From: an uncultured delta proteobacterium
GTDB lineage: Bacteria > Myxococcota_A > Polyangia > Polyangiales > Polyangiaceae
NCBI GenBank assembly: GCA_963841435.1
Contig: CAWJCS010000005.1
Coordinates: forward strand, 896,001 to 960,000
Length of the DNA stretch: 64,000 nucleotides
Direction of reading: 5' to 3'
A program made the translations under genes and the position numbers. How positions within the stretch are numbered: the first letter of the stretch is position 1; every line of letters starts with the position of its first letter. Positions 1-64,000 of this stretch are shown in pieces. The notes beneath the pieces are model-generated. The model was given only the letters and a program-made list of their open reading frames with translations, ran no database searches and was not told the origin of the DNA.

Positions 1-2
1 GC

Positions 3-560
3 GTGGAGCCCGACGGCAGCGTCGCTGAGATCGGCAATCGAAAGTTCGGCCTCGACATCGTCGCGCGACCGTTCACCGACGAGCTGTTTCCGAAGGACCA
101 CTTCACGCTCGTGTACTCGCATCACGTGTACGAGCACTTGGACGACCCAGTCGGCATCACCCGGATGGTGCGCAACGTCATCGCACCCGACGGGCTGATG
201 TTCATCGTCATTCCGAGCTACCCGGCGTCTTTCAACTTCCTTCCCTGGCGCTGGATGAACGTGTGTCACAACACGCTCTTCACGCACAAGACGCTCGGTA
301 ATCTCCTGGCTGCGACCGGGTTCGAGATGACGAAGCATCGCTACACCCCGTATGGGGAGCTCTGGGCGCTCGCTCGCCCCGTTCCCCAGAGCTCCAAGCC
401 GCGCTTCCGTGTTCGCTGGTGGCAGGAGCAAGCCACGCTCTGGGCATGCCCGGCGTTGGTTGCCGCCGGCCGCGCCCGCTCGGCCGGCAAGCGGCTCGTG
501 ACCGACCCCCGCTACGTGCTCCGAAAGCTTCAGCGCGCCGTCGGCGGCACCTCGGGCTGA
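3..560 (+). CDS. Class I SAM-dependent methyltransferase (5'-partial)
   Basis: FTLVYSHHVYEHLDDP...APDGLMFIVIP matches Methyltransf_23-type motifs; begins at window edge. Confidence 0.8.
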   Translation: MEPDGSVAEIGNRKFGLDIVARPFTDELFPKDHFTLVYSHHVYEHLDDPVGITRMVRNVIAPDGLMFIVIPSYPASFNFLPWRWMNVCHNTLFTHKTLGNLLAATGFEMTKHRYTPYGELWALARPVPQSSKPRFRVRWWQEQATLWACPALVAAGRARSAGKRLVTDPRYVLRKLQRAVGGTSG

Positions 561-867
561 GGCGTGGCCGGGGGCCGTTCGCCCGCGAGTGTATCCGAGG
601 CTGAACGAGGCAGAGCGCGAGCTCAACTCCCGAAGAGCTCGACGACCTCATCGCACGGCTTTCAGCGGCACGCGGGTCGGGGTTTCCCGCTAAAGCGCGG
701 GCGCCAAGCTCCGGTTCAACGGAAGGGGCGCGACGTGCTGGGCAGACAACAGCTGGGAGGTAAACACCGTGGATGCCTATGAAATCGCCGTGCCGGTCGT
801 CGTGTTGGGGCTCGCGCTGGTCCTTCAGCGACGCAGGCGTGCTCGCTGGGACGCTGGCTTGATCCAG

Positions 868-1440
868 CAGTCGCAAAGCCCCGTCCGTCCTCTGCACGGT
901 GCAGACGGCGCCGGTGTGCGCATCCTCGACGCTCGCAAGGCCGAACTCTCCTTTCGCTCTCTTCTTGAGCGAGCGGCTGAGCTCACCGACGAACGCGCTC
1001 ACGACCTTCGCGCAGAGCTCGCGGTCGTAGCCGAGCAAGGCTCTGAGGCCCCAGGGCAAGGAACAGATCCAATGCCGAATGCGCACGCACGGCAGCACAC
1101 GCTCTTCCAAGTGGACCGCCGTATCCGCCATCCGCCGCCCCAGGCAACTGGGGCAGAACCCTCGCTTCTTGCAGGAGAGCGCCACGACCTCGGAGTAGCC
1201 GCAGCTACGGCACACGAGGTGGAGACAACCCTCCTCGATGATGCCACACTTCAAGAACTCCTCGAACTCCCTCACCACGAACTTCGGCAGCCCGCCCGAC
1301 TCCTCCATCCGCTCGCGAAACGCCGGCCAGCGCTCGGCCACCGTCTGGTAGAGCACGCCGTCTTCCGGTCGCCTTCGCGCGTAGCCGTCCCGACGGGTAG
1401 TGCCGTGCTCTGTTTGCCGACTGTGCGCGGGATCGCCCAC
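868..1440 (-). pseudogene. IS91/ISCR-family rolling-circle transposase, N-terminal zinc-binding part, truncated
   Basis: YARRRPE..VLYQTV, EFLKCG, CRSC, SCKKRGFCPSCLGRRMA, RHWICSLP, VQRTDGALRL; breaks off at 868 just before the expected HUH motif. Confidence 0.9.
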
Positions 1441-2365
1441 GCTCGAGCGCTCGAGCCAGCCGCGTGCCGATGCGCTCTCTCACCAGATCGCGCTTGCTCG
1501 ATGCCCGGCGGCCACTGGCTCGCCACGCGGCCGCCGGTCGCGGGCCCCTCCCGCTTGCGCGCAGGCCCGCGGCCGAGCACAAGTTTGGGAGGGGCAAGGC
1601 CCGCGCAGGCAGCGCGCGCAGTGCGCGCAAGGCGGGCCACGACGACCCCATCGTCAACGCTGCGCGCGGCGCGCCCGCCTGAGCACACGAGCACGCGCCG
1701 AGCAGGCCGGGGCGTGGGCAGCAAAGCTGGAGCAAGGCCACATAGAGGAGCGTTCGAGGGCTGCCCGCCCGAGCTCCCGGGTAGGCCGCTCGAGGCGCGC
1801 GGCGACGCGCGTCCCAGAGGAATGACCGGCGCCTCCATCGCGATATCTGACCTCACGCCCGCCGGCCAAACGGCTGTCGAGACGCTCGACTCTGCCGCGA
1901 GGAGGTCAGGTGACGCGGCACTCAAGAACGCCGAGCGCGCGATGGAACTATGGGAAAGCCAAGGATAGCGATCGGCCGCACGCTGAGCACCTCCTCGGGT
2001 CACTGATTGGCTTGTTTGGGTGCGGGTCCTCGAAGAAGCCCCCTACGCCGCGCGGTTGGTGCCGCCTACGTCGTCCAAGTGATCTTGGACGCCTGCTGTC
2101 GCCTCGTACATTCTCGGGACAGCCCGCAGCCCTACCCGCAGCCCTACGTCAGGCGGGCACCACGGCCCGCGGGTGCAAGGTAACCGCTACACCGACCCCA
2201 TCTTGAAAGGGCAGCTCGGCCGGGGGTCGCGATGCCGCGCTCGCGCCGAGCTCAGGCCGCCGGCGGGATCGTGAACGGGCACAGCGGTGCGTCGGTGTCC
2301 GTCCGCCCGGCCGCACCCGGTGACGACGCCCCCGGCGGCGGCGCGGCGCGGCAGACTCGGGGGCG

Positions 2366-2701
2366 ATGGAACGCTGGACGACGGACGAGGCGCGGGAAGT
2401 TCTCGGGCGATGGCGCGCGAGCGGCGAATCGGCTCGAGCGTACGGGCGCGAGGAGGGCATCGATCCGCAGCGGCTGTTTTACTGGCGGAGGAAACTGGGA
2501 AGCGCAGCGAAACGCGGACCGAAGCGGCCCGAGCGTGCGATCGCGCGGTTGGTGCCGGCGGTGGTCCGGGTCGAGAGCGCGACGGGGGACGAGCGTGCGG
2601 TCGTCGTGCGCCTGTCGAGCGGAGTGATCGTCGAAGTCAACGCGGCGCGCGTGCGGCCCGAGTGGCTGGCTACGCTCGTCGGCGAACTCGCGAGGCGATG
2701 A
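2366..2701 (+). CDS. tnpA: IS66 accessory protein TnpA
   Basis: WRASGESARAYGREEGIDPQRLFYWRRKL HTH; first ORF in the element. Confidence 0.9.
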   Translation: MERWTTDEAREVLGRWRASGESARAYGREEGIDPQRLFYWRRKLGSAAKRGPKRPERAIARLVPAVVRVESATGDERAVVVRLSSGVIVEVNAARVRPEWLATLVGELARR

Positions 2702-2704
2702 GCC

Positions 2705-3085
2705 GTGCTGCTCTTGCCGCGCGCCGTGCGCGTGTACGTGGGGACGGAGCCGGTTAATCTCAGAAAGTCGTTCGACGGCCTGTCGAACGAAGTCCGCGAG
2801 GTGCTCCGGCGCGATCCGCTGAGCGGGCACGTCTTCGTGTTCCTCAACCGGCGAAAGACGATGGTGAAGCTTCTTCTGTGGACTCGCGGCGGCTTCACGA
2901 TTTTGCACAAACGGCTCGAGCAGGGGCGCTTCACTTTTACGAAGAAGGTGACGAGCGAGGCGAAAAGCGTGGAGCTCGAGGTGCACGAGCTTTCGATGTT
3001 GCTCGAGGGCATCGACGCTCGCGTCGTGAGCACGCAGAAGCGCTGGGAGCCACCGCTGCACGCGCGGGCAACTGTGTCGCCGTGA
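2705..3085 (+). CDS. tnpB: IS66 accessory protein TnpB
   Basis: PVNLRKSFDGL, DPLSGHVFVFLNRR, KRLEQGRF. Confidence 0.95.
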   Translation: MLLLPRAVRVYVGTEPVNLRKSFDGLSNEVREVLRRDPLSGHVFVFLNRRKTMVKLLLWTRGGFTILHKRLEQGRFTFTKKVTSEAKSVELEVHELSMLLEGIDARVVSTQKRWEPPLHARATVSP

Positions 3086-3157
3086 CGGTACGTGATCCCA
3101 CGTGACAACGCGCGATTCTTCTTGCTCCTTTCGATCGCGATGAAATAGAAACGCGGA

Positions 3158-4807
3158 GTGAGCGGAGCGACGAAGAGCACGAGCAAGGAGCGGAGGGGGC
3201 CGGCGCTCGACATGCTCAAGGAGCTGCTCGCGGAAGGTCGCAACGACAACGTCCTCCGACTTTTCGAGAAGCTCGTTGCGCGCAACAGCGAGCTCGAGCA
3301 GCGACTCGCCGAGATCGCCGCGCGTCGCAAGAAGAATGAAGGGCTCCCGAAGGAGCAGCTCCTACTTTTTCTCGACGCGCTCGCGACGGTGGCCGAGAGC
3401 GAAGGTGGGACCGACGAAGAGCGGGACGAGGCGAATCAGAAGCTCAGAAGCGCGTCCGGCATCGACGAAGGCCCCAAAGACGATCCGGAAACCAAAGAGA
3501 CGAAGGAGCCGAAGAAACAGCCGCCGCTCAGAAAGGCTCCGCCGGCGGAGCTCCGGCGCGTCGAAAACCCCATCTCCGTGCCGGAGTCTGAGCGGCCTTG
3601 CCCGGTCTGCGGAGCCGAGCGCAAGTGCATCGGCCACGACGTGACGGAGGTCATCGAGCTCATCCCGGCAGAGGTCGTCGTGCGACGCGACGCGAGAGAG
3701 AAGCTCGCGTGCAAGCAATGCGAGGGGGAGCTCGTCCGCGCGCCGCCAGGCGACAAGGTCGTCGCGGGCGGGAAGCTCGGCTCGAGACTCGTCGCTCAGC
3801 TTCTCGTCAACAAGTACTGGGACGGGCTGCCGCTACACCGTCAGAAGCAGCGTTTCGATCGCATGGGGCTCGACATCAGCGTCTCGACGCTCGCGGACCA
3901 GGTGACGTGGGCGACGGACTTGCTCAGACCGCTCTGGCGCGCGGGCATCGCCAACGTGCTGATGGCGATCGTGATGCACCTGGATGGGACGAGCCTTCCG
4001 GTGCTCGACCGCGACGCGCCCGGAGGCAAGAAGCTCGGAACGCTCTGGGGCTACGTCGGCGACACGGAGACGGCGCTCTACCTCTACGCCTCGACCGGAA
4101 AGAAGACAGGGCAGAAGAAGGGCGAGCTCGGCCCCGAGGATATGCTCAAGCTCAGAAACGGCTACACGGTGGCCGACGCGGCCACCGTCTTCGACGCGAG
4201 CTTCAAGCGCGAAGAGCTCATCGAGTGCGGCTGCAACATGCACGCCCGGCGCTACTTCGTCAGAGCGCTCGACGGCGGCGACAACCGCGCAGCGCTACCG
4301 CTCGCCGCGTACAAGAAGCTCTACGACATCGAGGAAGAGACCAGGGGCGCCACGCTCGAAGCGAAGCTCGTCGAGAGGCAGGCGCGCAGTAGACCCGTCT
4401 TCGACGAGCTCATCGCTTGGGCGAACGTGCACAAGTCACACGAGCCGCCGAGCTCGGCGATGGGAACAGCGATCCGCTACCTCACGAACCACCAGCTCGC
4501 GCTCGGCCGTTTCCTCGAGGACGGCGTCATCCCAATCGACAACGGGATCGTGGAGCGGCTGCACGTCCGCGCCGCGCTAACGCGAAAAAACTTCCTCTTC
4601 GCTGGCTCCGATGCAGGCGGCGAGCGCGCCGCAATCGCCTACACGATCCTCGGCTCTTGCGCGCTCGCCCACGTCGACCCGGTCGAATACCTCGCCGACG
4701 TGCTGCCCCGCCTCGCGCGCCGCGTGCGTCTGCGGGAGCTGCCCGACATGCTGCCAGCGCCGTGGAAGGCTGCGCGCCTGGCGACTCAGCCCGCCGCCGC
4801 GGAGTGA
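3158..4807 (+). CDS. tnpC: IS66 transposase TnpC
   Basis: CPVCG zinc ribbon, KYWDGLPLHRQ, CNMHARRYF, PIDNGIVER, RKNFLFAGS. Confidence 0.95.
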   Translation: MSGATKSTSKERRGPALDMLKELLAEGRNDNVLRLFEKLVARNSELEQRLAEIAARRKKNEGLPKEQLLLFLDALATVAESEGGTDEERDEANQKLRSASGIDEGPKDDPETKETKEPKKQPPLRKAPPAELRRVENPISVPESERPCPVCGAERKCIGHDVTEVIELIPAEVVVRRDAREKLACKQCEGELVRAPPGDKVVAGGKLGSRLVAQLLVNKYWDGLPLHRQKQRFDRMGLDISVSTLADQVTWATDLLRPLWRAGIANVLMAIVMHLDGTSLPVLDRDAPGGKKLGTLWGYVGDTETALYLYASTGKKTGQKKGELGPEDMLKLRNGYTVADAATVFDASFKREELIECGCNMHARRYFVRALDGGDNRAALPLAAYKKLYDIEEETRGATLEAKLVERQARSRPVFDELIAWANVHKSHEPPSSAMGTAIRYLTNHQLALGRFLEDGVIPIDNGIVERLHVRAALTRKNFLFAGSDAGGERAAIAYTILGSCALAHVDPVEYLADVLPRLARRVRLRELPDMLPAPWKAARLATQPAAAE

Positions 4808-5020
4808 ACGAGGGCTTCAGACCCGTCCGTCAAGCCGTAGCGCGGGTGTCTTGGGGTGCGGACGGGCGGACGGACACGTGCGTCGAGTTCCTCGGCGCGA
4901 AGCTTGGCACGGGTGGCGGGCCAGAACTTCGGAGCGAGCTCGAGGTAGCGAGTCGGGGGCCAGTAGGGCAGGACGCGGAGGATCTCGTCGAGGTACTGCT
5001 CGGCGTCGAGCCGGTGAAGC

Positions 5021-5125
5021 CAGGGGTCCGGCCCGCAGGCTGATCGCCCGAAGATCGCGCAACTACCGATTACGTCAAGGCCCGCGGCGTGCCCTGCCTC
5101 GGCGGAACGCGTTTGGAACCCCTAT
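5021..5125 (+). repeat. Mini-element copy A (oriIS-like 3' end)
   Basis: Starts CAGGGGTCCGGCCCGCAGGCTG, ends GCGTTTGGAACCCCTAT; the 3' part is repeated with a 67-bp period at 5135-5192. Confidence 0.7.
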
Positions 5126-5307
5126 CCCCCGACGGATTACGTCCATTTCTGCGGCGGGCTCTGCCTCGGCGGAACGCGTTTGGAACCCCTACCCCCCTAC
5201 GTCTCCGCCAACGGCTTTTGGACCTATTGGCAAACGGGACGCCTGGGCGCGTCGTGCGCCGTCAGTTGCCGACGTTCACCTTCGCAATGACGGCCGTGTA
5301 GTAGTCG

Positions 5308-5706
5308 TCAATCGAAGGGATCACGCCGTCGTCCGGCAGCGTCAGCTCCCACACGACAAGTGCAACCTGGACCCGTCCCACTTCTCGCCTCGCACTCAAC
5401 GTCGGCGTCTGCCTTGTTTCCACCCTGGCGTCCATCGGCACCAAGACCAACGACTCGCGGATGCCCTTCCACAAACTGACAGACCATGAGCCTCCCCCAT
5501 GGGTCGCGTACGGACGACGGTTCAGGGGGTGGCCATACGGAGCAGTCGTGTGGGGGGATTGAGCCAAGTGTGACACTGCAAGCGCGACCGGCCCGTGAGA
5601 CCGCAAGCTCAATACGATCCTCTTCGTACCCTCTCCAGCCAAGGTAGGCTGCGACGGCAACGGTGGCGGCAGATCCTATACCAAAGAGCCAACGGCGCGC
5701 GGCCAC
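5308..5706 (-). CDS. Small membrane-anchored protein with GspG-like C-terminal motif; possible immunity protein
   Basis: N-terminal TM segment; RDPWGR...LGADGRQGG..ADAD motif; directly follows a toxin-like fragment. Confidence 0.55.
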   Translation of the reverse strand: MAARRWLFGIGSAATVAVAAYLGWRGYEEDRIELAVSRAGRACSVTLGSIPPHDCSVWPPPEPSSVRDPWGRLMVCQFVEGHPRVVGLGADGRQGGNKADADVECEARSGTGPGCTCRVGADAAGRRRDPFD

Positions 5707-5709
5707 ATA

Positions 5710-5918
5710 TCACCAAAAATTCCAAAGTGCGTCTTCGAGCGACTGCCACGGATCGTTTTGAATTCGTTGCAGCTCATCTACTGCGCCGTCGGTAAATGTC
5801 CGACAGTCGTTGATCCCCAAAAGATAAGGAATCCGATCGGATGCCTGATTGACATCATACGTTTCATGGATCCACTCTTCCAACTGCCTGTCCTCGTCGG
5901 GAGTAGAAGCGTAGCATT
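5710..5918 (-). pseudogene. C-terminal fragment of a putative papain-like (polymorphic toxin-type) domain
   Basis: Manual translation ECYASTPDEDRQLEEWIHETY...PYLLGINDCRTFTD...WNFW*; low GC; no start; cut at the mini-element. Confidence 0.4.
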
Positions 5919-5920
5919 CT

Positions 5921-6012
5921 CAGCGGTCCGGCCCGCAGGCTGGATCGCATATTCGGCGATCCGTAGAGTCCAGCACGCCATCCACCGCGACGGATGCGTT
6001 TGCTTCGCCTAT
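5921..6012 (+). repeat. Mini-element copy B
   Basis: 92 bp, 90/92 identical to the reverse complement of 17605-17696; hairpins GGATCGC/GCGATCC and CATCC/GGATG. Confidence 0.85.
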
Positions 6013-6247
6013 TGTTAGCGCGCAGCGCAGCTGAGGGACGGGAGCGGGATCTCGCGCAAGCTGCGTGAGGGAGATCCGGCGGGCGGGGTGAGATCCCCCT
6101 TCGCCGAGGTTGCGCGTTTCTGGCCGGGATCGCGCTTGGCGTCGTAGAGGGCCGCGCCGGAGAAGACGCCCGGGCTTGGTGCTCGGACAAAAAGTTGGCG
6201 GGCGGTGTTCGAAGCACCGTTGTCCCGCCGAGCTCCGCCGAAGGCAG

Positions 6248-6865
6248 TTGAAGACGATCCAGCGAAGCGACACACGCATCATCCAATCCGCGATCAACGT
6301 CAAGTTTTGGGCAGAGGCACCGCCGTCCTGCTCGGCGGTGCGCCCGGCGAGCTGCCCCGGTTGCGGGGCTGCGAGCCGGGAGCCCGGCCGCGCTGTTGCG
6401 ATCGTGGGCCACGGTTTCCGGAGCCGTGACGTCGAGGGACCGGCGGGGCCGGGCGAGGCTCCGGCGTCGACGACCGTGGTCGCGCGGCGTTACCGCTGTC
6501 GCGTGTGCGGGGCGGTGCTGGTCGTCGTGCCGCGGGGGGTGGGCCGGGCACTGCGGTACACGCTCGACGCCATCGGCTATGCGCTTGCCCTCTGGGGGTA
6601 TGCGCGGACGACGGCGGAGCGGACGCGCAGGGCGGTGAGCACGGCGAAGGCGCGGGGCATCTCGGCGCCGGAGAAGTGGTCCTCGCTTCGACGGTGGACG
6701 GTGTCGGCCGCGAGGATCTTCGGCTCCGGGACGCCCAGCGCGGGCGGCACGCTGAGGGACCGGGCAGCGCGGCTCGCCTCGTGGCTCGCATCGCAGGCGC
6801 CGCTGCCGACGGGAGCGGTGCCCAAGGATGCCTTCTTCGGCGGCCGCTTCGTCCACGCACGATGA
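6248..6865 (+). CDS. Transposon-associated zinc-finger protein (DUF6431-like)
   Basis: CPGCG...GHG...RRYRCRVCG...VVP; start uncertain (TTG). Confidence 0.7.
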   Translation: MKTIQRSDTRIIQSAINVKFWAEAPPSCSAVRPASCPGCGAASREPGRAVAIVGHGFRSRDVEGPAGPGEAPASTTVVARRYRCRVCGAVLVVVPRGVGRALRYTLDAIGYALALWGYARTTAERTRRAVSTAKARGISAPEKWSSLRRWTVSAARIFGSGTPSAGGTLRDRAARLASWLASQAPLPTGAVPKDAFFGGRFVHAR

Positions 6866-6992
6866 GCGATGGCACCGAGAGCTCGAGCCCCGCCCAAGCC
6901 GCATCCACCAGATCCGGCGTCTGCCGAGCAGGCTCGTTGGATGCGAGCGATCCGCTCCGCGCGGCCCACTCCGGGCGCGCAGGAGAAAAACG

Positions 6993-8369
6993 ATGGATCG
7001 CATCATTCAAGACGGAGAAAAGCTCGGCCCGAAGGACCACGCCGAGCGCGTTGCCCTGTTCCGCGTGCAGGTCATCGGACCGCTGCTCGCGCGCGACTTT
7101 CAGGACCACGGCGAGCTGGCGGACGAGCTCCGCGCGCTCGCGGCGAAGTGGCATCGTCCGCCGGAGTCAGCGCTCGGGCGGCAGTACTCGGCGCCGACGA
7201 TCGAGCGCTGGTACTACGAGTACAAGCGCGGCGGACTCGATGCGCTCCGGCCGCGACGACGCTCCGACACGGGCCACGCCCGCGAGCTGACCGAGGAGCA
7301 GCGTGCGCTCCTGCTCGACATCCGACGGGAGTACCCCCGGGCGACGGCTGCACTGATCCTGCGGACGCTGGAGCTCGACGGGCGCCTCGAGAAGGGCGCC
7401 GTGAGCCCCTCCACGCTGCGTCGGCTGTATCAGGAGCACGGCCTCGACCGGGTGAAAGCCGATGCTGCCGACGGGCGCGTCCGGCTCCGCTGGCAGGCCG
7501 ATCGCGCCGATGCGCTCTGGCACTCCGACGTGTGCCACGGCCCGGCGATGAAGCTCGGCGAGCGGTCGGTGCCGCTGCGCATCCACGCACTGCTCGACGA
7601 CCACAGCCGGTACATCGTCGCGATCCAGGCGGCGACGACGGAGCGGGAGGTCGAGATGCTCGCATTGATGGTGAAAGCGATGCGAGACACGGGCCGGCGT
7701 CCCGGCGCGCTCTACCTCGACAACGGCTCGACCTACCGGGGCGAAGTGCTTCAGACGCTCTGCGCAAGGCTCGGCGTCGGGCTGCTCCACGCCGAGGCCG
7801 AAGATCCGCAGGCTCGCGGCAAGATGGAGCGCTTTTGGCGGACGCTGCGCCAGGGCTGCCTCGACCACATCGGCACGCCTGGCAGCTTGCAGGACGTGCA
7901 GGTGCGATTGCTCGCTTTCCTCGGCAAGCACTATCACGTCTCACCTCACGCCTCGCTGATGGGCAAGACGCCCGCCCACGTGTATGAGACCGCGCCGCGC
8001 GACGCGAAGGCGGTCACGGAAGCGGAGCTCGGCATCGCGCTCACCGTCCGCGGTCGCCGCCGCGTCCGCACCGACGGCACGCTCGACATCGGCGGCGTGA
8101 CCTTCGAGACGCGGGCGGGTTTCCTCGCGGGCAAGCTCGTTACCGTCGCCCGCTCCCTGCTCGACGTTTCCACGCATCCGTGGATCGAGCACGAGGACGA
8201 GCGCTACCTGCTCGGCCCGGTCAATCCCGAGGAGAACGCCCGTCGAAAGAAAGAAGGGCCGACCGCCAACCGTCCGCAGCAAGGCCTCGACGTGCCTTTC
8301 GATCCGCCCGGCGCCCTGCTCGACGCGCTGCTCAAACGCGGGCCCGACGGCGACGGAGGTGCCCAATGA
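6993..8369 (+). CDS. DDE integrase/transposase (IS481-like, Mu-type C-terminus)
   Basis: LWHSDVCHG, LLDDHSR, LYLDNGSTY, PQARGKMERFWRT. Confidence 0.93.
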   Translation: MDRIIQDGEKLGPKDHAERVALFRVQVIGPLLARDFQDHGELADELRALAAKWHRPPESALGRQYSAPTIERWYYEYKRGGLDALRPRRRSDTGHARELTEEQRALLLDIRREYPRATAALILRTLELDGRLEKGAVSPSTLRRLYQEHGLDRVKADAADGRVRLRWQADRADALWHSDVCHGPAMKLGERSVPLRIHALLDDHSRYIVAIQAATTEREVEMLALMVKAMRDTGRRPGALYLDNGSTYRGEVLQTLCARLGVGLLHAEAEDPQARGKMERFWRTLRQGCLDHIGTPGSLQDVQVRLLAFLGKHYHVSPHASLMGKTPAHVYETAPRDAKAVTEAELGIALTVRGRRRVRTDGTLDIGGVTFETRAGFLAGKLVTVARSLLDVSTHPWIEHEDERYLLGPVNPEENARRKKEGPTANRPQQGLDVPFDPPGALLDALLKRGPDGDGGAQ

Positions 8370-9181
8370 GCCGCTTTCTCTCGCACTTTGGCCTGCGCGA
8401 AGCGCCTTTCACCAAGGAGATCGCCGACGGCGAGCTCTGGGTGCCCTCCTCGCGAAAAGCCACCGTGGAGACTCTGGTCGAGACGTGTCGCGACCGCGGA
8501 CACGCCGTGCTCGCCGGAGAGCCCGGCGTCGGCAAGACGTGTGTCCTGCGCGCCCTCCGCCATCGGCTGCCGCAGGACGGCTTCCGGCTGACGTACTGCC
8601 ACAACGTGACGCTCGGCCGGCGGGACTTCTACCGCCACGTCTGTCTCGCGCTCGGCCTCTCGCCGAGCGCCACGGCGGCGGCCGTCTTCTTCGCCATCAG
8701 CACCCACATCGAACAACTCGGCGCCGAGAAGGTCCATCCGGTCCTGCTCATCGACGAGGCCCACCTGCTCCACCAGGACGTGCTCGACCATCTGCACATC
8801 CTGGCCAACTACGAGTGGGACTCAAAGCCCTTGCTCTCACTCGTCCTTGTCGGCCTGCCCGAGACCCGGCAGCGGCTTACCCTCGCCAAAAACCGCTCGC
8901 TCTGGTCCCGCATCCACACCCGCCTCTCCCTCGGCGAGGCCACTGCGGGCGACACCGCCGAGTACATCGCATTCCGTTTGAAACGAGCCGGCTCGGAGCG
9001 TGAGCTCTTCTCCTCCGACGCCGTCGCCCTCATCCACGAAGAAACCCACGGCCGCCTCCGCGACATCGACCGTGTCGCCACTGATGCCCTCAAGCTCGGC
9101 GCGCGCAGAAAGCTCCGCATCGTCAACCGCGAGCTCGTCGTCCGCGTCTTCGGCGAACAGGAGGCCGCCACCGAAGACTGA
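8366..9181 (+). CDS. ExeA-family AAA ATPase (transposition helper)
   Basis: HFGLREAPF, GEPGVGKT Walker A, LLIDEAH Walker B, LVLVGLPE. Confidence 0.9.
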   Translation: MSRFLSHFGLREAPFTKEIADGELWVPSSRKATVETLVETCRDRGHAVLAGEPGVGKTCVLRALRHRLPQDGFRLTYCHNVTLGRRDFYRHVCLALGLSPSATAAAVFFAISTHIEQLGAEKVHPVLLIDEAHLLHQDVLDHLHILANYEWDSKPLLSLVLVGLPETRQRLTLAKNRSLWSRIHTRLSLGEATAGDTAEYIAFRLKRAGSERELFSSDAVALIHEETHGRLRDIDRVATDALKLGARRKLRIVNRELVVRVFGEQEAATED

Positions 9182-9340
9182 TCGCACCTCGGTCCCGTTA
9201 CACGATGGCCATCGCTGGCCTGGCGCCATCCCGCCGGGCTACGCGATGGCCATCCCGCTTTGTGACCGCCGCCGCGCGTCTCCGGCGATGCCCATCACCC
9301 AGCCCGCGCCCATCCCCATCAGGCAGCTTGCGCGGCAACA

Positions 9341-10417
9341 GATCCGAGCACGGGTGAGCGCGTGCTGGCGGAGCTTTTCGTGGCGGTGCTCGGCGCGTCG
9401 AACTTGACCTACGCGGAGGCGACGGCGAGCCAGAAAGTCGAGGACTTCGTGAGCGCACACGTCCGAGCGCTCACGTACATCGGCGGCGTGCCGACGATGA
9501 TTGTGCCGGACTGTCTGAAGTCGGCGGTGACGGTGCCGTGCCGGTACGAGCCGGGCATCCAACGCACCTACGCCGAGTTTGCGCGCCACTACGGGACGGC
9601 GGTGGTGCCGGCGCGGCCGTACAAGGCGCGCGACAAGGCGAAGGTGGAGGTCGCCGTGCAGATCGCGCAGCGATGGATCCTCGCGCGTCTTCGCAACGAG
9701 ACCTTCTTCTCGCTGGAGGCGCTGAATGCTCGCGTGCGCGTGCTCCTGGATGAGCTCAACGCGCGGCCGATGAAGAAGCTCGGAGGCATCAGCCGTCGCG
9801 AGCTGTTTGAGCGCGTCGAACGTGGAGCGTTGGGTGCGCTGCCGAGCGACCCGTACGAGTGCGCCGAGTGGCTCGAGCGGACAGTGAACACGGACTACCA
9901 CGTGGAGGTCGACAAGCACTGGTACTCGGTGCCGTACGACCTCGTCCACGAACCGGTTTGGGCACGATTTACGGCCATGACGGTCGAGATCCTCCACAAC
10001 AACGGTCGCGTCGCGTCCCACGTGCGGAGTTGGGTCCCCTACGCGCACACGACCAATCCGGCGCACATGCCCGAGGGCCATCGTCGCCACGCGGCCGGCG
10101 CGGAGGGAGTGCTGGCCTGGGCGGCGACGGTTGGGCCGATGGCGGTTGCGATGGTGCGACGGTTGCTCGACGCGAACCCGGTCCGAGAGCAGGGCTGGCG
10201 GTCCGCGCGTGGGCTTCAGCGAATCGGTGAAAAGTACGGCCCGGTGCGAACCGAGCTCGCGTGTGCGCGGGCGCTGCGTTTCGGCGCTCGCTCGTACAAG
10301 CCGGTCGCGAACATCCTCGCGCTCGGCCGCGAGAGCGCCGGGGCGCTCGAGGACGAGCCCGAGGAACGGATTGCGATCATGCACGAGAACGTGCGTGGCC
10401 CTGACTACTACCATTGA
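9341..10417 (+). pseudogene. istA: IS21 transposase IstA, 5'-truncated
   Basis: [52 protein letters not shown]-terminus missing at the transposon end. Confidence 0.9.
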
Positions 10418-10431
10418 AGAAAGGAAACCGA

Positions 10432-11175
10432 ATGCTTCACGAACCCACCATCGAAAAACTCCATGAGCTGCGCCTGGCCATCATGGCCGAGGCCTGGCAA
10501 CAGCAACAAAAGGACGCGAAAATCGGGGCGCTGAGCTTCGACGAGCGCTTCACGCTGATCGTCGATGCCGAGCACCAGGCTCGCGACAACCGCCGTCTCA
10601 CGCGCCTGCTGAAAGACGCGCAGCTGCGGATCCCGCAGGCGTGTGTCGAGGACGTCGCCAGCTCGCCGGCTCGTGGCCTCGAAAAGGCGATGCTGCGCCA
10701 GCTCGCGTCCTGCACCTGGGTCACCGAGCACCTGAACGTCCTCATCACCGGCGGAACCGGCGTCGGCAAGAGCTACCTCGCCTGCGCGCTCGGACAGAGC
10801 GCGTGTCGCAAGGCGCTTCGGGTGACCTACCGCCGCGTCCCGCGCCTGCTCGACGAGCTCGCGCTCGCCCGCGCCGAGGGCTCCCACGCGCGGCTGCTCG
10901 CGAAGCTCGCGAAGTTTGACGTGCTCGTGCTCGACGACTGGGGTCTCGGTGCGCCGAAGGACTCGCAGCGTCACGACCTGCTCGAGGTGATCGAGGACCG
11001 CTACGGCCGCGTCTCGACTGTCGTCACCAGCCAGCTACCCGTCGGAAAGTGGCACGAGTGGATCGGAGACCCGACAATGGCAGACGCTATTTTGGATCGC
11101 CTCGTGAACAACGCTTACAAGGTCAACCTGAAAGGACCATCCCGCCGGAAACTCGAGACTGAACCCTCCCACTGA
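10432..11175 (+). CDS. istB: IS21 helper ATPase IstB
   Basis: GGTGVGKSYLACALG, LVLDDWG, ADAILDRLV; IS21 right end with repeated (T/C)CACGATG motifs ends ...CGCA at 11271. Confidence 0.95.
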   Translation: MLHEPTIEKLHELRLAIMAEAWQQQQKDAKIGALSFDERFTLIVDAEHQARDNRRLTRLLKDAQLRIPQACVEDVASSPARGLEKAMLRQLASCTWVTEHLNVLITGGTGVGKSYLACALGQSACRKALRVTYRRVPRLLDELALARAEGSHARLLAKLAKFDVLVLDDWGLGAPKDSQRHDLLEVIEDRYGRVSTVVTSQLPVGKWHEWIGDPTMADAILDRLVNNAYKVNLKGPSRRKLETEPSH

Positions 11176-11271
11176 CCGCCGACCGCCTGCGTCGCTCCGC
11201 TCCGATCACGATGCCCGATGCGAGTGATCACGATGCGCCGAAACGGCTGTCCACGATGGGCGAAATCCGCA

Positions 11272-12382
11272 ATAGGAGACGATTTTCACGCGAAGCGCGT
11301 GCTTTCCCTCGCTAACGGCGTGGTGGGTACCATCCACGCCGCCGCGTTGGCGGTTCACTTTATCGGGGAGGGTTTGGCGCTTGCGGAGGGACTCGACCCA
11401 AAGCACGCGATCAAACAGGTCAACCGTTTGCTCAGCAATCCGGCGATTTCCGTCGAGAGGTTCTTCGCCCGATGGGTGCCGTTCGTCGTTGCCGAGCGGA
11501 AAGCGCTCCGGGTAGCGCTGGACTGGACGGAGTTCGATCGCGATGGGCAGATCACCATCGCGCTCTACCTGCTGACGAGGCACGGGCGGGCCACCCCGTT
11601 GCTCTGGAGGACCGTCAGGAAGAGCGACCTGAAGGAGCGACAGGGGGAATACGAAGATGCTATCGTTGAACAGCTTCACAGTCTTCTCGGCGCCGATGTG
11701 CGAGTGACGCTGCTGGCCGATCGAGGCTTTGGCGACCAGGCGCGGTACGAGCATCTCGACCGGCTCGGCTTCAGCTTCGTCATTCGTTTTCGCGAGAACA
11801 TCCTGGTTGAGAGCGCCGACGGCGATTCGAAGACCGCCGCAGAATGGGTTCCGAGCAACGGCCGGCCCAAGCACCTGCGAAAAGCCAGAGTGACTGCTGA
11901 CCGCGCCAACGTGGGCGCCGTCGTGTGCGTGAAATCGGCCGGAATGGCTCAGGCCTGGTGCCTCGCCACCAACCGTACCGACCTTTCGGCGACCGAGGTC
12001 GTCGAGTTGTACGGCCGCCGCTTCACGATCGAGGAGACGTTCCGCGACCAGAAAGATCTGCGCTTTGGCATGGGGCTGTCGAGCACGCACATCAAGGACC
12101 CGGCACGGCGCGATCGCCTGCTCATGCTCGCAGCCTTTGCACAGGGGCTCCTCACGCTGCTCGGCGCTGCGAGCGAAGCGTCCGGACTCGATCGCTACTT
12201 GAAGGCCAATACTGTCAAAAAGCGCACTCACTCCCTGTTTCGTCAGGGTAGCTATTACTATGCCGCGCTCCCCAACATGCGCGATGATCGCCTGTTGCCG
12301 CTCATGGACGCCTTCGGCAAGATCGTCGCCGAGCATCAGGTCTCGCGCGAACTTCTCGGTGTCATATGAGGGGATGCCTCAG
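11272..12382 (+). mobile_element. IS4-family (IS10-like) element, 5'-truncated by IS21; transposase ends at 12369
   Basis: VALDWT, LLADRGFG, YGRRFTIEETFRDQK (YREK-type); right end reverse complement CTGAGGCATCCCCT. Confidence 0.88.
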
Positions 12383-12412
12383 GAGTTGCCCCTGTCAAAC
12401 CGGACACGTGGT

Positions 12413-13271
12413 TTAGGGTAATTGGGCGCGGCGGAATTGCCGCGGAGAAAGCATGTTGAGGCCGCTGTGGGGGTGGTTCTCGTTGTAGTCGGCAAACCAA
12501 GCGGGAAGGGCGGCGAGGACGGAGCGCGCCGAGGCGACGTCGCCGAGGTAGACGTAGTCGCGTTTGAAGGTCTTCACGAAGGCCTCCGACATGCCGTTGG
12601 ACTCGGGCGAGTACGCGGGCGTGTTGCGCACGAGCAGGCCGGACAGAGCACCAAACGCCCGCGTCTCGTGCGCCGTATAGGGCGGTCCGTTATCGGTGAG
12701 CCACTCGACGGGGTGCGCCGTGTGCGTGCCTCCAAAGCGCGCCTCGACCGACTGCGCCATCAAATCACGGATGTCCGTGCCGTCGAGGTGCCGGTCGGAC
12801 GCGACCCAGGCGATAGCCTCGCGGTCGCAGCAATCGAGAGCGAAGGCGACGTGGACGCGCTCGCCGTTCCAGCAGCGCACCTCGAAGCTGTCGCTGCACC
12901 ACCGCAGGTCGCTCGCCAGCGTGATCACCTTGCCGTCGTGCCGGCGCTCGGGATGGATGCCGTACTTTGCCAGCAGCAACTGCGCCCGCTTCATGAGCCG
13001 GTAAACGCGCTTGTGGTTGATGCGATTGGCGGGCTCTTGACGGTTCAATCGGGCCGTGACGCGGCGGTAGCCGTACGACGGCCGCTCGCGCACCACCGCG
13101 CGGATGCGGTCGAGCACGTCGTCGTCTCCGTCGCAGTCGTAGCCGGTCCGTTCTCGCGGAGCCGTCCGGGCACTGCGGCTCAGGTGCGAGCGTGAGATGC
13201 CGAGGGCGTCGGCCACCGGCTTCACTTTTCGCCCTCGTCGGATGAGCTCCCGCGCGACAACAGTTTTTTTT
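12413..13271 (-). CDS. IS3 OrfB integrase core, expressed via -1 frameshift
   Basis: YGYRRV, WCSDSFE, LDCCDRE, WLTDNG, SPESNGMSEAFVKTFKRDY. Confidence 0.92.
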
Positions 13272-13608
13272 CGCGGGCGACCTCGATGGCCTCTTCGAGG
13301 ATCTCCACTTGCATCGTCTTCTTGCCGAGAGCCCGCTCGAGCTCCTTGATGCGCGCCTTGAGCTTCTTCACCTCGCTCTCGGGCACGACCTTCTCGTTCG
13401 ACTTCAGGCCCTTCTTCGTCGCGTCGTCCATGGCTCGCTTCCATTGGAACAACATGCTGGGCGCGAGGCCATAGCGTCGTGCAACCTCCGAGACTGAGTT
13501 CCCGGTGCGGGCCGCCTCGTCCAGAAATGCCCGCTTCTGCTCGGCCGTGAATCTACGCCGCCTGCCTGGCTCGACTGCCTGGACGCTGATCAATGCTGCT
13601 GCCGTCAT
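13222..13608 (-). CDS. IS3 OrfA
   Basis: RRRRFTAEQK..SVSEVARRYGL..LFQWKR HTH; IKELERALGKKTMQVEIL. Confidence 0.92.
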   Translation of the reverse strand: MTAAALISVQAVEPGRRRRFTAEQKRAFLDEAARTGNSVSEVARRYGLAPSMLFQWKRAMDDATKKGLKSNEKVVPESEVKKLKARIKELERALGKKTMQVEILEEAIEVAREKKLLSRGSSSDEGEK

Positions 13609-13652
13609 CGTGGACTCCTTCGAAAAGGTGTCCGGTCCAAACGGGGGCTACA

Positions 13653-13997
13653 TCACGATGCTCACGAAGCGTCAAGCCGCCCTCTCCGCACTGTGGACGC
13701 CGGTGGGGTTCACGGAGCTTCAGCACGACTTCGCGCAGTTCGAGTTCATGAAGCGCATCGGCCAGCAGTGTCCCGAGGCAGTCAACGGGGCTGAGACCTA
13801 CCACGGGAGCAACGTGGGTGGCAGCGCGTGGACCCAGCACCGCTTCGTGAGGTACCCAGGTGTTCTCCCGGGCGGCGGTAACGAGGTGATCTTTCACCGG
13901 ATCGACAAGCGGCAGGATCCGAAGTGCGAGACCCGGTTCTACTTCTCTACCCGCCAGTATGCGGCGGTCAAAGGAAACCCTGAGGTACGTAAGGCGA
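13653..13997 (+). pseudogene. Fragment of an unknown gene cut by IS3
   Basis: Protein-like reading frame (FTELQHDFAQFEFM...GSNVGGSAWTQ) that runs into a GC-rich hairpin region. Confidence 0.4.
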
Positions 13998-14148
13998 GGG
14001 TGCTCTGGCCGCCCTTGAAGTGGCGGGGCGCACCGCGCGCCCCGGACATTCAGGGCTTCAGCGCCCCACTCGCGCTCTCTCGTGGGTCTCCGTGCCCGCG
14101 ACCCGCCGGGAGGCACCCTGCCCCCTCGTGCCACCGTTGCCCAGACGG

Positions 14149-14841
14149 CTAAAAACAGAAGTCCACTGCTTTGTTCTTGATCGTCACGACGCTAGGCCAG
14201 AATCCATAACCACCCATGCGATCGACCTCGTCGACCACGCTCGTGACATAGGGGGCAAGACCCTCATAGGACAACTCGAAGTCTGCTTTGATGGGGATGC
14301 CCTCGTAGGTGAACTCTGGCGCTGACTCGCCTGGTCCAAAGGCGAACTTCGCGCTCTCAACATCATCCTTCAGCCATTTCCACGGACTTCCGATCCCTTC
14401 GACCAAGTTCTCGACGAGGTCTGGTGGAACGTGGCCCCTTAGTTTGGAGGAGAGCGATGAGAAATCGACTTCTTCCTGAAGCTCGATCGCGTCGATGTTC
14501 ACGTCGGACAAGAGGAGCAACCCGAATGCGTTGCCGTTGTTGCCGTCGAGCTTGTCGTACTCTTGCGTCACTAGCTCTCCTCGACCAATAGTCACCCGAA
14601 GACATGCTCCGTGCCCAGCGGCTCGCAAGCCCTGGAGGAGCAAAATTCTCCCTGCTGGCAGTTGAGCGCAGCGAGCAGCAAAATGGCCCCGAAACCTGCG
14701 CTGACTCATGAGCGACTCACGGGCGAGTCTTGTTTGTTCGTCACGCTTGGCTTGCTTCGCCGTGTAGCTGGCCTGCGTGACCAAGAACGTGATGAGGCCG
14801 CCAACGGCGAGGCCAACGAACAAGAGTACCACATCCACCAT
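14149..14841 (-). CDS. Hypothetical protein with N-terminal membrane anchor
   Basis: Hydrophobic N-terminus; lower GC than the core genes; no recognised motif. Confidence 0.6.
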   Translation of the reverse strand: MVDVVLLFVGLAVGGLITFLVTQASYTAKQAKRDEQTRLARESLMSQRRFRGHFAARCAQLPAGRILLLQGLRAAGHGACLRVTIGRGELVTQEYDKLDGNNGNAFGLLLLSDVNIDAIELQEEVDFSSLSSKLRGHVPPDLVENLVEGIGSPWKWLKDDVESAKFAFGPGESAPEFTYEGIPIKADFELSYEGLAPYVTSVVDEVDRMGGYGFWPSVVTIKNKAVDFCF

Positions 14842-14913
14842 CGTAGTTTCGCTCCCGAAAGGGTTAGACCGGCGGGCAGAGATCCAGCGTTTTCATCTGG
14901 TCAGGAGACTCGC

Positions 14914-16071
<1,158 letters not shown>

Positions 16072-16083
16072 CCCAGGTTCCTC

Positions 16084-17181
16084 CTACTGCTCACCCAAGA
16101 TCGCTTTGATATCCGGTCGCGCCCGCCAGGCCTCGTAGTCGGGCAACCAATCTTCGAGCGCCCGCGCCTCCGTCCAGAGCGCATCGATCTCCTTCATGTA
16201 GCAGTCGACGATCTCTGGCTTGACCTCGAAGCCTCCCGACGTGTTGGTCGCTTTGGGTGAAGCTCGTGGTGCCGTGAAGCCGTATGGCTTGGCGGTTTGA
16301 GCCCGCTTATCGAGCGTGTCGATGAGGTACCAACGACCCTGAAGGTCTCGATCGAGGAGCCTCACCTCGAAGTTGCGGTCAACGCCAGCGCGCCGCGCTT
16401 CCTCACGAAGCCAGAGCAGCCCCTCCACCGTATCGTTGCCGAACGCATAGAGCACGTCTCTCGAACGCCCGACCATGCGCGCCACGTGAATTGCATCGCC
16501 GTGAACGAAATCGAAGACGAGAAACCTTACGCGTACACCACGGGTCAGCCGGTCGAGAAAGATCTTCCGGCCGATCGAGGCCGTGATGTAGAAGTCCACG
16601 GCCGCCAACGTAATGTCCGTCAACGCTTGCTTCGCGTAGTCGAGAAACATGAGGATGAATTCATGTCCTCGTTCGAACTCGTAGGATTCGTTCCACGGGG
16701 GGTCACGCGGGGCAGGGCCACCCTCGAGATAGGCGATGGCACGCCTCAGGTAGTCGGCCAGTTGCTCGGGGCGGTGTTGACGGAGTTCGTGGATGCGATC
16801 TCGAATTCGCTTCGGCACGACCTCGAATGCGGCCTCGAAGTCGAGGTAGCCGCGTGACTGGCGCGAGGCAAGCACCCAGTCGCTCGATTCCGTCTGCACG
16901 AAACCATGCAGACGGTAGACCAGCGGCGCAGCGGTGTCCTTGCTCAGCTTTTCGCTTTTGCCGCCCTTCCCCTGCAGCTCCCGCGACAGGGCGTGAGCCG
17001 GTCCCGAGTTGCGTCTGCGCTGAACCGAAAGCTCGAGCTCTGCGCTCAATACATAGCTCGCGTCGATCAGCTTGAAGACGCGACGGTGAAGAGCTTCATA
17101 GAAGTGTCTGCTTCCTTCGTCTCTCGGCACGATTTCCAGTGCAATACAGAGTTTGCAAAGTCGCTCGTTGATCGGATACAT
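16084..17181 (-). CDS. Hypothetical protein; C-terminal domain resembles PLD-like/DUF5919 regulatory domains
   Basis: RGVRVRFLVFD...NFEVRLLD...WYLID pattern; apparently co-transcribed with the M20 gene. Confidence 0.55.
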   Translation of the reverse strand: MYPINERLCKLCIALEIVPRDEGSRHFYEALHRRVFKLIDASYVLSAELELSVQRRRNSGPAHALSRELQGKGGKSEKLSKDTAAPLVYRLHGFVQTESSDWVLASRQSRGYLDFEAAFEVVPKRIRDRIHELRQHRPEQLADYLRRAIAYLEGGPAPRDPPWNESYEFERGHEFILMFLDYAKQALTDITLAAVDFYITASIGRKIFLDRLTRGVRVRFLVFDFVHGDAIHVARMVGRSRDVLYAFGNDTVEGLLWLREEARRAGVDRNFEVRLLDRDLQGRWYLIDTLDKRAQTAKPYGFTAPRASPKATNTSGGFEVKPEIVDCYMKEIDALWTEARALEDWLPDYEAWRARPDIKAILGEQ

Positions 17182-17604
17182 GGTGACCCTGCGCGTCCGG
17201 AGGACACCCTATCACGACGTGTGTTCTGTCCGTTCGTGTTCTCTTTCTGCACGCGTTCTACATGAATGCTCGGCTTTCCGTTCCGGAAGCTCTCTTGGGG
17301 CGCGTGGCGCGGTGCCTCCGCGAGCGTATGGCGCTGCTTGCGCCCCCCAGCTTCGCTAGGCGGCGCGCCCTTCGTTAGCTCACGCCGGCGCTTCGCGGCG
17401 CCGGTGGCAACGGAGTGAAGGTATTCTCCACGCTCAGAAATGCGCGCCCCTCGTGCATGAACGAGCGGGCGACGTTGAGCGTGAACCCGTCCGTAGCGGC
17501 GGCGTCGAAGAACCTCGCTATCCAGGCGAACTCTGCGCCGAGATGGCCAGGCAGATTGCAGCTAGCGCCAGCTCCGGTGCGGGCTCAGCCGTCACTCCGC
17601 GGGG

Positions 17605-17696
17605 ATAGGCGAAGCAAACGCATCCGTCGCGGTGGATGGCGTGCTGGACTTTACGGATCGCCGAAGATGCGATCCAGCCTGCGGGCCGGACCGCTG
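17605..17696 (-). repeat. Mini-element copy C
   Basis: Inverted copy of 5921-6012 with 2 substitutions. Confidence 0.85.
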
Positions 17697-17997
17697 ACCT
17701 CGGCGCCTCGCTCGCTGCCGGGCGCGGCACGCGCGGCGCACGTGTTTTGCGAGCCGGCCACGCGCGCTTCTCCCCCCGCGCCTCCTTGTTGAGCATCCAC
17801 TTCCAGTACGTCAGCGTCCGCGCGTTGATCCCGAGCTCCGCTGCGAACTCCGCGCAGCTCAGCCCGCTATCCCGCCAGCGCTCGACTCGCTTCGCCCACT
17901 CCTCGCGCGCCACTCGCGATCTCTCGTGCGTCTCCATGCCCGCGAGTCTGCCGTGGCGCGCCCGACCCCGTCACGACGCCGTTGCCCGGACGGATAC
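17697..17997 (-). mobile_element. IS66 left-end remnant with truncated tnpA
   Basis: End GTATCCGTCCGGGC at 17997; EEWAKRVERWRDSGLSCAEFAAELGIN..TLTYWKW; cut at the mini-element. Confidence 0.85.
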
Positions 17998-18002
17998 GAC
18001 GT

Positions 18003-18404
18003 TCACTCTCGCGAGGCGCGGTCATAGACCAAGGTTTCATTGGATGAAAACGCGGTCTGCTGTACCTCGGAGAGCCAGTCCGCCGCTGGCTTCACCCGTC
18101 CCAAGGCAATAGGCAGAGCGGCAATCAAGCTTTCCCAGCCCGCCATCTCCTCGTCCGCGCTGATCGAGCCGGATTCTGTCGTGAAGTCCAGGCAGACCAG
18201 ATCGACCGCGAAAAAGTCGCGCTTTAGAGCCTTGACACGAAGGACCTGAGCCCACACGCAGCCGTTCACAGTCACCCCTTCGGCGTTCACGAGTCGAAAG
18301 CCGGTCGGATCGGTCTCAATCGTGATGGTGGGTGAACGCACCTCAGGGTGCCTCCGAAAGGTGCTCAAAAGCCTTCTCAGGTGCCGGGCGATCACCCTTA
18401 CCAT
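18003..18404 (-). CDS. Putative immunity protein of orphan module 2
   Basis: Overlaps the toxin stop codon; small, WAQVLRVKALKRDFFAVDLVCL. Confidence 0.65.
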   Translation of the reverse strand: MVRVIARHLRRLLSTFRRHPEVRSPTITIETDPTGFRLVNAEGVTVNGCVWAQVLRVKALKRDFFAVDLVCLDFTTESGSISADEEMAGWESLIAALPIALGRVKPAADWLSEVQQTAFSSNETLVYDRASRE

Positions 18405-19513
18405 TGGAACACCCAGTCAACAAACGCCTCTCCGCCGACTGCGCCGCCAAAGCCACCCACTACGATGCCCGCACCGGCGCCCCACGGTCCGCCGAGAGCG
18501 CCGACCTCCCCGCCTGCCCACGCGCCCGCATACGCTCCACCAAGTCGCCCGGTCGCTTCTGCGCCTGCGCGCAAGCGCGAGCCCGCGGGCGCCGTCGCGA
18601 CGCCAACAACTTCCACACTGACCCCAGCTACCAGTCCTACAGTTCCACCAACACGGAGCAACCTGCCACCGACGTTGAAGAGCCTATTGGTTTTTGTGGG
18701 GCTCAGATTAGTTGCGACGTACCCAGAAGCAACCCGGGCCGCCTTCAGCCGTTCCGTGAGCGCGCGACCAAGCGACGTTTGTCGCGACAGAAACTCTGCC
18801 TTGAGGGCATCACGTTCCGCCCGCGTCGTAGCGCTTCTCACCAAATCCTCGTACTGCCCGCGCAGTTCACCCGTGCGGCGGAAGAGTTCTCCCGTGCTCG
18901 CCGCCACATCCGGCAGGTACTGTGCGAGCGCGTCCTCAATCCTTTCTCTGTCGGTGCGCGCATCCGAATCGGGCTGTGCCTCGGCGCCGGAGCGCGAAGG
19001 GGCCTGTGGAGCTTGCGGTACGAGGCTCAACTCGACAAGCGGCGCCGGCGTTCCCGCCAGCGGGAAGGCCGAAGGCGGCTGGGCGGGCGACCATTCGGTG
19101 AATGGATCGGCCTCCGTGCCCGCGTTCGAGTCAGGCGGCGTGGCCGTGACGGTCAGGCCGGAGCCTGCCCAGTCACGGTGAGCCCGTACTCGTCGGGCAC
19201 GACCTCCTCGTTCTCCAGCCCCGTCGGATCCACCCACGCGAACGGATTGTTCCACGCGTAGGCAAAGCGGTTCCAGCCCTGGCTCCAGGCCGGCGCTTGG
19301 ACGATGGGATCGGGCGTCGTGAACCGGGCGATGCGCGCATCGTACAAGCGCGCTCCCATGTTGACGAGGCCCGTCTCCGGATCGTGCTCGTGGCCGGTGT
19401 AGCCGCGGGTGACGCGGCGTACGGCGGGGTTTTGGGATTGCCAGCTCGGGTTGTCGACGGTGCCGAAGGGGCCGAAGCGCTGCTCGTGCAGGAGGGTGCC
19501 GGCTTGGTCGGTG
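18398..19513 (-). pseudogene. rhs: Orphan Rhs module 2: core end plus glycine-zipper (putative pore-forming) tip
   Basis: GYTGHEHD..ARLYD..DPTG core; 1-bp frameshift near 19168; tip GGAYAGAWAGGEVGALGGPWGAGAGIVVGGFGG. Confidence 0.8.
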
Positions 19514-19677
19514 CTTGGATGCTCCCCCGTCGGAGTGCGGCGGGGTTGCGCCCGGCGTGCTCGCTTCGCTGCGCGCGCCGGGGGCCCTCTTGCCTGTGCT
19601 CGCCCGGCTCCGACTTACGGAGACTCACGGCTGGCCGGGCTGCGCGCTGGCGAGGGTCCCGGGTACGGTGGGCGACG
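19514..19677. repeat. Rhs-junction hairpin element, copy 1
   Basis: Homologous to 22222-22387; begins CTTGGATGCTCCCCCG exactly where Rhs homology stops. Confidence 0.8.
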
Positions 19678-19797
19678 CGGGACCGGAGCCGTGTGGGGCG
19701 GTGCGTCGAGCCGTTGAGGTGCGACTCAGACTGCTGTTGTGTCGAGGTGACAGGTTGCACGCTCCCGCTCAACGGAACCGGAGCACCCGAGCAGTCA

Positions 19798-20115
19798 CTA
19801 CTCACCCTCAAAAAAAGGTTTGCACACCCGAGCTACCTGGGCTTCGTCGTTCGCGTCAAGAAACAAGACGTCGAGGTGTTGCTCCTCGTCGAAGATCCCG
19901 GCGAAGATCGCCCCTACGTCCTTCACGAACCTTTGTGCTGGGCGCCATTCCTACAACGCAGAGAGCAACTCCCTCCTCCATGCACGGCGCGCATGACGCG
20001 TTGATCCGAGAAGTTGAAAGAAATGGTTCTTCAGCAGCCGCTCCGGAGAGTCGTCCTGTTCCGCTATGAACCGCACCCCACTCCCGCGTGCAACTCTCCC
20101 ATAGTCTCCGTTCAA
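19798..20115 (-). pseudogene. Degenerate SseB_C-like protein, paralogue of 22497-22841
   Basis: VRFIAEQDDSPERLLK...VGAIFAGIFDEEQHLDVLFLD...RVCKPFFE, with an internal deletion and frameshifts. Confidence 0.75.
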
Positions 20116-20490
20116 GTGCCAAACCTCTTCGCGTGCTCGAAAGCGTCCGACATGGATTCGAAGAGGGTCGCCCACGCGATGACTTCAGTGAGCTCCAGGC
20201 TGAATGAATCAGTTCTGAAGGTGGCCTCGTCCAAGATTCTCGACGCGAACACCTGTGTCGGCCAATGCGATATCGGATAGACAGTCTCTCCTTCGTGGCG
20301 CGCCGAAAGAACCAGGTGGTCAACCTCTCTGTCTCCGAGGCCAAACCGCTGTCCGCTCAGGGCGGGGTCCATCCTAATCAGCAGATGGTACTTGCCGTTC
20401 GAGTCGAGCAGAGCCCTGAGTGCCCAGCACCGCCGGGGCGCACCGAGTGGCTCGTACTCTCCGGCGGCGGTTAGAAAAAATCCGGCTGGG
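20112..20490 (-). pseudogene. Orphan immunity-like gene, paralogue of 22838-23230; no clear start
   Basis: GEYEPL..PRRCW, LVLSARHEGETVYPISHWP shared with 22838-23230. Confidence 0.75.
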
Positions 20491-20551
20491 AGAGAGTCTT
20501 GAATGAAAGGCAGGAGCGTGACGGGCCGAGCGCCGGCAACGTGTAGGGTCG

Positions 20552-21100
20552 TTAGTCTTGAGCCCAGACGAGCTTGAAGTCGAGGCCTGTCAGGTCGTGC
20601 TCGCGAACCAGGTCGACGAACATATCCGTGAAGTACGTAATCCCCATCGGGTGACTCCTCACCTTGAACAGATGTAGGCCCTTGAGGCAGTCGGCGCGGA
20701 AAACGGGTTTGCGGACTCGCAGGATTCGATTCCCAGGCTCCACGGAACGAAGGAGGTCCGAACGCTCCTCGTCGAGCGCGTCGACGAGCCGGGTGACATT
20801 GAAAACCCACACTGAATCGCTATCGCTCTGCAGCGGGAGAATCTCACCATAGTCCTGCACGACTCTCCCAAGCTGCTTGAGCGCCCGTGGCCGCAACAGC
20901 AGATCACCCGGTCCAGCAGGCATGTCGGTGTGCGCGCGAGGGCGACCTCGCTCGTCAACGGTGACTGTTCGGACCCTGACAGGTTCCCAGCCTTGCGCCC
21001 GCGAGCTACCATCAAACCTCAGTGTTTGATGGCCTTCATCATCCTCGGGCACGATGCAGTCGGTGTCGTTCCAAGAGACGCTTTGAAACACCTTAATCAC
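20552..21100 (-). CDS. Immunity protein, Imm11/DUF1629-like
   Basis: GEILPL...VFNVTRLVDALDEERS...LFKV...YFTDMFVDLVREHDLTGLDF; follows the AHH nuclease. Confidence 0.8.
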   Translation of the reverse strand: MIKVFQSVSWNDTDCIVPEDDEGHQTLRFDGSSRAQGWEPVRVRTVTVDERGRPRAHTDMPAGPGDLLLRPRALKQLGRVVQDYGEILPLQSDSDSVWVFNVTRLVDALDEERSDLLRSVEPGNRILRVRKPVFRADCLKGLHLFKVRSHPMGITYFTDMFVDLVREHDLTGLDFKLVWAQD

Positions 21101-22221
21101 GGAAAGCCTCCAGCCCTCAACGAGTACCCGATATCATCGAGAATTTGCAACGCTTCAGCGCGACTGCCCGCGGCACTCAACGCCTGACTCACGGCCCGTC
21201 CGTATGCGGCCCCGAAGGTCTGGTAGTGAGCTTCCGGACTCAGAAAGAGGCCGTTGCGCGCGTCGTTGATGCTGATTCCGAACCTGCTTAGCACATTGCG
21301 CGCACCAGCTGCGGCGGGCTCCGCTCCGGGAACGATATGGTGCGCGTGCCAACCTGGAGGACGAGTCTGGCCGGCTGCTTCCAGAGCTCGCCCGAGCCGC
21401 CGTGAACTCGGCCTCTCCGGAAAATCCGCCTCCGCGGCTGAACGCGGCGGTTTTGGCGGAACTGCCGCTCCACCCCCCGACGCCTCCGCCAGGTACTCAT
21501 TGGACTTCTGAACCGTTTCTTCTTCGGTGCTCTCCGTTTGGCTCGCGTTGGAAGGGATCAAGACGATCGAGACACCCGCCCGATCGGCCCCAAGAACCGC
21601 GCTACTCCCGGCCCCATCCCGAGCGGCAAGCGCGGTTGGACGAATGGGCCAACGAAGCTCACCAGCGGAACGCCAACGTCGGATCCGTCTTCCCCATATT
21701 GTTCGCCTTCTGCGGGCAGTCCGGGTGTCGCTGTTGGAAGCACAAGTGGAGGGGTCGCTTCAGACAACGGAAAGTCCGAAGGGGGCTCGGCCGGGAAAAA
21801 CTCCGCGAGCGGGTCGGCAACGGGGGTCTGGTTCGCATCGGAAGACGTCCCCCCACCGAAGTCGCTCTGGTGAACGGTTAGACCCAAATCAGCTGGCTCG
21901 CCGTTCATCGTCGGCTCGCCCTCCAGCCCCGTCGGATCCACCCACGCGAACGGATTGTTCCACGCATACGAATACCGATTCCAAGCCTGGCTAAAGCCCG
22001 GTGCCTGCACGGTCGGATCCGGCGACGTGAACCTTGCGATGCGCGCATCGTACAAGCGCGCTCCCATGTTGACGAGGCCGGTCTCCGGATCGTGCTCGTG
22101 GCCGGTGTAGCCGCGGGTGACGCGGCGCACTGCGGGGTTTTGGGATTGCCAGCTCGGGTTGTCGACGGTGCCGAAGGGGCCGAAGCGCTGCTCGTGCAGG
22201 AGGGTGCCGGCTTGGTCGGTG
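21097..22221 (-). pseudogene. rhs: Orphan Rhs module 1: core end plus AHH (HNH-fold) nuclease tip
   Basis: About 295 bp nearly identical to the main Rhs core; 1-bp frameshift near 21580; AHHIVP...GISINDARNGLFL...H. Confidence 0.85.
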
Positions 22222-22387
22222 CTTGGATGCTCCCCCGTTGTGGGTGCGGCGTGGGTGCGCCCGTCGTGCTCGCTTCGCTGCGCGCGCCGGGGGCCCTCTT
22301 GCCTGTGCTCGCCCGGCTGCCCTGAACGGTGATGCACGGATGGCCGGGCTGCGCGCGGGCGAGGGTCCCGGGCGCGACGGGCGGCGT
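22222..22387. repeat. Rhs-junction hairpin element, copy 2
   Basis: Same junction GGTCGGTG|CTTGGATG as at 19513/19514; long imperfect stem. Confidence 0.8.
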
Positions 22388-22496
22388 CGAGAGGGAAGGG
22401 CCGTGCAAGCGCTCAGGCAGTCCCTTCCGGACCGTAGCTAACGTAGCTACAGTCCTACAAATGCAGCACTTTTCGGGGGGCAGGCCAGTCAATCCC

Positions 22497-22841
22497 TCAC
22501 CGGGTGCTCTCGTAAAAAGGTCTACACACTCGCATCACCAGCGCTTCCTCCTCGGGGTCAAGAAAGAGAATGGCAAGGTGCTGCTCCTCGTCGAAATGCT
22601 TCGCGAAGACCGCGCCCACACGTGACACAAAGGTTGAGCTTGGAGAAATACCACTAACGCAGAGAGCAACTTCCTCTTCATGGCCCATGGCTACCCTGAC
22701 CAGGTATGCGCGTTTCAAGTGGTGCGTCGCCGCGAGGAGTTGAACAAGCTGGTCCTTCAACAACCTTTCGGGAGGACCGTCCTGTTCCGATAGGAACCGC
22801 ACGCGGCCCGGCTGCGGTCTTCTGTGCTTGCCCACAGTCAA
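22497..22841 (-). CDS. SseB C-terminal-domain-like protein
   Basis: VRFLSEQDGPPERLLK, KRAYLVRV, RVCRPFY. Confidence 0.75.
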   Translation of the reverse strand: MTVGKHRRPQPGRVRFLSEQDGPPERLLKDQLVQLLAATHHLKRAYLVRVAMGHEEEVALCVSGISPSSTFVSRVGAVFAKHFDEEQHLAILFLDPEEEALVMRVCRPFYESTR

Positions 22842-23230
22842 CTACCGAACTTCCTCGCGTGTTCGACTGCATCCGAGATTGATCGGAACAGCGTCGCCCA
22901 GGCGATGAGTTCGATTTGTTCCGAGGTAAAACGGCCGGCGTGAAAAACAACTTCGTCCAGGACTCGAGACACAAAGACTTGTGCTGGCCAATGCGATATC
23001 GGATAGACGGTCTCACCTTCATACCGCGCGGAGAGAACCAGGCGTTCAATCTCCCGGTTCCCGAGGCCGAGCTGTTGCCCACTCAGGGCCGGCCCGATCT
23101 CAACGAGGAGATGATCGTGCTGCCCCGAGTCGCGGAGAGATTTGAGCACCCAACAGCGACGAGGGGTGCTGAGTGGCTCGTACTCTCCAGCAGAGCTCAG
23201 GAAGAAATCGGGCTGACGCTGCAAAGACAA
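22838..23230 (-). CDS. Putative cognate immunity protein of the main Rhs
   Basis: Small ORF starting about 10 bp downstream of the Rhs stop. Confidence 0.7.
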   Translation of the reverse strand: MSLQRQPDFFLSSAGEYEPLSTPRRCWVLKSLRDSGQHDHLLVEIGPALSGQQLGLGNREIERLVLSARYEGETVYPISHWPAQVFVSRVLDEVVFHAGRFTSEQIELIAWATLFRSISDAVEHARKFGS

Positions 23231-23239
23231 GTGCTTTCC

Positions 23240-25963
23240 TCAGAAGGGTGGGTTGACTCCCGAAACTCGAAGTAGTTCCACTTGCGCGGCGGGGTTTGGG
23301 ACCACCACCTCCGGTATCGTGCCGCCCACATTGCCCGGGCCGGGTAGCGCCCGAGCGAAGGATACGCCTTCCGTGTTTATCATCCTACCCTCGGCAACAA
23401 ATGTCCCCGCATTCTCGGGGAACAACCCGGCGGCCTGTCGGTAGTTCGGCACGCTGCCGGGGTTGACGGTTGTCCAGGACTGACCCATGCCGCGCGCTTG
23501 CCCACCAAACACTCTATATACCCTTGCCCCAGACGCCACAGCAGCCGACTCGAAGGCCGCGCCTTCGCGAATTATGCGCGCCAAGCGCAGTGCACTGCCG
23601 CCGAGGGGTAATAGCGCCTCAAGTGGTATGGACTTCAGTGGTTTTTCGCCGGACACGAGATCCGCGGCCCGCTCCCGCCACCGCCGCTCACCCGGCGTTT
23701 CCGCGCCCGCCTGATTGAGGATGTTCGATGTGCGCGCGAGAGCCCGCTTGCCCGCCGTCGGTCCGCACGACGAGACGCTCGGATCGCACGAGGTATCGGC
23801 GAGCGCCTGATTGAGGATGCCCTGCACGTACTGCTCTTGGGCGGTCGGGGCGTGGGCCTCCGAGGGTGGCGGGAGCACGAGGGGAGGGGTTGCCTCGGAT
23901 AACGGAAAGTCCGAAGGGGGCTCCGCCGGGAAAAACTCTGAAAGCGGGTCAGGTGCCGGCGTGGTGTTAGCGTCGGGCCCGGTTGGTGAGGCGGATATCG
24001 GTCCGAACGGACCTTCCTCCATGCCTCCGGCCGCGTCGTTGTAGCTCCAATTATCGAGCCCCGTCGGATCCACCCAAGCGAACGGATTGTTCCACGCATA
24101 CGAATACCGATTCCAAGCCTGGCTAAAGCCCGGTGCCTGCACGGTCGGATCCGGCGACGTGAACCTTGCGATGCGCGCATCGTACAAGCGCGCTCCCATG
24201 TTGACGAGGCCGGTCTCCGGATCGTGCTCGTGGCCGGTGTAGCCGCGGGTGACGCGGCGCACTGCGGGGTTTTGGGATTGCCAGCTCGGGTTGTTGACGG
24301 TGCCGAAGGGGCCGAAGCGCTGCTCGTGCAGGAGGGTGCCGGCTTGGTCGGTGAAGGCCACCGGGCTGCCGAGTTGGTCGGGGTGGAGGTAGACGCGGCT
24401 GAGCTCGGCGTCGTTGGCGCCGCGGACGATTTCGAGGATTTCGCCGGTCGGGGAGAAGATGCGGTACTTCTGCTCGATGGCGCCGCCCCCGGGGGAGATG
24501 CTTCGCTCGTAGTCGCCCGAGTAGTAGACCGCGCTGCCGTCGGAACGGGCCTTCCTCGAGCGCTCGCCGCTCGACTGGTAGTCGAAGGCGACGTAGCCGT
24601 TGTTGCCGAGGTTGACGCGGGATGGGAGCTGACGGGCGTTGTAGGTGGTTGTTTGCGAGCTCGTCACCACCCCGGCCCCGCTGGCGGTTTGACGGAAGCC
24701 CGTCGGGTACGCGGAGTTGTAGGTGTACTGGGCGCCCCCGGCGCCGTCCGGAGCATGTGCGGGCAGAGCGCCGGGGTTGTTGTAGGTGAATTGCGAGGGT
24801 GAGATGCTGCTCAGCGTGTCGATGTTGCCGTTGGGAAGGTAGTCCGCGTGGAACGACGACGTACCGTTGGTGGTTACGTCCGTGAGACGATCCAGCGTGT
24901 CGGGGCTGAAGGCTTCGAAAACGTCATCAGGGGAGTGCGTGAAGTCATCGCGTTGCGAGAGGTTGCCGTTGGGATCGAAAAGGAATGACATAGCGAGCGC
25001 CAAACCGCCGGCGCCACCGGCAGCGCGATAGGTCTGGACACCCGAGATGTCCCCGGTCAAGGGCCAGTATGATGTGTCGGTATACATGGCACCGACGCTC
25101 TCTCGTTTTGGCCGCTGGCCTTGGTCCGCGTCGAGGAGCTGCCAATACGCCTCCGACAAACCGGGTGACCCGACGGCCTTGAGGTTCCCGCCGTTGTCGT
25201 ATGAGTATTCGACCTGAAATGGGGATGGCCCGCCAGGATAGGTGACCGTCTTCACTTGACCGACCACGTTGTAATCGAACGTGGTGGTCATCGTTTCCGA
25301 CTGGACGGTGTCGGTCACTGTTTTCAAGAAGCCGCGATTCAAGAAGCTCGTCGGTGCCTCGTAGGTGAAGTCCCGACGCGCGCCATCGTGGCTCGTGGTG
25401 CTGACGAGACGGCCGATTCCGTTGGGCCCACCAGCGTCGTCGTAGGTGTACGTTTCGTCTTGAGCCTCGAGGCTCGACGACACTCTATCGAGTCTGCCGA
25501 CCACGTCGTAGTGGTGCTTTCGGATTTCCGTACCCTGGCTTCCCACCAGGTAGCTGTCGAGCTCTCCCCAGGGCGTGTACAGATAGCGCTCGACGCCGCG
25601 ATCCGGGCCTTCAGCTCGGGTTAGGCGACCATACCGATCGAAAAGGACGCTGGTCGTCGAGTCGACCGCGCTGACGCTGCTGAAGGTGCCGAATGGTCCA
25701 GCATTGAACGTCACCCAGTTCCCGGCTGGATCGCGTGACGCCACCACGTTGCCACGGTGATCGCGAACCGCAATGCTCGTATTTCCATTCGGATTCTTGG
25801 CGGACGAAAACCAGATGTAGTTGTTCGGCAACGAATTCAGGCCGAGTCCCTCCAGGGAAACGTTGGCGCGCGACGCCCTGGCGAATTCGATCGTAGAGCT
25901 GTTGGCCAACGTGATCTTGCGCAGCGCGCGGTCGTCGTCGTACGCATACTGAATGATGCCCAC
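23240..25963 (-). CDS. rhs: Rhs/YD-repeat polymorphic toxin, probably 5'-truncated
   Basis: YD repeats, HPDQLGS, GYTGHEHD, ARLYD, NPFAWVDPTG, then a variable C-terminus; N-terminus abuts an unrelated fragment. Confidence 0.9.
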   Translation of the reverse strand: MGIIQYAYDDDRALRKITLANSSTIEFARASRANVSLEGLGLNSLPNNYIWFSSAKNPNGNTSIAVRDHRGNVVASRDPAGNWVTFNAGPFGTFSSVSAVDSTTSVLFDRYGRLTRAEGPDRGVERYLYTPWGELDSYLVGSQGTEIRKHHYDVVGRLDRVSSSLEAQDETYTYDDAGGPNGIGRLVSTTSHDGARRDFTYEAPTSFLNRGFLKTVTDTVQSETMTTTFDYNVVGQVKTVTYPGGPSPFQVEYSYDNGGNLKAVGSPGLSEAYWQLLDADQGQRPKRESVGAMYTDTSYWPLTGDISGVQTYRAAGGAGGLALAMSFLFDPNGNLSQRDDFTHSPDDVFEAFSPDTLDRLTDVTTNGTSSFHADYLPNGNIDTLSSISPSQFTYNNPGALPAHAPDGAGGAQYTYNSAYPTGFRQTASGAGVVTSSQTTTYNARQLPSRVNLGNNGYVAFDYQSSGERSRKARSDGSAVYYSGDYERSISPGGGAIEQKYRIFSPTGEILEIVRGANDAELSRVYLHPDQLGSPVAFTDQAGTLLHEQRFGPFGTVNNPSWQSQNPAVRRVTRGYTGHEHDPETGLVNMGARLYDARIARFTSPDPTVQAPGFSQAWNRYSYAWNNPFAWVDPTGLDNWSYNDAAGGMEEGPFGPISASPTGPDANTTPAPDPLSEFFPAEPPSDFPLSEATPPLVLPPPSEAHAPTAQEQYVQGILNQALADTSCDPSVSSCGPTAGKRALARTSNILNQAGAETPGERRWRERAADLVSGEKPLKSIPLEALLPLGGSALRLARIIREGAAFESAAVASGARVYRVFGGQARGMGQSWTTVNPGSVPNYRQAAGLFPENAGTFVAEGRMINTEGVSFARALPGPGNVGGTIPEVVVPNPAAQVELLRVSGVNPPF

Positions 25964-26195
25964 GTCGCGTTCGCCCCCACCGCCGTCGAGCGAGTCGGCG
26001 TGACCTCGGGCGACTCACCGCTCGGCAACCTCGCAGCCACGGCGGTCCGCCACGCCGCGCTCGCTGATCTTTCGGTGATCGGCGCGTCGTCGCTGCGATT
26101 CGACCTGCCACCCGGTCTCGTCGAGCCCGAGACGCTCGGTCGCGTCCTGCCGTTCGCCGATCCCGTCGTCCTTTCCCGCGACATCTGCGCCTTCA
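25958..26195 (+). pseudogene. Fragment of a 5'-nucleotidase C-terminal domain
   Basis: DSPLGNLAATAVR..ADLSVIGASSLRFDLPPG...VLPFAD. Confidence 0.65.
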
Positions 26196-26268
26196 TCCCG
26201 CGAGCATACCTCGACTACTCCGAAGGTACGAAGAGCGCGTTCCGAGACGGTGTAAGCTCACGGTTGGC

Positions 26269-27216
26269 ATGGCACTCACGGCGCACCCCAGCACTAGAGC
26301 CACGCTCGAGGAGGCGGTTTGGATCGATCTCTTCAACGCGACGGACGAAGAGCGCAAGCGGGTCGAAGCCGTCATCAAGCAGACCCTGCCCACGCAGGCG
26401 GACATCCAAGAGATCGAAACCTCGAGTCGCGTGTACGTCGAGGGCGCGACGCTCTACCTATCGACGCCCCTGCTCACGGGCGACCAATGCATCACCGACG
26501 GCCCCACGTCGGTCGGCTTCGTGCTCACCCCCTCGCTGCTCGTTACCCAGCGGTTCGCCGCCATCCAAGCGTTCGAGGCGGTGGCGCGCCGCTACGACAA
26601 AGTCGAAAAGCCGAGTGCGAGCGACGCGTTCTTGAAGCTGCTCGAGGTCGTCGTCGACCACGCGGCCGACGCCCTCGAGCACGCAGGGGCCGAGCTCGAA
26701 ACCATCTCGCATCGCGCCTTCGGCGGCGAGCCATCGACGCGCGACAAGCATGCGGAGACGGCCAACGAGCTGCGCGGCGCGCTGCGCCGTCTCGGCAGCC
26801 TGGGCGACGGCATCTCGCACCTGCGCGACTCGCTACTCGGCATCAGTCGTATCGCCGCCTTCGTGCACGAGACCGCACACGAAACGCACTTCAGCGGCGC
26901 ACTTCCTCGCCTCAAGGCGATTCGCAGCGACATCAGCTCCCTCAACGACTACCAAGCTCACCTGTCCGCCAAAATCCAATTCGTACTCGACGCCACGCTG
27001 GGTTTCATCAGCATTCAACAGAACGAGATCGTCAAGACCCTCACCATCGTCTCCGTCGTCGGCGTTCCCCCGGTGCTCATCGCAGGCATCTACGGGATGA
27101 ACTTCAAGTTCATGCCCGAGCTCACTTGGCACATCGGCTATCCGTTCGCGCTCGCGCTCATCGTGCTCAGCACCCTCCTGCCGCTCGGCTGGCTCAAATG
27201 GCGCGGCTGGATGTGA
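26269..27216 (+). CDS. corA: CorA-family Mg2+ transporter
   Basis: WIDL, EIETSSR, QQNEIVK, IYGMNF signature and two C-terminal TM segments. Confidence 0.95.
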   Translation: MALTAHPSTRATLEEAVWIDLFNATDEERKRVEAVIKQTLPTQADIQEIETSSRVYVEGATLYLSTPLLTGDQCITDGPTSVGFVLTPSLLVTQRFAAIQAFEAVARRYDKVEKPSASDAFLKLLEVVVDHAADALEHAGAELETISHRAFGGEPSTRDKHAETANELRGALRRLGSLGDGISHLRDSLLGISRIAAFVHETAHETHFSGALPRLKAIRSDISSLNDYQAHLSAKIQFVLDATLGFISIQQNEIVKTLTIVSVVGVPPVLIAGIYGMNFKFMPELTWHIGYPFALALIVLSTLLPLGWLKWRGWM

Positions 27217-27240
27217 CTCGGCGGGCGAGAGGGCCGAGAG

Positions 27241-27810
27241 TCAGTCGGTGCCGTCCAGCTGCCGCACCAGGCGTTCGACGCGCAGCATCGCTCGTAGGTT
27301 GCCGGTGCGATGCGCATGGTCCATCGCCGCGAAAAGGTGCGTTTGCTCGACATACAAGCGTTGGGGTTCGCGCTCGAGCAGCGAGACGTAGTGCTCGAAG
27401 ACGCGGTCGTGGGAAATGCGGGCGCGGGGCTTCACGACGTGCCGTACACGGCGTGCAAGGTGAAGCGTCCCGTGGCGGGCTCTTGGAGCAGGCGAAACGC
27501 GCGCAGGCGCTCGAGCGCGCGGCCGGCGTTCGTCGTCACGCGCGCAAGCCTCGCCAGCGAGGCCAGATCGACGTGGTCGCCTTCCACGTGCGCGAGCACG
27601 CCGAGCATGCGGCGACTAGCGGGCTCGAGCCGCCGCCAGGCCCAGTCGAAAAGCAGTGCTACCTCGGGGAGATCGTCCTCGTGCTCGATCGCCACGACGC
27701 GCTCGACGCCCTTTTTGCGAAGCGCGGCACCGAGCCCCGCGCAGGTTTCCGCGCCCGACGCGACGATGCCGTCGGCGATGTCGAGCGCGAGCGGATTGAA
27801 GCGCAGCAGC
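27241..27810 (-). pseudogene. C-terminal fragment of an NB-ARC/STAND-like protein
   Basis: LLRFNPLALDIA...WAWRRL...GRFTLHAV; frameshift near 27447; 5' part replaced by the mini-element. Confidence 0.6.
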
Positions 27811-27907
27811 CAGCGGCCCCGGCCCGCCGACTGGATCGCATTAGACTCGATCGGTCAACTGCGTGGGCACGTCGGCTCGCTCGTCGAATCCGCTTTGCGC
27901 TTCCTAT
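27811..27907 (+). repeat. Mini-element copy D (diverged)
   Basis: CAGCGGCCCCGGCCCGCCGACTGGATCGCAT ... CGCTTTGCGCTTCCTAT, 97 bp. Confidence 0.7.
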
Positions 27908-27957
27908 CCGCCGACGCAGCTCTCTCAGCCCATGACGCAAACCTCGAGCCCCGGCCT

Positions 27958-28788
27958 TCAGGGTATGTCGCAGGTTCCGGGGTCGCACGGCGGGTCCTGG
28001 CCGCATGGCAGCCGGCAGCTGCCCGACTCCCCGCTCGCGCAGGCCACGGAGTACGTCGTCCCGGGGTAGGAGGTCGAGCCGGTGGCGATCGCGCGGCCTT
28101 CGCTGTCGACCCACGAAACCGTGGACGATTCGCAGCCCGCCCCGACGGTCGTGGTGCGCGTGTAGCAGGTTGCCCCCCCGGGGGCATGCACAGTGGTGAT
28201 GACCTGATCCCCCGGCATGCAGACTGCCGACTCGGTGTACTCGTATTTGACGTAGACTCCGTTCGTGTAGCAGGCGGCGAGCGGCCGATAGTTTTCATCC
28301 ATCTGGACCACGCAGGCGCCTTCGAGCTTGCACGAGGCCGCGAGGTCCGTGAGGCACTGTGGAGGCAAGTTGGGTGTCCCGCCGGTGCCCCCGGCTCCGC
28401 CGGAGCCCCCGCCCGCGGTTCCCGCGTTACCTCCGGTCCCGCTACTGCCGCCCGTGAGCGCGCCCGCGTCGCCCGCCGTTCCCGCATCGCCAGCGTTCGG
28501 CGAGGCTGCGTCGCCGCCCGCAGCGGTCCCGGAAGCGCCCGCCGTGCCGCCGCTGGCCCCAACGTGCCGCTCGCTCGAGCCGCCGCACGCCGCGAAGACG
28601 GCGAAGCTGGCCGCCAGCACGAGCAGTCGCGCCCCTGAGTCGTGCGGCGTGCGCACTCCGGCGAGGGCCCAATAGCTGCCGAGCCGTGTCCCCACCCGTC
28701 GCCTCATCGCTTCCGATGCTGTACGCAGCGACGAGGGTTGTCCAGCACCGGAGTCTTTTAGACGGTACGTATCTTGCGCGGACGGCAT
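27958..28788 (-). CDS. Gly-rich/Cys-rich lipoprotein (true start probably downstream)
   Basis: Lipobox VFAAC, Gly/Ala/Thr linker, Cys-rich domain. Confidence 0.7.
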   Translation of the reverse strand: MPSAQDTYRLKDSGAGQPSSLRTASEAMRRRVGTRLGSYWALAGVRTPHDSGARLLVLAASFAVFAACGGSSERHVGASGGTAGASGTAAGGDAASPNAGDAGTAGDAGALTGGSSGTGGNAGTAGGGSGGAGGTGGTPNLPPQCLTDLAASCKLEGACVVQMDENYRPLAACYTNGVYVKYEYTESAVCMPGDQVITTVHAPGGATCYTRTTTVGAGCESSTVSWVDSEGRAIATGSTSYPGTTYSVACASGESGSCRLPCGQDPPCDPGTCDIP

Positions 28789-28837
28789 CGGTGGCTGTGG
28801 GAGGCGGCGTCAAACGACTTGGGTTCCGCCGGCGCCT

Positions 28838-29019
28838 CCCCCCGACGACGAGGTATTCACTTTGTGAGAGTCCAACAATCCGTTGAACTCTCTCAAGTCG
28901 TTCTGCAGATGCGCCAAGTGCGCTCCGATGACGTTCGACCAGCTCGAGCAGCAAGTCGAGGCGTTCTTGGGGTGTCAGATCGGCGTAGAACTGATCGTCG
29001 GACTGGTCGGCAGGAAAAG
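28838..29019 (-). pseudogene. Fragment of a small antitoxin-like gene overlapping the start of a nucleotidyltransferase
   Basis: DDQFYADLTPQERLDLLLEL...RLERVQRIV; overlapping HLQNDLREF..LLDSHKV/EYLVVGG. Confidence 0.5.
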
Positions 29020-29277
29020 GTCTGCGAGGTCCTTTCGCCTGGCACGAGCCGCATGGATCGCACCCGGAAGCTGCCCATCTATGCGCGCGTCGGCGTGCCT
29101 CATCTCTGGCTCCTCGACCCCTTGTTGGAGACGCTCGAGGTGTTCGCCTTGCAGGACGGCCGCTGGGTGCTGCTCGGAACGCACGGCGGTGACGAGTCCG
29201 TGAGGGCCATGCCGTTCGACGAGGTGGTCATCAACTTGAGCAGGCGGTGGGGTCGCGGCATGGAAGTTTCGCGGTAG
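29020..29277 (+). pseudogene. Uma2-family endonuclease C-terminal fragment
   Basis: VCEVLSPGT..DRTRKLPIYARVGVPHLWLLDP. Confidence 0.85.
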
Positions 29278-29326
29278 GGGCGGCCGGTGGAGAAGGTGCT
29301 GAGACGCAGCGCAAGTGGATTCGGCA

Positions 29327-29426
29327 CCACGCCGCCCGTCACCGACACCCCGCGCCACCCCGTGCACCAGCGTGCGTCTCCTCCGCGGCCGCCCGCACCT
29401 CCGCGAGGACGGACGCTTGGAGGAGA
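29327..29426 (+). repeat. REP-like palindromic repeat
   Basis: GTCTCCTCCGCGGCCGCCCGCA...GCGAGGACGGACGCTTGGAGGAGA; related copies at 31121, 35306 and 39882. Confidence 0.8.
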
Positions 29427-29500
29427 TGAGCAATGGCTGAAGCGCATCGAGCAGCGCGGCGGCGACCCAACCGCCGCCTGCGCCGAGCTCGCTTTACGAG

Positions 29501-30382
29501 CTAATCGCCGACGAACGGCGGATCGCCCGGGGAGCGGTAGCGATCGAGGGGGCTCCGCTCTGCGTCGCTGCCGTAGTAGCGACCGTTGCCTTCGAGCTCG
29601 CCGAACAGGAGGAACAGCGGGGTGCGGGCGCCGGCGGCGGGTGGCTTCATGCCCATCTCGGCGGGCGACTTCCCCTGCGCCTTCGCGTAATCGCGCGTCA
29701 GATCGGTCTCGATGAACCCGGGGGTGCAAGCGTTGATACGAAGCCCCGGATGCTGCCGCGCCAAGAGCAGCATGTAGCTGTTCGTGCAGGCCTTGGACAA
29801 GCCGTACGCACTGCCATCGCCGAGCCCACGCTCGGCGAACGCCGCCTTGTCACCTTCGATCGCCAGACACTCGTCGAGCAACGCCTGGATGCTCGCCCAC
29901 TCGACCGCCTGGTCCAAAAAGAAACGCTGCCGCTCGGGGCTGCACGCCGCGACGAAGTTCGGACCGGCCGCGGACGTGACGTTGACGATGCGCCCGCGCG
30001 AGGCATCGACGAGCGGCAGGAACGCCTCGCACACCCGCCGCACCCCGAGCGTGTTCACCTCGAGCACCGCCTTCAGCCTGCCGCGCCCGACGCCCGCATT
30101 GTTGACGATCCCGTAGAGCGGCGCGGGACTCCGCCCGAAGCGCGCCCCCGTCTCCTCCGCGGCGCGCGCCACGCTCTGGTCGCTCGTCACGTCGAGCTCG
30201 ACCACGCTTGTCCGGTCGGACCACGCTGGATGGCTCAAAACGAGCCCCTCGGCCGCCGCCCGCCCGCGCTCGGCGCTGCGCGACCCGAGCAGCACGAAAG
30301 TGTCGTCGTGCTCGTCGAGGATGGCGGCCACGATCGCGAGCCCGATGCCCTTGTTTGCGCCGGTAACGAGGATTCGTCTCAT
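29501..30382 (-). CDS. SDR oxidoreductase (carbonyl reductase-like)
   Basis: VTGANKGIG, NNAG, YGLSK, CTPGFIETD. Confidence 0.93.
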   Translation of the reverse strand: MRRILVTGANKGIGLAIVAAILDEHDDTFVLLGSRSAERGRAAAEGLVLSHPAWSDRTSVVELDVTSDQSVARAAEETGARFGRSPAPLYGIVNNAGVGRGRLKAVLEVNTLGVRRVCEAFLPLVDASRGRIVNVTSAAGPNFVAACSPERQRFFLDQAVEWASIQALLDECLAIEGDKAAFAERGLGDGSAYGLSKACTNSYMLLLARQHPGLRINACTPGFIETDLTRDYAKAQGKSPAEMGMKPPAAGARTPLFLLFGELEGNGRYYGSDAERSPLDRYRSPGDPPFVGD

Positions 30383-30555
30383 GAAAACGGCTCTCCTTCG
30401 AGGTGGCTGCGAACGCTACCACGGCTGTCTCTTCCGCTCGAATCACGCCGCCGGCGGCGGCGGGCGCCATTGCGCCGGCCGAGCGAACGCGAGGTCGGCG
30501 TCTGCTGAAAACGGGAGTCGGGCGGCGTGCCTCTGCCGGGTGACGACGCCCGCGT

Positions 30556-31086
30556 TCAGTCGGGATGGTCGGCAGCCTCAGCGCAACCCGTTCGCCTGAG
30601 GATACGCAATACGCGTCCGTCGCGGCCGCCATATCGGACGCAGGACAGGTCTTGATACCGAAAGACGCGCAGCACGCGGCGAAGCTCAGTCGCGCCGGAG
30701 GGCTGACGTGCGACGACACAGCTGCTTTTGCCTTCCCGGAAGAGGTCGGGGGCGTATGTCCAAGGAACCCCGCAATCTAGGCAACACGTGGCATCGACGT
30801 AGACAGCTGATGGGTCGCCCGACACGTCATTGGTGAGCGCCCGAACTTCGCGAGTCGGCGCGCGTGGAGCTCGCATGCCGACGACGGCGGAAACGATGGC
30901 GAGAACCACGGAAATTGACGAGAGGACGAACCAGATCTGTGCGTGGCGATGAAATCGATCCGGATCCGCTGCACCGGCCACCGCGAAGCTCCCATTCTGC
31001 AGAGCCCCCAAGAAACAATAGGCGGCCGTCAGCACGAACCCAAGGGCCGCGAGAAGGGCTTTCGAGAACCGAGTCACCGAGACCAA
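30556..31086 (-). CDS. Membrane-anchored ferredoxin-like protein
   Basis: Two TM segments, then YVDATCCLDCGVP..APDLF..CVVARQP...CVRYGG. Confidence 0.65.
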   Translation of the reverse strand: MVSVTRFSKALLAALGFVLTAAYCFLGALQNGSFAVAGAADPDRFHRHAQIWFVLSSISVVLAIVSAVVGMRAPRAPTREVRALTNDVSGDPSAVYVDATCCLDCGVPWTYAPDLFREGKSSCVVARQPSGATELRRVLRVFRYQDLSCVRYGGRDGRVLRILRRTGCAEAADHPD

Positions 31087-31120
31087 ATCCTACCGCGAGC
31101 GAGAAAACTCGTCCGCCCAA

Positions 31121-31194
31121 CTCCGCGGCCGCCCGCAGCCCGAAGGGCGAGGACGGACGCTTGGAGGAGACCGCAGACGCGCAGGCGGCCACGC
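31121..31194 (+). repeat. REP-like repeat (partial)
   Basis: Nearly identical to 35355-35428. Confidence 0.8.
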
Positions 31195-31282
31195 GTCGAT
31201 ATCCCGGGCCCGCGCGGCGACCCGAACGATCGTGGCGTATCGCTGGGCAGCGAGGCCGAAGTGATCCGCCACCCGCGTCTGA

Positions 31283-32269
31283 CTACGGAGACGCAGGCGC
31301 TTCGCAGGGAACCAGGCGGCCCAATCTCGGGGGATCGACCCTGATCATGGCCTCGGCCCACAGCCTCCCGGTGGTTCCGAGGTTGAGCTCGATGGAGGGC
31401 CTCCCACCGTCGGCGGTAAGACGGATCACGGACGGCGGGATCACGACCTCGGTGTCCCATGCCATGGCGCTTCCGCCACCGAACGAGACTGCCGCCGCGT
31501 AGTCGATGCCGGCGCCGGTCAGGTCGATGCGGTACCCGCCGCCACCGAATTCCTCGTAGCAGCCGGCGGCACTGGGGACCGCGATCAGATGGCCGTCGCA
31601 GTCGATGATCGCCCCCTGGACGAAGCCCGTCTCGTAGCAGACGTACTGATAGGGCATGGTGTCGGGGCAGTCGACGAACTCGGCCTGTGCCACGGTCCCG
31701 TCGGGCGCAAGATGCACCTTCAAGGCGACGTAGCCGTTGCCGGTCGTAGAGCGCTTCAGCGTCAGGAGCTGACGTCCCTCGTCGAAGGATTCCTGGTCGT
31801 ACGTGCCCTCGACGATCGAGTAGACGTCGTCGCCCGAGCGCTCGATGCGAGCGGATTCGCCGTCGTGCGCGATCAACCAGCAGCGCTCGGCGATCGCGGG
31901 AGGGTTAGTTGCGTCGCCACCTGCTCCCCCGGCCGCTCCGCCGACACCGGCCGCTGCAGCGACACCGGCCGCCCCAACCGCTCCGCCCGCCCCAACCGCT
32001 CCGCCCGCCCCTCCGCCCGCGGGCGCGACACCGGCCGCTCCGCCCACCGCAACGCCCGCCGCTCCGGCGAGCGAGCCCTCTTCGGCGCCTGCCGAGCCCC
32101 CACCCCGTCCGCTGCTCGCGCCACCCCCCGTCCCGGCTCCGCTCACGTCTGTGCCGGCTGTGCCAGAGGCCATGTCAGCCCGATCAGCCACCGACTGCCC
32201 GCCGCAAGCTGTGCTCGCCAGCAATAACAGCCAGGTATGCGCGTCGAGGGCACGCCGCGTCGCCGCCAT
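31283..32269 (-). CDS. Gly/Ala-rich lipoprotein
   Basis: Lipobox LASTAC, low-complexity linker, Cys-containing globular domain. Confidence 0.75.
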   Translation of the reverse strand: MAATRRALDAHTWLLLLASTACGGQSVADRADMASGTAGTDVSGAGTGGGASSGRGGGSAGAEEGSLAGAAGVAVGGAAGVAPAGGGAGGAVGAGGAVGAAGVAAAAGVGGAAGGAGGDATNPPAIAERCWLIAHDGESARIERSGDDVYSIVEGTYDQESFDEGRQLLTLKRSTTGNGYVALKVHLAPDGTVAQAEFVDCPDTMPYQYVCYETGFVQGAIIDCDGHLIAVPSAAGCYEEFGGGGYRIDLTGAGIDYAAAVSFGGGSAMAWDTEVVIPPSVIRLTADGGRPSIELNLGTTGRLWAEAMIRVDPPRLGRLVPCEAPASP

Positions 32270-32376
32270 GGTCCGGGAGGAGCAACTCTCGTGCCGGCCC
32301 GAACCCGCCGCCCGATGCCATCGTGCAGCGGCCCCTACGAAGCGGCTGCCCAGCCGCCTGAAGATTCGCGGCCTGC

Positions 32377-32949
32377 GTGCTGCTCGACTACATCATGGAG
32401 GTCGACCATCAGGCGCAGCGCATCGAGCGGCTGGAGGGAGCCATCGACCGCGCCATCGCGGAAGCGCCTGCCGAGCTCCGCGCGATCGTCGACGCCCTCC
32501 AGGCGTTGCGCGGCGTGGCCAAGGTCACCGCCGTCACGCTCGCCACCGAGCTCGGGTGCTTCAGCCGCTTCGAGCGGGCAGCCCAGGTCATGAGCTACAC
32601 GGGCGTGGTCCCGTCGGAGCACTCGAGTGGACCGCGGACGCGCCGCAGCGGCATCACGAAGACCGGCAACTCACACCTGCGCCGAGTGCTGGTCGAGGCG
32701 GCTTGGCATTACCGCCACCGACCGAGGATCTGCCAGCGGCAGCACGAGCTGCAAAAGGCGCTCGATCCGAAAGTCGCAGCCAGTGCCTGGCGGGCGCAGG
32801 AGCGCCTGCATCGCCGCTACTGGGCGCTCGCACAGAAGAGCAAGCCGACCGGCAAGATCGTCACCGCCATCGCTCGCGAGCTCGTCGGCTTCGTCTGGGC
32901 GATCGGCGTCGAGACCGAGCAACGCACGAAGCGCTCGAAGGCAGCATGA
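32377..32949 (+). pseudogene. IS110-family recombinase/transposase, C-terminal half
   Basis: LRGVAKVTA, GVVPSEHSSG, GITKTGNSHLRRVLVEAAWHY, TAIARELVGF; RuvC-like N-terminal domain absent. Confidence 0.9.
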
Positions 32950-33021
32950 AACGCAAGGTGAAGTGAACGAGCCAGGGGTCGAGCCGGCAACGGTAGGAGG
33001 ATCCTCGAATACGTTGTGTGG

Positions 33022-33059
33022 CAAGCGAGGGCCACGTCAGCTGCAACGCGGAGTTAGGC
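33022..33059 (-). repeat. attC site, left half only
   Basis: Minus strand GCCTAAC-TCCGC-GTTGCAGCTGACG; R'' overlaps the TAA stop of the cassette gene. Confidence 0.75.
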
Positions 33060-33527
33060 GGCCGTTCGCGGCTTGACAACGAGATCAACGACGCAGTCGA
33101 GAACCTGCAGAAGGCTGACAAGCTGGCTCAGGCTCTTGCGCGTGTTGGTAGGGTCCAGCAACCGATAAAGCTGCGGCACCGAAGTCTGAAGGCGTCGAGC
33201 AAGCTCGCGACGACTCAGCCCGGAGCTCGCCACTCGCTTGGCAGCTTCAACCGTTAGCTTGTGAGCAAGCAGTTCGGCCAGGTACTTCGGCTCCTGGTTG
33301 TACTCGAGCGCGTGGTCGATATGAACGGAACCTTCGGCGCCGGAAGCAAGTGCATACGTGACAGCTTCGTTTCCGAGTTCCTCGTCCACGTACACCTTGA
33401 CGATCCTGTCCTTGGAGGACGGGCGAGGCCTGAGCTTCGCAAACGGGAATGGGTAGGACTTGCCTGAACGCGTAACGAGCTCAAGCTGAGCCTTTCGCTG
33501 ATTCACAAAAGCGCGGTGGATCTTCAT
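33054..33527 (-). CDS. Putative antitoxin with C-terminal HTH
   Basis: GLSRRELARRLQTSVPQLYRLLD; overlaps the upstream gene by ATGA. Confidence 0.75.
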   Translation of the reverse strand: MKIHRAFVNQRKAQLELVTRSGKSYPFPFAKLRPRPSSKDRIVKVYVDEELGNEAVTYALASGAEGSVHIDHALEYNQEPKYLAELLAHKLTVEAAKRVASSGLSRRELARRLQTSVPQLYRLLDPTNTRKSLSQLVSLLQVLDCVVDLVVKPRTAA

Positions 33528-33718
33528 AGCAGGCCATCCTTCCTGAGAGAGGCGATGAGCCGGATCAACTTGCCCGTCGGCTGTCCCTTCATCGGGACAG
33601 AGGCGTCGAGGTTCCACTTGAGGACGAGCTTGCCATCTCGGTACACGTGCACGTGGCGGGGGCTGTGGTCGCCGATCCAGGTGAGGAAGACGTAGTTGTC
33701 TCGCCGGATCTTGCCCAC
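33524..33718 (-). CDS. DUF4160-like small toxin
   Basis: GDHSPRHVHVY motif, 64 aa. Confidence 0.8.
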   Translation of the reverse strand: MGKIRRDNYVFLTWIGDHSPRHVHVYRDGKLVLKWNLDASVPMKGQPTGKLIRLIASLRKDGLL

Positions 33719-33834
33719 CCGCAGATGTTACCACACGCGGTAACACTTGCAAGGCCGGCCGCCTTCCAGGCTCCTCGGAACGCCGTGCGGATGCACTGCG
33801 CGCCCCGGGCCAGTGGCTCACCCCTGTCCGCCTA

Positions 33835-33933
33835 CTGTAACGTAGTGGCGTTCAGCTGCGGGCGCCAGAGGGAGCGGGTGAGCGAAGCGAACCAGCGACC
33901 GACCAGCCCGTCAGCTGCAACGCCTTGTTGGCC
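33835..33933 (-). repeat. attC site
   Basis: Minus strand GGCCAAC-AAGGC-GTTGCAGCTGACGGGC...GCCCGCAGCTGAACGCC-ACTAC-GTT; two unpaired bases in the stem; 5 bp after the gene stop. Confidence 0.85.
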
Positions 33934-33938
33934 AGCCG

Positions 33939-34169
33939 TCACGCAGTGCGCTTGAGGTCGCGAACCGCGATGAGATCAGCATCGCCGACTGCACGAACAT
34001 CGGTCGAAAGAAGAGTCACGAGCGCCTGGGTCCTTCCGGAAGCAAGCACGAACTCAACGTCGAGGCCGTCGGGCGCGTGAACGTCAACGATCGCGCCCAG
34101 GTCGCCGCGGCGAAGGCCGTGCTCGGGCAAGTCACGATCGAGAACGACAGTGTCGAGGAGCTTGAACAT
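33939..34169 (-). CDS. DUF4926-family protein (putative antitoxin/immunity)
   Basis: LLDTVVLDRDLPEHGLRRGDLGAIV...VEF...GRTQALVTL. Confidence 0.88.
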   Translation of the reverse strand: MFKLLDTVVLDRDLPEHGLRRGDLGAIVDVHAPDGLDVEFVLASGRTQALVTLLSTDVRAVGDADLIAVRDLKRTA

Positions 34170-34171
34170 GG

Positions 34172-34504
34172 CTAGCCGGGGAAGGCGGTGACGAAGTGCG
34201 CGAAATCCTGGCGGTTGGAGACCATCCACACCGTCAGGATGGAGGCCTCACGTCCAGCAGGCCCACGCAAAGTACCACGGATCTCGAACTTCTGCCCGTG
34301 CGGGCTCGGCTGTCCGGGCAGAGCATCGCCGGAACGCGCGAGTTCGAGCAGGGCGTCGCGCAACGCTGTCCAGTGGTCCAGGGAGAAGCCAAGCCCGAGG
34401 AAGAAGACCGACTTGAACCGGCCTACCGGATGCGAGGACGACAACAGGTAGTCGCGGACCTTAGCGTCGTCGACGATCGCGCGAGAACTGTTCGGGAGAT
34501 GCAC
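34172..34504 (-). CDS. DUF6883-family protein (putative RNase toxin)
   Basis: LPN...AIVDDAKVRDYLL...HPVGRFKS.FF..LGF...TVW...FVTAFP. Confidence 0.85.
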   Translation of the reverse strand: MHLPNSSRAIVDDAKVRDYLLSSSHPVGRFKSVFFLGLGFSLDHWTALRDALLELARSGDALPGQPSPHGQKFEIRGTLRGPAGREASILTVWMVSNRQDFAHFVTAFPG

Positions 34505-34693
34505 AGGTTCTGCTACTGCCGAGGGTACTGGAAAGCCGAAGCCAAACGCACCATGCCAGGTCCGCCCAACTTGTACTTCGCTTGGTCTGCCTAAGCCAGC
34601 CGCGGCAAGTCTTGATAAGCCGCTACCGCGACAGGAACCAGGTGAATTCGCGTTATCAAGCGGCGCTAGCTGGACCTTGCAAGAAGCCACGCC

Positions 34694-35098
34694 TCAGCAC
34701 CCGCGGGACCTCCGCCGGATCTCCTCTGCCAGCCAGGCAACCACGCCGCCAACATCCCCCATGACCTCCCGCGCCTCCACCCGCAGCACCCGATACCCCA
34801 ACCGCCCAAGCTCCCTGTCCTTCCGCGCATCCGCCCCGCGCCGCCCGACGTGCGACGCCCCATCAACCTCCACGACGAGCCGCACCGACGGTGCCGCGAA
34901 ATCCACGATGCGCCCGCCGATGACGTACTGCCGCCGGAAGGCAACCCCGAGCTTGCTGCTCACCAGCCGCGACCAGAGCAGCCGCTCGGATGCCGTGCCA
35001 GACGCGCGCATCCCGGCAGCACGCGCCTGAAGCAGCTCGCGCCTCCGCTGAAGCAAGCGTTCGTGGGAGGCGGAAGTTGGGTGAAGGCGATGCGGCAT
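34694..35098 (-). CDS. DUF559/Vsr-like endonuclease
   Basis: SERLLWSRL, FRRQYVIGGRIVDF, VVEVDGASH, LGYRVLR. Confidence 0.9.
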   Translation of the reverse strand: MPHRLHPTSASHERLLQRRRELLQARAAGMRASGTASERLLWSRLVSSKLGVAFRRQYVIGGRIVDFAAPSVRLVVEVDGASHVGRRGADARKDRELGRLGYRVLRVEAREVMGDVGGVVAWLAEEIRRRSRGC

Positions 35099-35305
35099 GG
35101 TGGTCTCCTCGCGCCCGGGGTGGGGCCGGGCGCAGCCCCCCTGGCGCAAGCGCCGTGACGCGCGCAAGGCGTCGCGTTTGCCGCACAGCACGGAGCGCGG
35201 CGCGGCGGTTGCGCCTCCCCGCGAAGCCCGGCCCCAGCCCGGGCGCGAGCGTCACCACGCCGCCCATCGCCCGCACACGACGTGCGACCCTGCCAACGTC
35301 CCGCG

Positions 35306-35440
35306 ACGCCCGTCACCGACACCCTGCGCCACCCCGTGCACCAGCGTGCGTCTCCTCCGCGGCCGCCCGCAGCCCGAAGGGCGAGGACGGACGCTTGGAG
35401 GAGACCGCAGGCGCGCAGGCGGCCACGCCGCCCGTCACCG
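35306..35440 (+). repeat. REP-like repeat, full unit of about 122 bp
   Basis: GCCCGTCACCG occurs at both ends; central palindrome GTCTCCTCC...GGAGGAGAC. Confidence 0.8.
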
Positions 35441-35491
35441 TTCAGTCACCGCACGCAGAAGCCGCCGAGCACCTGCGAGTGGAGGCAGCAG

Positions 35492-35562
35492 TTCCGGCGC
35501 ATGGATTCGAACCACGATTCAGGGATTCAAAGTCCCTTGTCCTGCCCTTAGACGACGCCGGA
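35492..35562 (-). tRNA. tRNA-Gln (anticodon TTG), CCA not encoded
   Basis: Acceptor TCCGGCG/CGCCGGA; anticodon arm AGGGA-CTTTGAA-TCCCT; T arm GGTTCGAATCC. Confidence 0.95.
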
Positions 35563-35675
35563 ATGAGGGGGGTCGCGGGAACTTGTCGGGAGATGGGGCG
35601 GGCGTCAACCGCCAGGCGTTGGGCGGTGGCACGCCAGGCGGTGCAGGCCTGCTCGAAGCGCGGTATCCTTGCCCG

Positions 35676-35897
35676 ATGCGCGCGCTCGTGAAGAACGGTC
35701 GCCTTACCCTCGACGAGCCCACCGATTTGCCCGACGGCACCCTCGTCCCACTCGAAGTAGCCGGTGACTGGGACGACCTGGACGATCAAGAACGCGCCGC
35801 TCTGCACGACGCGTTGCGCGAAGGCTTCGAGGAAGCGAAAGCAGGGCACACCATCGACGCCGAGCAGTGGGCCGCCGAGCTGCGCTCGCGCCTGTGA
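35676..35897 (+). CDS. Small acidic antitoxin-like protein, no toxin downstream
   Basis: VKNGRLTLDEPTDLPDGT...DLDDQERAALHDAL...AKAG..IDA. Confidence 0.65.
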   Translation: MRALVKNGRLTLDEPTDLPDGTLVPLEVAGDWDDLDDQERAALHDALREGFEEAKAGHTIDAEQWAAELRSRL

Positions 35898-36025
35898 ACA
35901 CGGACCCAAGCTGTAGCGCTCGGCACGCAAGCAGGCGGCCCACGCCGCCCGGTATCGTTCACTCACGGCGCTAGGACCAAACGGTCGAACGCACGAGCGA
36001 GCGCCGGCTCAGCCCCTGACGGGTT

Positions 36026-37408
36026 TCAGGGCAGCGCCTGCTTCTGGAACATGTCCCAGGCCGTATCGACGATCTTGGAGAGTCCGTAGCTGCCGCAGTG
36101 GTTGGAGCTCGCTGCGGTGCACAGGGAAACCTGCGTGCCGCCATCGCAGGACGTGTAGTCCTGGCAGATGGAGTTGCCGGGGTCCTTTGTCGGCGACCCC
36201 GTGCATTTGTCGAAGTTGGCCCAGGTCTGGAAGTTGACCTCTGCGCTCGGGAAGTTTAACGCCGCGCAGCTACCTCCCGGCGGGCAGTTCGCGGCGACGA
36301 GCGTCTTGCCGCCGTTGTAGGGCACGATGGACATGTCCTGGCCCTCGTCGAATGCCATCACCGAGATCGGTCGCGGCAACTGGCAGGTGCAGGCGGTGTT
36401 GTTCGTGGGGGTCAGCGACGCGGCATTCGCCGGTTCCTCACCGGTGATGCAGCGGAAGTCTACGGGCGCCACCGCCGCGATCACGTCCGCGGCATTGCAC
36501 GCGAGTATGTAGGCCATGCCGCCGCCGTTGGAGCAGCCGCTCGCGTAGACGCGTTTGGGGTCGATGCACGTGTTGCCTGCGAGCCACTGGATCATGTCCC
36601 GCGTGAACTTCACGTCATCCACCATCTGCTGCTGGGAGTTGCTGCAGCAGTAGCCGACGTTCCAGGAATTGTCGCTCGGCCCCGAGTCGGGAAACACCGC
36701 GATGCAGCCGACGCTGTCGCACTTCTTGTCCCAGCCCGACGCCTGCTTCTGGCTCTGGCCCGTCCCGCCGAGCGGGTGAAAATCGAAAATCACGGGCAGC
36801 GGGGAGTCCCCGGCGTAGCCAGTCGGAAGGTGGACTATGAATTTGCGGGGCATGCCGTCTGAGGTGATGGTCTGGTTCGAGTCGCCTGCCTTCAACGTGC
36901 CGGGACAGGTCGCGCCGCTCTCGCCTGAAGAGCCGCCCGTGCCAGCAGATCCGCTGCCACCGCCCTGGCCGGCCCCGGCGCCGGCCGTGCCACCGGCGCC
37001 CGCGAGACCGGCACCGCCAGCCGTCATGCCGGCCGTTCCACCGCCCATGGTGGTGCCGCCGAGTCCGCCGCTTACGACCGTGCCACCTTGACCGCCGCCG
37101 CCCGGACCCTGCCCCGCTGTCGCTCCCTGTCCACCGACCGCCGCACTCGAGCCGCCCACGTCGCCGCTGCCAGCTGCTGCGGTACCGCCGCTGGCCGCGC
37201 CACCACCGACGCCGGCGTTTCCCGGCAACGTGCCCGAGCTTCCCGCGGCGAAGGTTCCCGCCGACGGCTGCCCCGTGCCGCCGGTCGTTCCACCGGATCC
37301 GGAGCGCGAGCCGCCCGCACCACCGCCCGGGGTCGGGCTCGTTCCGCAGGCCCCCGCGGCGGCGACTGCCAAAAAGACGTTGATCGAACGAACGCTGCGA
37401 AGGGTCAT
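36026..37408 (-). CDS. PHB depolymerase/LpqC-like esterase lipoprotein
   Basis: Lipobox AAGAC, Gly linker, IFDFHPLGG, SWNVGYCC, YASGCSNGGGM. Confidence 0.88.
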   Translation of the reverse strand: MTLRSVRSINVFLAVAAAGACGTSPTPGGGAGGSRSGSGGTTGGTGQPSAGTFAAGSSGTLPGNAGVGGGAASGGTAAAGSGDVGGSSAAVGGQGATAGQGPGGGGQGGTVVSGGLGGTTMGGGTAGMTAGGAGLAGAGGTAGAGAGQGGGSGSAGTGGSSGESGATCPGTLKAGDSNQTITSDGMPRKFIVHLPTGYAGDSPLPVIFDFHPLGGTGQSQKQASGWDKKCDSVGCIAVFPDSGPSDNSWNVGYCCSNSQQQMVDDVKFTRDMIQWLAGNTCIDPKRVYASGCSNGGGMAYILACNAADVIAAVAPVDFRCITGEEPANAASLTPTNNTACTCQLPRPISVMAFDEGQDMSIVPYNGGKTLVAANCPPGGSCAALNFPSAEVNFQTWANFDKCTGSPTKDPGNSICQDYTSCDGGTQVSLCTAASSNHCGSYGLSKIVDTAWDMFQKQALP

Positions 37409-37614
37409 CGAGAACTCCGTAGGGCGCACGGCGACGGTAGGAGCGAAGATGGCGAGCGCCCAGAGGACGAAATCGCCCTCCCCGGGGCGGGGACACGGCT
37501 GCGCCGCGGCCCGTGCGCGTTCGGTCGGCGACTCGAACGCAGGGGACATTCGTGTCCCCCCCCGTTGACCTTCCGGACGGGTATCCTTCCTGCTTCGCCT
37601 TGCCCGAACGCGAG

Positions 37615-38604
37615 ATGACGGTCGAGCTACTCATTCACGCCGTCGTGCGCCAGACGACTATCCTGATTGCGCAGCTGGCAACGGCGGGCGGATTGCGCGC
37701 GCCGCTCGCGCAGATTGCCAATCGGGTGTTCTTGGATCTCGTTCGGGAGCTGGAGCGGCAGGGCGTCAGCCGCAAGGTGAGTGCCGACATGTTCGGTCTG
37801 GGCCTTCGCACCTATCGTCGCAAGATCCAGCGCCTGAGCGAGAGCACGACCGAGCGAGGCCGGTCGCTCTGGGAGGTCGTGCTCGAGCACGTGCGCAAGC
37901 AGGGGCTCGTGGCTCGCGCCGACGTGCTTGCACGCTTTTCGCGCGACGACGAGGCGCAGGTGCGAGCGGTGCTGCACGATCTATGCGACAGCCAGCTCGT
38001 TTTCGCCGCGGGGACCGGCGCCCACTCCACGTATCGTGCGGCCACCGACGAGGAGATCGACACGCTGAGGCGCCGCCCGGGGCCGGACGGCTCCGACGAG
38101 CTCTTGCTTTCGTTGATGTACCGGGAGGGTCCGCTCACGGCGCCCGGAATCGCAGCGCTCGCGCAGCAAGATCCGTCCAGCATAGAAGCCACGCTGGCTC
38201 GCCTGCTCGAAAGCGGACGCATCGAGCGCTTCGAGATGAACGGGACGGCCCATTACCGGGCGGGGGCGCTGGTGATCCCGCTCGGCGCGGCCGCCGGCTG
38301 GGAAGCAGCAGTGTTCGACCACTTCAAGGCGCTGGTCACGACGATCGTCGGTCGCCTCGGCCGGGATCGCACGGCGCTCGCGGATCGGGTAGGCGGCAGC
38401 ACTTACACCATCGACGTGTGGGACGGCCACCCGCTCGCCGAGGAAGTCTACGGGACGCTCGGACGCCTACGCCAGTCACTGAGCGAGCTGCGCGAGCGCG
38501 TCGAGCGCGTGAGCGAGACCGTCGAGCGCCCGGCTTCGCACACGCGCGTCGTGATCTACGCCGGGCAGGCGTCGATCGAAGAGGAACATGAGCCGGACGA
38601 CTGA
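37615..38604 (+). CDS. Hypothetical protein, probable DNA-binding regulator
   Basis: GVSRKVSADMFGLGLRTY HTH-like segment and winged-helix-like repeats. Confidence 0.7.
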   Translation: MTVELLIHAVVRQTTILIAQLATAGGLRAPLAQIANRVFLDLVRELERQGVSRKVSADMFGLGLRTYRRKIQRLSESTTERGRSLWEVVLEHVRKQGLVARADVLARFSRDDEAQVRAVLHDLCDSQLVFAAGTGAHSTYRAATDEEIDTLRRRPGPDGSDELLLSLMYREGPLTAPGIAALAQQDPSSIEATLARLLESGRIERFEMNGTAHYRAGALVIPLGAAAGWEAAVFDHFKALVTTIVGRLGRDRTALADRVGGSTYTIDVWDGHPLAEEVYGTLGRLRQSLSELRERVERVSETVERPASHTRVVIYAGQASIEEEHEPDD

Positions 38605-39730
38605 CCGCCGCTCGGCTGCCGGCGCTCGCCCCGCGGGACGAGCGAGGCCTCGACACCTGCGCCGCGGCGTTTCGCTCGTGTTCGCATGCCTTTCGCCGAT
38701 CGTGGTGTGGGCGGGTGGTTGCTCGACCGAGGAGCGGGTGCCGACCGGTGGCGAGACGCATTTTCTCGTGCGCTGCAGCGCGACGGCCGAATGCGGCAGC
38801 GCTCTGAGCTGCCTGTGCGGCGTGTGCACGCTCGCGTGCAACGCGTCGAGCGAATGCGTGGGCCTGTCGGTCGCAAAATGCTCGACCATCCCGCCGAGCA
38901 GCGCATGCGGCGACGCGGCCGCGCTGCTCGTGTGCGACGTCCGCTGTGCCACCGACGCCGATTGCGCCGCGCTCTCGACGGGCCATCGCTGCAGCAACGG
39001 GGTATGTCGCCGGGGAGACGCTCCGGATGCCGGCACCGGCGGAAGCGGGGGCAGCGCGGACAGCGGCACGGACGCGGCGACCGGCGGCGGTGCCGGCGCC
39101 TCCAGCTGTGCGTCGGGCGACCTGGGCGGCAACGAGGTGCTGGTCATCGGAGACAGCTTCCTGGGCGCCACGCACCAGGTCACGGCGTACCTCGAAGACC
39201 GGGCACGCAACAGCGGAGCGCTGAGCATGGGCGAGCGCTACCGCGACAACTCGGGCGTCACGGCGAACGCTCTTTCGCTCGGCGGGCACGGCATCGCGGC
39301 TCAGTACGCTTCGGCCGCCGCCGAGTCACCCGTCAAGGTCGTGATCATGGACGGCGGCGGCACCGACCTCCTGGTCGGAGCCTGCGACACGCCGAGCGCG
39401 GACTGTCAGGTGCTGCACGATGCGAGCGCCGCCGCCGCCGACCTCTTCGGCCAGATGGGGCGGGACGGAGTGCAGAACGTCGTCTACGTGTTCTATCCCG
39501 ACTATGAGGACGCGGCGATCCACGACAAGATGGATTCGCTGCGACCGCTGATTCAGGCCGCTTGCGCCGCGAGCCCGGTGCCTTGCCTATTCGTGGATCT
39601 CCGCCCCACCTTCGCGGGTCACCTGGCAGAATACACCGACGCGAGCAACATCCTTCCGAGCGCGCTCGGCGCCGAGGCCGCCGCGGACGCGATCTGGTCC
39701 ACGATGCAGGACGCGTGCGTCGCGCAGTGA
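38588..39730 (+). CDS. SGNH/GDSL hydrolase lipoprotein with Cys-rich N-terminus
   Basis: VIGDSF block I, MDGGGTD; the block V His appears replaced (SNILP). Confidence 0.8.
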   Translation: MSRTTDRRSAAGARPAGRARPRHLRRGVSLVFACLSPIVVWAGGCSTEERVPTGGETHFLVRCSATAECGSALSCLCGVCTLACNASSECVGLSVAKCSTIPPSSACGDAAALLVCDVRCATDADCAALSTGHRCSNGVCRRGDAPDAGTGGSGGSADSGTDAATGGGAGASSCASGDLGGNEVLVIGDSFLGATHQVTAYLEDRARNSGALSMGERYRDNSGVTANALSLGGHGIAAQYASAAAESPVKVVIMDGGGTDLLVGACDTPSADCQVLHDASAAAADLFGQMGRDGVQNVVYVFYPDYEDAAIHDKMDSLRPLIQAACAASPVPCLFVDLRPTFAGHLAEYTDASNILPSALGAEAAADAIWSTMQDACVAQ

Positions 39731-39881
39731 GCGGGTCCGACGCCCGGCGCCGCACCCCAAGGTTCGCGGCCGCCCCTCCCCCAACCCGAGCGCACGGAAG
39801 CTCGTGCCGGCGGCGCGCCAGACGCGGGTACCAGGCGATCGGGACGGACAGGGTCCGGCCGTCAACCGCGTCAGCCCGCGC

Positions 39882-39930
39882 CGTCTCCCCCGCGGCCGCC
39901 CGCAGCCCCGCGAGGACGGACGCGTGGAGG
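39882..39930 (+). repeat. REP-like repeat (diverged)
   Basis: CGCGGCCGCCCGCAGCCCCGCGAGGACGGACGC. Confidence 0.7.
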
Positions 39931-39934
39931 CAGC

Positions 39935-40372
39935 CTAGCCCGAGCGACGGCGACGAGCCTTGAGCGAGCCGCGCTTGTAGCCCGAGGGCAGCTCGTCTCC
40001 GGGGAGTGGACGCGCATTGGGTACCGTTGCGAGCGCAGCCTGAAACTTCACGCGCGAGGACCGCTTGGCGCGCGTCGTGAGGTATTCCTCGGTGGTCAGC
40101 GCGGCGAGCTTTTCGGCGGCCGCCGTCGCGATGAGCTGGTTGATGGAGATCCCCTCGCTCTTGGCGAGCGCCGCGAGCTGCTTGTGCAGCGATTCGGGAA
40201 GGCGGTAGAGCGCGTCGAGCGCCGAGGCCCGCGCCGAGGGCGCGTCGGGCAGAGCCGAAAGGGCCTGCTCCAGCCCGTCGCTCTCTTCCTGTCCGTTAGA
40301 GCTCGCGCAGGCGCTCGTCATCGCGAGCGCGGCCGCACCCAGAAACATTGCCATCACATGACGCTTCGACAT
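39935..40372 (-). CDS. Chimera: lipoprotein N-terminus fused to a HicB-like/RHH antitoxin
   Basis: Signal peptide ..AMTSAC, then RLPESLHKQLAALAKSEGISINQLIATAAAEK. Confidence 0.65.
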   Translation of the reverse strand: MSKRHVMAMFLGAAALAMTSACASSNGQEESDGLEQALSALPDAPSARASALDALYRLPESLHKQLAALAKSEGISINQLIATAAAEKLAALTTEEYLTTRAKRSSRVKFQAALATVPNARPLPGDELPSGYKRGSLKARRRRSG

Positions 40373-40944
40373 GATTCCTCCTGCAAGTCGCACCCTGAGT
40401 GCCGGCGCGGAAGATTGTGCCGGCGAGCGGGAAATCCAACGTGCGGCTGTCCCAGAGGCACACGCCGTCGCCGACGGTGTGCGACCCGAAGCCGCCCATC
40501 TGCGTTCCGGTCTTCTGGTACGGGAACGGCAGGCCGTCCGGCATCGAGAAGCGCAGCGTGAAGGCGGCGGGGTCGGAGCAGGTTTTCGTCGCCGAGCAAC
40601 CCGCCGCGCAGAGCGAGCTCGAGCCCGTGTGGGAGACCGTGATCGAGAGGTTGCCGCCGCTCGTCGAGCGCGTGACCGCGTTGCCCGACGACGAACACAG
40701 GTCGGCGCCCGTGCCGAGCCGAACGCACGCCGTGCCGGACGGAAGATCCCCGCTCATTTCAATGCAATATGACGAGCACTGCGGCGACCCGGCGGGGCGC
40801 CATCGCGCCCGGGCGTGAAGCGAAGCGACGAGCGTATCTGGCCGAAGGGCAGCGGCACGGCGTGCCTTTTCTCACGCCGAACGGCGTGCCTTCTCACGCT
40901 CTGACCACGAGCCGCGCCGGTTGAGCTACTCTGCGCGTCACCAA

Positions 40945-41610
40945 ATGCACGCATGGATTGTCGGGGCCACGGGGCTGGTTGGGCGAGCCCTGCTCGAAGA
41001 TCTCCTGGCGGAGCCGCGCGTCGAGCACGTGACGGCCATCGTGCGGCGGCCGCTCGAGCAAAAGGCTCCGAAGCTCGAGACGCTCGTGGTCGATTTCGAG
41101 CGGCTCGAAAAGGAGCTCGCCGGGCGCACGGCGAGCGTGGGGTTTTGCTGTCTCGGCACCACCATCAAGAAGGCCGAAAGCCAGCCGGCGTTTTATCGCG
41201 TCGATCACGACTACCCGCTCGCGTTCGGGCGCGCTTGCAAGGCGGCCGGCGCGCGAAAGCTCGTGGTCGTCACGGCCGTGGGCGCCGATGCGAGCTCGCG
41301 CGTTTTTTACAATCGCGTAAAGGGCGAGGTGGAGGAGCGACTCGCCGAGCTCGGGTTGCCGGAGCTGCACGTGTTGAGGCCTTCGCTGTTGCTCGGTAAG
41401 CGCCCCGATCGGCGGCCGGCCGAAGCCGTGGTGATGGCGCTGGCGAAGCCGCTCGCCCCGCTGATGGTCGGTCCGCTCGCCCGCTACAAGGCTATCCCCG
41501 GCGCGAACGTCGCGCACGCGATGCTCGCCCTCGCGCTCGATGCCTCGCCTCACCCGCGCGTCACCGCTCACGAGTCGGAAACGATCGGGCGGCTCGCGAG
41601 CAAGCGGTAG
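40945..41610 (+). CDS. NAD(P)-binding oxidoreductase (YraR/TIP30-like)
   Basis: GATGLVG, CCLGTTIKKA, VDHDYP, FYNRVKGEVE, LRPSLLLG. Confidence 0.9.
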   Translation: MHAWIVGATGLVGRALLEDLLAEPRVEHVTAIVRRPLEQKAPKLETLVVDFERLEKELAGRTASVGFCCLGTTIKKAESQPAFYRVDHDYPLAFGRACKAAGARKLVVVTAVGADASSRVFYNRVKGEVEERLAELGLPELHVLRPSLLLGKRPDRRPAEAVVMALAKPLAPLMVGPLARYKAIPGANVAHAMLALALDASPHPRVTAHESETIGRLASKR

Positions 41611-41658
41611 CGGCGCGGCGCCCCACTCGCCCCGGGGCCGTGCGAAGCTCGGCGGGCC

Positions 41659-44016
41659 GTGTACCTCGAAAAGCTCCCCCACCCCGCGAACTTCCGCTTT
41701 GCACAGCGCTTTCGCCCGGGTCGCTTCGTCATCAACGGGGAGCCGTTCGGGCTGAAAGTCGAACGCTTCGCGGGCGACGTGTATCGCCTGGAGGTGACGC
41801 ATCGGCGCTGGGCGCCGCGTGAGTCGCAGGCCGTGCTGACGCCACCGGAACGACTTTCCGAGGGCGCGGGGCGCAAGGCGAAGAACGGCGGAGCGGCGCT
41901 GCGTTTCGGGTCGGGGCTCGCGGTCCTCGGTCCGGAGGCGCGCCCGCTGCTCGCGGGTGCTTCCGGGGGGAGCTTCGGCGTGCGCGATGCGGCGTGGGTG
42001 CTCCGCTTCGAGCCGGACCCCGAGCTTCGCTTCTACGGCCTCGGAGAAAAGTGGGGCCCGCTCGAGAAGAGCGGCCTTCATACGACGTTCTGGAACACGG
42101 ACGTGTGGGGCGATTTTCCGATGTCGGCGGCGCTCGAGGCCAAGGTTGACCCGGTGTACGCGAGCATTCCGTACGTCGTCGTGCGGCGGGGCGAAGCGTA
42201 CGTGGGGCTGCTCGTCGACAATCCGTACGCGTCGTTCATGGCGCTCAATGCGACGTTCGACATTCACGACCCGAAGGGGCCGCATGCCGAGCGGTTTTTG
42301 TATTTGGGGGCAGAAGCGGGCAGGCCCATCGTCTACGTGATCGTCGGGCCGTCGCTCGCCGAGCTGACCCAGAAGCTGCAGTGCCTCGTGGGGACGACGC
42401 CGCGCCCGCCGCTCTGGGCGCTCGGGCATCACCAGTCGCGCTGGGGGTACCGCGGCACGGCGGATCTCGAGCGGCTCGATCGAGCGTTCGAAAAGCACGC
42501 GATCCCCTGTGACGGGCTGTGGCTCGACATCGACTACATGCAGCGCTTCAAGGTGTTCACGCTGGACCGGCAGGCGCTTTCGCGACCGAAGGCGACGCTC
42601 GCGAAGCTTGCGAAGCGGGGGCGGCGCGTCGTGCCGATTCTCGATCCCGGCGTGAAGCGCGAGAGGGGCTATCCCGTGTACGAGCAGGGGCTCGCCGGAC
42701 GATTTTTCTGCGAAGCGGAGCCGGGGCAACCGTTCACGGGGTACGTGTGGCCAGGCGCGACGTGCTTCCCCGATTTCTCGCGGCCGGACGCGCGCGCCTT
42801 CTGGGCAAGCTGGGTCGCCCGCTTCACCGAGCACGGCTTCGCCGGGTACTGGATTGACATGAACGACCCCGCGGTCGGCGCCGTCGACGCTTCCGCCATG
42901 CGCTTCGACCACGGGCGAAGGCGCCATTCGAGCTACCACAACCAGTACGCGCTCGGCATGGCGATGGCGACACGCGAGGGGCTCTTGCAAGCGGCTCCCG
43001 AACGCCGGCCGTTCTTGCTCACGCGCAGCGCTTGCACCGGCATCGCGCGCTACGCCGCGATGTGGACGGGCGACAACTTCTCGAACCTCGACCACCTGCG
43101 CGGCGCGATCCCGACGACCTTGAATCTTGCGCTGAGCGGCGTCCCCCTGAACGGCCCGGACGTGCCCGGTTTCGGCGGCCACGCCGACGACGACCTCATG
43201 GTGCGCTGGTACAAAGCGGGGTTCCTCTTTCCGTTCCTGCGCAACCACACGGTCCGTGACTCTCGCGACCAGGAGCCGTGGTCTTTCAGCCGCCGCACGC
43301 TCGCCATCGTGCGCCGCTACGTGCGCCTGCGTTACAAGCTGCTTCCCTATCTCTACAACCTGTTCATCGATCAGGAGGAGCGGGGCGCCGCGGTGGTGCG
43401 GCCCCTCATCTACGATTTTGCGAGCACGCGACGCTTGCCGCTCGACACCATCTCCGACCAGCTCATGGTCGGGCCGAGCTTGATGCACGCGCCCTGTCTC
43501 GAACCTGGCGCCGGGGGTCGTTCCGTCGCGTTGCCGCGCGGTGGCTGGCTCGACCTGCAGAGCGGGCGCTGGGTGCGTGGAGGGGGCCACGTGCGCGTTG
43601 CCGATGCTGCGGACGAGACGCCGCTCTTCGCTCGCGAGGGCAGCATCGTCCCGGCCCAGCCGGGCGAGCGGCGCGACAACCGGAACGACCTCTTCGACAT
43701 CGAGCTGCACGTCTTTTTGCGGCGCGGTCGGGCCGCGCTCACCTATCGCGCCGACGACGGTGAGACGTTCGCGTACCGGCAGGGTAAAATCACGTGTTTC
43801 ACGGTTCACGTTGCCGCGGACGCCCGGCAGGTGCGCGTCCGCTTCTCGGACGTCGTAAAAGGCGCGGGGCCCTGCCGCGTGCGCTTCGTGCTGTACGGCG
43901 GGCAGCGTCGGCTCTCGCTCGACGGCGCGAGCGTCCCGCTCGCGACCCGCCGCGTGCGGTGGACGGGCGCGGCGTTCGGCGCGCCAACGACGCGGCCACT
44001 GCGAGTGCCCGCTTAG
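41659..44016 (+). CDS. GH31 alpha-glucosidase family
   Basis: WLDIDYM, ILDPG, WIDMND nucleophile, WTGDN, GPDVPGF, FLRNH. Confidence 0.93.
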   Translation: MYLEKLPHPANFRFAQRFRPGRFVINGEPFGLKVERFAGDVYRLEVTHRRWAPRESQAVLTPPERLSEGAGRKAKNGGAALRFGSGLAVLGPEARPLLAGASGGSFGVRDAAWVLRFEPDPELRFYGLGEKWGPLEKSGLHTTFWNTDVWGDFPMSAALEAKVDPVYASIPYVVVRRGEAYVGLLVDNPYASFMALNATFDIHDPKGPHAERFLYLGAEAGRPIVYVIVGPSLAELTQKLQCLVGTTPRPPLWALGHHQSRWGYRGTADLERLDRAFEKHAIPCDGLWLDIDYMQRFKVFTLDRQALSRPKATLAKLAKRGRRVVPILDPGVKRERGYPVYEQGLAGRFFCEAEPGQPFTGYVWPGATCFPDFSRPDARAFWASWVARFTEHGFAGYWIDMNDPAVGAVDASAMRFDHGRRRHSSYHNQYALGMAMATREGLLQAAPERRPFLLTRSACTGIARYAAMWTGDNFSNLDHLRGAIPTTLNLALSGVPLNGPDVPGFGGHADDDLMVRWYKAGFLFPFLRNHTVRDSRDQEPWSFSRRTLAIVRRYVRLRYKLLPYLYNLFIDQEERGAAVVRPLIYDFASTRRLPLDTISDQLMVGPSLMHAPCLEPGAGGRSVALPRGGWLDLQSGRWVRGGGHVRVADAADETPLFAREGSIVPAQPGERRDNRNDLFDIELHVFLRRGRAALTYRADDGETFAYRQGKITCFTVHVAADARQVRVRFSDVVKGAGPCRVRFVLYGGQRRLSLDGASVPLATRRVRWTGAAFGAPTTRPLRVPA

Positions 44017-44105
44017 TCGAGCGGCGGCTCGTTCAGCGCCGATCGAACGGCCCGAGCGCCCGTCGCGAACCCGAGCCCCCGCGAGTCTTGTAGGATGGTC
44101 GAACC

Positions 44106-45818
44106 GTGACCGCGCCGAACCGGACACCGAGCAAGATCGCCCTCGTCTTGCTTCCGGCCGCGCTCTTGGGCGTCCTCGCGTTCAGCCTCAAGGACGCGGG
44201 CACGACCCAGCAGTTCTTCGTCAACACGACGTACTACCTGCTGATGGTCACGGTGCTGTGCTGGGCCGGCACGTACCTCCACCGCGCCCGTGAGTGTCGC
44301 CGCGAGACCGCCTTCGCCTGGGTGAAGGACAATTGGCCGGGCCTCATGATTGCGCTCTTGGTGACGGTGGTCGCGGCCCTCGCCGTGGAGCCTGCGCTGC
44401 GGGTCCTCTCCGACGAAGCGAACCTGGTCGGAACCTCCAAGAACTTCTTTGCCTCGAAGACGGCCACCTTCACCGTCTCCGGCAAGAGCTACTACGGAAG
44501 CTACTGGGACGTCGACGTCGCCATCGACCGCCGGCCGACGCTGTTCCCGTTTTTGGTCAGCTTGGTTCATGTCGTCTCAGGCTATTCGTATCGCAACGTC
44601 TTCCTGTTCAATTTGCTGGTTCTGCCCGCCTTCTTGCTGGTGTCGTACCGGCTCGCGAAGTCCCTGGGCGGAGAGACGTTCGGCATCGTCGCCGCGTTGC
44701 TCGTCGCGGCCCACCCGATCACGCTGATCTCGGTCCGTTCGGGCGGGTTCGACTTCCTCGCCACGTTCTTCGCGCTCCTCGTCATCAAGAGCCTTTTCGA
44801 CCTCGGCCGCGACGAGTCACCCGCGAATCTGGCGATCGTGTGGATGAATCTCTGCCTGTTCGCGGAGATCCGCTACGAGACGGCGCTGTTCATTTTGCCC
44901 GTCGTGGCCCTGCTCGTGCTTTTCAAGATGGCCACGTGGCGCACGCTGCGCCCGTACGCCTTCGTGTACGCGCTCACGCCGGTGTATCTCGCGCCTCGCC
45001 TTTGGCAGTCGATCCTGCGCGGCAACATCCCCGAGCAGGAGCCCGGCACCGTCACGTTCAGCTTGGAGCATTTTGTCGACCACGCGCGCGAGTACTTCGC
45101 GCCGATCCTATCGCCCGCCGAAGCCTATCCGGCCCACTCCGCCCTTTTGATTGGCCTCGGTGTCGTCGGCTGCCTGCTTGGGCTCCGTTTTCTCTTCGGC
45201 CGCGTCCGCGCCAAAGACTGGAAAGCGCCGCGGCTTCGCTTTGCCGCTTTCGTCGTTGTCTGGGTGCTTCTCCAGGCCATCATCGTCTTTACCTACGCGT
45301 GGGGGCGCGCCCAGTACCCCTCGGCCGCACGCCTCGTCATGGTGCTCGACACCTTCTTCGCCTTTGCCGCGGCATGGGTGCTGACAGTCGCTCTGAAACG
45401 GTGGAGGCCCTTCATTCCCGTGTTGCTCGCGGCGGCCGTCCTGGCGAGTCAGGTGCCGGTGGCCTCTCAGCACCGGATGCTCAACCGGCTCACCCAGACC
45501 CGCGAGAGCGCCGCCACCTGGGATTTTTTCGAGCGGCTGGGCGAAAAGCGCATCCTCATCGTCACCGACCGCCCGAACCACTTCACCATCATGGACTACG
45601 GCGCCATGAGCTTCGAGGCCGCGCGGCGTGACCCCTACCTGTTCACGGCCCTGGCCCGCCACCTCTTCCAGGCCGTCTACGTGATCCAGCAGATCGAGCT
45701 TTCGACGCATCGGCCCCTGCCCGGCTACGACATCTGGCCGGATCGGAAGCTCGAGACGGTGCTCGAATTCCAGAACGACGCGGACGTGCTCGTGCGCGTC
45801 TCGCGCGTCGAGCCCTGA
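44106..45818 (+). CDS. Polytopic membrane protein, GT-C/PMT-like glycosyltransferase
   Basis: Many TM segments; LSDE motif in the first loop; RYE motif. Confidence 0.7.
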   Translation: MTAPNRTPSKIALVLLPAALLGVLAFSLKDAGTTQQFFVNTTYYLLMVTVLCWAGTYLHRARECRRETAFAWVKDNWPGLMIALLVTVVAALAVEPALRVLSDEANLVGTSKNFFASKTATFTVSGKSYYGSYWDVDVAIDRRPTLFPFLVSLVHVVSGYSYRNVFLFNLLVLPAFLLVSYRLAKSLGGETFGIVAALLVAAHPITLISVRSGGFDFLATFFALLVIKSLFDLGRDESPANLAIVWMNLCLFAEIRYETALFILPVVALLVLFKMATWRTLRPYAFVYALTPVYLAPRLWQSILRGNIPEQEPGTVTFSLEHFVDHAREYFAPILSPAEAYPAHSALLIGLGVVGCLLGLRFLFGRVRAKDWKAPRLRFAAFVVVWVLLQAIIVFTYAWGRAQYPSAARLVMVLDTFFAFAAAWVLTVALKRWRPFIPVLLAAAVLASQVPVASQHRMLNRLTQTRESAATWDFFERLGEKRILIVTDRPNHFTIMDYGAMSFEAARRDPYLFTALARHLFQAVYVIQQIELSTHRPLPGYDIWPDRKLETVLEFQNDADVLVRVSRVEP

Positions 45819-45899
45819 GCACGCGACGCTCGGCGCTCGGCGCCGCAACCACGCCGCGCTCCTCGGTCGCGGGGCGATCGCACCGCGACGCGGCTCCCG

Positions 45900-47930
45900 T
45901 CAGAACTCGTAGAGCGCGAAGGGTCCCGTCTGTAAAACGGGATGATTCGCGATCTCCGGCGGCCAATCCACTCGGTCGCCGCGTTCGAGGACGAACCAGC
46001 GAAAGCCGAGCGCGTGCGCCGTGGGACCGACCAGCTTGGGCGTTCGAATGCCCATGAAGTGGTCGATCGCCGAGGTTCGCGTGTCGACCATTTCGCCGCG
46101 ATAGGGCATCCGCGTCAGCGTGTGGGCGACGAACGTTCTTCGCTCCGAAAGAGCTGCAAAGACGTAGGTTCGGTCGAACTGGGAATCCTGGAAGACGTCT
46201 TTGGGGCCGCCGTGGGTGCGGAGGTAGTCCGCAACTTGGAGGTACGCGCGCGGAAGCCGGACGGGAGAGATCGCGGGCATCGCCCACATCACCTGGACTC
46301 CGCGACCGAAGTGCGCCGGGACGGCCATGAGCACGGCGGCGAGGACGATGATGATCGGTCGAGCCATCCCACCCAGGCGCCGCGATTCCACGAGCATCAG
46401 GCCCAACGCGCCGCCAATCCAGGTCAGCACGAAGAAGTAGACGATCATGATCGGGCGATGCGAGAGCTCGTCGGGCGTGCTGCTATCGAAATCGAGAGCC
46501 AGACCGAAGAACATCACCACGAAATTGGCAGCGAGCAGCAGCGGAAAGAGCACGTGAACCAGTGGCGTGCGGCGGCGCAGCCACAGGGCCAGCATGGCGA
46601 AGAGCAGCGGAAAGATGCCGAGAGCCGCAAACAAGACGTACGGGACGCCGAACAGAAGATTCGACGTGAAGGGAAACTCCGCCCCCATGTGCCCGACGAC
46701 GTAGTCGCGAAGAGCGCCCGGCTTGGCGAACGAAAGGACCAGGCGCAGGATCTCCCCGTTGCTCGAGCCATCGAAGCGAACGCGGGGCACGCCGGGCACC
46801 TTCTGGCCGAGCACGAGCGCCATCACGTAGGCGAGGCTCGCGGCTGCTACCCACAGCGCGCGCTTCCTCGGGCCAATGCTCCCACGGAAGAACAAGGCCG
46901 GGACGAGCAAGAGCAAGAGCGCGCTCGCGACGACGTAGTGCAGCTTGTAGAAAACGACGACGCCCGCGACGAGCCAGCCCGCGAACAGCTGCAACCGGGA
47001 GCCCTGTGTGCACCCGCGGATGACGAACAGCCACGCAACGGCGAGGAGCGCCAAGCCGTAGGTCGCGCTGGGCGAGATTTGCGTGAGAAAGTGATAGGAC
47101 ATGAAGGTGTTGCGCATGCCCTGCTGCGCGCCGTCCGGCAAGAGGAGCAGCGCCCCCGCTGCCGCCACGCCGGGCCACGCTCCCCACAGGGACCCGAAGA
47201 ACGAGTAGGCCGCGAGCCCGGTGAAGAAGACCCCAACGGGAGCCAGAATCCCGGCGAACGCCGTGTACGAGTGGATGGCCGCCGCTTCTTTGACGAACCC
47301 GGGCAGCAGGTACACGCCGTAGTGGTAGGGACGCGCGGGCACACCCGCCATGCGAAAGTCCTCGATGGACGACGCGCCGTGCCCCGCGCCGAAGATTCGA
47401 ATGTGCACGGCGTGGTAGAAGCCATCGACCCACGGCTTGAAGAGGACCACGTTGCCGTGATCCTCCGTCGGTCGGATCGAGTCCTGGCACCACAGCGTGG
47501 TGGCAACCAGGCAGAGACCGATGGCCCAGAGGCTCGCCGCGTGACCCGGAACGCGCTTCCGCTCGCGAGCCGTGACGAACGCCCACGTCGCCAGCGCGAG
47601 CAGGAGGCAAAAGTTCGCGATGATGCCGAACGGCGAGAGCCAGGCGAGCACGAAGAGCGCCGTGTTGACGACGCCGTAGCCGACGAGCAGGCGGAGCGGG
47701 AGCTCGAACAGAACCCCCGCCGAAAGGGATTCAAAGGCCGCGAGGAGCGAGCCGACCAGGTAGAAGGCAACGAACAGCGCCTCGCAGGCCAAAAGCGCGC
47801 GAATGGAAAAGGACTGTCCCGCGACGGCCGTCCAAACGGCGACCACGGCCGCGATGACCGAAACGGCCGCGACGTCCGACTTGCTGTAGGTGACGGTCAC
47901 GTTGCGAAAGGCGCGGAGGGAACGCGTCAT
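45900..47930 (-). CDS. Polytopic membrane protein, possible GT-C
   Basis: More than 12 hydrophobic segments; VDGFYH, PYHY; last gene of the GT2 operon. Confidence 0.7.
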   Translation of the reverse strand: MTRSLRAFRNVTVTYSKSDVAAVSVIAAVVAVWTAVAGQSFSIRALLACEALFVAFYLVGSLLAAFESLSAGVLFELPLRLLVGYGVVNTALFVLAWLSPFGIIANFCLLLALATWAFVTARERKRVPGHAASLWAIGLCLVATTLWCQDSIRPTEDHGNVVLFKPWVDGFYHAVHIRIFGAGHGASSIEDFRMAGVPARPYHYGVYLLPGFVKEAAAIHSYTAFAGILAPVGVFFTGLAAYSFFGSLWGAWPGVAAAGALLLLPDGAQQGMRNTFMSYHFLTQISPSATYGLALLAVAWLFVIRGCTQGSRLQLFAGWLVAGVVVFYKLHYVVASALLLLLVPALFFRGSIGPRKRALWVAAASLAYVMALVLGQKVPGVPRVRFDGSSNGEILRLVLSFAKPGALRDYVVGHMGAEFPFTSNLLFGVPYVLFAALGIFPLLFAMLALWLRRRTPLVHVLFPLLLAANFVVMFFGLALDFDSSTPDELSHRPIMIVYFFVLTWIGGALGLMLVESRRLGGMARPIIIVLAAVLMAVPAHFGRGVQVMWAMPAISPVRLPRAYLQVADYLRTHGGPKDVFQDSQFDRTYVFAALSERRTFVAHTLTRMPYRGEMVDTRTSAIDHFMGIRTPKLVGPTAHALGFRWFVLERGDRVDWPPEIANHPVLQTGPFALYEF

Positions 47931-47975
47931 CGGGGCCGCTTCGTCGATCCTTGGCTGTCACGCACCGCCGCCGGC

Positions 47976-48767
47976 TCAGCGGCGTCCGCGACGAGCCTTC
48001 CCTTGTAGCGTCTTTTGCCCGCGGAGCAGGCCGGGCACGAGAGAGCGACCCACCCACATGCCGAGATATAGAGGGACCGCCCGCCGCGGATAGAACAACT
48101 TCCTCCTGCCGGTCCGTGCGAACCGAGCGATCGCTCGCGCGGCACCCTCGGGGGTTCCGGAAGAGGCGTCTTTGATCCGGCCCATCCAGGCGGGAAACCG
48201 CTGGGCCATGGTGTAGATGCCGGTCGGAACGGGACCCAGCATGACCTGCTGAAAGACGAGGTCCGTGCCCGTGTACATTTTCGACCAGACCTCGAAGCAA
48301 GCGGTCAACGCCTTCTTGCTCGTGGTGTAGCCGAGGCCGTAGGGATTCCCGACGTAGTTTGCCATCGAGCTCACGGCGACCAAGTGACGCGGGCCGTCGC
48401 CTGCGGGTAGCGCCGTGAGGGGCTGGACGAAATTCAGGGCTCCGTAGAGGTTCGTATCGAGGACCTCCTTGTAGCTCGCGAGCTCGAACGTGTCGTCGTT
48501 GTCGACTCGGTTGATGCCGGCATTCAGGATGAAAACCTCCGGCAGCTCCAGAGCCTCGGCGAGACTGGCGACGAGCCTCGCGACTTCTAGCGTGGAGCGC
48601 ACGTTGACGCATTCGAAGCGAACGGACGGATGGCGCGCCTCGAGCTCCGGGACGCGGCGGCGGTTCACGGCAACGACTTTCGCGCCGCTCCCGACGTAGT
48701 GCTCGAGCAGGGCCCGACCGATCCCCGAGGTCGTGCCCGTGATGAGGACGCGCTCAACCTTCATCAC
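47976..48767 (-). CDS. SDR oxidoreductase
   Basis: ITGTTSGIG, LNAG, YTTSK. Confidence 0.9.
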   Translation of the reverse strand: MMKVERVLITGTTSGIGRALLEHYVGSGAKVVAVNRRRVPELEARHPSVRFECVNVRSTLEVARLVASLAEALELPEVFILNAGINRVDNDDTFELASYKEVLDTNLYGALNFVQPLTALPAGDGPRHLVAVSSMANYVGNPYGLGYTTSKKALTACFEVWSKMYTGTDLVFQQVMLGPVPTGIYTMAQRFPAWMGRIKDASSGTPEGAARAIARFARTGRRKLFYPRRAVPLYLGMWVGRSLVPGLLRGQKTLQGKARRGRR

Positions 48768-49794
48768 CGTCCAACGCCGACGCGTTCGGTACCCGCGGCG
48801 ATGCCGTGGCGCGCGAGCGCCCCCGTACGAAGCCGTCGATGGCTGCCGCCGTGCTCAGCCGCTCGCCACCGTGGCGAATCGCCTTCCGGATGAACTTCGG
48901 TCGCCGCTTGGCCTCTTCGAAGATCTTGATGAGGTACTCCCCGATGAGAGCGATGGCGAGCAGCTGGAGGCTGCCGAAAAACACGATGAGCACGATGACG
49001 GTCGGGATGCCGTGTGGCACGCCGGGGCGGCGCAGCACGTTGACGACTTGATAGACGAGCGCGAAAAAGGACAGCGTCGCCATCACGGCCGCCGCGTAGC
49101 CGAGCAGCTCGATGGGCACGAACGTGAACGAAAAGATGCCCTTCTTGGCCCACCACAGGTTCTTCAGCCGACCGTGGGTCGAACGCCCGAAAGCTCGGGC
49201 CGGGCGCACGTAGTCGACGCCCGTCTGGGTGAATCCCACCCAGGCCCGGAGCCCGCGCAAGAATTGGTCGGTTTCCGGAAGGGCGAGCAGCTCGTTGACG
49301 ACCTTCCGGTCCATCAGCGCGAAGTCGCCCGCGTCGAGCGGTATGGGCACGTCGGCAAGGCCGCGGAAGACCGCGTAGAAAGCCCGCGCGAAGAACGCCA
49401 AGAGCAGGGAGCCTTCGCGCTTCACGCGACGCCCGTAGACGACGTCGTTGCCCTGCCGCCATTTTGCGTAGAATTCGGCGATCAACTCGGGCGGATCCTG
49501 AAGGTCGCCGTCGAGCAGAACGACGGCATCGCCCGTGGCAAGCTGCATGCCGCTCAGGAAAGCGTTCTGCGAGCCGAAATTCCTCGAATGCTCGACGGCG
49601 AGCACGTGGTGGTCCTTTTCGGTCAGCGCCTCGAGCACGGAATCCGCGTCGTCGGGGCTGGCGTCGTTGACGAAGATGATTTCGTAGCGGACGCCCAGCG
49701 AAACGAACGTGTCGGTCAGCCGCGCGTGCATCGACGGGATCGCCTGCGCATCCTTGTAACAGGTGATCACGGCGGACAGCGTCGGCTCAGGCAC
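48754..49794 (-). CDS. GT2 glycosyltransferase (GtrB/polyprenol-phosphate type)
   Basis: FVNDASPD, SRNFG, LDGDLQDPPE, GDFALMDR, two C-terminal TM segments. Confidence 0.92.
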   Translation of the reverse strand: MPEPTLSAVITCYKDAQAIPSMHARLTDTFVSLGVRYEIIFVNDASPDDADSVLEALTEKDHHVLAVEHSRNFGSQNAFLSGMQLATGDAVVLLDGDLQDPPELIAEFYAKWRQGNDVVYGRRVKREGSLLLAFFARAFYAVFRGLADVPIPLDAGDFALMDRKVVNELLALPETDQFLRGLRAWVGFTQTGVDYVRPARAFGRSTHGRLKNLWWAKKGIFSFTFVPIELLGYAAAVMATLSFFALVYQVVNVLRRPGVPHGIPTVIVLIVFFGSLQLLAIALIGEYLIKIFEEAKRRPKFIRKAIRHGGERLSTAAAIDGFVRGRSRATASPRVPNASALDGDEG

Positions 49795-50695
49795 GGAGGA
49801 GCTTCTCCAGGCGCGCGACGAGCGGCGGACCGGCGAGCCCGCTTTCTTCCTGGTGAAAGCGCTGGCTGCCGTAGCGCCCGGAAGGGTAGCCAGCCGCGTG
49901 CAGTGAAGTCAGCGAGCCCGGGACCACGCCTGACGTGAGCAAGAGGTGGCTGAGGGCCTCGCCGAGGCCGCCGGCGCGATAGTGCTCCTCCATGGTGACG
50001 ACCCGTCGCTTGGCCTCGATGCTGGCCGAAAGCTCGGCGGGAAGGGGCTCGAGCGGGAACGTCCCCACACTCCATATCTCGAGCTCGTCCAAGAGCTCCG
50101 GGGCACCCATGGCGTACAAGCCTTGCAGCACGGGGCCCATGCCGATGACGACGGCGCTCGGACCGGGCTTGAGCCGGCGCCACGGCGCGAACGCCGGCAC
50201 CTCGCCTGGGATCGCGGCGGGAGCGTTCAACCTGAGATAGTTCGGCAGAGGGTCGTTTGCCATCGTGTTGACGACCGGGGCAACGTCAGCGGCCACGAGG
50301 GGCACGTAAACTCTCATGTTCGGCAACACGCGCATGGCACCGACGTCCTCGAGGGCGTGATGGGTGGCGCCCATGATGCCGTATCCGTAGCCGCCGCCGT
50401 TCCCGACGAGCTTGACGGGAAGCTCGTGCAGGCAAACGCCATGGCGGATCTGCTCGTAGGGGCGCAGCGTCGTGAAGACGGCCATGCTGTAGAGCCAGGG
50501 AAGCTGCCCTTCGTGTGCGAGGCCGGCCGCGAGCGAGACGGCATTCTGTTCGGCGACGCCGGCATTGACGAAGCGCTCGCCGTACACCGCGGCGAGCTCC
50601 TCGAGCGCCATGTAGCCGAGGTCACCCGTGATGAACACGAGGTTTTTTCGCTTCTCGAAGAGCGCGATCATCGCGTGCGCGAATTCAGTGCGCAT
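49787..50695 (-). CDS. Transketolase C-terminal subunit
   Basis: TGDLG, NAGVAEQN, RPYEQIR, GATHHALED, TMEEH. Confidence 0.92.
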   Translation of the reverse strand: MRTEFAHAMIALFEKRKNLVFITGDLGYMALEELAAVYGERFVNAGVAEQNAVSLAAGLAHEGQLPWLYSMAVFTTLRPYEQIRHGVCLHELPVKLVGNGGGYGYGIMGATHHALEDVGAMRVLPNMRVYVPLVAADVAPVVNTMANDPLPNYLRLNAPAAIPGEVPAFAPWRRLKPGPSAVVIGMGPVLQGLYAMGAPELLDELEIWSVGTFPLEPLPAELSASIEAKRRVVTMEEHYRAGGLGEALSHLLLTSGVVPGSLTSLHAAGYPSGRYGSQRFHQEESGLAGPPLVARLEKLLRA

Positions 50696-51539
50696 TCGAA
50701 TAGCCGTTCACCAAGGCCTCGTGCGCCCGCGTCACCTCGTCGAGAGCCTGCTCGTATTGGGCGTCGCTCATCGGCAGGTAGTGGGAATCCACCGTGTCGT
50801 GCAGGTAGCTGATCCCGTTGCCTTTGACGGTGCTGGCGATGATGGCGACCGGTGCGTCACGAGTCTCGAGCACGCGGGTGCACTCGTCTCGCGCGGCGAG
50901 CAGCGACCGGAAGTCGTGCCCGTTGGCCTCCACGACGTGAAAGCCAAAGGCGCGGATTTTATCGGCGAGCGGCTCGAGCGCCATCACCTCTTCGGTACGG
51001 CCGATGGCCTGGATCCGGTTGCGATCGACGACCCAGACGACGCTCGTGAGCTTTCTGTGGGCGATGAAGAGGGCGGCTTCCCAGACGCTACCCTCGTCGA
51101 GCTCGCCGTCGGAAGTGACGCAGAAGAAGCGCCGGTCCTGCCGCTCGAGCCGCGCGCCGAGGGCCATGCCCGCACAGAGCGAGAGCCCGTGGCCGAGACT
51201 TCCCGTTGCAAACGGGATCTGTTCGATCGCGTTGAACGGAGGAAGGGCCGAAAGCAGCGTCCCCTCCTGGTAGAACGAGTCGAGCTCGGCTTGGCTGAGC
51301 TGATTGACCTCCCGAAGCAGGGAGTAGAGCGCTGCCACGGCGTGCCCCTTGGAAAGGACGAACCCGTCGTCGGCCCTCATCCAGCCGAGCTTCAGGAACA
51401 CCAGGATCTCGGCGCACGAAAGCGAGCTGCCGATGTGTCCCGCGTTGGCCTTCTTGTACATGGCGAGAAAGCGCTTCTTGACCGAGAAGACACGCTCTTC
51501 GAGCGCCACACACTCGGCCGCCGTGTCCTCGCGTCTCAT
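50685..51539 (-). CDS. Transketolase N-terminal (TPP-binding) subunit
   Basis: GHIGSSLS, LSKGHA, TGSLGHGL, SDGELDEGSVWEA. Confidence 0.92.
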   Translation of the reverse strand: MRREDTAAECVALEERVFSVKKRFLAMYKKANAGHIGSSLSCAEILVFLKLGWMRADDGFVLSKGHAVAALYSLLREVNQLSQAELDSFYQEGTLLSALPPFNAIEQIPFATGSLGHGLSLCAGMALGARLERQDRRFFCVTSDGELDEGSVWEAALFIAHRKLTSVVWVVDRNRIQAIGRTEEVMALEPLADKIRAFGFHVVEANGHDFRSLLAARDECTRVLETRDAPVAIIASTVKGNGISYLHDTVDSHYLPMSDAQYEQALDEVTRAHEALVNGYSNAH

Positions 51540-51641
51540 CCGTCGCGCCTTCCGGGCTCCCAGGCTTTCACGACGGGCCCGAGCTCGGCAATGGCCCGCG
51601 CGCAAATGGGGCCCGGGGCCCCGGAGCGCGCGCGAATCGGG

Positions 51642-53606
51642 CTACTTGCCGTAGCCCGTGCTCACGACGTTCGCCTGGATCGCGTCGTCGGTCGCGTCCG
51701 ATGGGTAGCCGGCGACAATCGCGCCTTCGTAGAAAGTGCCCTGGCTCGCGTTGTTGTTGCTGTAGCAGCAGTCGCCGCCGCTTCCGAGGACGATGGCCCC
51801 TTGCTTTTGCATCGGGTTCTTCCCCGGGGGGAGCGAGCCCTTGTAGTACGTCGTCAAGTTGCCGGTCGTCGCGTTGGCAGCCTTGAGCGCGAACTCCGTC
51901 GTCCCGTTGTTCTTCTCCACGGCCGTGACGTACGTGGACGTTTGGCTCATGAGGTTGTTGTTCTTGCCACTGCTGCCCTGGGAGAAGATCCCGCCTTCCA
52001 GATCCGCCATGACCCACGGACCGGAGCCGTTGCCCGACCCCCAGGTCGTCGAGTTGCCGAAGTACAAGGAATCCATGGTCGCGCCGGCCACGTAGGTTCG
52101 GCTGACTTCGGCGTTGCCGTAGTCGTAGCAGCACCCGCTGTTGAAGTGCGTGCCGCTCGTCACGATGTAGATCCCCTGGGGCGCGTTACCGAGCGGCATG
52201 CCCGTCTTGGAGCCGTCTCTCCAGTAGGCTTGGCTGGGCCTCGTGTAGAGCGAGTACACCTTGTGGCCGCCGACGTTCAGCGACTCTCCGGTGGCATTCG
52301 CCGCCGTTTGGCCCGAATGGCCCATCACGGAGCTATCCGGGGTCTCGGCTTCGATGAAGTTACCGTGCCCGGATTGGTCGTAAACCTTGGTGATGGTGCA
52401 GGTCGTTCCGGAACAGAACGTGTCTTGCTGGGCGGAGTCTGCAACGCCTCCGGGGCTCAGGGCGGGAATGTCCTTGGTCGTGCTGTCCGAGGCACGCTTG
52501 ACCTGGTAGAGAGCGCCGCCAAACGATCCGTAGAGGGCGCGAATCGTGCTGTGCGCCGCGACACACATGTGGCTGGCAGCTTCGTAGATGTCGCACGGCC
52601 CGGTGCTCATGCCGGCGCTACCCGAGGCACCGCTCGACCCTCCGGTCGCTCCCGCAGCGCCGCCGCCCGCACCGGCGCCCCCCGTGGCCCCGGAAGCTCC
52701 GGCCATGCCGCCCCCCGCGGCGCCGCTGACGCCGCCCGTGGCCGACACGCCGCCCATGCCGCCCATGCCGGACGCGCCGCCCGCTGCGCCGACTCCGCCG
52801 CTGCCCGCCACACCAGCCGTACCCGCCGCGCCACCTGCACCCGCGGTGCCGCCAGCACCTCCAGCGGAGGACTCCATCTGCAGCACGACCGTGCCCGTGA
52901 GGGCCGACATCTGCGGGGTGACGGTCAGCGTGCTGCCCGAGACGCAGTAAGAGTACGTCACGGGATCGATCGTCAGCGTGGTGGCCGAGGTCGTGTACGA
53001 GCCGTTCGGCTCCGTGTAGGGGGATACCGTTCCAAGCCCGGCGTGCTGCACGGCGCTGAGCGAGCAGTTGCACTGGCCGTTCGTATCGGTGCACGTGGAG
53101 GTGGTCCAACCCAGGGCGCTGAAGATGCTGCCCACCCGGCTGCACTCGACGTCAACCGACGAAATCGAGAGACACGAGGGCGCTAGCGGGAACGTGACGG
53201 TGCCCGTGGTCGTCGTGTTGTCGGTATAGGTACCGTTGCCATCGGCGACCAAGCTTCCGGTGGTTTGGAGGGAACCCGTTGCCGGCACCGTCGTGCAACC
53301 CAAGCTCGCCAAGGACACGTCCATCGGTCCCGACAATTGCAGACAGGAAGACGTGACGTTCCAAGTGCCGACCACGTTGCCGCCGCAGGGCGACACGTTG
53401 GTGCACGTCAGCGCGCCGCCCGAGCTGCCGCCACTGCCACCGCTCCCACCCGTCACCGAGCCACCCACCCCACCCGTTGCGCTCTGGCCACCGGTGCCGC
53501 CGCTCTGGCCACCGGTGCCCGTGGCCGGGCTGTCAGAACTGCAACCCGTGGCCGCCGCTGTCGCGGCGAGTAGCAGCGCACCGACGATTTCAAGCCGCTT
53601 TCGCAT
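51642..53606 (-). CDS. Alpha-L-arabinofuranosidase B (GH54) lipoprotein
   Basis: GPCDIY, CVAAHSTIRALY, YDQSG, CCYDYGNAE, MADLE, GGD, GTFYEG. Confidence 0.92.
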   Translation of the reverse strand: MRKRLEIVGALLLAATAAATGCSSDSPATGTGGQSGGTGGQSATGGVGGSVTGGSGGSGGSSGGALTCTNVSPCGGNVVGTWNVTSSCLQLSGPMDVSLASLGCTTVPATGSLQTTGSLVADGNGTYTDNTTTTGTVTFPLAPSCLSISSVDVECSRVGSIFSALGWTTSTCTDTNGQCNCSLSAVQHAGLGTVSPYTEPNGSYTTSATTLTIDPVTYSYCVSGSTLTVTPQMSALTGTVVLQMESSAGGAGGTAGAGGAAGTAGVAGSGGVGAAGGASGMGGMGGVSATGGVSGAAGGGMAGASGATGGAGAGGGAAGATGGSSGASGSAGMSTGPCDIYEAASHMCVAAHSTIRALYGSFGGALYQVKRASDSTTKDIPALSPGGVADSAQQDTFCSGTTCTITKVYDQSGHGNFIEAETPDSSVMGHSGQTAANATGESLNVGGHKVYSLYTRPSQAYWRDGSKTGMPLGNAPQGIYIVTSGTHFNSGCCYDYGNAEVSRTYVAGATMDSLYFGNSTTWGSGNGSGPWVMADLEGGIFSQGSSGKNNNLMSQTSTYVTAVEKNNGTTEFALKAANATTGNLTTYYKGSLPPGKNPMQKQGAIVLGSGGDCCYSNNNASQGTFYEGAIVAGYPSDATDDAIQANVVSTGYGK

Positions 53607-53990
53607 GAAGTACAGTCGCTCAGGTCGCCCGCTTGGCATCAGGAAAAAGGCCGCTCCATGAAAGCGCGATGCCGTGACGCGGGGTGGTCCATATCGATCA
53701 AATATTCTTCTCCGCGGGGAAACCTCCGAGGGATCTCGGGGGTGAAGCGCGCGGGCGGGCGGGGGTAGCAGGGCTCCTCGACCGGGGAGGGCTCGCCGGC
53801 TGCTCGTACCGCCGGCCCCGGAATTTCCGGCGCTCCGTGGAACGGCGCGCCCCGCTCTCAGTTTCGGCGACGGACCGGGGTCGCCTCAACCAGTCAAAAC
53901 GGCCCCTGCCGGAGCGAGCTCGACCCGACATTGGCGGAGGTTCCCCCGGAACGAGCTGTCAACGGCTTCGTTGGCTATATTCCCGGGAGT

Positions 53991-54677
53991 ATGGCTGAGG
54001 CGACCAAGCCGGCTCAGAAGTTCGATGCCTACGCGGGCAACTACGACCATTTGGTCAACCAGAGCATCGAGGCGAGCGGCGAATCGAAAGAGTACTTTCT
54101 CGACTACAAGCTCCGCTGCCTGCAGCGGCTCGGACTCGAGTGGCGGCACTCCGTGCTCGATTACGGCTGCGGAACGGGCAACATCGCGACGACGATCGCT
54201 TCTGCCTGCGGGCACGTCGAGGGTTACGACCCTTCGCCCGAAAGCCTCGCGCGCGCCCGCGAACGCTCCCCGCACATCACGTTTCACGATGACCCGGCCG
54301 CCATCGGTGCATCTCGCTTCGACTTCGCCGTCCTGTCCGGAGTCTTGCACCACGTGCCGAGCAGAGAGCAACGGCACGTGATGGAAACGGTGCTGAGCAA
54401 GTTGAAACCGGGCGGCCGAGTCGTCGTCTTCGAGCACAATCCGTGGAACCCGGTGACTCGTCGCGCCGTCGAGGCGTGCCCGTTCGACGACGACGCCGTG
54501 TTGCTCTGGCCCTGGCAGGTTCGGCGGCTGCTCAATGGCGCGGGATTTCACGACGTGCGCCTGGAGTACATCGTGTTTTTCCCACAGCCGTTTGCGTGGC
54601 TGCGCCCCCTCGAGCCGCGGCTCCGCTGGCTCGGCCTGGGCGCTCAGACCATGACCATCGGCGTCCGGCCGGCGTAA
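53991..54677 (+). CDS. Class I SAM-dependent methyltransferase
   Basis: VLDYGCGTG, GVLHHVP, LKPGG, FEHNPWNP. Confidence 0.92.
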   Translation: MAEATKPAQKFDAYAGNYDHLVNQSIEASGESKEYFLDYKLRCLQRLGLEWRHSVLDYGCGTGNIATTIASACGHVEGYDPSPESLARARERSPHITFHDDPAAIGASRFDFAVLSGVLHHVPSREQRHVMETVLSKLKPGGRVVVFEHNPWNPVTRRAVEACPFDDDAVLLWPWQVRRLLNGAGFHDVRLEYIVFFPQPFAWLRPLEPRLRWLGLGAQTMTIGVRPA

Positions 54678-55030
54678 AAGCGGCCGAGCTCCTCCTCCCG
54701 AAGAAGCCTCCCTGCTCGGGCGCCAGCGCTCGTCGCAACTCACGTTGACGCTCACGTCGAACGTTCACGCGGAACCGCGTGACGCGCACCGCTTGCAGCA
54801 GGCGACGCGTGAGAACGATGAAGGTTGCGACACGCGCGTCGCGGCTCACTCGCACCCATCCGGAACCGGTCACACACTCGGCGTCGCCACGCGGTGCGAT
54901 GCGAGGGACCGGACCGCTGTCAACCAAAACGAACGCGGGGCGCGTGGCCCCCACGGTCTTTAGATTGGTGTCTCCGAAATGCGATCGGCAGATTGTGGGA
55001 ATTAGCCAAGCGTCCGCCGGAGAGTCCATC

Positions 55031-56125
55031 ATGAGCATTGCGAACGTTTGGCCCCGTAAGCAGAGCATCGCAGTGCTTGGAGTGATCATCGCTCCGGCTT
55101 GCGCCAGAGCGACCGACGACCCCATCGAAGGCCTGGAAACACCCCCAATCGGAGGCTTCGGCGGGGAGCTCGCCATGGCGGGCATGGGTGGCACCGACCC
55201 GATGCTGGGCGGCGGCGGTGGCGTTGCCGCAGGCACGGGTGGCGGGTCCAGCGGCGACGCAGGGACGGGCGGAGTTGCCGCCGGCGAGGGTGGCACGGGT
55301 GGAATCGCGACGGGTGGTGCCGGCATGGGCGGTACGGCGGGAACGAGCGCCGGCACGGGTGGCACGAGCAGCGGCATGGCTGGCGCCGCGGGTACGATGG
55401 GGGGAGCCGGGTCGAGCAACTCCGGTGGGGGCGCCGGAATGGGTGGACGCGCCGGCACGAGCTCGATGGGCGGCAAGGGCGGCACGAGTGCCGCCGGTGC
55501 GTCGGGTGCTGGCGGTGCTGCGGGTGCTGGCGGTCGCGCAGGCAAGGGCGGCGCGGGCGGCGCGGGCGGCGGCGCGACCACGATGAACGGCTGCGCGAAG
55601 CTCTCCGTCCCGATGAACGACGCCAACGACAAGGCGCACTTCACGCTATCGCTGAACAACACCGCGAACCTCGGCGCCGCGGGCACGACGATCAGCCTGC
55701 ACGTCTACGTGCAGGCGGGCACGGGCGGTAGGATCTTCGCGTATGCGCAGGATTCGAGCTTCAATTTCCTCGGCCCGGCGAACCGACCCCTGCTCGCCAA
55801 CCAGAATGGCTGGGTGACGCTCACCTGGAACGTCGCCTCCGAGCCTACCGTATCGCCGGCAATCACCAAGAGCGACGTGAAGCGCATCGGAATCGAGATC
55901 CAGGCCGCGCCTTCGACGACCTGGTCGAACCCGACGGTCGTTTACGTCGACTCGATCACCGTCAATACTCCCTCGCTGTCGTTTCCCTTCAGCACGAGCG
56001 GGACGGTGTCCACGGCGACGAACCAGAGCAGCGACGTGAGCGGACAGGTCCTGTGGCTCAACGCCAACTCGAGCGACACGACGGCCAGCGGAACCGCGTT
56101 GAGCTGGGTCGCGACTTGCCCCTGA
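55031..56125 (+). CDS. Gly-rich lipoprotein with beta-rich (possibly carbohydrate-binding) C-terminal domain
   Basis: IIAPAC lipobox-like; GWVTLTW...IGIEI...VYVDSI. Confidence 0.7.
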   Translation: MSIANVWPRKQSIAVLGVIIAPACARATDDPIEGLETPPIGGFGGELAMAGMGGTDPMLGGGGGVAAGTGGGSSGDAGTGGVAAGEGGTGGIATGGAGMGGTAGTSAGTGGTSSGMAGAAGTMGGAGSSNSGGGAGMGGRAGTSSMGGKGGTSAAGASGAGGAAGAGGRAGKGGAGGAGGGATTMNGCAKLSVPMNDANDKAHFTLSLNNTANLGAAGTTISLHVYVQAGTGGRIFAYAQDSSFNFLGPANRPLLANQNGWVTLTWNVASEPTVSPAITKSDVKRIGIEIQAAPSTTWSNPTVVYVDSITVNTPSLSFPFSTSGTVSTATNQSSDVSGQVLWLNANSSDTTASGTALSWVATCP

Positions 56126-56153
56126 CGGCGCCGCAGCGCTCGGAGTCGGTGAG

Positions 56154-57182
56154 CTAGCGCTGCGTGCGCTCGTGCACGTGGTCGGCGACGAAACGGACGG
56201 CGTCGACGGGCGTTTCGGGCAGGATGCCGTGGCCGAGGTTGAAGACGTGGCCGGGCGTCGCGCCCGCGCTCGCGAGCACGTCGTCGATGCGCTGTTCGAG
56301 GCGCTCGCGGGGGGCGAAAAGGAGGATGGGGTCGAGGTTTCCCTGCAGGGCCACGTCGCTACCCAGGCGGCGGCGGGCTTCGGCGAGCGGGGTGCGAAAG
56401 TCGATGCCGATGACGGTGCCGCCCGCTTTCTTCTGCAGCTCGAGCAGGCTGCCCGTGTCGGTGCCGAAGTGGATCACGGGGACGCCTTTTTCGGCGACGC
56501 TCGAGAGCACGTGATGGACGTGCGGGAGGACGAATTCTTCGTAGTCGCGCGGGCCGAGGCAGCCGACCCACGAGTCGAAGAGCTGCACCGCCTGTGCGCC
56601 GGCTTCGATCTGCGCGACGAGGTAGCGGCGCGTGACCTCGGCGAGCTTTTCCATGAGAAGCCCGAACGACGCGGGCTCCTCGTACATGAAGCGCTTGATG
56701 CGCGAAAACTGCGAGCTCTTGCCGCCTTCGACGAGGTAGCTCGCGAGCGTGAACGGCGCGCCCGCAAACCCGATGAGCGGCGTCTTGCCCTCGAGCTCGC
56801 GGCGCAGGAGCCGGATCGCTTCGAGCACGTGGGGTAAGCCCGCCTCGGGCTCGAACGGGCGCAGGCGCTCGATGCCGGCGCGATCGCGGATGGGCTCGTG
56901 GATGACGGGGCCCTCGCCAGCGGCAAACTCGAAGGAGGCGCCGATCGGCTCGAGCGGCAAGAGGATGTCGGCGAAGAGGATGGCGGCGTCAACGCCGAGC
57001 GCGCGCACGGGCTGGAGCGTGACCTCGACGGCGAGCTCGGGCGTGCGGCAGATGTCGAGCAGCGTGTGATCTTTGCGGATCGCGCGGTACTCCGGCATGT
57101 AGCGGCCCGCCTGACGCATGAACCAGACGGGCGTCGCGTCGACCGGCTCACGCCGGCACGCGCGCAAGAAGCGATCCCACAT
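56154..57182 (-). CDS. hemE: Uroporphyrinogen decarboxylase
   Basis: PVWFMRQAGRYMPEY, IGFAGAPFTLASY, QGNLDP, FNLGHG. Confidence 0.97.
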   Translation of the reverse strand: MWDRFLRACRREPVDATPVWFMRQAGRYMPEYRAIRKDHTLLDICRTPELAVEVTLQPVRALGVDAAILFADILLPLEPIGASFEFAAGEGPVIHEPIRDRAGIERLRPFEPEAGLPHVLEAIRLLRRELEGKTPLIGFAGAPFTLASYLVEGGKSSQFSRIKRFMYEEPASFGLLMEKLAEVTRRYLVAQIEAGAQAVQLFDSWVGCLGPRDYEEFVLPHVHHVLSSVAEKGVPVIHFGTDTGSLLELQKKAGGTVIGIDFRTPLAEARRRLGSDVALQGNLDPILLFAPRERLEQRIDDVLASAGATPGHVFNLGHGILPETPVDAVRFVADHVHERTQR

Positions 57183-57187
57183 GGTTT

Positions 57188-57763
57188 TTACATGCAGGGC
57201 GCGGTCAGCGAGGGGTCAACGGTGGCGTGCGGCATCTTCTCCCCTTTCTGAGCGCGCTCGCGCATCTCGTACTTCGACGGGCACTTCGCCATGATGTTCG
57301 ACGCTTCGAGGTGGCCCGCCGGATCGAGCGTGCCCTCGGCCGTCACGGCGACGACCATGCCCGGCAGGTCCTGGAACGTGTCGGGAACGGTGCAGCGCGC
57401 GTAGCGGACCGGCAGCTCCTTGCCGGAGCTCTTCATGGTGAAGCGGTACTCACAAGGATCGTCGCGGCGGACCAGCGTGCAGCGCTTGAGGGTGCCCTCG
57501 ACGCGCACGGTGCGGCCCGCGAGCTTCTCTTTGTCGCGCAGGATCTCGTCGACCTTGCGGGAGTAGATGGCCGAGCCCTGAAAGCTCGTGAAGACGAGCG
57601 TGAGGATCGAGCCGCCCATCACGAGCAGGGCCACGAGGAGCCCGACGCTGCGCCGGGGCCTCGGGCCGCCGCCGGCGGGCATGGCCACGGGGGCCGGCTC
57701 GGCCTGTGCCGCCTGTTCCGAGGCCTCGATGGCTTCGGAGAGCTCGTCGTCCAGGTTCGCCAT
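57188..57763 (-). CDS. ccmE: Cytochrome c maturation protein CcmE
   Basis: VPDTF, AKCPSKY (CxxxY-type heme chaperone), TM anchor. Confidence 0.9.
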   Translation of the reverse strand: MANLDDELSEAIEASEQAAQAEPAPVAMPAGGGPRPRRSVGLLVALLVMGGSILTLVFTSFQGSAIYSRKVDEILRDKEKLAGRTVRVEGTLKRCTLVRRDDPCEYRFTMKSSGKELPVRYARCTVPDTFQDLPGMVVAVTAEGTLDPAGHLEASNIMAKCPSKYEMRERAQKGEKMPHATVDPSLTAPCM

Positions 57764-57855
57764 GGGAGACAAAGCCTAATGCCCGCTCCGGAACGGGTCC
57801 AGCGGCCGGGCCGCCGGGCGCGCAACTCCGGGCGAGCCCTGGCCGAAGCGGGGCC

Positions 57856-58551
57856 ATGAGGACGGCATTTTGGACCCTTGGCGCTCTTTTCGTCCTCCGG
57901 TCAACGACTGGGTGGGCGGCGTCCTCCGCGCTGCCGCTTCCGCCGCTGCCGCCGACGCGGGACCCGGAACCGGCGCCGCTCCGCCGCTCGGCGGCGCTCG
58001 AGCGACGGCCCCTCGAGCTCTCGGGTGGCGCGCGCGCGTGGGCGCCGCTCGCGTGTGTGGGTGTCACGTCGGGCGCCTGCCGCGGGCTCGGCCCCGCTTT
58101 TGGTCCGCAGGTGAGCGCGCTCTATCGAACGAGCCCCTACTTTGCCTTCGGCGGCGAAGCGATGGTCCTGCGCGCGCCGGGCGTCCAGGCGGGGCCGGGG
58201 CCGGGCTCCGTGCTCGAGCTCGGTGCGACGGGTCGGGTCTATCTGCTCGAGGCCGGCCCGATCGATCCGTACCTCGAGCTCGGCTTTGGCTACGGGGTCG
58301 CGTGGACGAGGGCAAAGCCGGCGGCACCGGGCCGGCTCGCTTCCGGTCCCACGGCACGCGCCGGCGGCGGCGTGGACGCGGTGCTCGCGCCCGGCCTGCG
58401 GCTCGGCGCGTCGTTTGCCTATCGCGAGGCGCTGCTCGGCCGGGCGGAGCGCTGCGAAACCTACGCGTGCGCCGGCCCGGCGGGCGAGCCGGTGGAGGGC
58501 GGGCTCGTCTTCGGGCTGTCCGCCACGGCGTCGTTCGGCGATCCGCTCTGA
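57856..58551 (+). CDS. Putative outer-membrane beta-barrel protein
   Basis: Signal peptide; alternating beta strands (DPYLELGFGYG). Confidence 0.6.
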   Translation: MRTAFWTLGALFVLRSTTGWAASSALPLPPLPPTRDPEPAPLRRSAALERRPLELSGGARAWAPLACVGVTSGACRGLGPAFGPQVSALYRTSPYFAFGGEAMVLRAPGVQAGPGPGSVLELGATGRVYLLEAGPIDPYLELGFGYGVAWTRAKPAAPGRLASGPTARAGGGVDAVLAPGLRLGASFAYREALLGRAERCETYACAGPAGEPVEGGLVFGLSATASFGDPL

Positions 58552-58575
58552 CGGACAACGGCATAGGCTCGACGC

Positions 58576-59892
58576 ATGCTCGCCGACCCGTTCGGCATCG
58601 ATCAACGTCTGCGCGACGACGCGCGAAAGCTCGTCGCGTTCCGGCGCGCGCTCCGGCGCGGCGTGCCCGAGGACCACGTCTTCGAGGCGGTGGACCGTGC
58701 GACGACGCGCGAGCTCGTGCTCGAGCTTCGGGAAGCCGGCGAGACGGACCCGACGGCGCCGGCGCTCTTGCGCTGGGCCTACCGCATCCACCTCGAGCGG
58801 AGTCTCGTGAAAAGCTCGCTCGCGATCGCCAGAGCCCTGCGACAAGAGCCGCACCCGCTCGAGCGCCCCGAGCAGTGTCAACTGACCCTGCGAGCCATCC
58901 TCGAGCGCGTCATCGAAAGGGAGCGGGCGCCGCGCGCGCTCTTTGTGTCGGCGCTCTTCGAGCACGGCCAAAAGCTCGGTGCGCTGAGGCTCGTTCGCTG
59001 GGAAGAGCACGCCGAGGTCGTGTCCCGCCTCGGTTTCGAGGGCGGCGACGCGCTCGAGCTGCCGGGAAGCGCCGTGCTCGACGTGGCACGCCGCTTTCTG
59101 ACCGAGACGGACGCCGCGTTCGACGCGCTCGGGGCGCGCACCCTCGACGAGCTCGTCGCGCTCGCCGTTGGCGCGGACTCGCGCGCGGCCTGGCCCGCGC
59201 GACTCACGACCCGGTCGCTCGTGGAGCTCATCGGCGACCCTCGCTTTTTTTCGCACGTGACGCTCGACCTCGGCGAGCTCGGCGGGCGGCACGGCGCCTC
59301 CAGCTTTTTGCGCGGCTTCGCCGCGCTCGGCGGCGCGTGGCGCGCGGCGCTCGCGCCGGAAACGTTGCCGTTTTCGGTCGCGCGCGATGCCTTCGGGCTC
59401 GAGCGCGCCACGGCGGCGGGCCTGTTCGCATCGATGCCGTTCGCGGCGGCCTTCGCGCAGCGAGCGCTCGGTCTGTCGCGCGACGGTGTGCGCGACCATC
59501 AGCGCGTGCTCGCTCGGGTCGCGCTCGTCGGCCTGCGCGAGGCCGCCCTCCGCGTGCTCTTGCGCGCGCCGGCGCTCGCGGGGCCGACGGCCTATCGCGC
59601 GGCGTTCGTCGAGGAGACGGCGCGCGCGCTCGGGGTCGAGGTGCCGGATGCCGCGGCCGGCGTGCTGTTCACACCGGAGCTCGGCGACGCGCAGCGCTTC
59701 GCCGGCTGGCTGCTCGCTGCCGAGCGCGCCGAGCGGCTCCAGCGCGAGCACGACGAGGACTGGTACCGAAATCCGCGTGCCGTCGACGAGCTCGTGGAGC
59801 TTTCGCGACAGGCGGCGCCGACGACCGCCGAACAGGGCGCGCTCGAGGCCGGAGCGACCGCGCTCGTGGGGCGCCTCAACGCCGGTGCGTGA
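58576..59892 (+). CDS. Hypothetical protein, distantly M3-peptidase-like
   Basis: High-GC3 frame; C-terminal DEDWYRNPRA; no HEXXH seen. Confidence 0.6.
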   Translation: MLADPFGIDQRLRDDARKLVAFRRALRRGVPEDHVFEAVDRATTRELVLELREAGETDPTAPALLRWAYRIHLERSLVKSSLAIARALRQEPHPLERPEQCQLTLRAILERVIERERAPRALFVSALFEHGQKLGALRLVRWEEHAEVVSRLGFEGGDALELPGSAVLDVARRFLTETDAAFDALGARTLDELVALAVGADSRAAWPARLTTRSLVELIGDPRFFSHVTLDLGELGGRHGASSFLRGFAALGGAWRAALAPETLPFSVARDAFGLERATAAGLFASMPFAAAFAQRALGLSRDGVRDHQRVLARVALVGLREAALRVLLRAPALAGPTAYRAAFVEETARALGVEVPDAAAGVLFTPELGDAQRFAGWLLAAERAERLQREHDEDWYRNPRAVDELVELSRQAAPTTAEQGALEAGATALVGRLNAGA

Positions 59893-61543
59893 GCATGTAA
59901 CCCATGAGCGAGCGCAGCGTGTCGGTATCGCGGTCGAAGTCCTGCCAGTCGAAGTCGGCGGCCCAGAAGCGCCCGCGCCCGACGTTGCGATAGCCGAGGC
60001 CCGCGTGGTTCGCGTCCCAGCCCGCGAGGGGCGTGATGAACGGATACCCGCTCACGGAGAAGCCACAACCGCTTTCGGACTGGGTGATCGCCACGAATGG
60101 GTTGTCGATCCAAAACCGGTCCATCGGCGAGAACTGGACGACTGTCGGGACGTTGTCGAGACACCCGCCGAGCTCGATGGCGCTCGGTACGATGTCCGGA
60201 AACACCACGTTCCAGAGGGCCGCACTGACGCTGTACTCCGTGATCACGATGCCGCCGCCCTGCAGATAGCCGCGCAGGGTGCTCGACACCGCGCTTGCCC
60301 CGTAGCGGGTCACCATCAGCGCCTGGGTGTCGTTCGTCGGCGCGCACCCCGAAAGCAGCGCGAGATTCGCGCCCGCGGGAAAGAACGTCCTCACGTCGCG
60401 GTCGGACGTGCCGCACAGCATGACGTTCGGTCGGAGCGAGGCATCGATGGGCGCGCCCGTGCACGCGAGGTCGCCCGCGGCGGTGCAGGAGCTGTCGAGG
60501 CCGTAGTCCTGCGGGCCCTCGACCTGTGCGCACACCGACAGGACCTGTTCGGCGCCCCCCGGGTAGAAGAGCGCCTGCCGCAGGCCGCTCGTGAGCAAGG
60601 TGAACGACCGAGCACCCTCGTAGCCGCCGAGCTGGCACCACCAATCGGGGAATTCGTCCGTGTTGCTCGAGCAGTCCCCACCCGCGAACGCGTCGGGAAC
60701 GTCTTTGCCGCACACGGTCGAGAGCAGGCAGCTCCCGTCGAGCTGCGGCTCGTCGTTGCCTCGGCACTGACAGTACGGAAGCGACCAGCCTGCGGGACAG
60801 CTGCAGGTCGGCACGTCGGAGACCAGCGAGCAGGTGCCACCGTTGAGACACGGGTTCGGGTCACCGCAGTCGCCGACCGCCGTTTCGCAGAGCGCGCCCG
60901 TGTAGCCGGCCGGGCAGGCACAGCTGAAGTTCTGTCCGGAGCCGCTGCAAATGCCGCTGTTCTTGCAGGGGTTCGGGCTACACGGATCGTCGACGTTCTG
61001 GCAATCGTGTCCGGAGAAACCGGACGGGCACAGGCAGTCGTACCCGTCAACGCGGTCGACGCACGCGCCGCCGTTCTTGCACGGCATGGAGGCGCAATCG
61101 TCGATGTCCCTTTCGCAGTACGTGCCCGCGTAGCCCGGGTCGCACACGCACTCGAACCGAGCGACCTGGTCCACGCACTTGCCGTTCCTGCACGGGTTGC
61201 CGGCGCACTCGTCGATGTCAACGCTGCAGTCGAACCCCTCGTAACCGGCGGGGCAGCTGCAATAATACCCTCCGGGATAGCTCACGCAGACGCCGGAATT
61301 CGCGCAGGGGCTCGGGTCGCAGAAGATCGCGCCGCCCGTGCCGGCGGGGCCGCCGCCGGCTCCCGCCTGGATGGAGCCGCCCGCGCCGCCGCTGTTGCCA
61401 CCGCTGCCACCACCACCCTTGCCGCCGATCCCGCCGGTGCCCGCGCCAGCCGTGCCCGCGCTCTCCTCCTCGAGCTGGAGCAGCGTCGTGCGTCCGCCGA
61501 GGCAGCCCGAATAAAAGAGCAGCGACAGCGCGCCGATCCGCAC
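59876..61543 (-). CDS. Lipoprotein with tandem Ca-binding EGF-like repeats
   Basis: Five repeats such as DIDECAGNPCRNGKCVDQVARFECVCDPGYAGTYC. Confidence 0.88.
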   Translation of the reverse strand: MRIGALSLLFYSGCLGGRTTLLQLEEESAGTAGAGTGGIGGKGGGGSGGNSGGAGGSIQAGAGGGPAGTGGAIFCDPSPCANSGVCVSYPGGYYCSCPAGYEGFDCSVDIDECAGNPCRNGKCVDQVARFECVCDPGYAGTYCERDIDDCASMPCKNGGACVDRVDGYDCLCPSGFSGHDCQNVDDPCSPNPCKNSGICSGSGQNFSCACPAGYTGALCETAVGDCGDPNPCLNGGTCSLVSDVPTCSCPAGWSLPYCQCRGNDEPQLDGSCLLSTVCGKDVPDAFAGGDCSSNTDEFPDWWCQLGGYEGARSFTLLTSGLRQALFYPGGAEQVLSVCAQVEGPQDYGLDSSCTAAGDLACTGAPIDASLRPNVMLCGTSDRDVRTFFPAGANLALLSGCAPTNDTQALMVTRYGASAVSSTLRGYLQGGGIVITEYSVSAALWNVVFPDIVPSAIELGGCLDNVPTVVQFSPMDRFWIDNPFVAITQSESGCGFSVSGYPFITPLAGWDANHAGLGYRNVGRGRFWAADFDWQDFDRDTDTLRSLMGYMLTHRR

Positions 61544-61668
61544 CAAACCGGACCACGCCGAGTCCGAACCAAGGTCCCTTCGGGACCGAAACGAGCCTCC
61601 CACAGCCCGTTTAGCCTCCTCGTGCCCCAGCGCCCTGTCAAGGGCCGACCTCGCCCGCCCGGTGTTCG

Positions 61669-62796
61669 TCAGAAGGTGTCGCTGGGCGCCGGGGCGAGAC
61701 CCGTGGCTTCGAGGTGGTAGGTGAAGCCGAAGACGAGCGTCGTCGCGACGTCGCCTGCGACGATGCGGCGAAGCGCCACGTTGACGTCGAAGGCGCGGTC
61801 GATGTACCCGAGGCCCCCGGACAGCGCGTGGGTCTTCTGGCCCGCGTCGTAGCGATACCCGAGCCGCGCGGCGACGTGATCGGCGAACAGCCCCTCGAGA
61901 CCGAGCATCGGGCGCACCGTCGTTCGGTCCCAGGTCGTGAAATCGCCGACGATGTCCGCCTCGGCGCTGTAGTCACCGAACAGGAGACCGATGCCGCCGC
62001 TCACGCTCGTGGGCTGGAAGCCCGTGTCGGGGTTGTTGAGATTGTTTCCCACGACGGAAAGCGCCACGTGCTTGCCGGCTTGAACCGTCGCGCCGGCGTC
62101 GAGCGCGAAGCCCTTGACAATGCGCGTATCGGGGAGCCCGCTCGACGCCGCGCTCGCGCCGAGGGGTCCGGCGCCGTTCTCGTTGAGCCACATGTAGCGA
62201 CCGCCGATGCCCATGAAGAACTCATCGGCGACGGGATACGCGAGCGCGAAGCGCAGATCGGTCCAGCGCCGATCGATGCCGTCGGTGTCCTGGAAGTTGT
62301 AGGTGGCGCCGACACCGCCCGCGACGCGCGCGCTGGAAACCAGTGAATCGACCGCAGCGGCGCCGTAGCTCTGGCGGCTCGCTTCGGGTCCGATGTTGGC
62401 GAACGCGCCCACGTGATAGACACGTGCCGCCGTGAGGTTCGCCGGGTTCACGAACAGCGCGTGCACCGAGCTGCTGAGCGCGCGCACGGCACCCCCCGTC
62501 CCGGCGATGCGCGGCGTCTCGACCTCGTCGTAGTTGTACCCGACCTCGGGCGGCAGGTCGCTCGGTGCGGCGAACGAAAGCGAGGTTTCGCAGACGACGG
62601 CCGCGAGCCCGAGCCCGATCGTGACGAGCCGTCGCGCCGGACGCGCGAAGCCGCGAGCGCACGACGCTCGTTTCGATCCTGGGATCACCCGGCGAGCGGT
62701 AGCGCCATCGGCGGGCCTTGGGCAAGAAAACGGACGATGGCGCGTAACGGCCGTTCGGCCTGTGAAGGATTCTCGGAACACCCCTTGACGCCGCAA
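61669..62796 (-). CDS. Outer-membrane beta-barrel (PorV/FadL-like); start uncertain
   Basis: GTGGAVRA...ALFVNPANL N-terminal motif; amphipathic strands. Confidence 0.7.
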   Translation of the reverse strand: MRRQGVFRESFTGRTAVTRHRPFSCPRPADGATARRVIPGSKRASCARGFARPARRLVTIGLGLAAVVCETSLSFAAPSDLPPEVGYNYDEVETPRIAGTGGAVRALSSSVHALFVNPANLTAARVYHVGAFANIGPEASRQSYGAAAVDSLVSSARVAGGVGATYNFQDTDGIDRRWTDLRFALAYPVADEFFMGIGGRYMWLNENGAGPLGASAASSGLPDTRIVKGFALDAGATVQAGKHVALSVVGNNLNNPDTGFQPTSVSGGIGLLFGDYSAEADIVGDFTTWDRTTVRPMLGLEGLFADHVAARLGYRYDAGQKTHALSGGLGYIDRAFDVNVALRRIVAGDVATTLVFGFTYHLEATGLAPAPSDTF

Positions 62797-63110
62797 ACAG
62801 CGGTTCTTGATGCCGCGCGCGTGTGGCAGCGCTGGGGCGCGAACGAATTGGTGACGGAGTCTGGGAGGTTACTGATCGCGCTCGGCATGCACCGTTTGCA
62901 AACCGTGGTGGTAGGCGATCGTGCTGCTCAGGATCCGGCGTCAATGTCGCGGCGTCGTCAGCGTGTGCATTGACCCATTGAACTTCCAACGAGGTCGGTG
63001 GTAGGCGCGCCTATGGTTGACGTTCGGACCGTGCGCGAGGCGAAGGCCGGAAGCTTCCAACCGAGTCCTAACGTCTGGTGGACTTGTCTTGAAAGCGTGC
63101 GAAACTTTTG

Positions 63111-63132
63111 CTCTCCACAGCCCTGTGGACAA
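63111..63132. promoter_or_regulatory. Pair of DnaA-box-like sites upstream of dnaA
   Basis: CTCTCCACA (63111-63119) and TGTGGACAA (= TTGTCCACA on minus strand, 63124-63132). Confidence 0.6.
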
Positions 63133-63144
63133 GATGGGGACTCG

Positions 63145-64000
63145 ATGAGCGTGACGCCCGAACGACCTCTCGTGCCCATGGACGCCGCACGCCAGGTTCA
63201 AAAAGCCTTCGCCGCGGCCGCGGAACAGACCCGTCGTCGCTCACCCGCGTCGTTCGATCAGTGGTTCTCGGGCGTTCAGCTCGACGGCGTCGATGGCAAG
63301 GTCCTCTTGCTCAGCGCGCGCGACGAGTTCGTGAGGGACTGGGTCCGCGACCACTTCCTCCCGGACCTGCTCGAGACCCTGCGCGCCCTGCTCGGGGAAG
63401 ACGGCGGCGCCCTCGACGTGCGCTGGCGCATCGCGCCCGATTCTCACGAGCCCGGTGAGCGCCGGGCGCCGGGCGACCCCGCCGCCGAGCGAGCTCAGGC
63501 GCTCGTCGCGTCCCCCCGAGCCCATCGGCCGGCCCCGCTCGGTGGCACCGGCGCGCGGCAACCTCGCCGAGGCGCTCAATCCCAAGCACACCTTCACGAA
63601 CTTCGTCGTCGGGCCCTCGAACGAGCTCGCCTACGCGGCCGCCCTCGCGTCCGCGGCCGGCGGGCGGCCCCGCTACAATCCGCTGTTCATCGCCGGCGGC
63701 ACCGGCCTCGGCAAGACGCACCTGATGCACGCCATCGCGCACCAGGTGCTGTCCGACCGACCCGAGACCCGCGTCGTGTACCTCTCGGCCGAGCACTTCA
63801 CGAACGCGTTCATCGAGGCGCTCCAGCACCACAAGATGGATGAGTTCCGGGCACGCTACCGCGCCCAGTGCGACCTCTTGCTCGTCGACGACATCCAGTT
63901 TCTCGCCGGGCGCGAGCAGACGCAGGAAGAGTTCTTCCACACCTTCAACGCCCTGCATGACGCCGATCGCCTCATCGTCGTGACGAGCGACAAGTATCCC
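63145..64000 (+). CDS. dnaA: Replication initiator DnaA (3'-partial; 1-bp frameshift near 63441)
   Basis: SFDQWF..FVRDWV domain I; in the next frame [50 protein letters not shown]. Confidence 0.95.

Follow-up and report, generated by a model that had tools for sequence, protein, structure and literature searches.

Four short repeats, here called copies A to D, occur in a 64,000-nucleotide stretch of DNA from an uncultured member of the Polyangiaceae (the window). What kind of unit are they, and have they carried along the broken genes beside them? The first-pass annotation proposed a family of oriIS-like mini-elements, each joined through capture to a truncated gene. The label of an oriIS-like mini-element is right, whereas fusion by capture is an over-reading. 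The 92-105-nt units are probably non-autonomous modules that consist of a solo right end (oriIS) from a rolling-circle element of the IS91/ISCR family, designated type M.

Table 1. Repeat copies and neighbouring features in the window
Feature	Position	Strand	Remarks
5' part of type-R IS91-family element	869..1894	-	left end CAGAGTCGAGCGTCTCGAC at 1894; Zn_Tnp_IS91; 3'-truncated
3' part of IS66 tnpC, antisense to copy A	4878..5020	-	cut exactly at A's CAG
Copy A, A-type unit	5021..5129	+	105 nt to CCTAT, plus CCCC (5021-5125 without CCCC); nhmmer E 8.6e-14; covariance model 76.1 bits
A', 5'-truncated tandem copy of A type	~5132..5196	+	right after copy A
Possible third stub (TACGTC..GGCTTTTGGACCTAT)	~5198..5227	+	by eye only
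69-aa open frame, lower G+C ('papain-like fragment')	5713..5919	-	stops at its own stop; open at B's CAG
Copy B, B-type unit	5921..6012	+	nhmmer E 4.6e-23
Copy C, B-type unit	17601..17696	-	includes CCCC (17605-17696 without); nhmmer E 4.2e-23; covariance model 109.2 bits
N-terminal 79 aa of IS66 TnpA accessory protein	17697..17934	-	cut at C's CAG; NF047593, E 7e-12, profile 3-51 of 79
C-terminal half of P-loop NTPase gene, aa 173-361	27244..27809	-	one frame change; cut at D's CAG
Copy D, D-type unit	27811..27911	+	includes CCGC (27811-27907 without); nhmmer E 1.4e-15; also matched by covariance model

Re-reading of the sequence places all four copies where the first-pass annotation had put them (Table 1). 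The sequence confirms both the common 5' motif, CAGSGGYCCGGCCCGC..CTG(G)ATCGC, and the 3'-terminal TTTG-N5-CCTAT, and B and C are identical at 90 of 92 positions. In copy B, CCTAT is followed by TGTT without the usual CCCC. Copy D is 97.9% identical to a copy at C5:1482396. The truncated A' gives a partial nhmmer match (model 41-91, E 0.11), is 85.7% identical to copy A over 70 nt, and still has the central GATTACGTC as well as GCGTTTGGAACCCCTACCCCC at its 3' end.

The repeats belong to a larger family. With an nhmmer profile made from copies A to D, 13 full-length members are detected in the 7.8-Mb genome, with E values from 2.5e-23 to 1e-4. A covariance model, suggested as a check and here built from 13 copies, gives 17 genome matches at E<=1e-3 in at least five subfamilies. 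The similarity among copies is far beyond chance. The copies found by either method all begin with CAG and finish with CCTAT(+CCSC), and their flanks are unrelated. In 12 of 16 tabulated copies the conserved 3' end is 4 nt longer (CCTATCCCC; CCTATCCGC in the D type), B being an exception. A pyrimidine immediately precedes CAG in 15 of these 16, and in 25 of 26 copies when relatives are included (a hand tally of flanks). Six B-type copies, each with unrelated DNA to its left and right, are 92-98% identical; identity between unit types is 47-66%. As had been claimed, terminal inverted repeats are absent, the two ends being unlike, and target duplications at a fixed offset are lacking in all 16 copies.

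Unit subfamilies recur across several genomes of one Polyangiaceae genus, and under strict filters the covariance model detects units at E<=1e-3 in only 3 of 36 other genomes of the same genus. The units probably recur in a Caulobacterales MAG as well. A loose motif scan (TT[TC]G-N4-6-CCTA[TC]) gave 234 matches, mostly by chance, and served only to spot two extra copies. A pattern scan matched a Collinsella locus (L061).

The oriIS consensus given in the first-pass annotation fits the 3' ends of ISCR1 (..GGTTTATACTTCCTATACC), ISVsa3 (..GCGTTTATTCTTCCTATAC) and an E. coli IS91-family element (..GCGTTTGAACTTCCTATAC). These three read GG(T/C)GTTT(A/G)NNCTTCCTATAC and share their core with the unit, which ends GCGTTTG-N5-CCTATCC. 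The predicted right end of the unit thus carries the conserved oriIS core of the IS91/ISCR family. The absence of inverted repeats and of target duplication is likewise a property of that family. In IS91, IS801 and IS1294, a target tetranucleotide GTTC/CTTG abuts the ori end. In most copies of the unit, by contrast, CCTAT is followed by CCCC, CCGC or CCTC. The CCCC may be part of the element itself, since C2:13514 and C5:14294, paralogous loci matching 3' flanks, have neither the 5' flank nor CCCC; this lack also counts against the reading as solo modules. According to a report on IS91, 89 bp of terIS and 82 bp of oriIS suffice, and no target duplication is made (PMC13181058).

At the other end, a subterminal palindrome GCGGTCCGGCC/GGCTGGATCGC of 11 pairs, two of them G-T, begins 2 nt from CAG. 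In an alignment of 23 distinct copies fitted to the model, it is paired in ~88-92% of cells. Single-strand folding is better than in shuffled sequences only for the B/C type (z -2.2), and not for A and D. Its position beside CAG makes the palindrome a candidate terIS, which in the IS91/ISCR family is an imperfect subterminal palindrome. The unit as a whole is not one long palindrome and shows no end-to-end pairing.

The units are tied to transposase genes at several loci. At C2:19139(-) in this genome (G000) and at G013:C153:11163(+), a unit lies 65-68 nt after the C-terminus of an IS91-type transposase. The two units are of different subfamilies, yet share the junction ..TTTGGATTA(G/C)CT|CAG, which is also seen at C5:1487200(-). 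The strong links between unit and transposase rest on the two loci in G013 and at C2:19139. Of 46 further genomes from the genus, 15 carry full-length relatives of the linked transposase. Two such relatives, L042 (578 aa; E 4e-17/2e-23) and L048 (566 aa; E 6e-16/9e-25), contain Zn_Tnp_IS91 and Y2_Tnp domains (PF14319 and PF04986). The units encode nothing themselves, and their putative cognate transposase combines the zinc domain of IS91 with a Y2 HUH domain. The best NCBIfam match of the type-M transposase is the ISCR clade Ia model, at 303 bits and far under the cut-off of 925, and it is 33.5% identical to the ISCR1 transposase over 91% of its length.

The type-M 3' region consists of the stop codon, ~80 nt, ..TTTGGATTAxCT|CAGCGG.., ~100 nt and ..TTTG-N5-CCTAKCCCC. 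The sequence ..TTTGGA(A/T)TNNCT|CA(G/A/C).. follows the stop codon in 10 of 11 type-M loci, and a terminal TTTG-N5-CCTA lies within 260 nt of the stop in 8 of the 11. Homology between independent type-M copies ends right after CCTAGTCCC or CCTTATCCCC (L059 versus L060, L055 versus L058). The model made from the solo copies of this genome alone puts its best full-length match on the type-M terminal module in seven loci; the positions agree and the scores are weak (E 0.026-0.19). For most full-length elements, the terminal module likewise shows weak sequence similarity to the units of this genome (<=17.9 bits). Module 1, which runs from the stop codon to TTTGGATTACT, scores only 5.4 bits against the unit in a 113-nt search, a likeness that is suggestive at most. 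It had been reasoned that unrelated 3' ends of intact IS91 elements in this lineage would speak against the proposal; instead, the type-M elements of the genus carry a homologous 3' module. The description of the units as non-autonomous rolling-circle derivatives is borne out by this homology and by the two units behind transposase remnants. The search of this genome gave a single type-M transposase remnant (C2:19219-19686) and no intact gene, which leaves present-day mobility there without an explanation.

The resident type-R element, of which a 3'-truncated copy lies at the left of the window, provides a comparison of ends. The element begins CAGA-GTCGAG..CTCGAC, a CAG-A-palindrome, whereas a resident IS91-like element of this genome finishes ..TTTCGCCTAGGCGC and has TTCGCCTA in common with the B-type unit. 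Intact type-R transposases are encoded in this genome at C4:551215 and C5:366132, and it is a guess that they might cross-mobilise the units. A start-motif rule for 5'-truncated type-R copies was rejected: four near-identical truncations begin AGAG, TAAA, CCTC and CACG, with no consensus. The host genome is full of IS fragments. Tandem arrangements of an ori end followed by a 5'-truncated copy are found in A-A', at C2:19139, which precedes a 5'-cut Y2 gene, and in L059; in the tandem at C5:878095, the spacing is five bases after a type-R end. A preference for the ori junction as a site would be expected to produce such tandems.

We propose that the units arose from type-M elements in the following way. 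The full-length element is ordered as transposase gene, ~80 nt ending ..TTTGGATTA(C/G)CT, and a module reading CAGCGG-palindrome..TTACGTCAA..GCGTTTG-N5-CCTAT(CCCC). The Y2 HUH transposase would nick the right end and displace one strand leftwards, the nick positions and the active strand being inferred. After ~100 nt, displacement would terminate at an internal site, Y|CAGC beside the palindrome, short of the true left end. This internal site may mimic the ori-ter circle junction as well as the left end of the resident IS91-like element (CAGA plus palindrome). Both a start and a stop signal would be kept in the product, which could be remobilised by a transposase supplied in trans. The transposase acting in this genome and the donor of each copy, whether a full-length element or another unit, are known at the level of inference only. 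Movement in trans of a unit with both signals would explain why the boundaries are sharp and shared, why duplications and inverted repeats are lacking, and why six similar B-type copies occur at unrelated sites.

The DNA touching the 5' end had been read as a truncated gene in all four copies. This is so for A (IS66 tnpC), C (IS66 TnpA) and D (P-loop NTPase). For B the cut gene is only putative, as its 69-aa frame has no homologue in Pfam at E<=1, in NCBIfam or in 150 other genomes of the order. A search of a 5.8-billion-protein set for longer proteins matching this frame, which is weak evidence, found none. The tnpC piece beside A is 100% identical to intact C4:559573-559715 and C2:28597-28739, both of which continue past the break. 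By eye, the IS66 piece seems to reach the natural IS66 end. Neither TnpB nor TnpC lies across copy C from the TnpA fragment, and the N-terminal half of the NTPase beside D is absent from the whole genome. The flanks of A, C and D are not contiguous with each other, which simple mini-circle insertion does not predict. Recombination between copies was considered as the source of the mismatched flanks and rejected, since the missing gene halves adjoin the 3' end of no other copy. At least two copies, C5:888460 and C5:1205499, adjoin open frames that may hold whole genes, and a Pfam search of 87 junction-abutting open frames from 15 copies gave few matches.

Empty sites were looked for and found for none of the copies. 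In 46 genomes of the same genus, DNA searches with the flanks of D and C5:1205499 gave only diverged gene matches of 65-82% identity, with no bridging site. Relatives show no conserved synteny around CorA or around the NTPase gene, so that neither insertion of a fragment plus unit nor local deletion can be demonstrated there. A soil-metagenome run with 8% of the sampled words yielded contigs of 151-178 nt and left copy D uncovered.

These flanks bear on a fairly unlikely alternative, gene-capturing one-ended transposition, in which the stop at the 5' end of the unit is sometimes missed and upstream donor DNA is carried along. The cut genes would be passengers, and [unit]-X-[unit] pairs would be arrays from landings at resident ori junctions. 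Cut genes indeed touch the CAG of A, C and D, with the remainder absent across the unit, and there are direct pairs of units at a spacing of 0.4-1.9 kb (in the window A/B, elsewhere C5:1482396/1483226, 14882/15386 in G036, and two in L063). IS801 and IS91 also recruit upstream DNA, according to two reports (PMC3189936, PMC13181058). However, no two copies have in common the kind of 5' flank that transduction would leave. The genome also holds no donor copy in an IS66 or in an NTPase gene elsewhere, and the IS66 piece left of A looks, by eye, like an element cut in place. A gene common in the genus is represented in this genome only by the fragment beside D, so that a local cut or deletion fits at least as well as capture. 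Ori-side DNA may also have been lost or replaced, which would agree with the same data. A related and quite unlikely reading makes the unit an independent 'ori-ter cassette' lineage that would land at IS91-family ori junctions, become the new functional end, and persist across species, perhaps phyla, without an enzyme of its own. Missed termination and ori-junction targeting would then build [unit]-fragment-[unit] arrays, and a cassette landing would have left its mark in the pair of tandem ori-like modules that follows each type-M transposase gene.

It is very unlikely that the units are passive relics, left from full-length type-M elements by deletion or recombination and never mobile as units. 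The wealth of IS fragments, the missing type-M gene and the 5'-only stubs at C3:11774, C2:844956 and C2:736763 would suit such an origin, and Bardaji et al. held most genomic IS801 fragments to have arisen by reorganisation and not by transposition (PMC3189936). But random deletions would not stop at one CAG in at least 20 copies from at least five subfamilies and several genomes, nor would they produce the similar B-type copies in unrelated flanks or the pyrimidine at -1. That the units are DNA of another kind, such as an integron attC-like site, a REP/BIME-type repeat or a small RNA gene, is barely credible. They are short, structured, repeated and sometimes between genes. Against this, no Rfam family reaches threshold in the window, one tRNA excepted; the units also lack an overall palindrome, are homologous to the end of transposase-bearing elements and lie inside cut genes. 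In an attC site, the whole sequence forms an imperfect palindrome that bears the inverse core and core sites RYYYAAC .. GTTRRRY. The unit ends, CAGCGG.. and ..CCTATCCCC, do not pair in this way, and attC is rejected. A MITE in the strict sense is rejected as well, as inverted repeats and target-site duplication are lacking; only its miniature size and its lack of autonomy make the unit MITE-like.

IS91 and ISCR elements are significant because faulty termination lets neighbouring genes travel, and the cause of stopping is poorly understood. In solo right-end modules as proposed here, the stop signal (Y|CAGC plus palindrome) lies only ~100 nt from the start signal, in a minimal unit that has multiplied and diverged. 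The unit is a very small candidate substrate for the biochemistry of initiation and termination. Right-end miniatures, hitherto laboratory events in IS801, could thus turn into a lasting repeat family in Myxococcota. For annotation, ~100-nt units mark the breakpoints of cut genes in IS-rich islands. The cassette-lineage reading, if true, would provide a bacterial counterpart of Helitron gene-fragment shuffling and a model for the assembly of ISCR gene arrays.

Several known systems resemble the units. Helitrons have a Rep-helicase transposase, ends of the form 5' TC .. CTRR 3', and a repute for carrying gene fragments. Their non-autonomous eukaryotic forms share with the units a rolling-circle logic, a short structured end signal and the lack of duplications, which is analogy and not kinship. 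Palindrome-associated elements derived from IS200/IS605 have a Y1 HUH transposase, subterminal hairpins and miniature derivatives, and have no inverted repeats or duplications. They differ from the units in the Y1 enzyme and in their ends, whereas the units are linked directly to a Y2 IS91-type gene. Closer likeness is found in ISCR1, ISCR2/ISVsa3 and IS91/IS1294, in view of the Zn_Tnp_IS91 plus Y2_Tnp transposase linked to the units and the absence of target duplication; the 3' core GCGTTTG-N5-CCTAT(A/C)C matches the ends of ISCR1, ISVsa3 and the E. coli IS91-family element. Unlike these elements, the unit has no gene, carries CCCC, CCGC or CCTC instead of GTTC/CTTG after the ori end, and resides in Myxococcota. 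A term search of a 2024 review of prokaryotic MITEs (PMC10969869) for IS91, IS801, HUH and 'rolling' gave no match, and literature searches among open-access papers brought up no description of a family like the solo IS91 right-end units.

The nearest precedent is IS801 of Pseudomonas syringae pv. phaseolicola, as described by Bardaji et al. 2011 (PMC3189936). Right-end fragments of 229, 360 and 679 nt transpose and make up 26% of IS801 events, and each begins at a ter-like tetranucleotide. Like the units, they are 5'-truncated, keep the right (ori) end, have a ter-like start and lack inverted repeats. They are moved by a transposase in trans, as proposed here for the units, alongside events that carry upstream DNA. 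The IS801 fragments, 229-679 nt long, are made afresh from a full-length donor in each event and have no 5' palindrome. By contrast, the units measure 92-105 nt, have a conserved 5' palindrome, form diverged recurrent subfamilies and occur with no intact cognate transposase present. Right-end miniatures are a kind already known from one plant pathogen, and the units would be a new form of it without a new principle.

The source genome (G000; 7.78 Mb, 68.7% G+C, six contigs; the window is C5:896001-960000) carries a family of repeats, here called units, that run from a 5' CAG to a 3' CCTAT. The first-pass annotation had placed four copies, A-D, in the window. The sequence bears out all four positions, the common 5' motif, the 3' TTTG-N5-CCTAT and the 90/92 identity of B and C. 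An nhmmer profile built from A-D finds 13 full-length copies in the genome (E 2.5e-23 to 1e-4). Inspection of weaker matches adds two diverged full copies (C5:1487200- and C2:49523-), a 5'-truncated copy (C5:865573) and several 5'-only stubs. A covariance-model scan of the genome, proposed earlier and run here with a model of 13 copies, gives 17 matches at E<=1e-3. Six copies of 92-96 nt make up the B type (91.8-97.9% mutual identity), three of 97 nt the D type and four of 103-105 nt the A type (69-82% identity); the E, F and G types have one copy each, and different types share only 47-66% identity. Ten copies lie within C5:836-924 kb and three within C5:1482-1487 kb. On C2, a full F-type unit lies 4.3 kb from a 5'-only stub, in the opposite orientation.

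The boundaries are sharp, and upstream sequences diverge outward from the base preceding CAG. This base is a pyrimidine in 15 of 16 tabulated G000 copies, and in 25/26 by our tally of printed flanks once copies from other genomes are included. Beyond CCTAT, 12/16 continue with CCCC or CCGC, B being one exception. As first claimed, the units lack inverted ends, and target duplications are absent at any fixed offset (0/16 copies). A conserved palindrome begins 2 nt from CAG. Its columns 9/45 and 15/30 (alignment A2) pair G with T in 17-20 of 23 copies, which would be A-C mismatches on the opposite strand, a bias that could bear on which strand is active.

The IS91-family Y2_Tnp domain has 19 matches in the genome, most of them due to a resident IS91-like element, type R. 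Its left end is CAGA followed by a palindrome, and its right ends read ..TTTCGCCTAGGCGC or ..GTTCGAATGCCCTTGGCGCC. Type R and the unit share the layout CAG-palindrome .. GTTYG-N5-CCT, but despite this the type-R ends are distinct. Many type-R copies are 5'-truncated, all with an intact right end (99.4-100% identity). Some truncations adjoin another IS91-type right end; at C4:561768 one directly adjoins ~95 nt of right end from a second type.

A closer relative is type M, an IS91/ISCR-family element of the genus. The junction ..TTTGGATTA(G/C)CT↓CAG (arrow, junction) precedes units of different subfamilies at C2:19139(-) in G000 and at C153:11163(+) in a second genome of the genus, G013. The 400 nt upstream are homologous at the two loci and code for an IS91-type transposase C-terminus whose end lies 65-68 nt upstream of the CAG. 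Relatives of this C-terminus occur in 15/46 other genus genomes, and several of these lie within open frames 509-625 aa long. Two type-M proteins (L042 and L048) contain Zn_Tnp_IS91 and Y2_Tnp; in NCBIfam both score best, though below the cut-off, against the ISCR clade Ia model. The type-M transposase is 33.5% identical to that of ISCR1 over 91% of its length.

Downstream of the type-M stop codon, ..TTTGGA(A/T)TNNCT↓CA(G/A/C).. is present in 10/11 loci, and a TTTG-N5-CCTA(T/G)(C/T)CC terminus follows within 260 nt of the stop in 8/11. Where independent copies can be compared (L059/L060, L055/L058), type-M homology ends directly after this terminus. In seven loci, the best full-length match of a model built solely from G000 solo copies falls in the type-M terminal stretch; E values of 0.026-0.19 (in 54 kb) are weak, and the agreement lies in the match position. 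The G013 terminal stretch matches strongly (E 1.7e-9). By sequence comparison, the unit is therefore the module that closes type-M elements, spanning the internal CAG through the right end. The IS91-type end consensus given in the first-pass annotation agrees with the recorded right ends of ISCR1 (..GGTTTATACTTCCTATACC), ISVsa3 (..GCGTTTATTCTTCCTATAC) and an E. coli IS91-family element (..GCGTTTGAACTTCCTATAC), and the IS91 origin it proposed is made firmer by the upstream transposase remnants and type-M 3' ends. As a derivative, the unit shows these features of the family: cognate transposase domains, an oriIS core, a subterminal palindrome, and neither inverted repeats nor duplications. The last two absences exclude a MITE in the strict sense. 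The CCCC or CCGC after CCTAT may be either a target tetranucleotide or part of the element.

Locations of units and neighbouring features (window coordinates unless a contig is named)
Feature	Location	Strand	Remarks
Type-R IS91 fragment	869-1894	-	
IS66 TnpB/TnpC	2705-4807	+	
Copy A	5021-5125	+	
A'	~5132-5196		
Copy B	5921-6012	+	
rve integrase with AAA_22 ATPase	6828-9181	+	
IS21 with IstB	9362-11175	+	
DDE_Tnp_1 gene	11218-12369	+	
IS3-type pair	12413-13608	-	
Copy C	17605-17696	-	
Imm11 immunity-protein gene	20552-21100	-	after nuclease domain
AHH-family HNH/EndoVII nuclease domain	21097-21561	-	
Copy D	27811-27907	+	
tRNA gene	35492-35562	-	sole Rfam match in window
5'-only stub	C2:844956-845014	+	
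Full F-type unit	C2:849240-849326	-	
Type-R full copy	C4:550233-552426		2194 bp
5'-truncated type R	C4:544798-545967		
5'-truncated type R	C4:561774-562490		
5'-truncated type R	C4:568250-568902		
5'-truncated type R	C6:170190-171591		
Tandem ori end	A-A'		
Tandem ori end	C2:19139		then Y2 gene cut at profile position 44
Tandem ori end	C5:878095		five bases past type-R end
Tandem ori end	C4:561768		
Tandem ori end	L059		
G036 unit (L014/L018)	C116:14882-14980	+	three within 2 kb
G036 unit	C116:15386-15483	+	
G036 unit	C116:16731-16831	-	
Caulobacterales MAG unit (L063)	1999-2104	-	direct; model E 0.003-0.004
Caulobacterales MAG unit (L063)	3926-4035	-	direct; model E 0.003-0.004

Window positions 1-13608 form a dense IS graveyard, and 20552-21561 (-) is a polymorphic-toxin/immunity pair.

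At E<=1e-3 with strict filters, units occur in 3/36 other same-genus genomes (G013, G016 and G036) and in none of 24 genomes from other families of the order. Two of the three G036 units are direct repeats separated by 405 nt. Scanning one genome per species (185,579 species) with an exact pattern yields three loci: a clear unit copy in a Polyangiaceae MAG, a locus in a Collinsella MAG and one in a Caulobacterales MAG. In the Caulobacterales MAG, two direct unit-like copies ~1.8 kb apart flank one Sll1717-family P-loop ATPase gene, which is split into two frames (profile 2-279, 288-454) and whose end runs into the second unit.

Each unit had been described as fused to a truncated gene. Genes are indeed cut at the CAG of A, C and D; the flank of B, a 69-aa open frame, has no detectable relative. 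Copy A adjoins the terminal stretch (at least 143 bp) of IS66 tnpC, 100% identical to intact copies that run past the break. Copy C adjoins the N-terminal 79 aa of IS66 TnpA (profile 3-51 of 79), with no TnpB or TnpC beyond. Copy D adjoins the C-terminal half of a P-loop NTPase, and the match ends at its CAG in more than 30 relatives (query 1006-1012). The intact gene in another genome, G007, encodes 361 aa; neither a second copy nor the N-terminal half was found in G000.

The suggestion that units capture upstream gene fragments does not follow from these flanks, although direct unit pairs 0.4-1.9 kb apart keep it alive. No pair of units has common 5' DNA, G000 contains no donor arrangement, and the missing gene halves do not adjoin other copies. 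By eye, the IS66 fragment beside A seems to extend to a natural IS66 end. At least two further copies adjoin open frames that are possibly whole genes, a glycosyltransferase (C5:888460) and a UDP-glycosyltransferase (C5:1205499). The data are explained equally well by replacement or loss of ori-side DNA; A', a 5'-truncated copy in tandem 3' of A, lies on that side.

IS91 transposes from its right end and needs no more than 82 bp of oriIS and 89 bp of terIS; an imperfect subterminal palindrome marks the cleavage site at its left end, insertion generates no duplication, and termination is error-prone (PMC13181058). Among IS801 insertions trapped in P. syringae, 26% were right-end fragments 229, 360 or 679 nt long that each started at a ter-like tetranucleotide, and read-through events carried 290-1431 nt of upstream DNA (PMC3189936). 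The G000 units fit this scheme, with a fixed, efficient internal stop, and on this basis we propose that initiation would occur at the right end and that termination at Y↓CAGC would yield a product of ~100 nt. This product would retain start and stop signals and could be re-mobilised in trans. The internal T↓CAGC junction aligns to the terminal CCTAT↓CCCC (first module on the model), a match of 5.4 bits only. For the units, we infer the nick positions, active strand and acting enzyme. The tandem arrangements, in which a 5'-truncated IS91-type copy follows an ori end, point to existing ori junctions as preferred landing sites.

Full-text searches of open-access papers turned up no account of a comparable unit family. 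In the term-searched text of a 2024 prokaryotic MITE review (PMC10969869), IS91, IS801, HUH and 'rolling' are absent. The miniature right-end fragments of IS801 are the closest known case and share the principle. Unlike them, the units are 92-105 nt long with a conserved 5' palindrome, form stable diverged subfamilies across genomes, and are present without an intact cognate gene.
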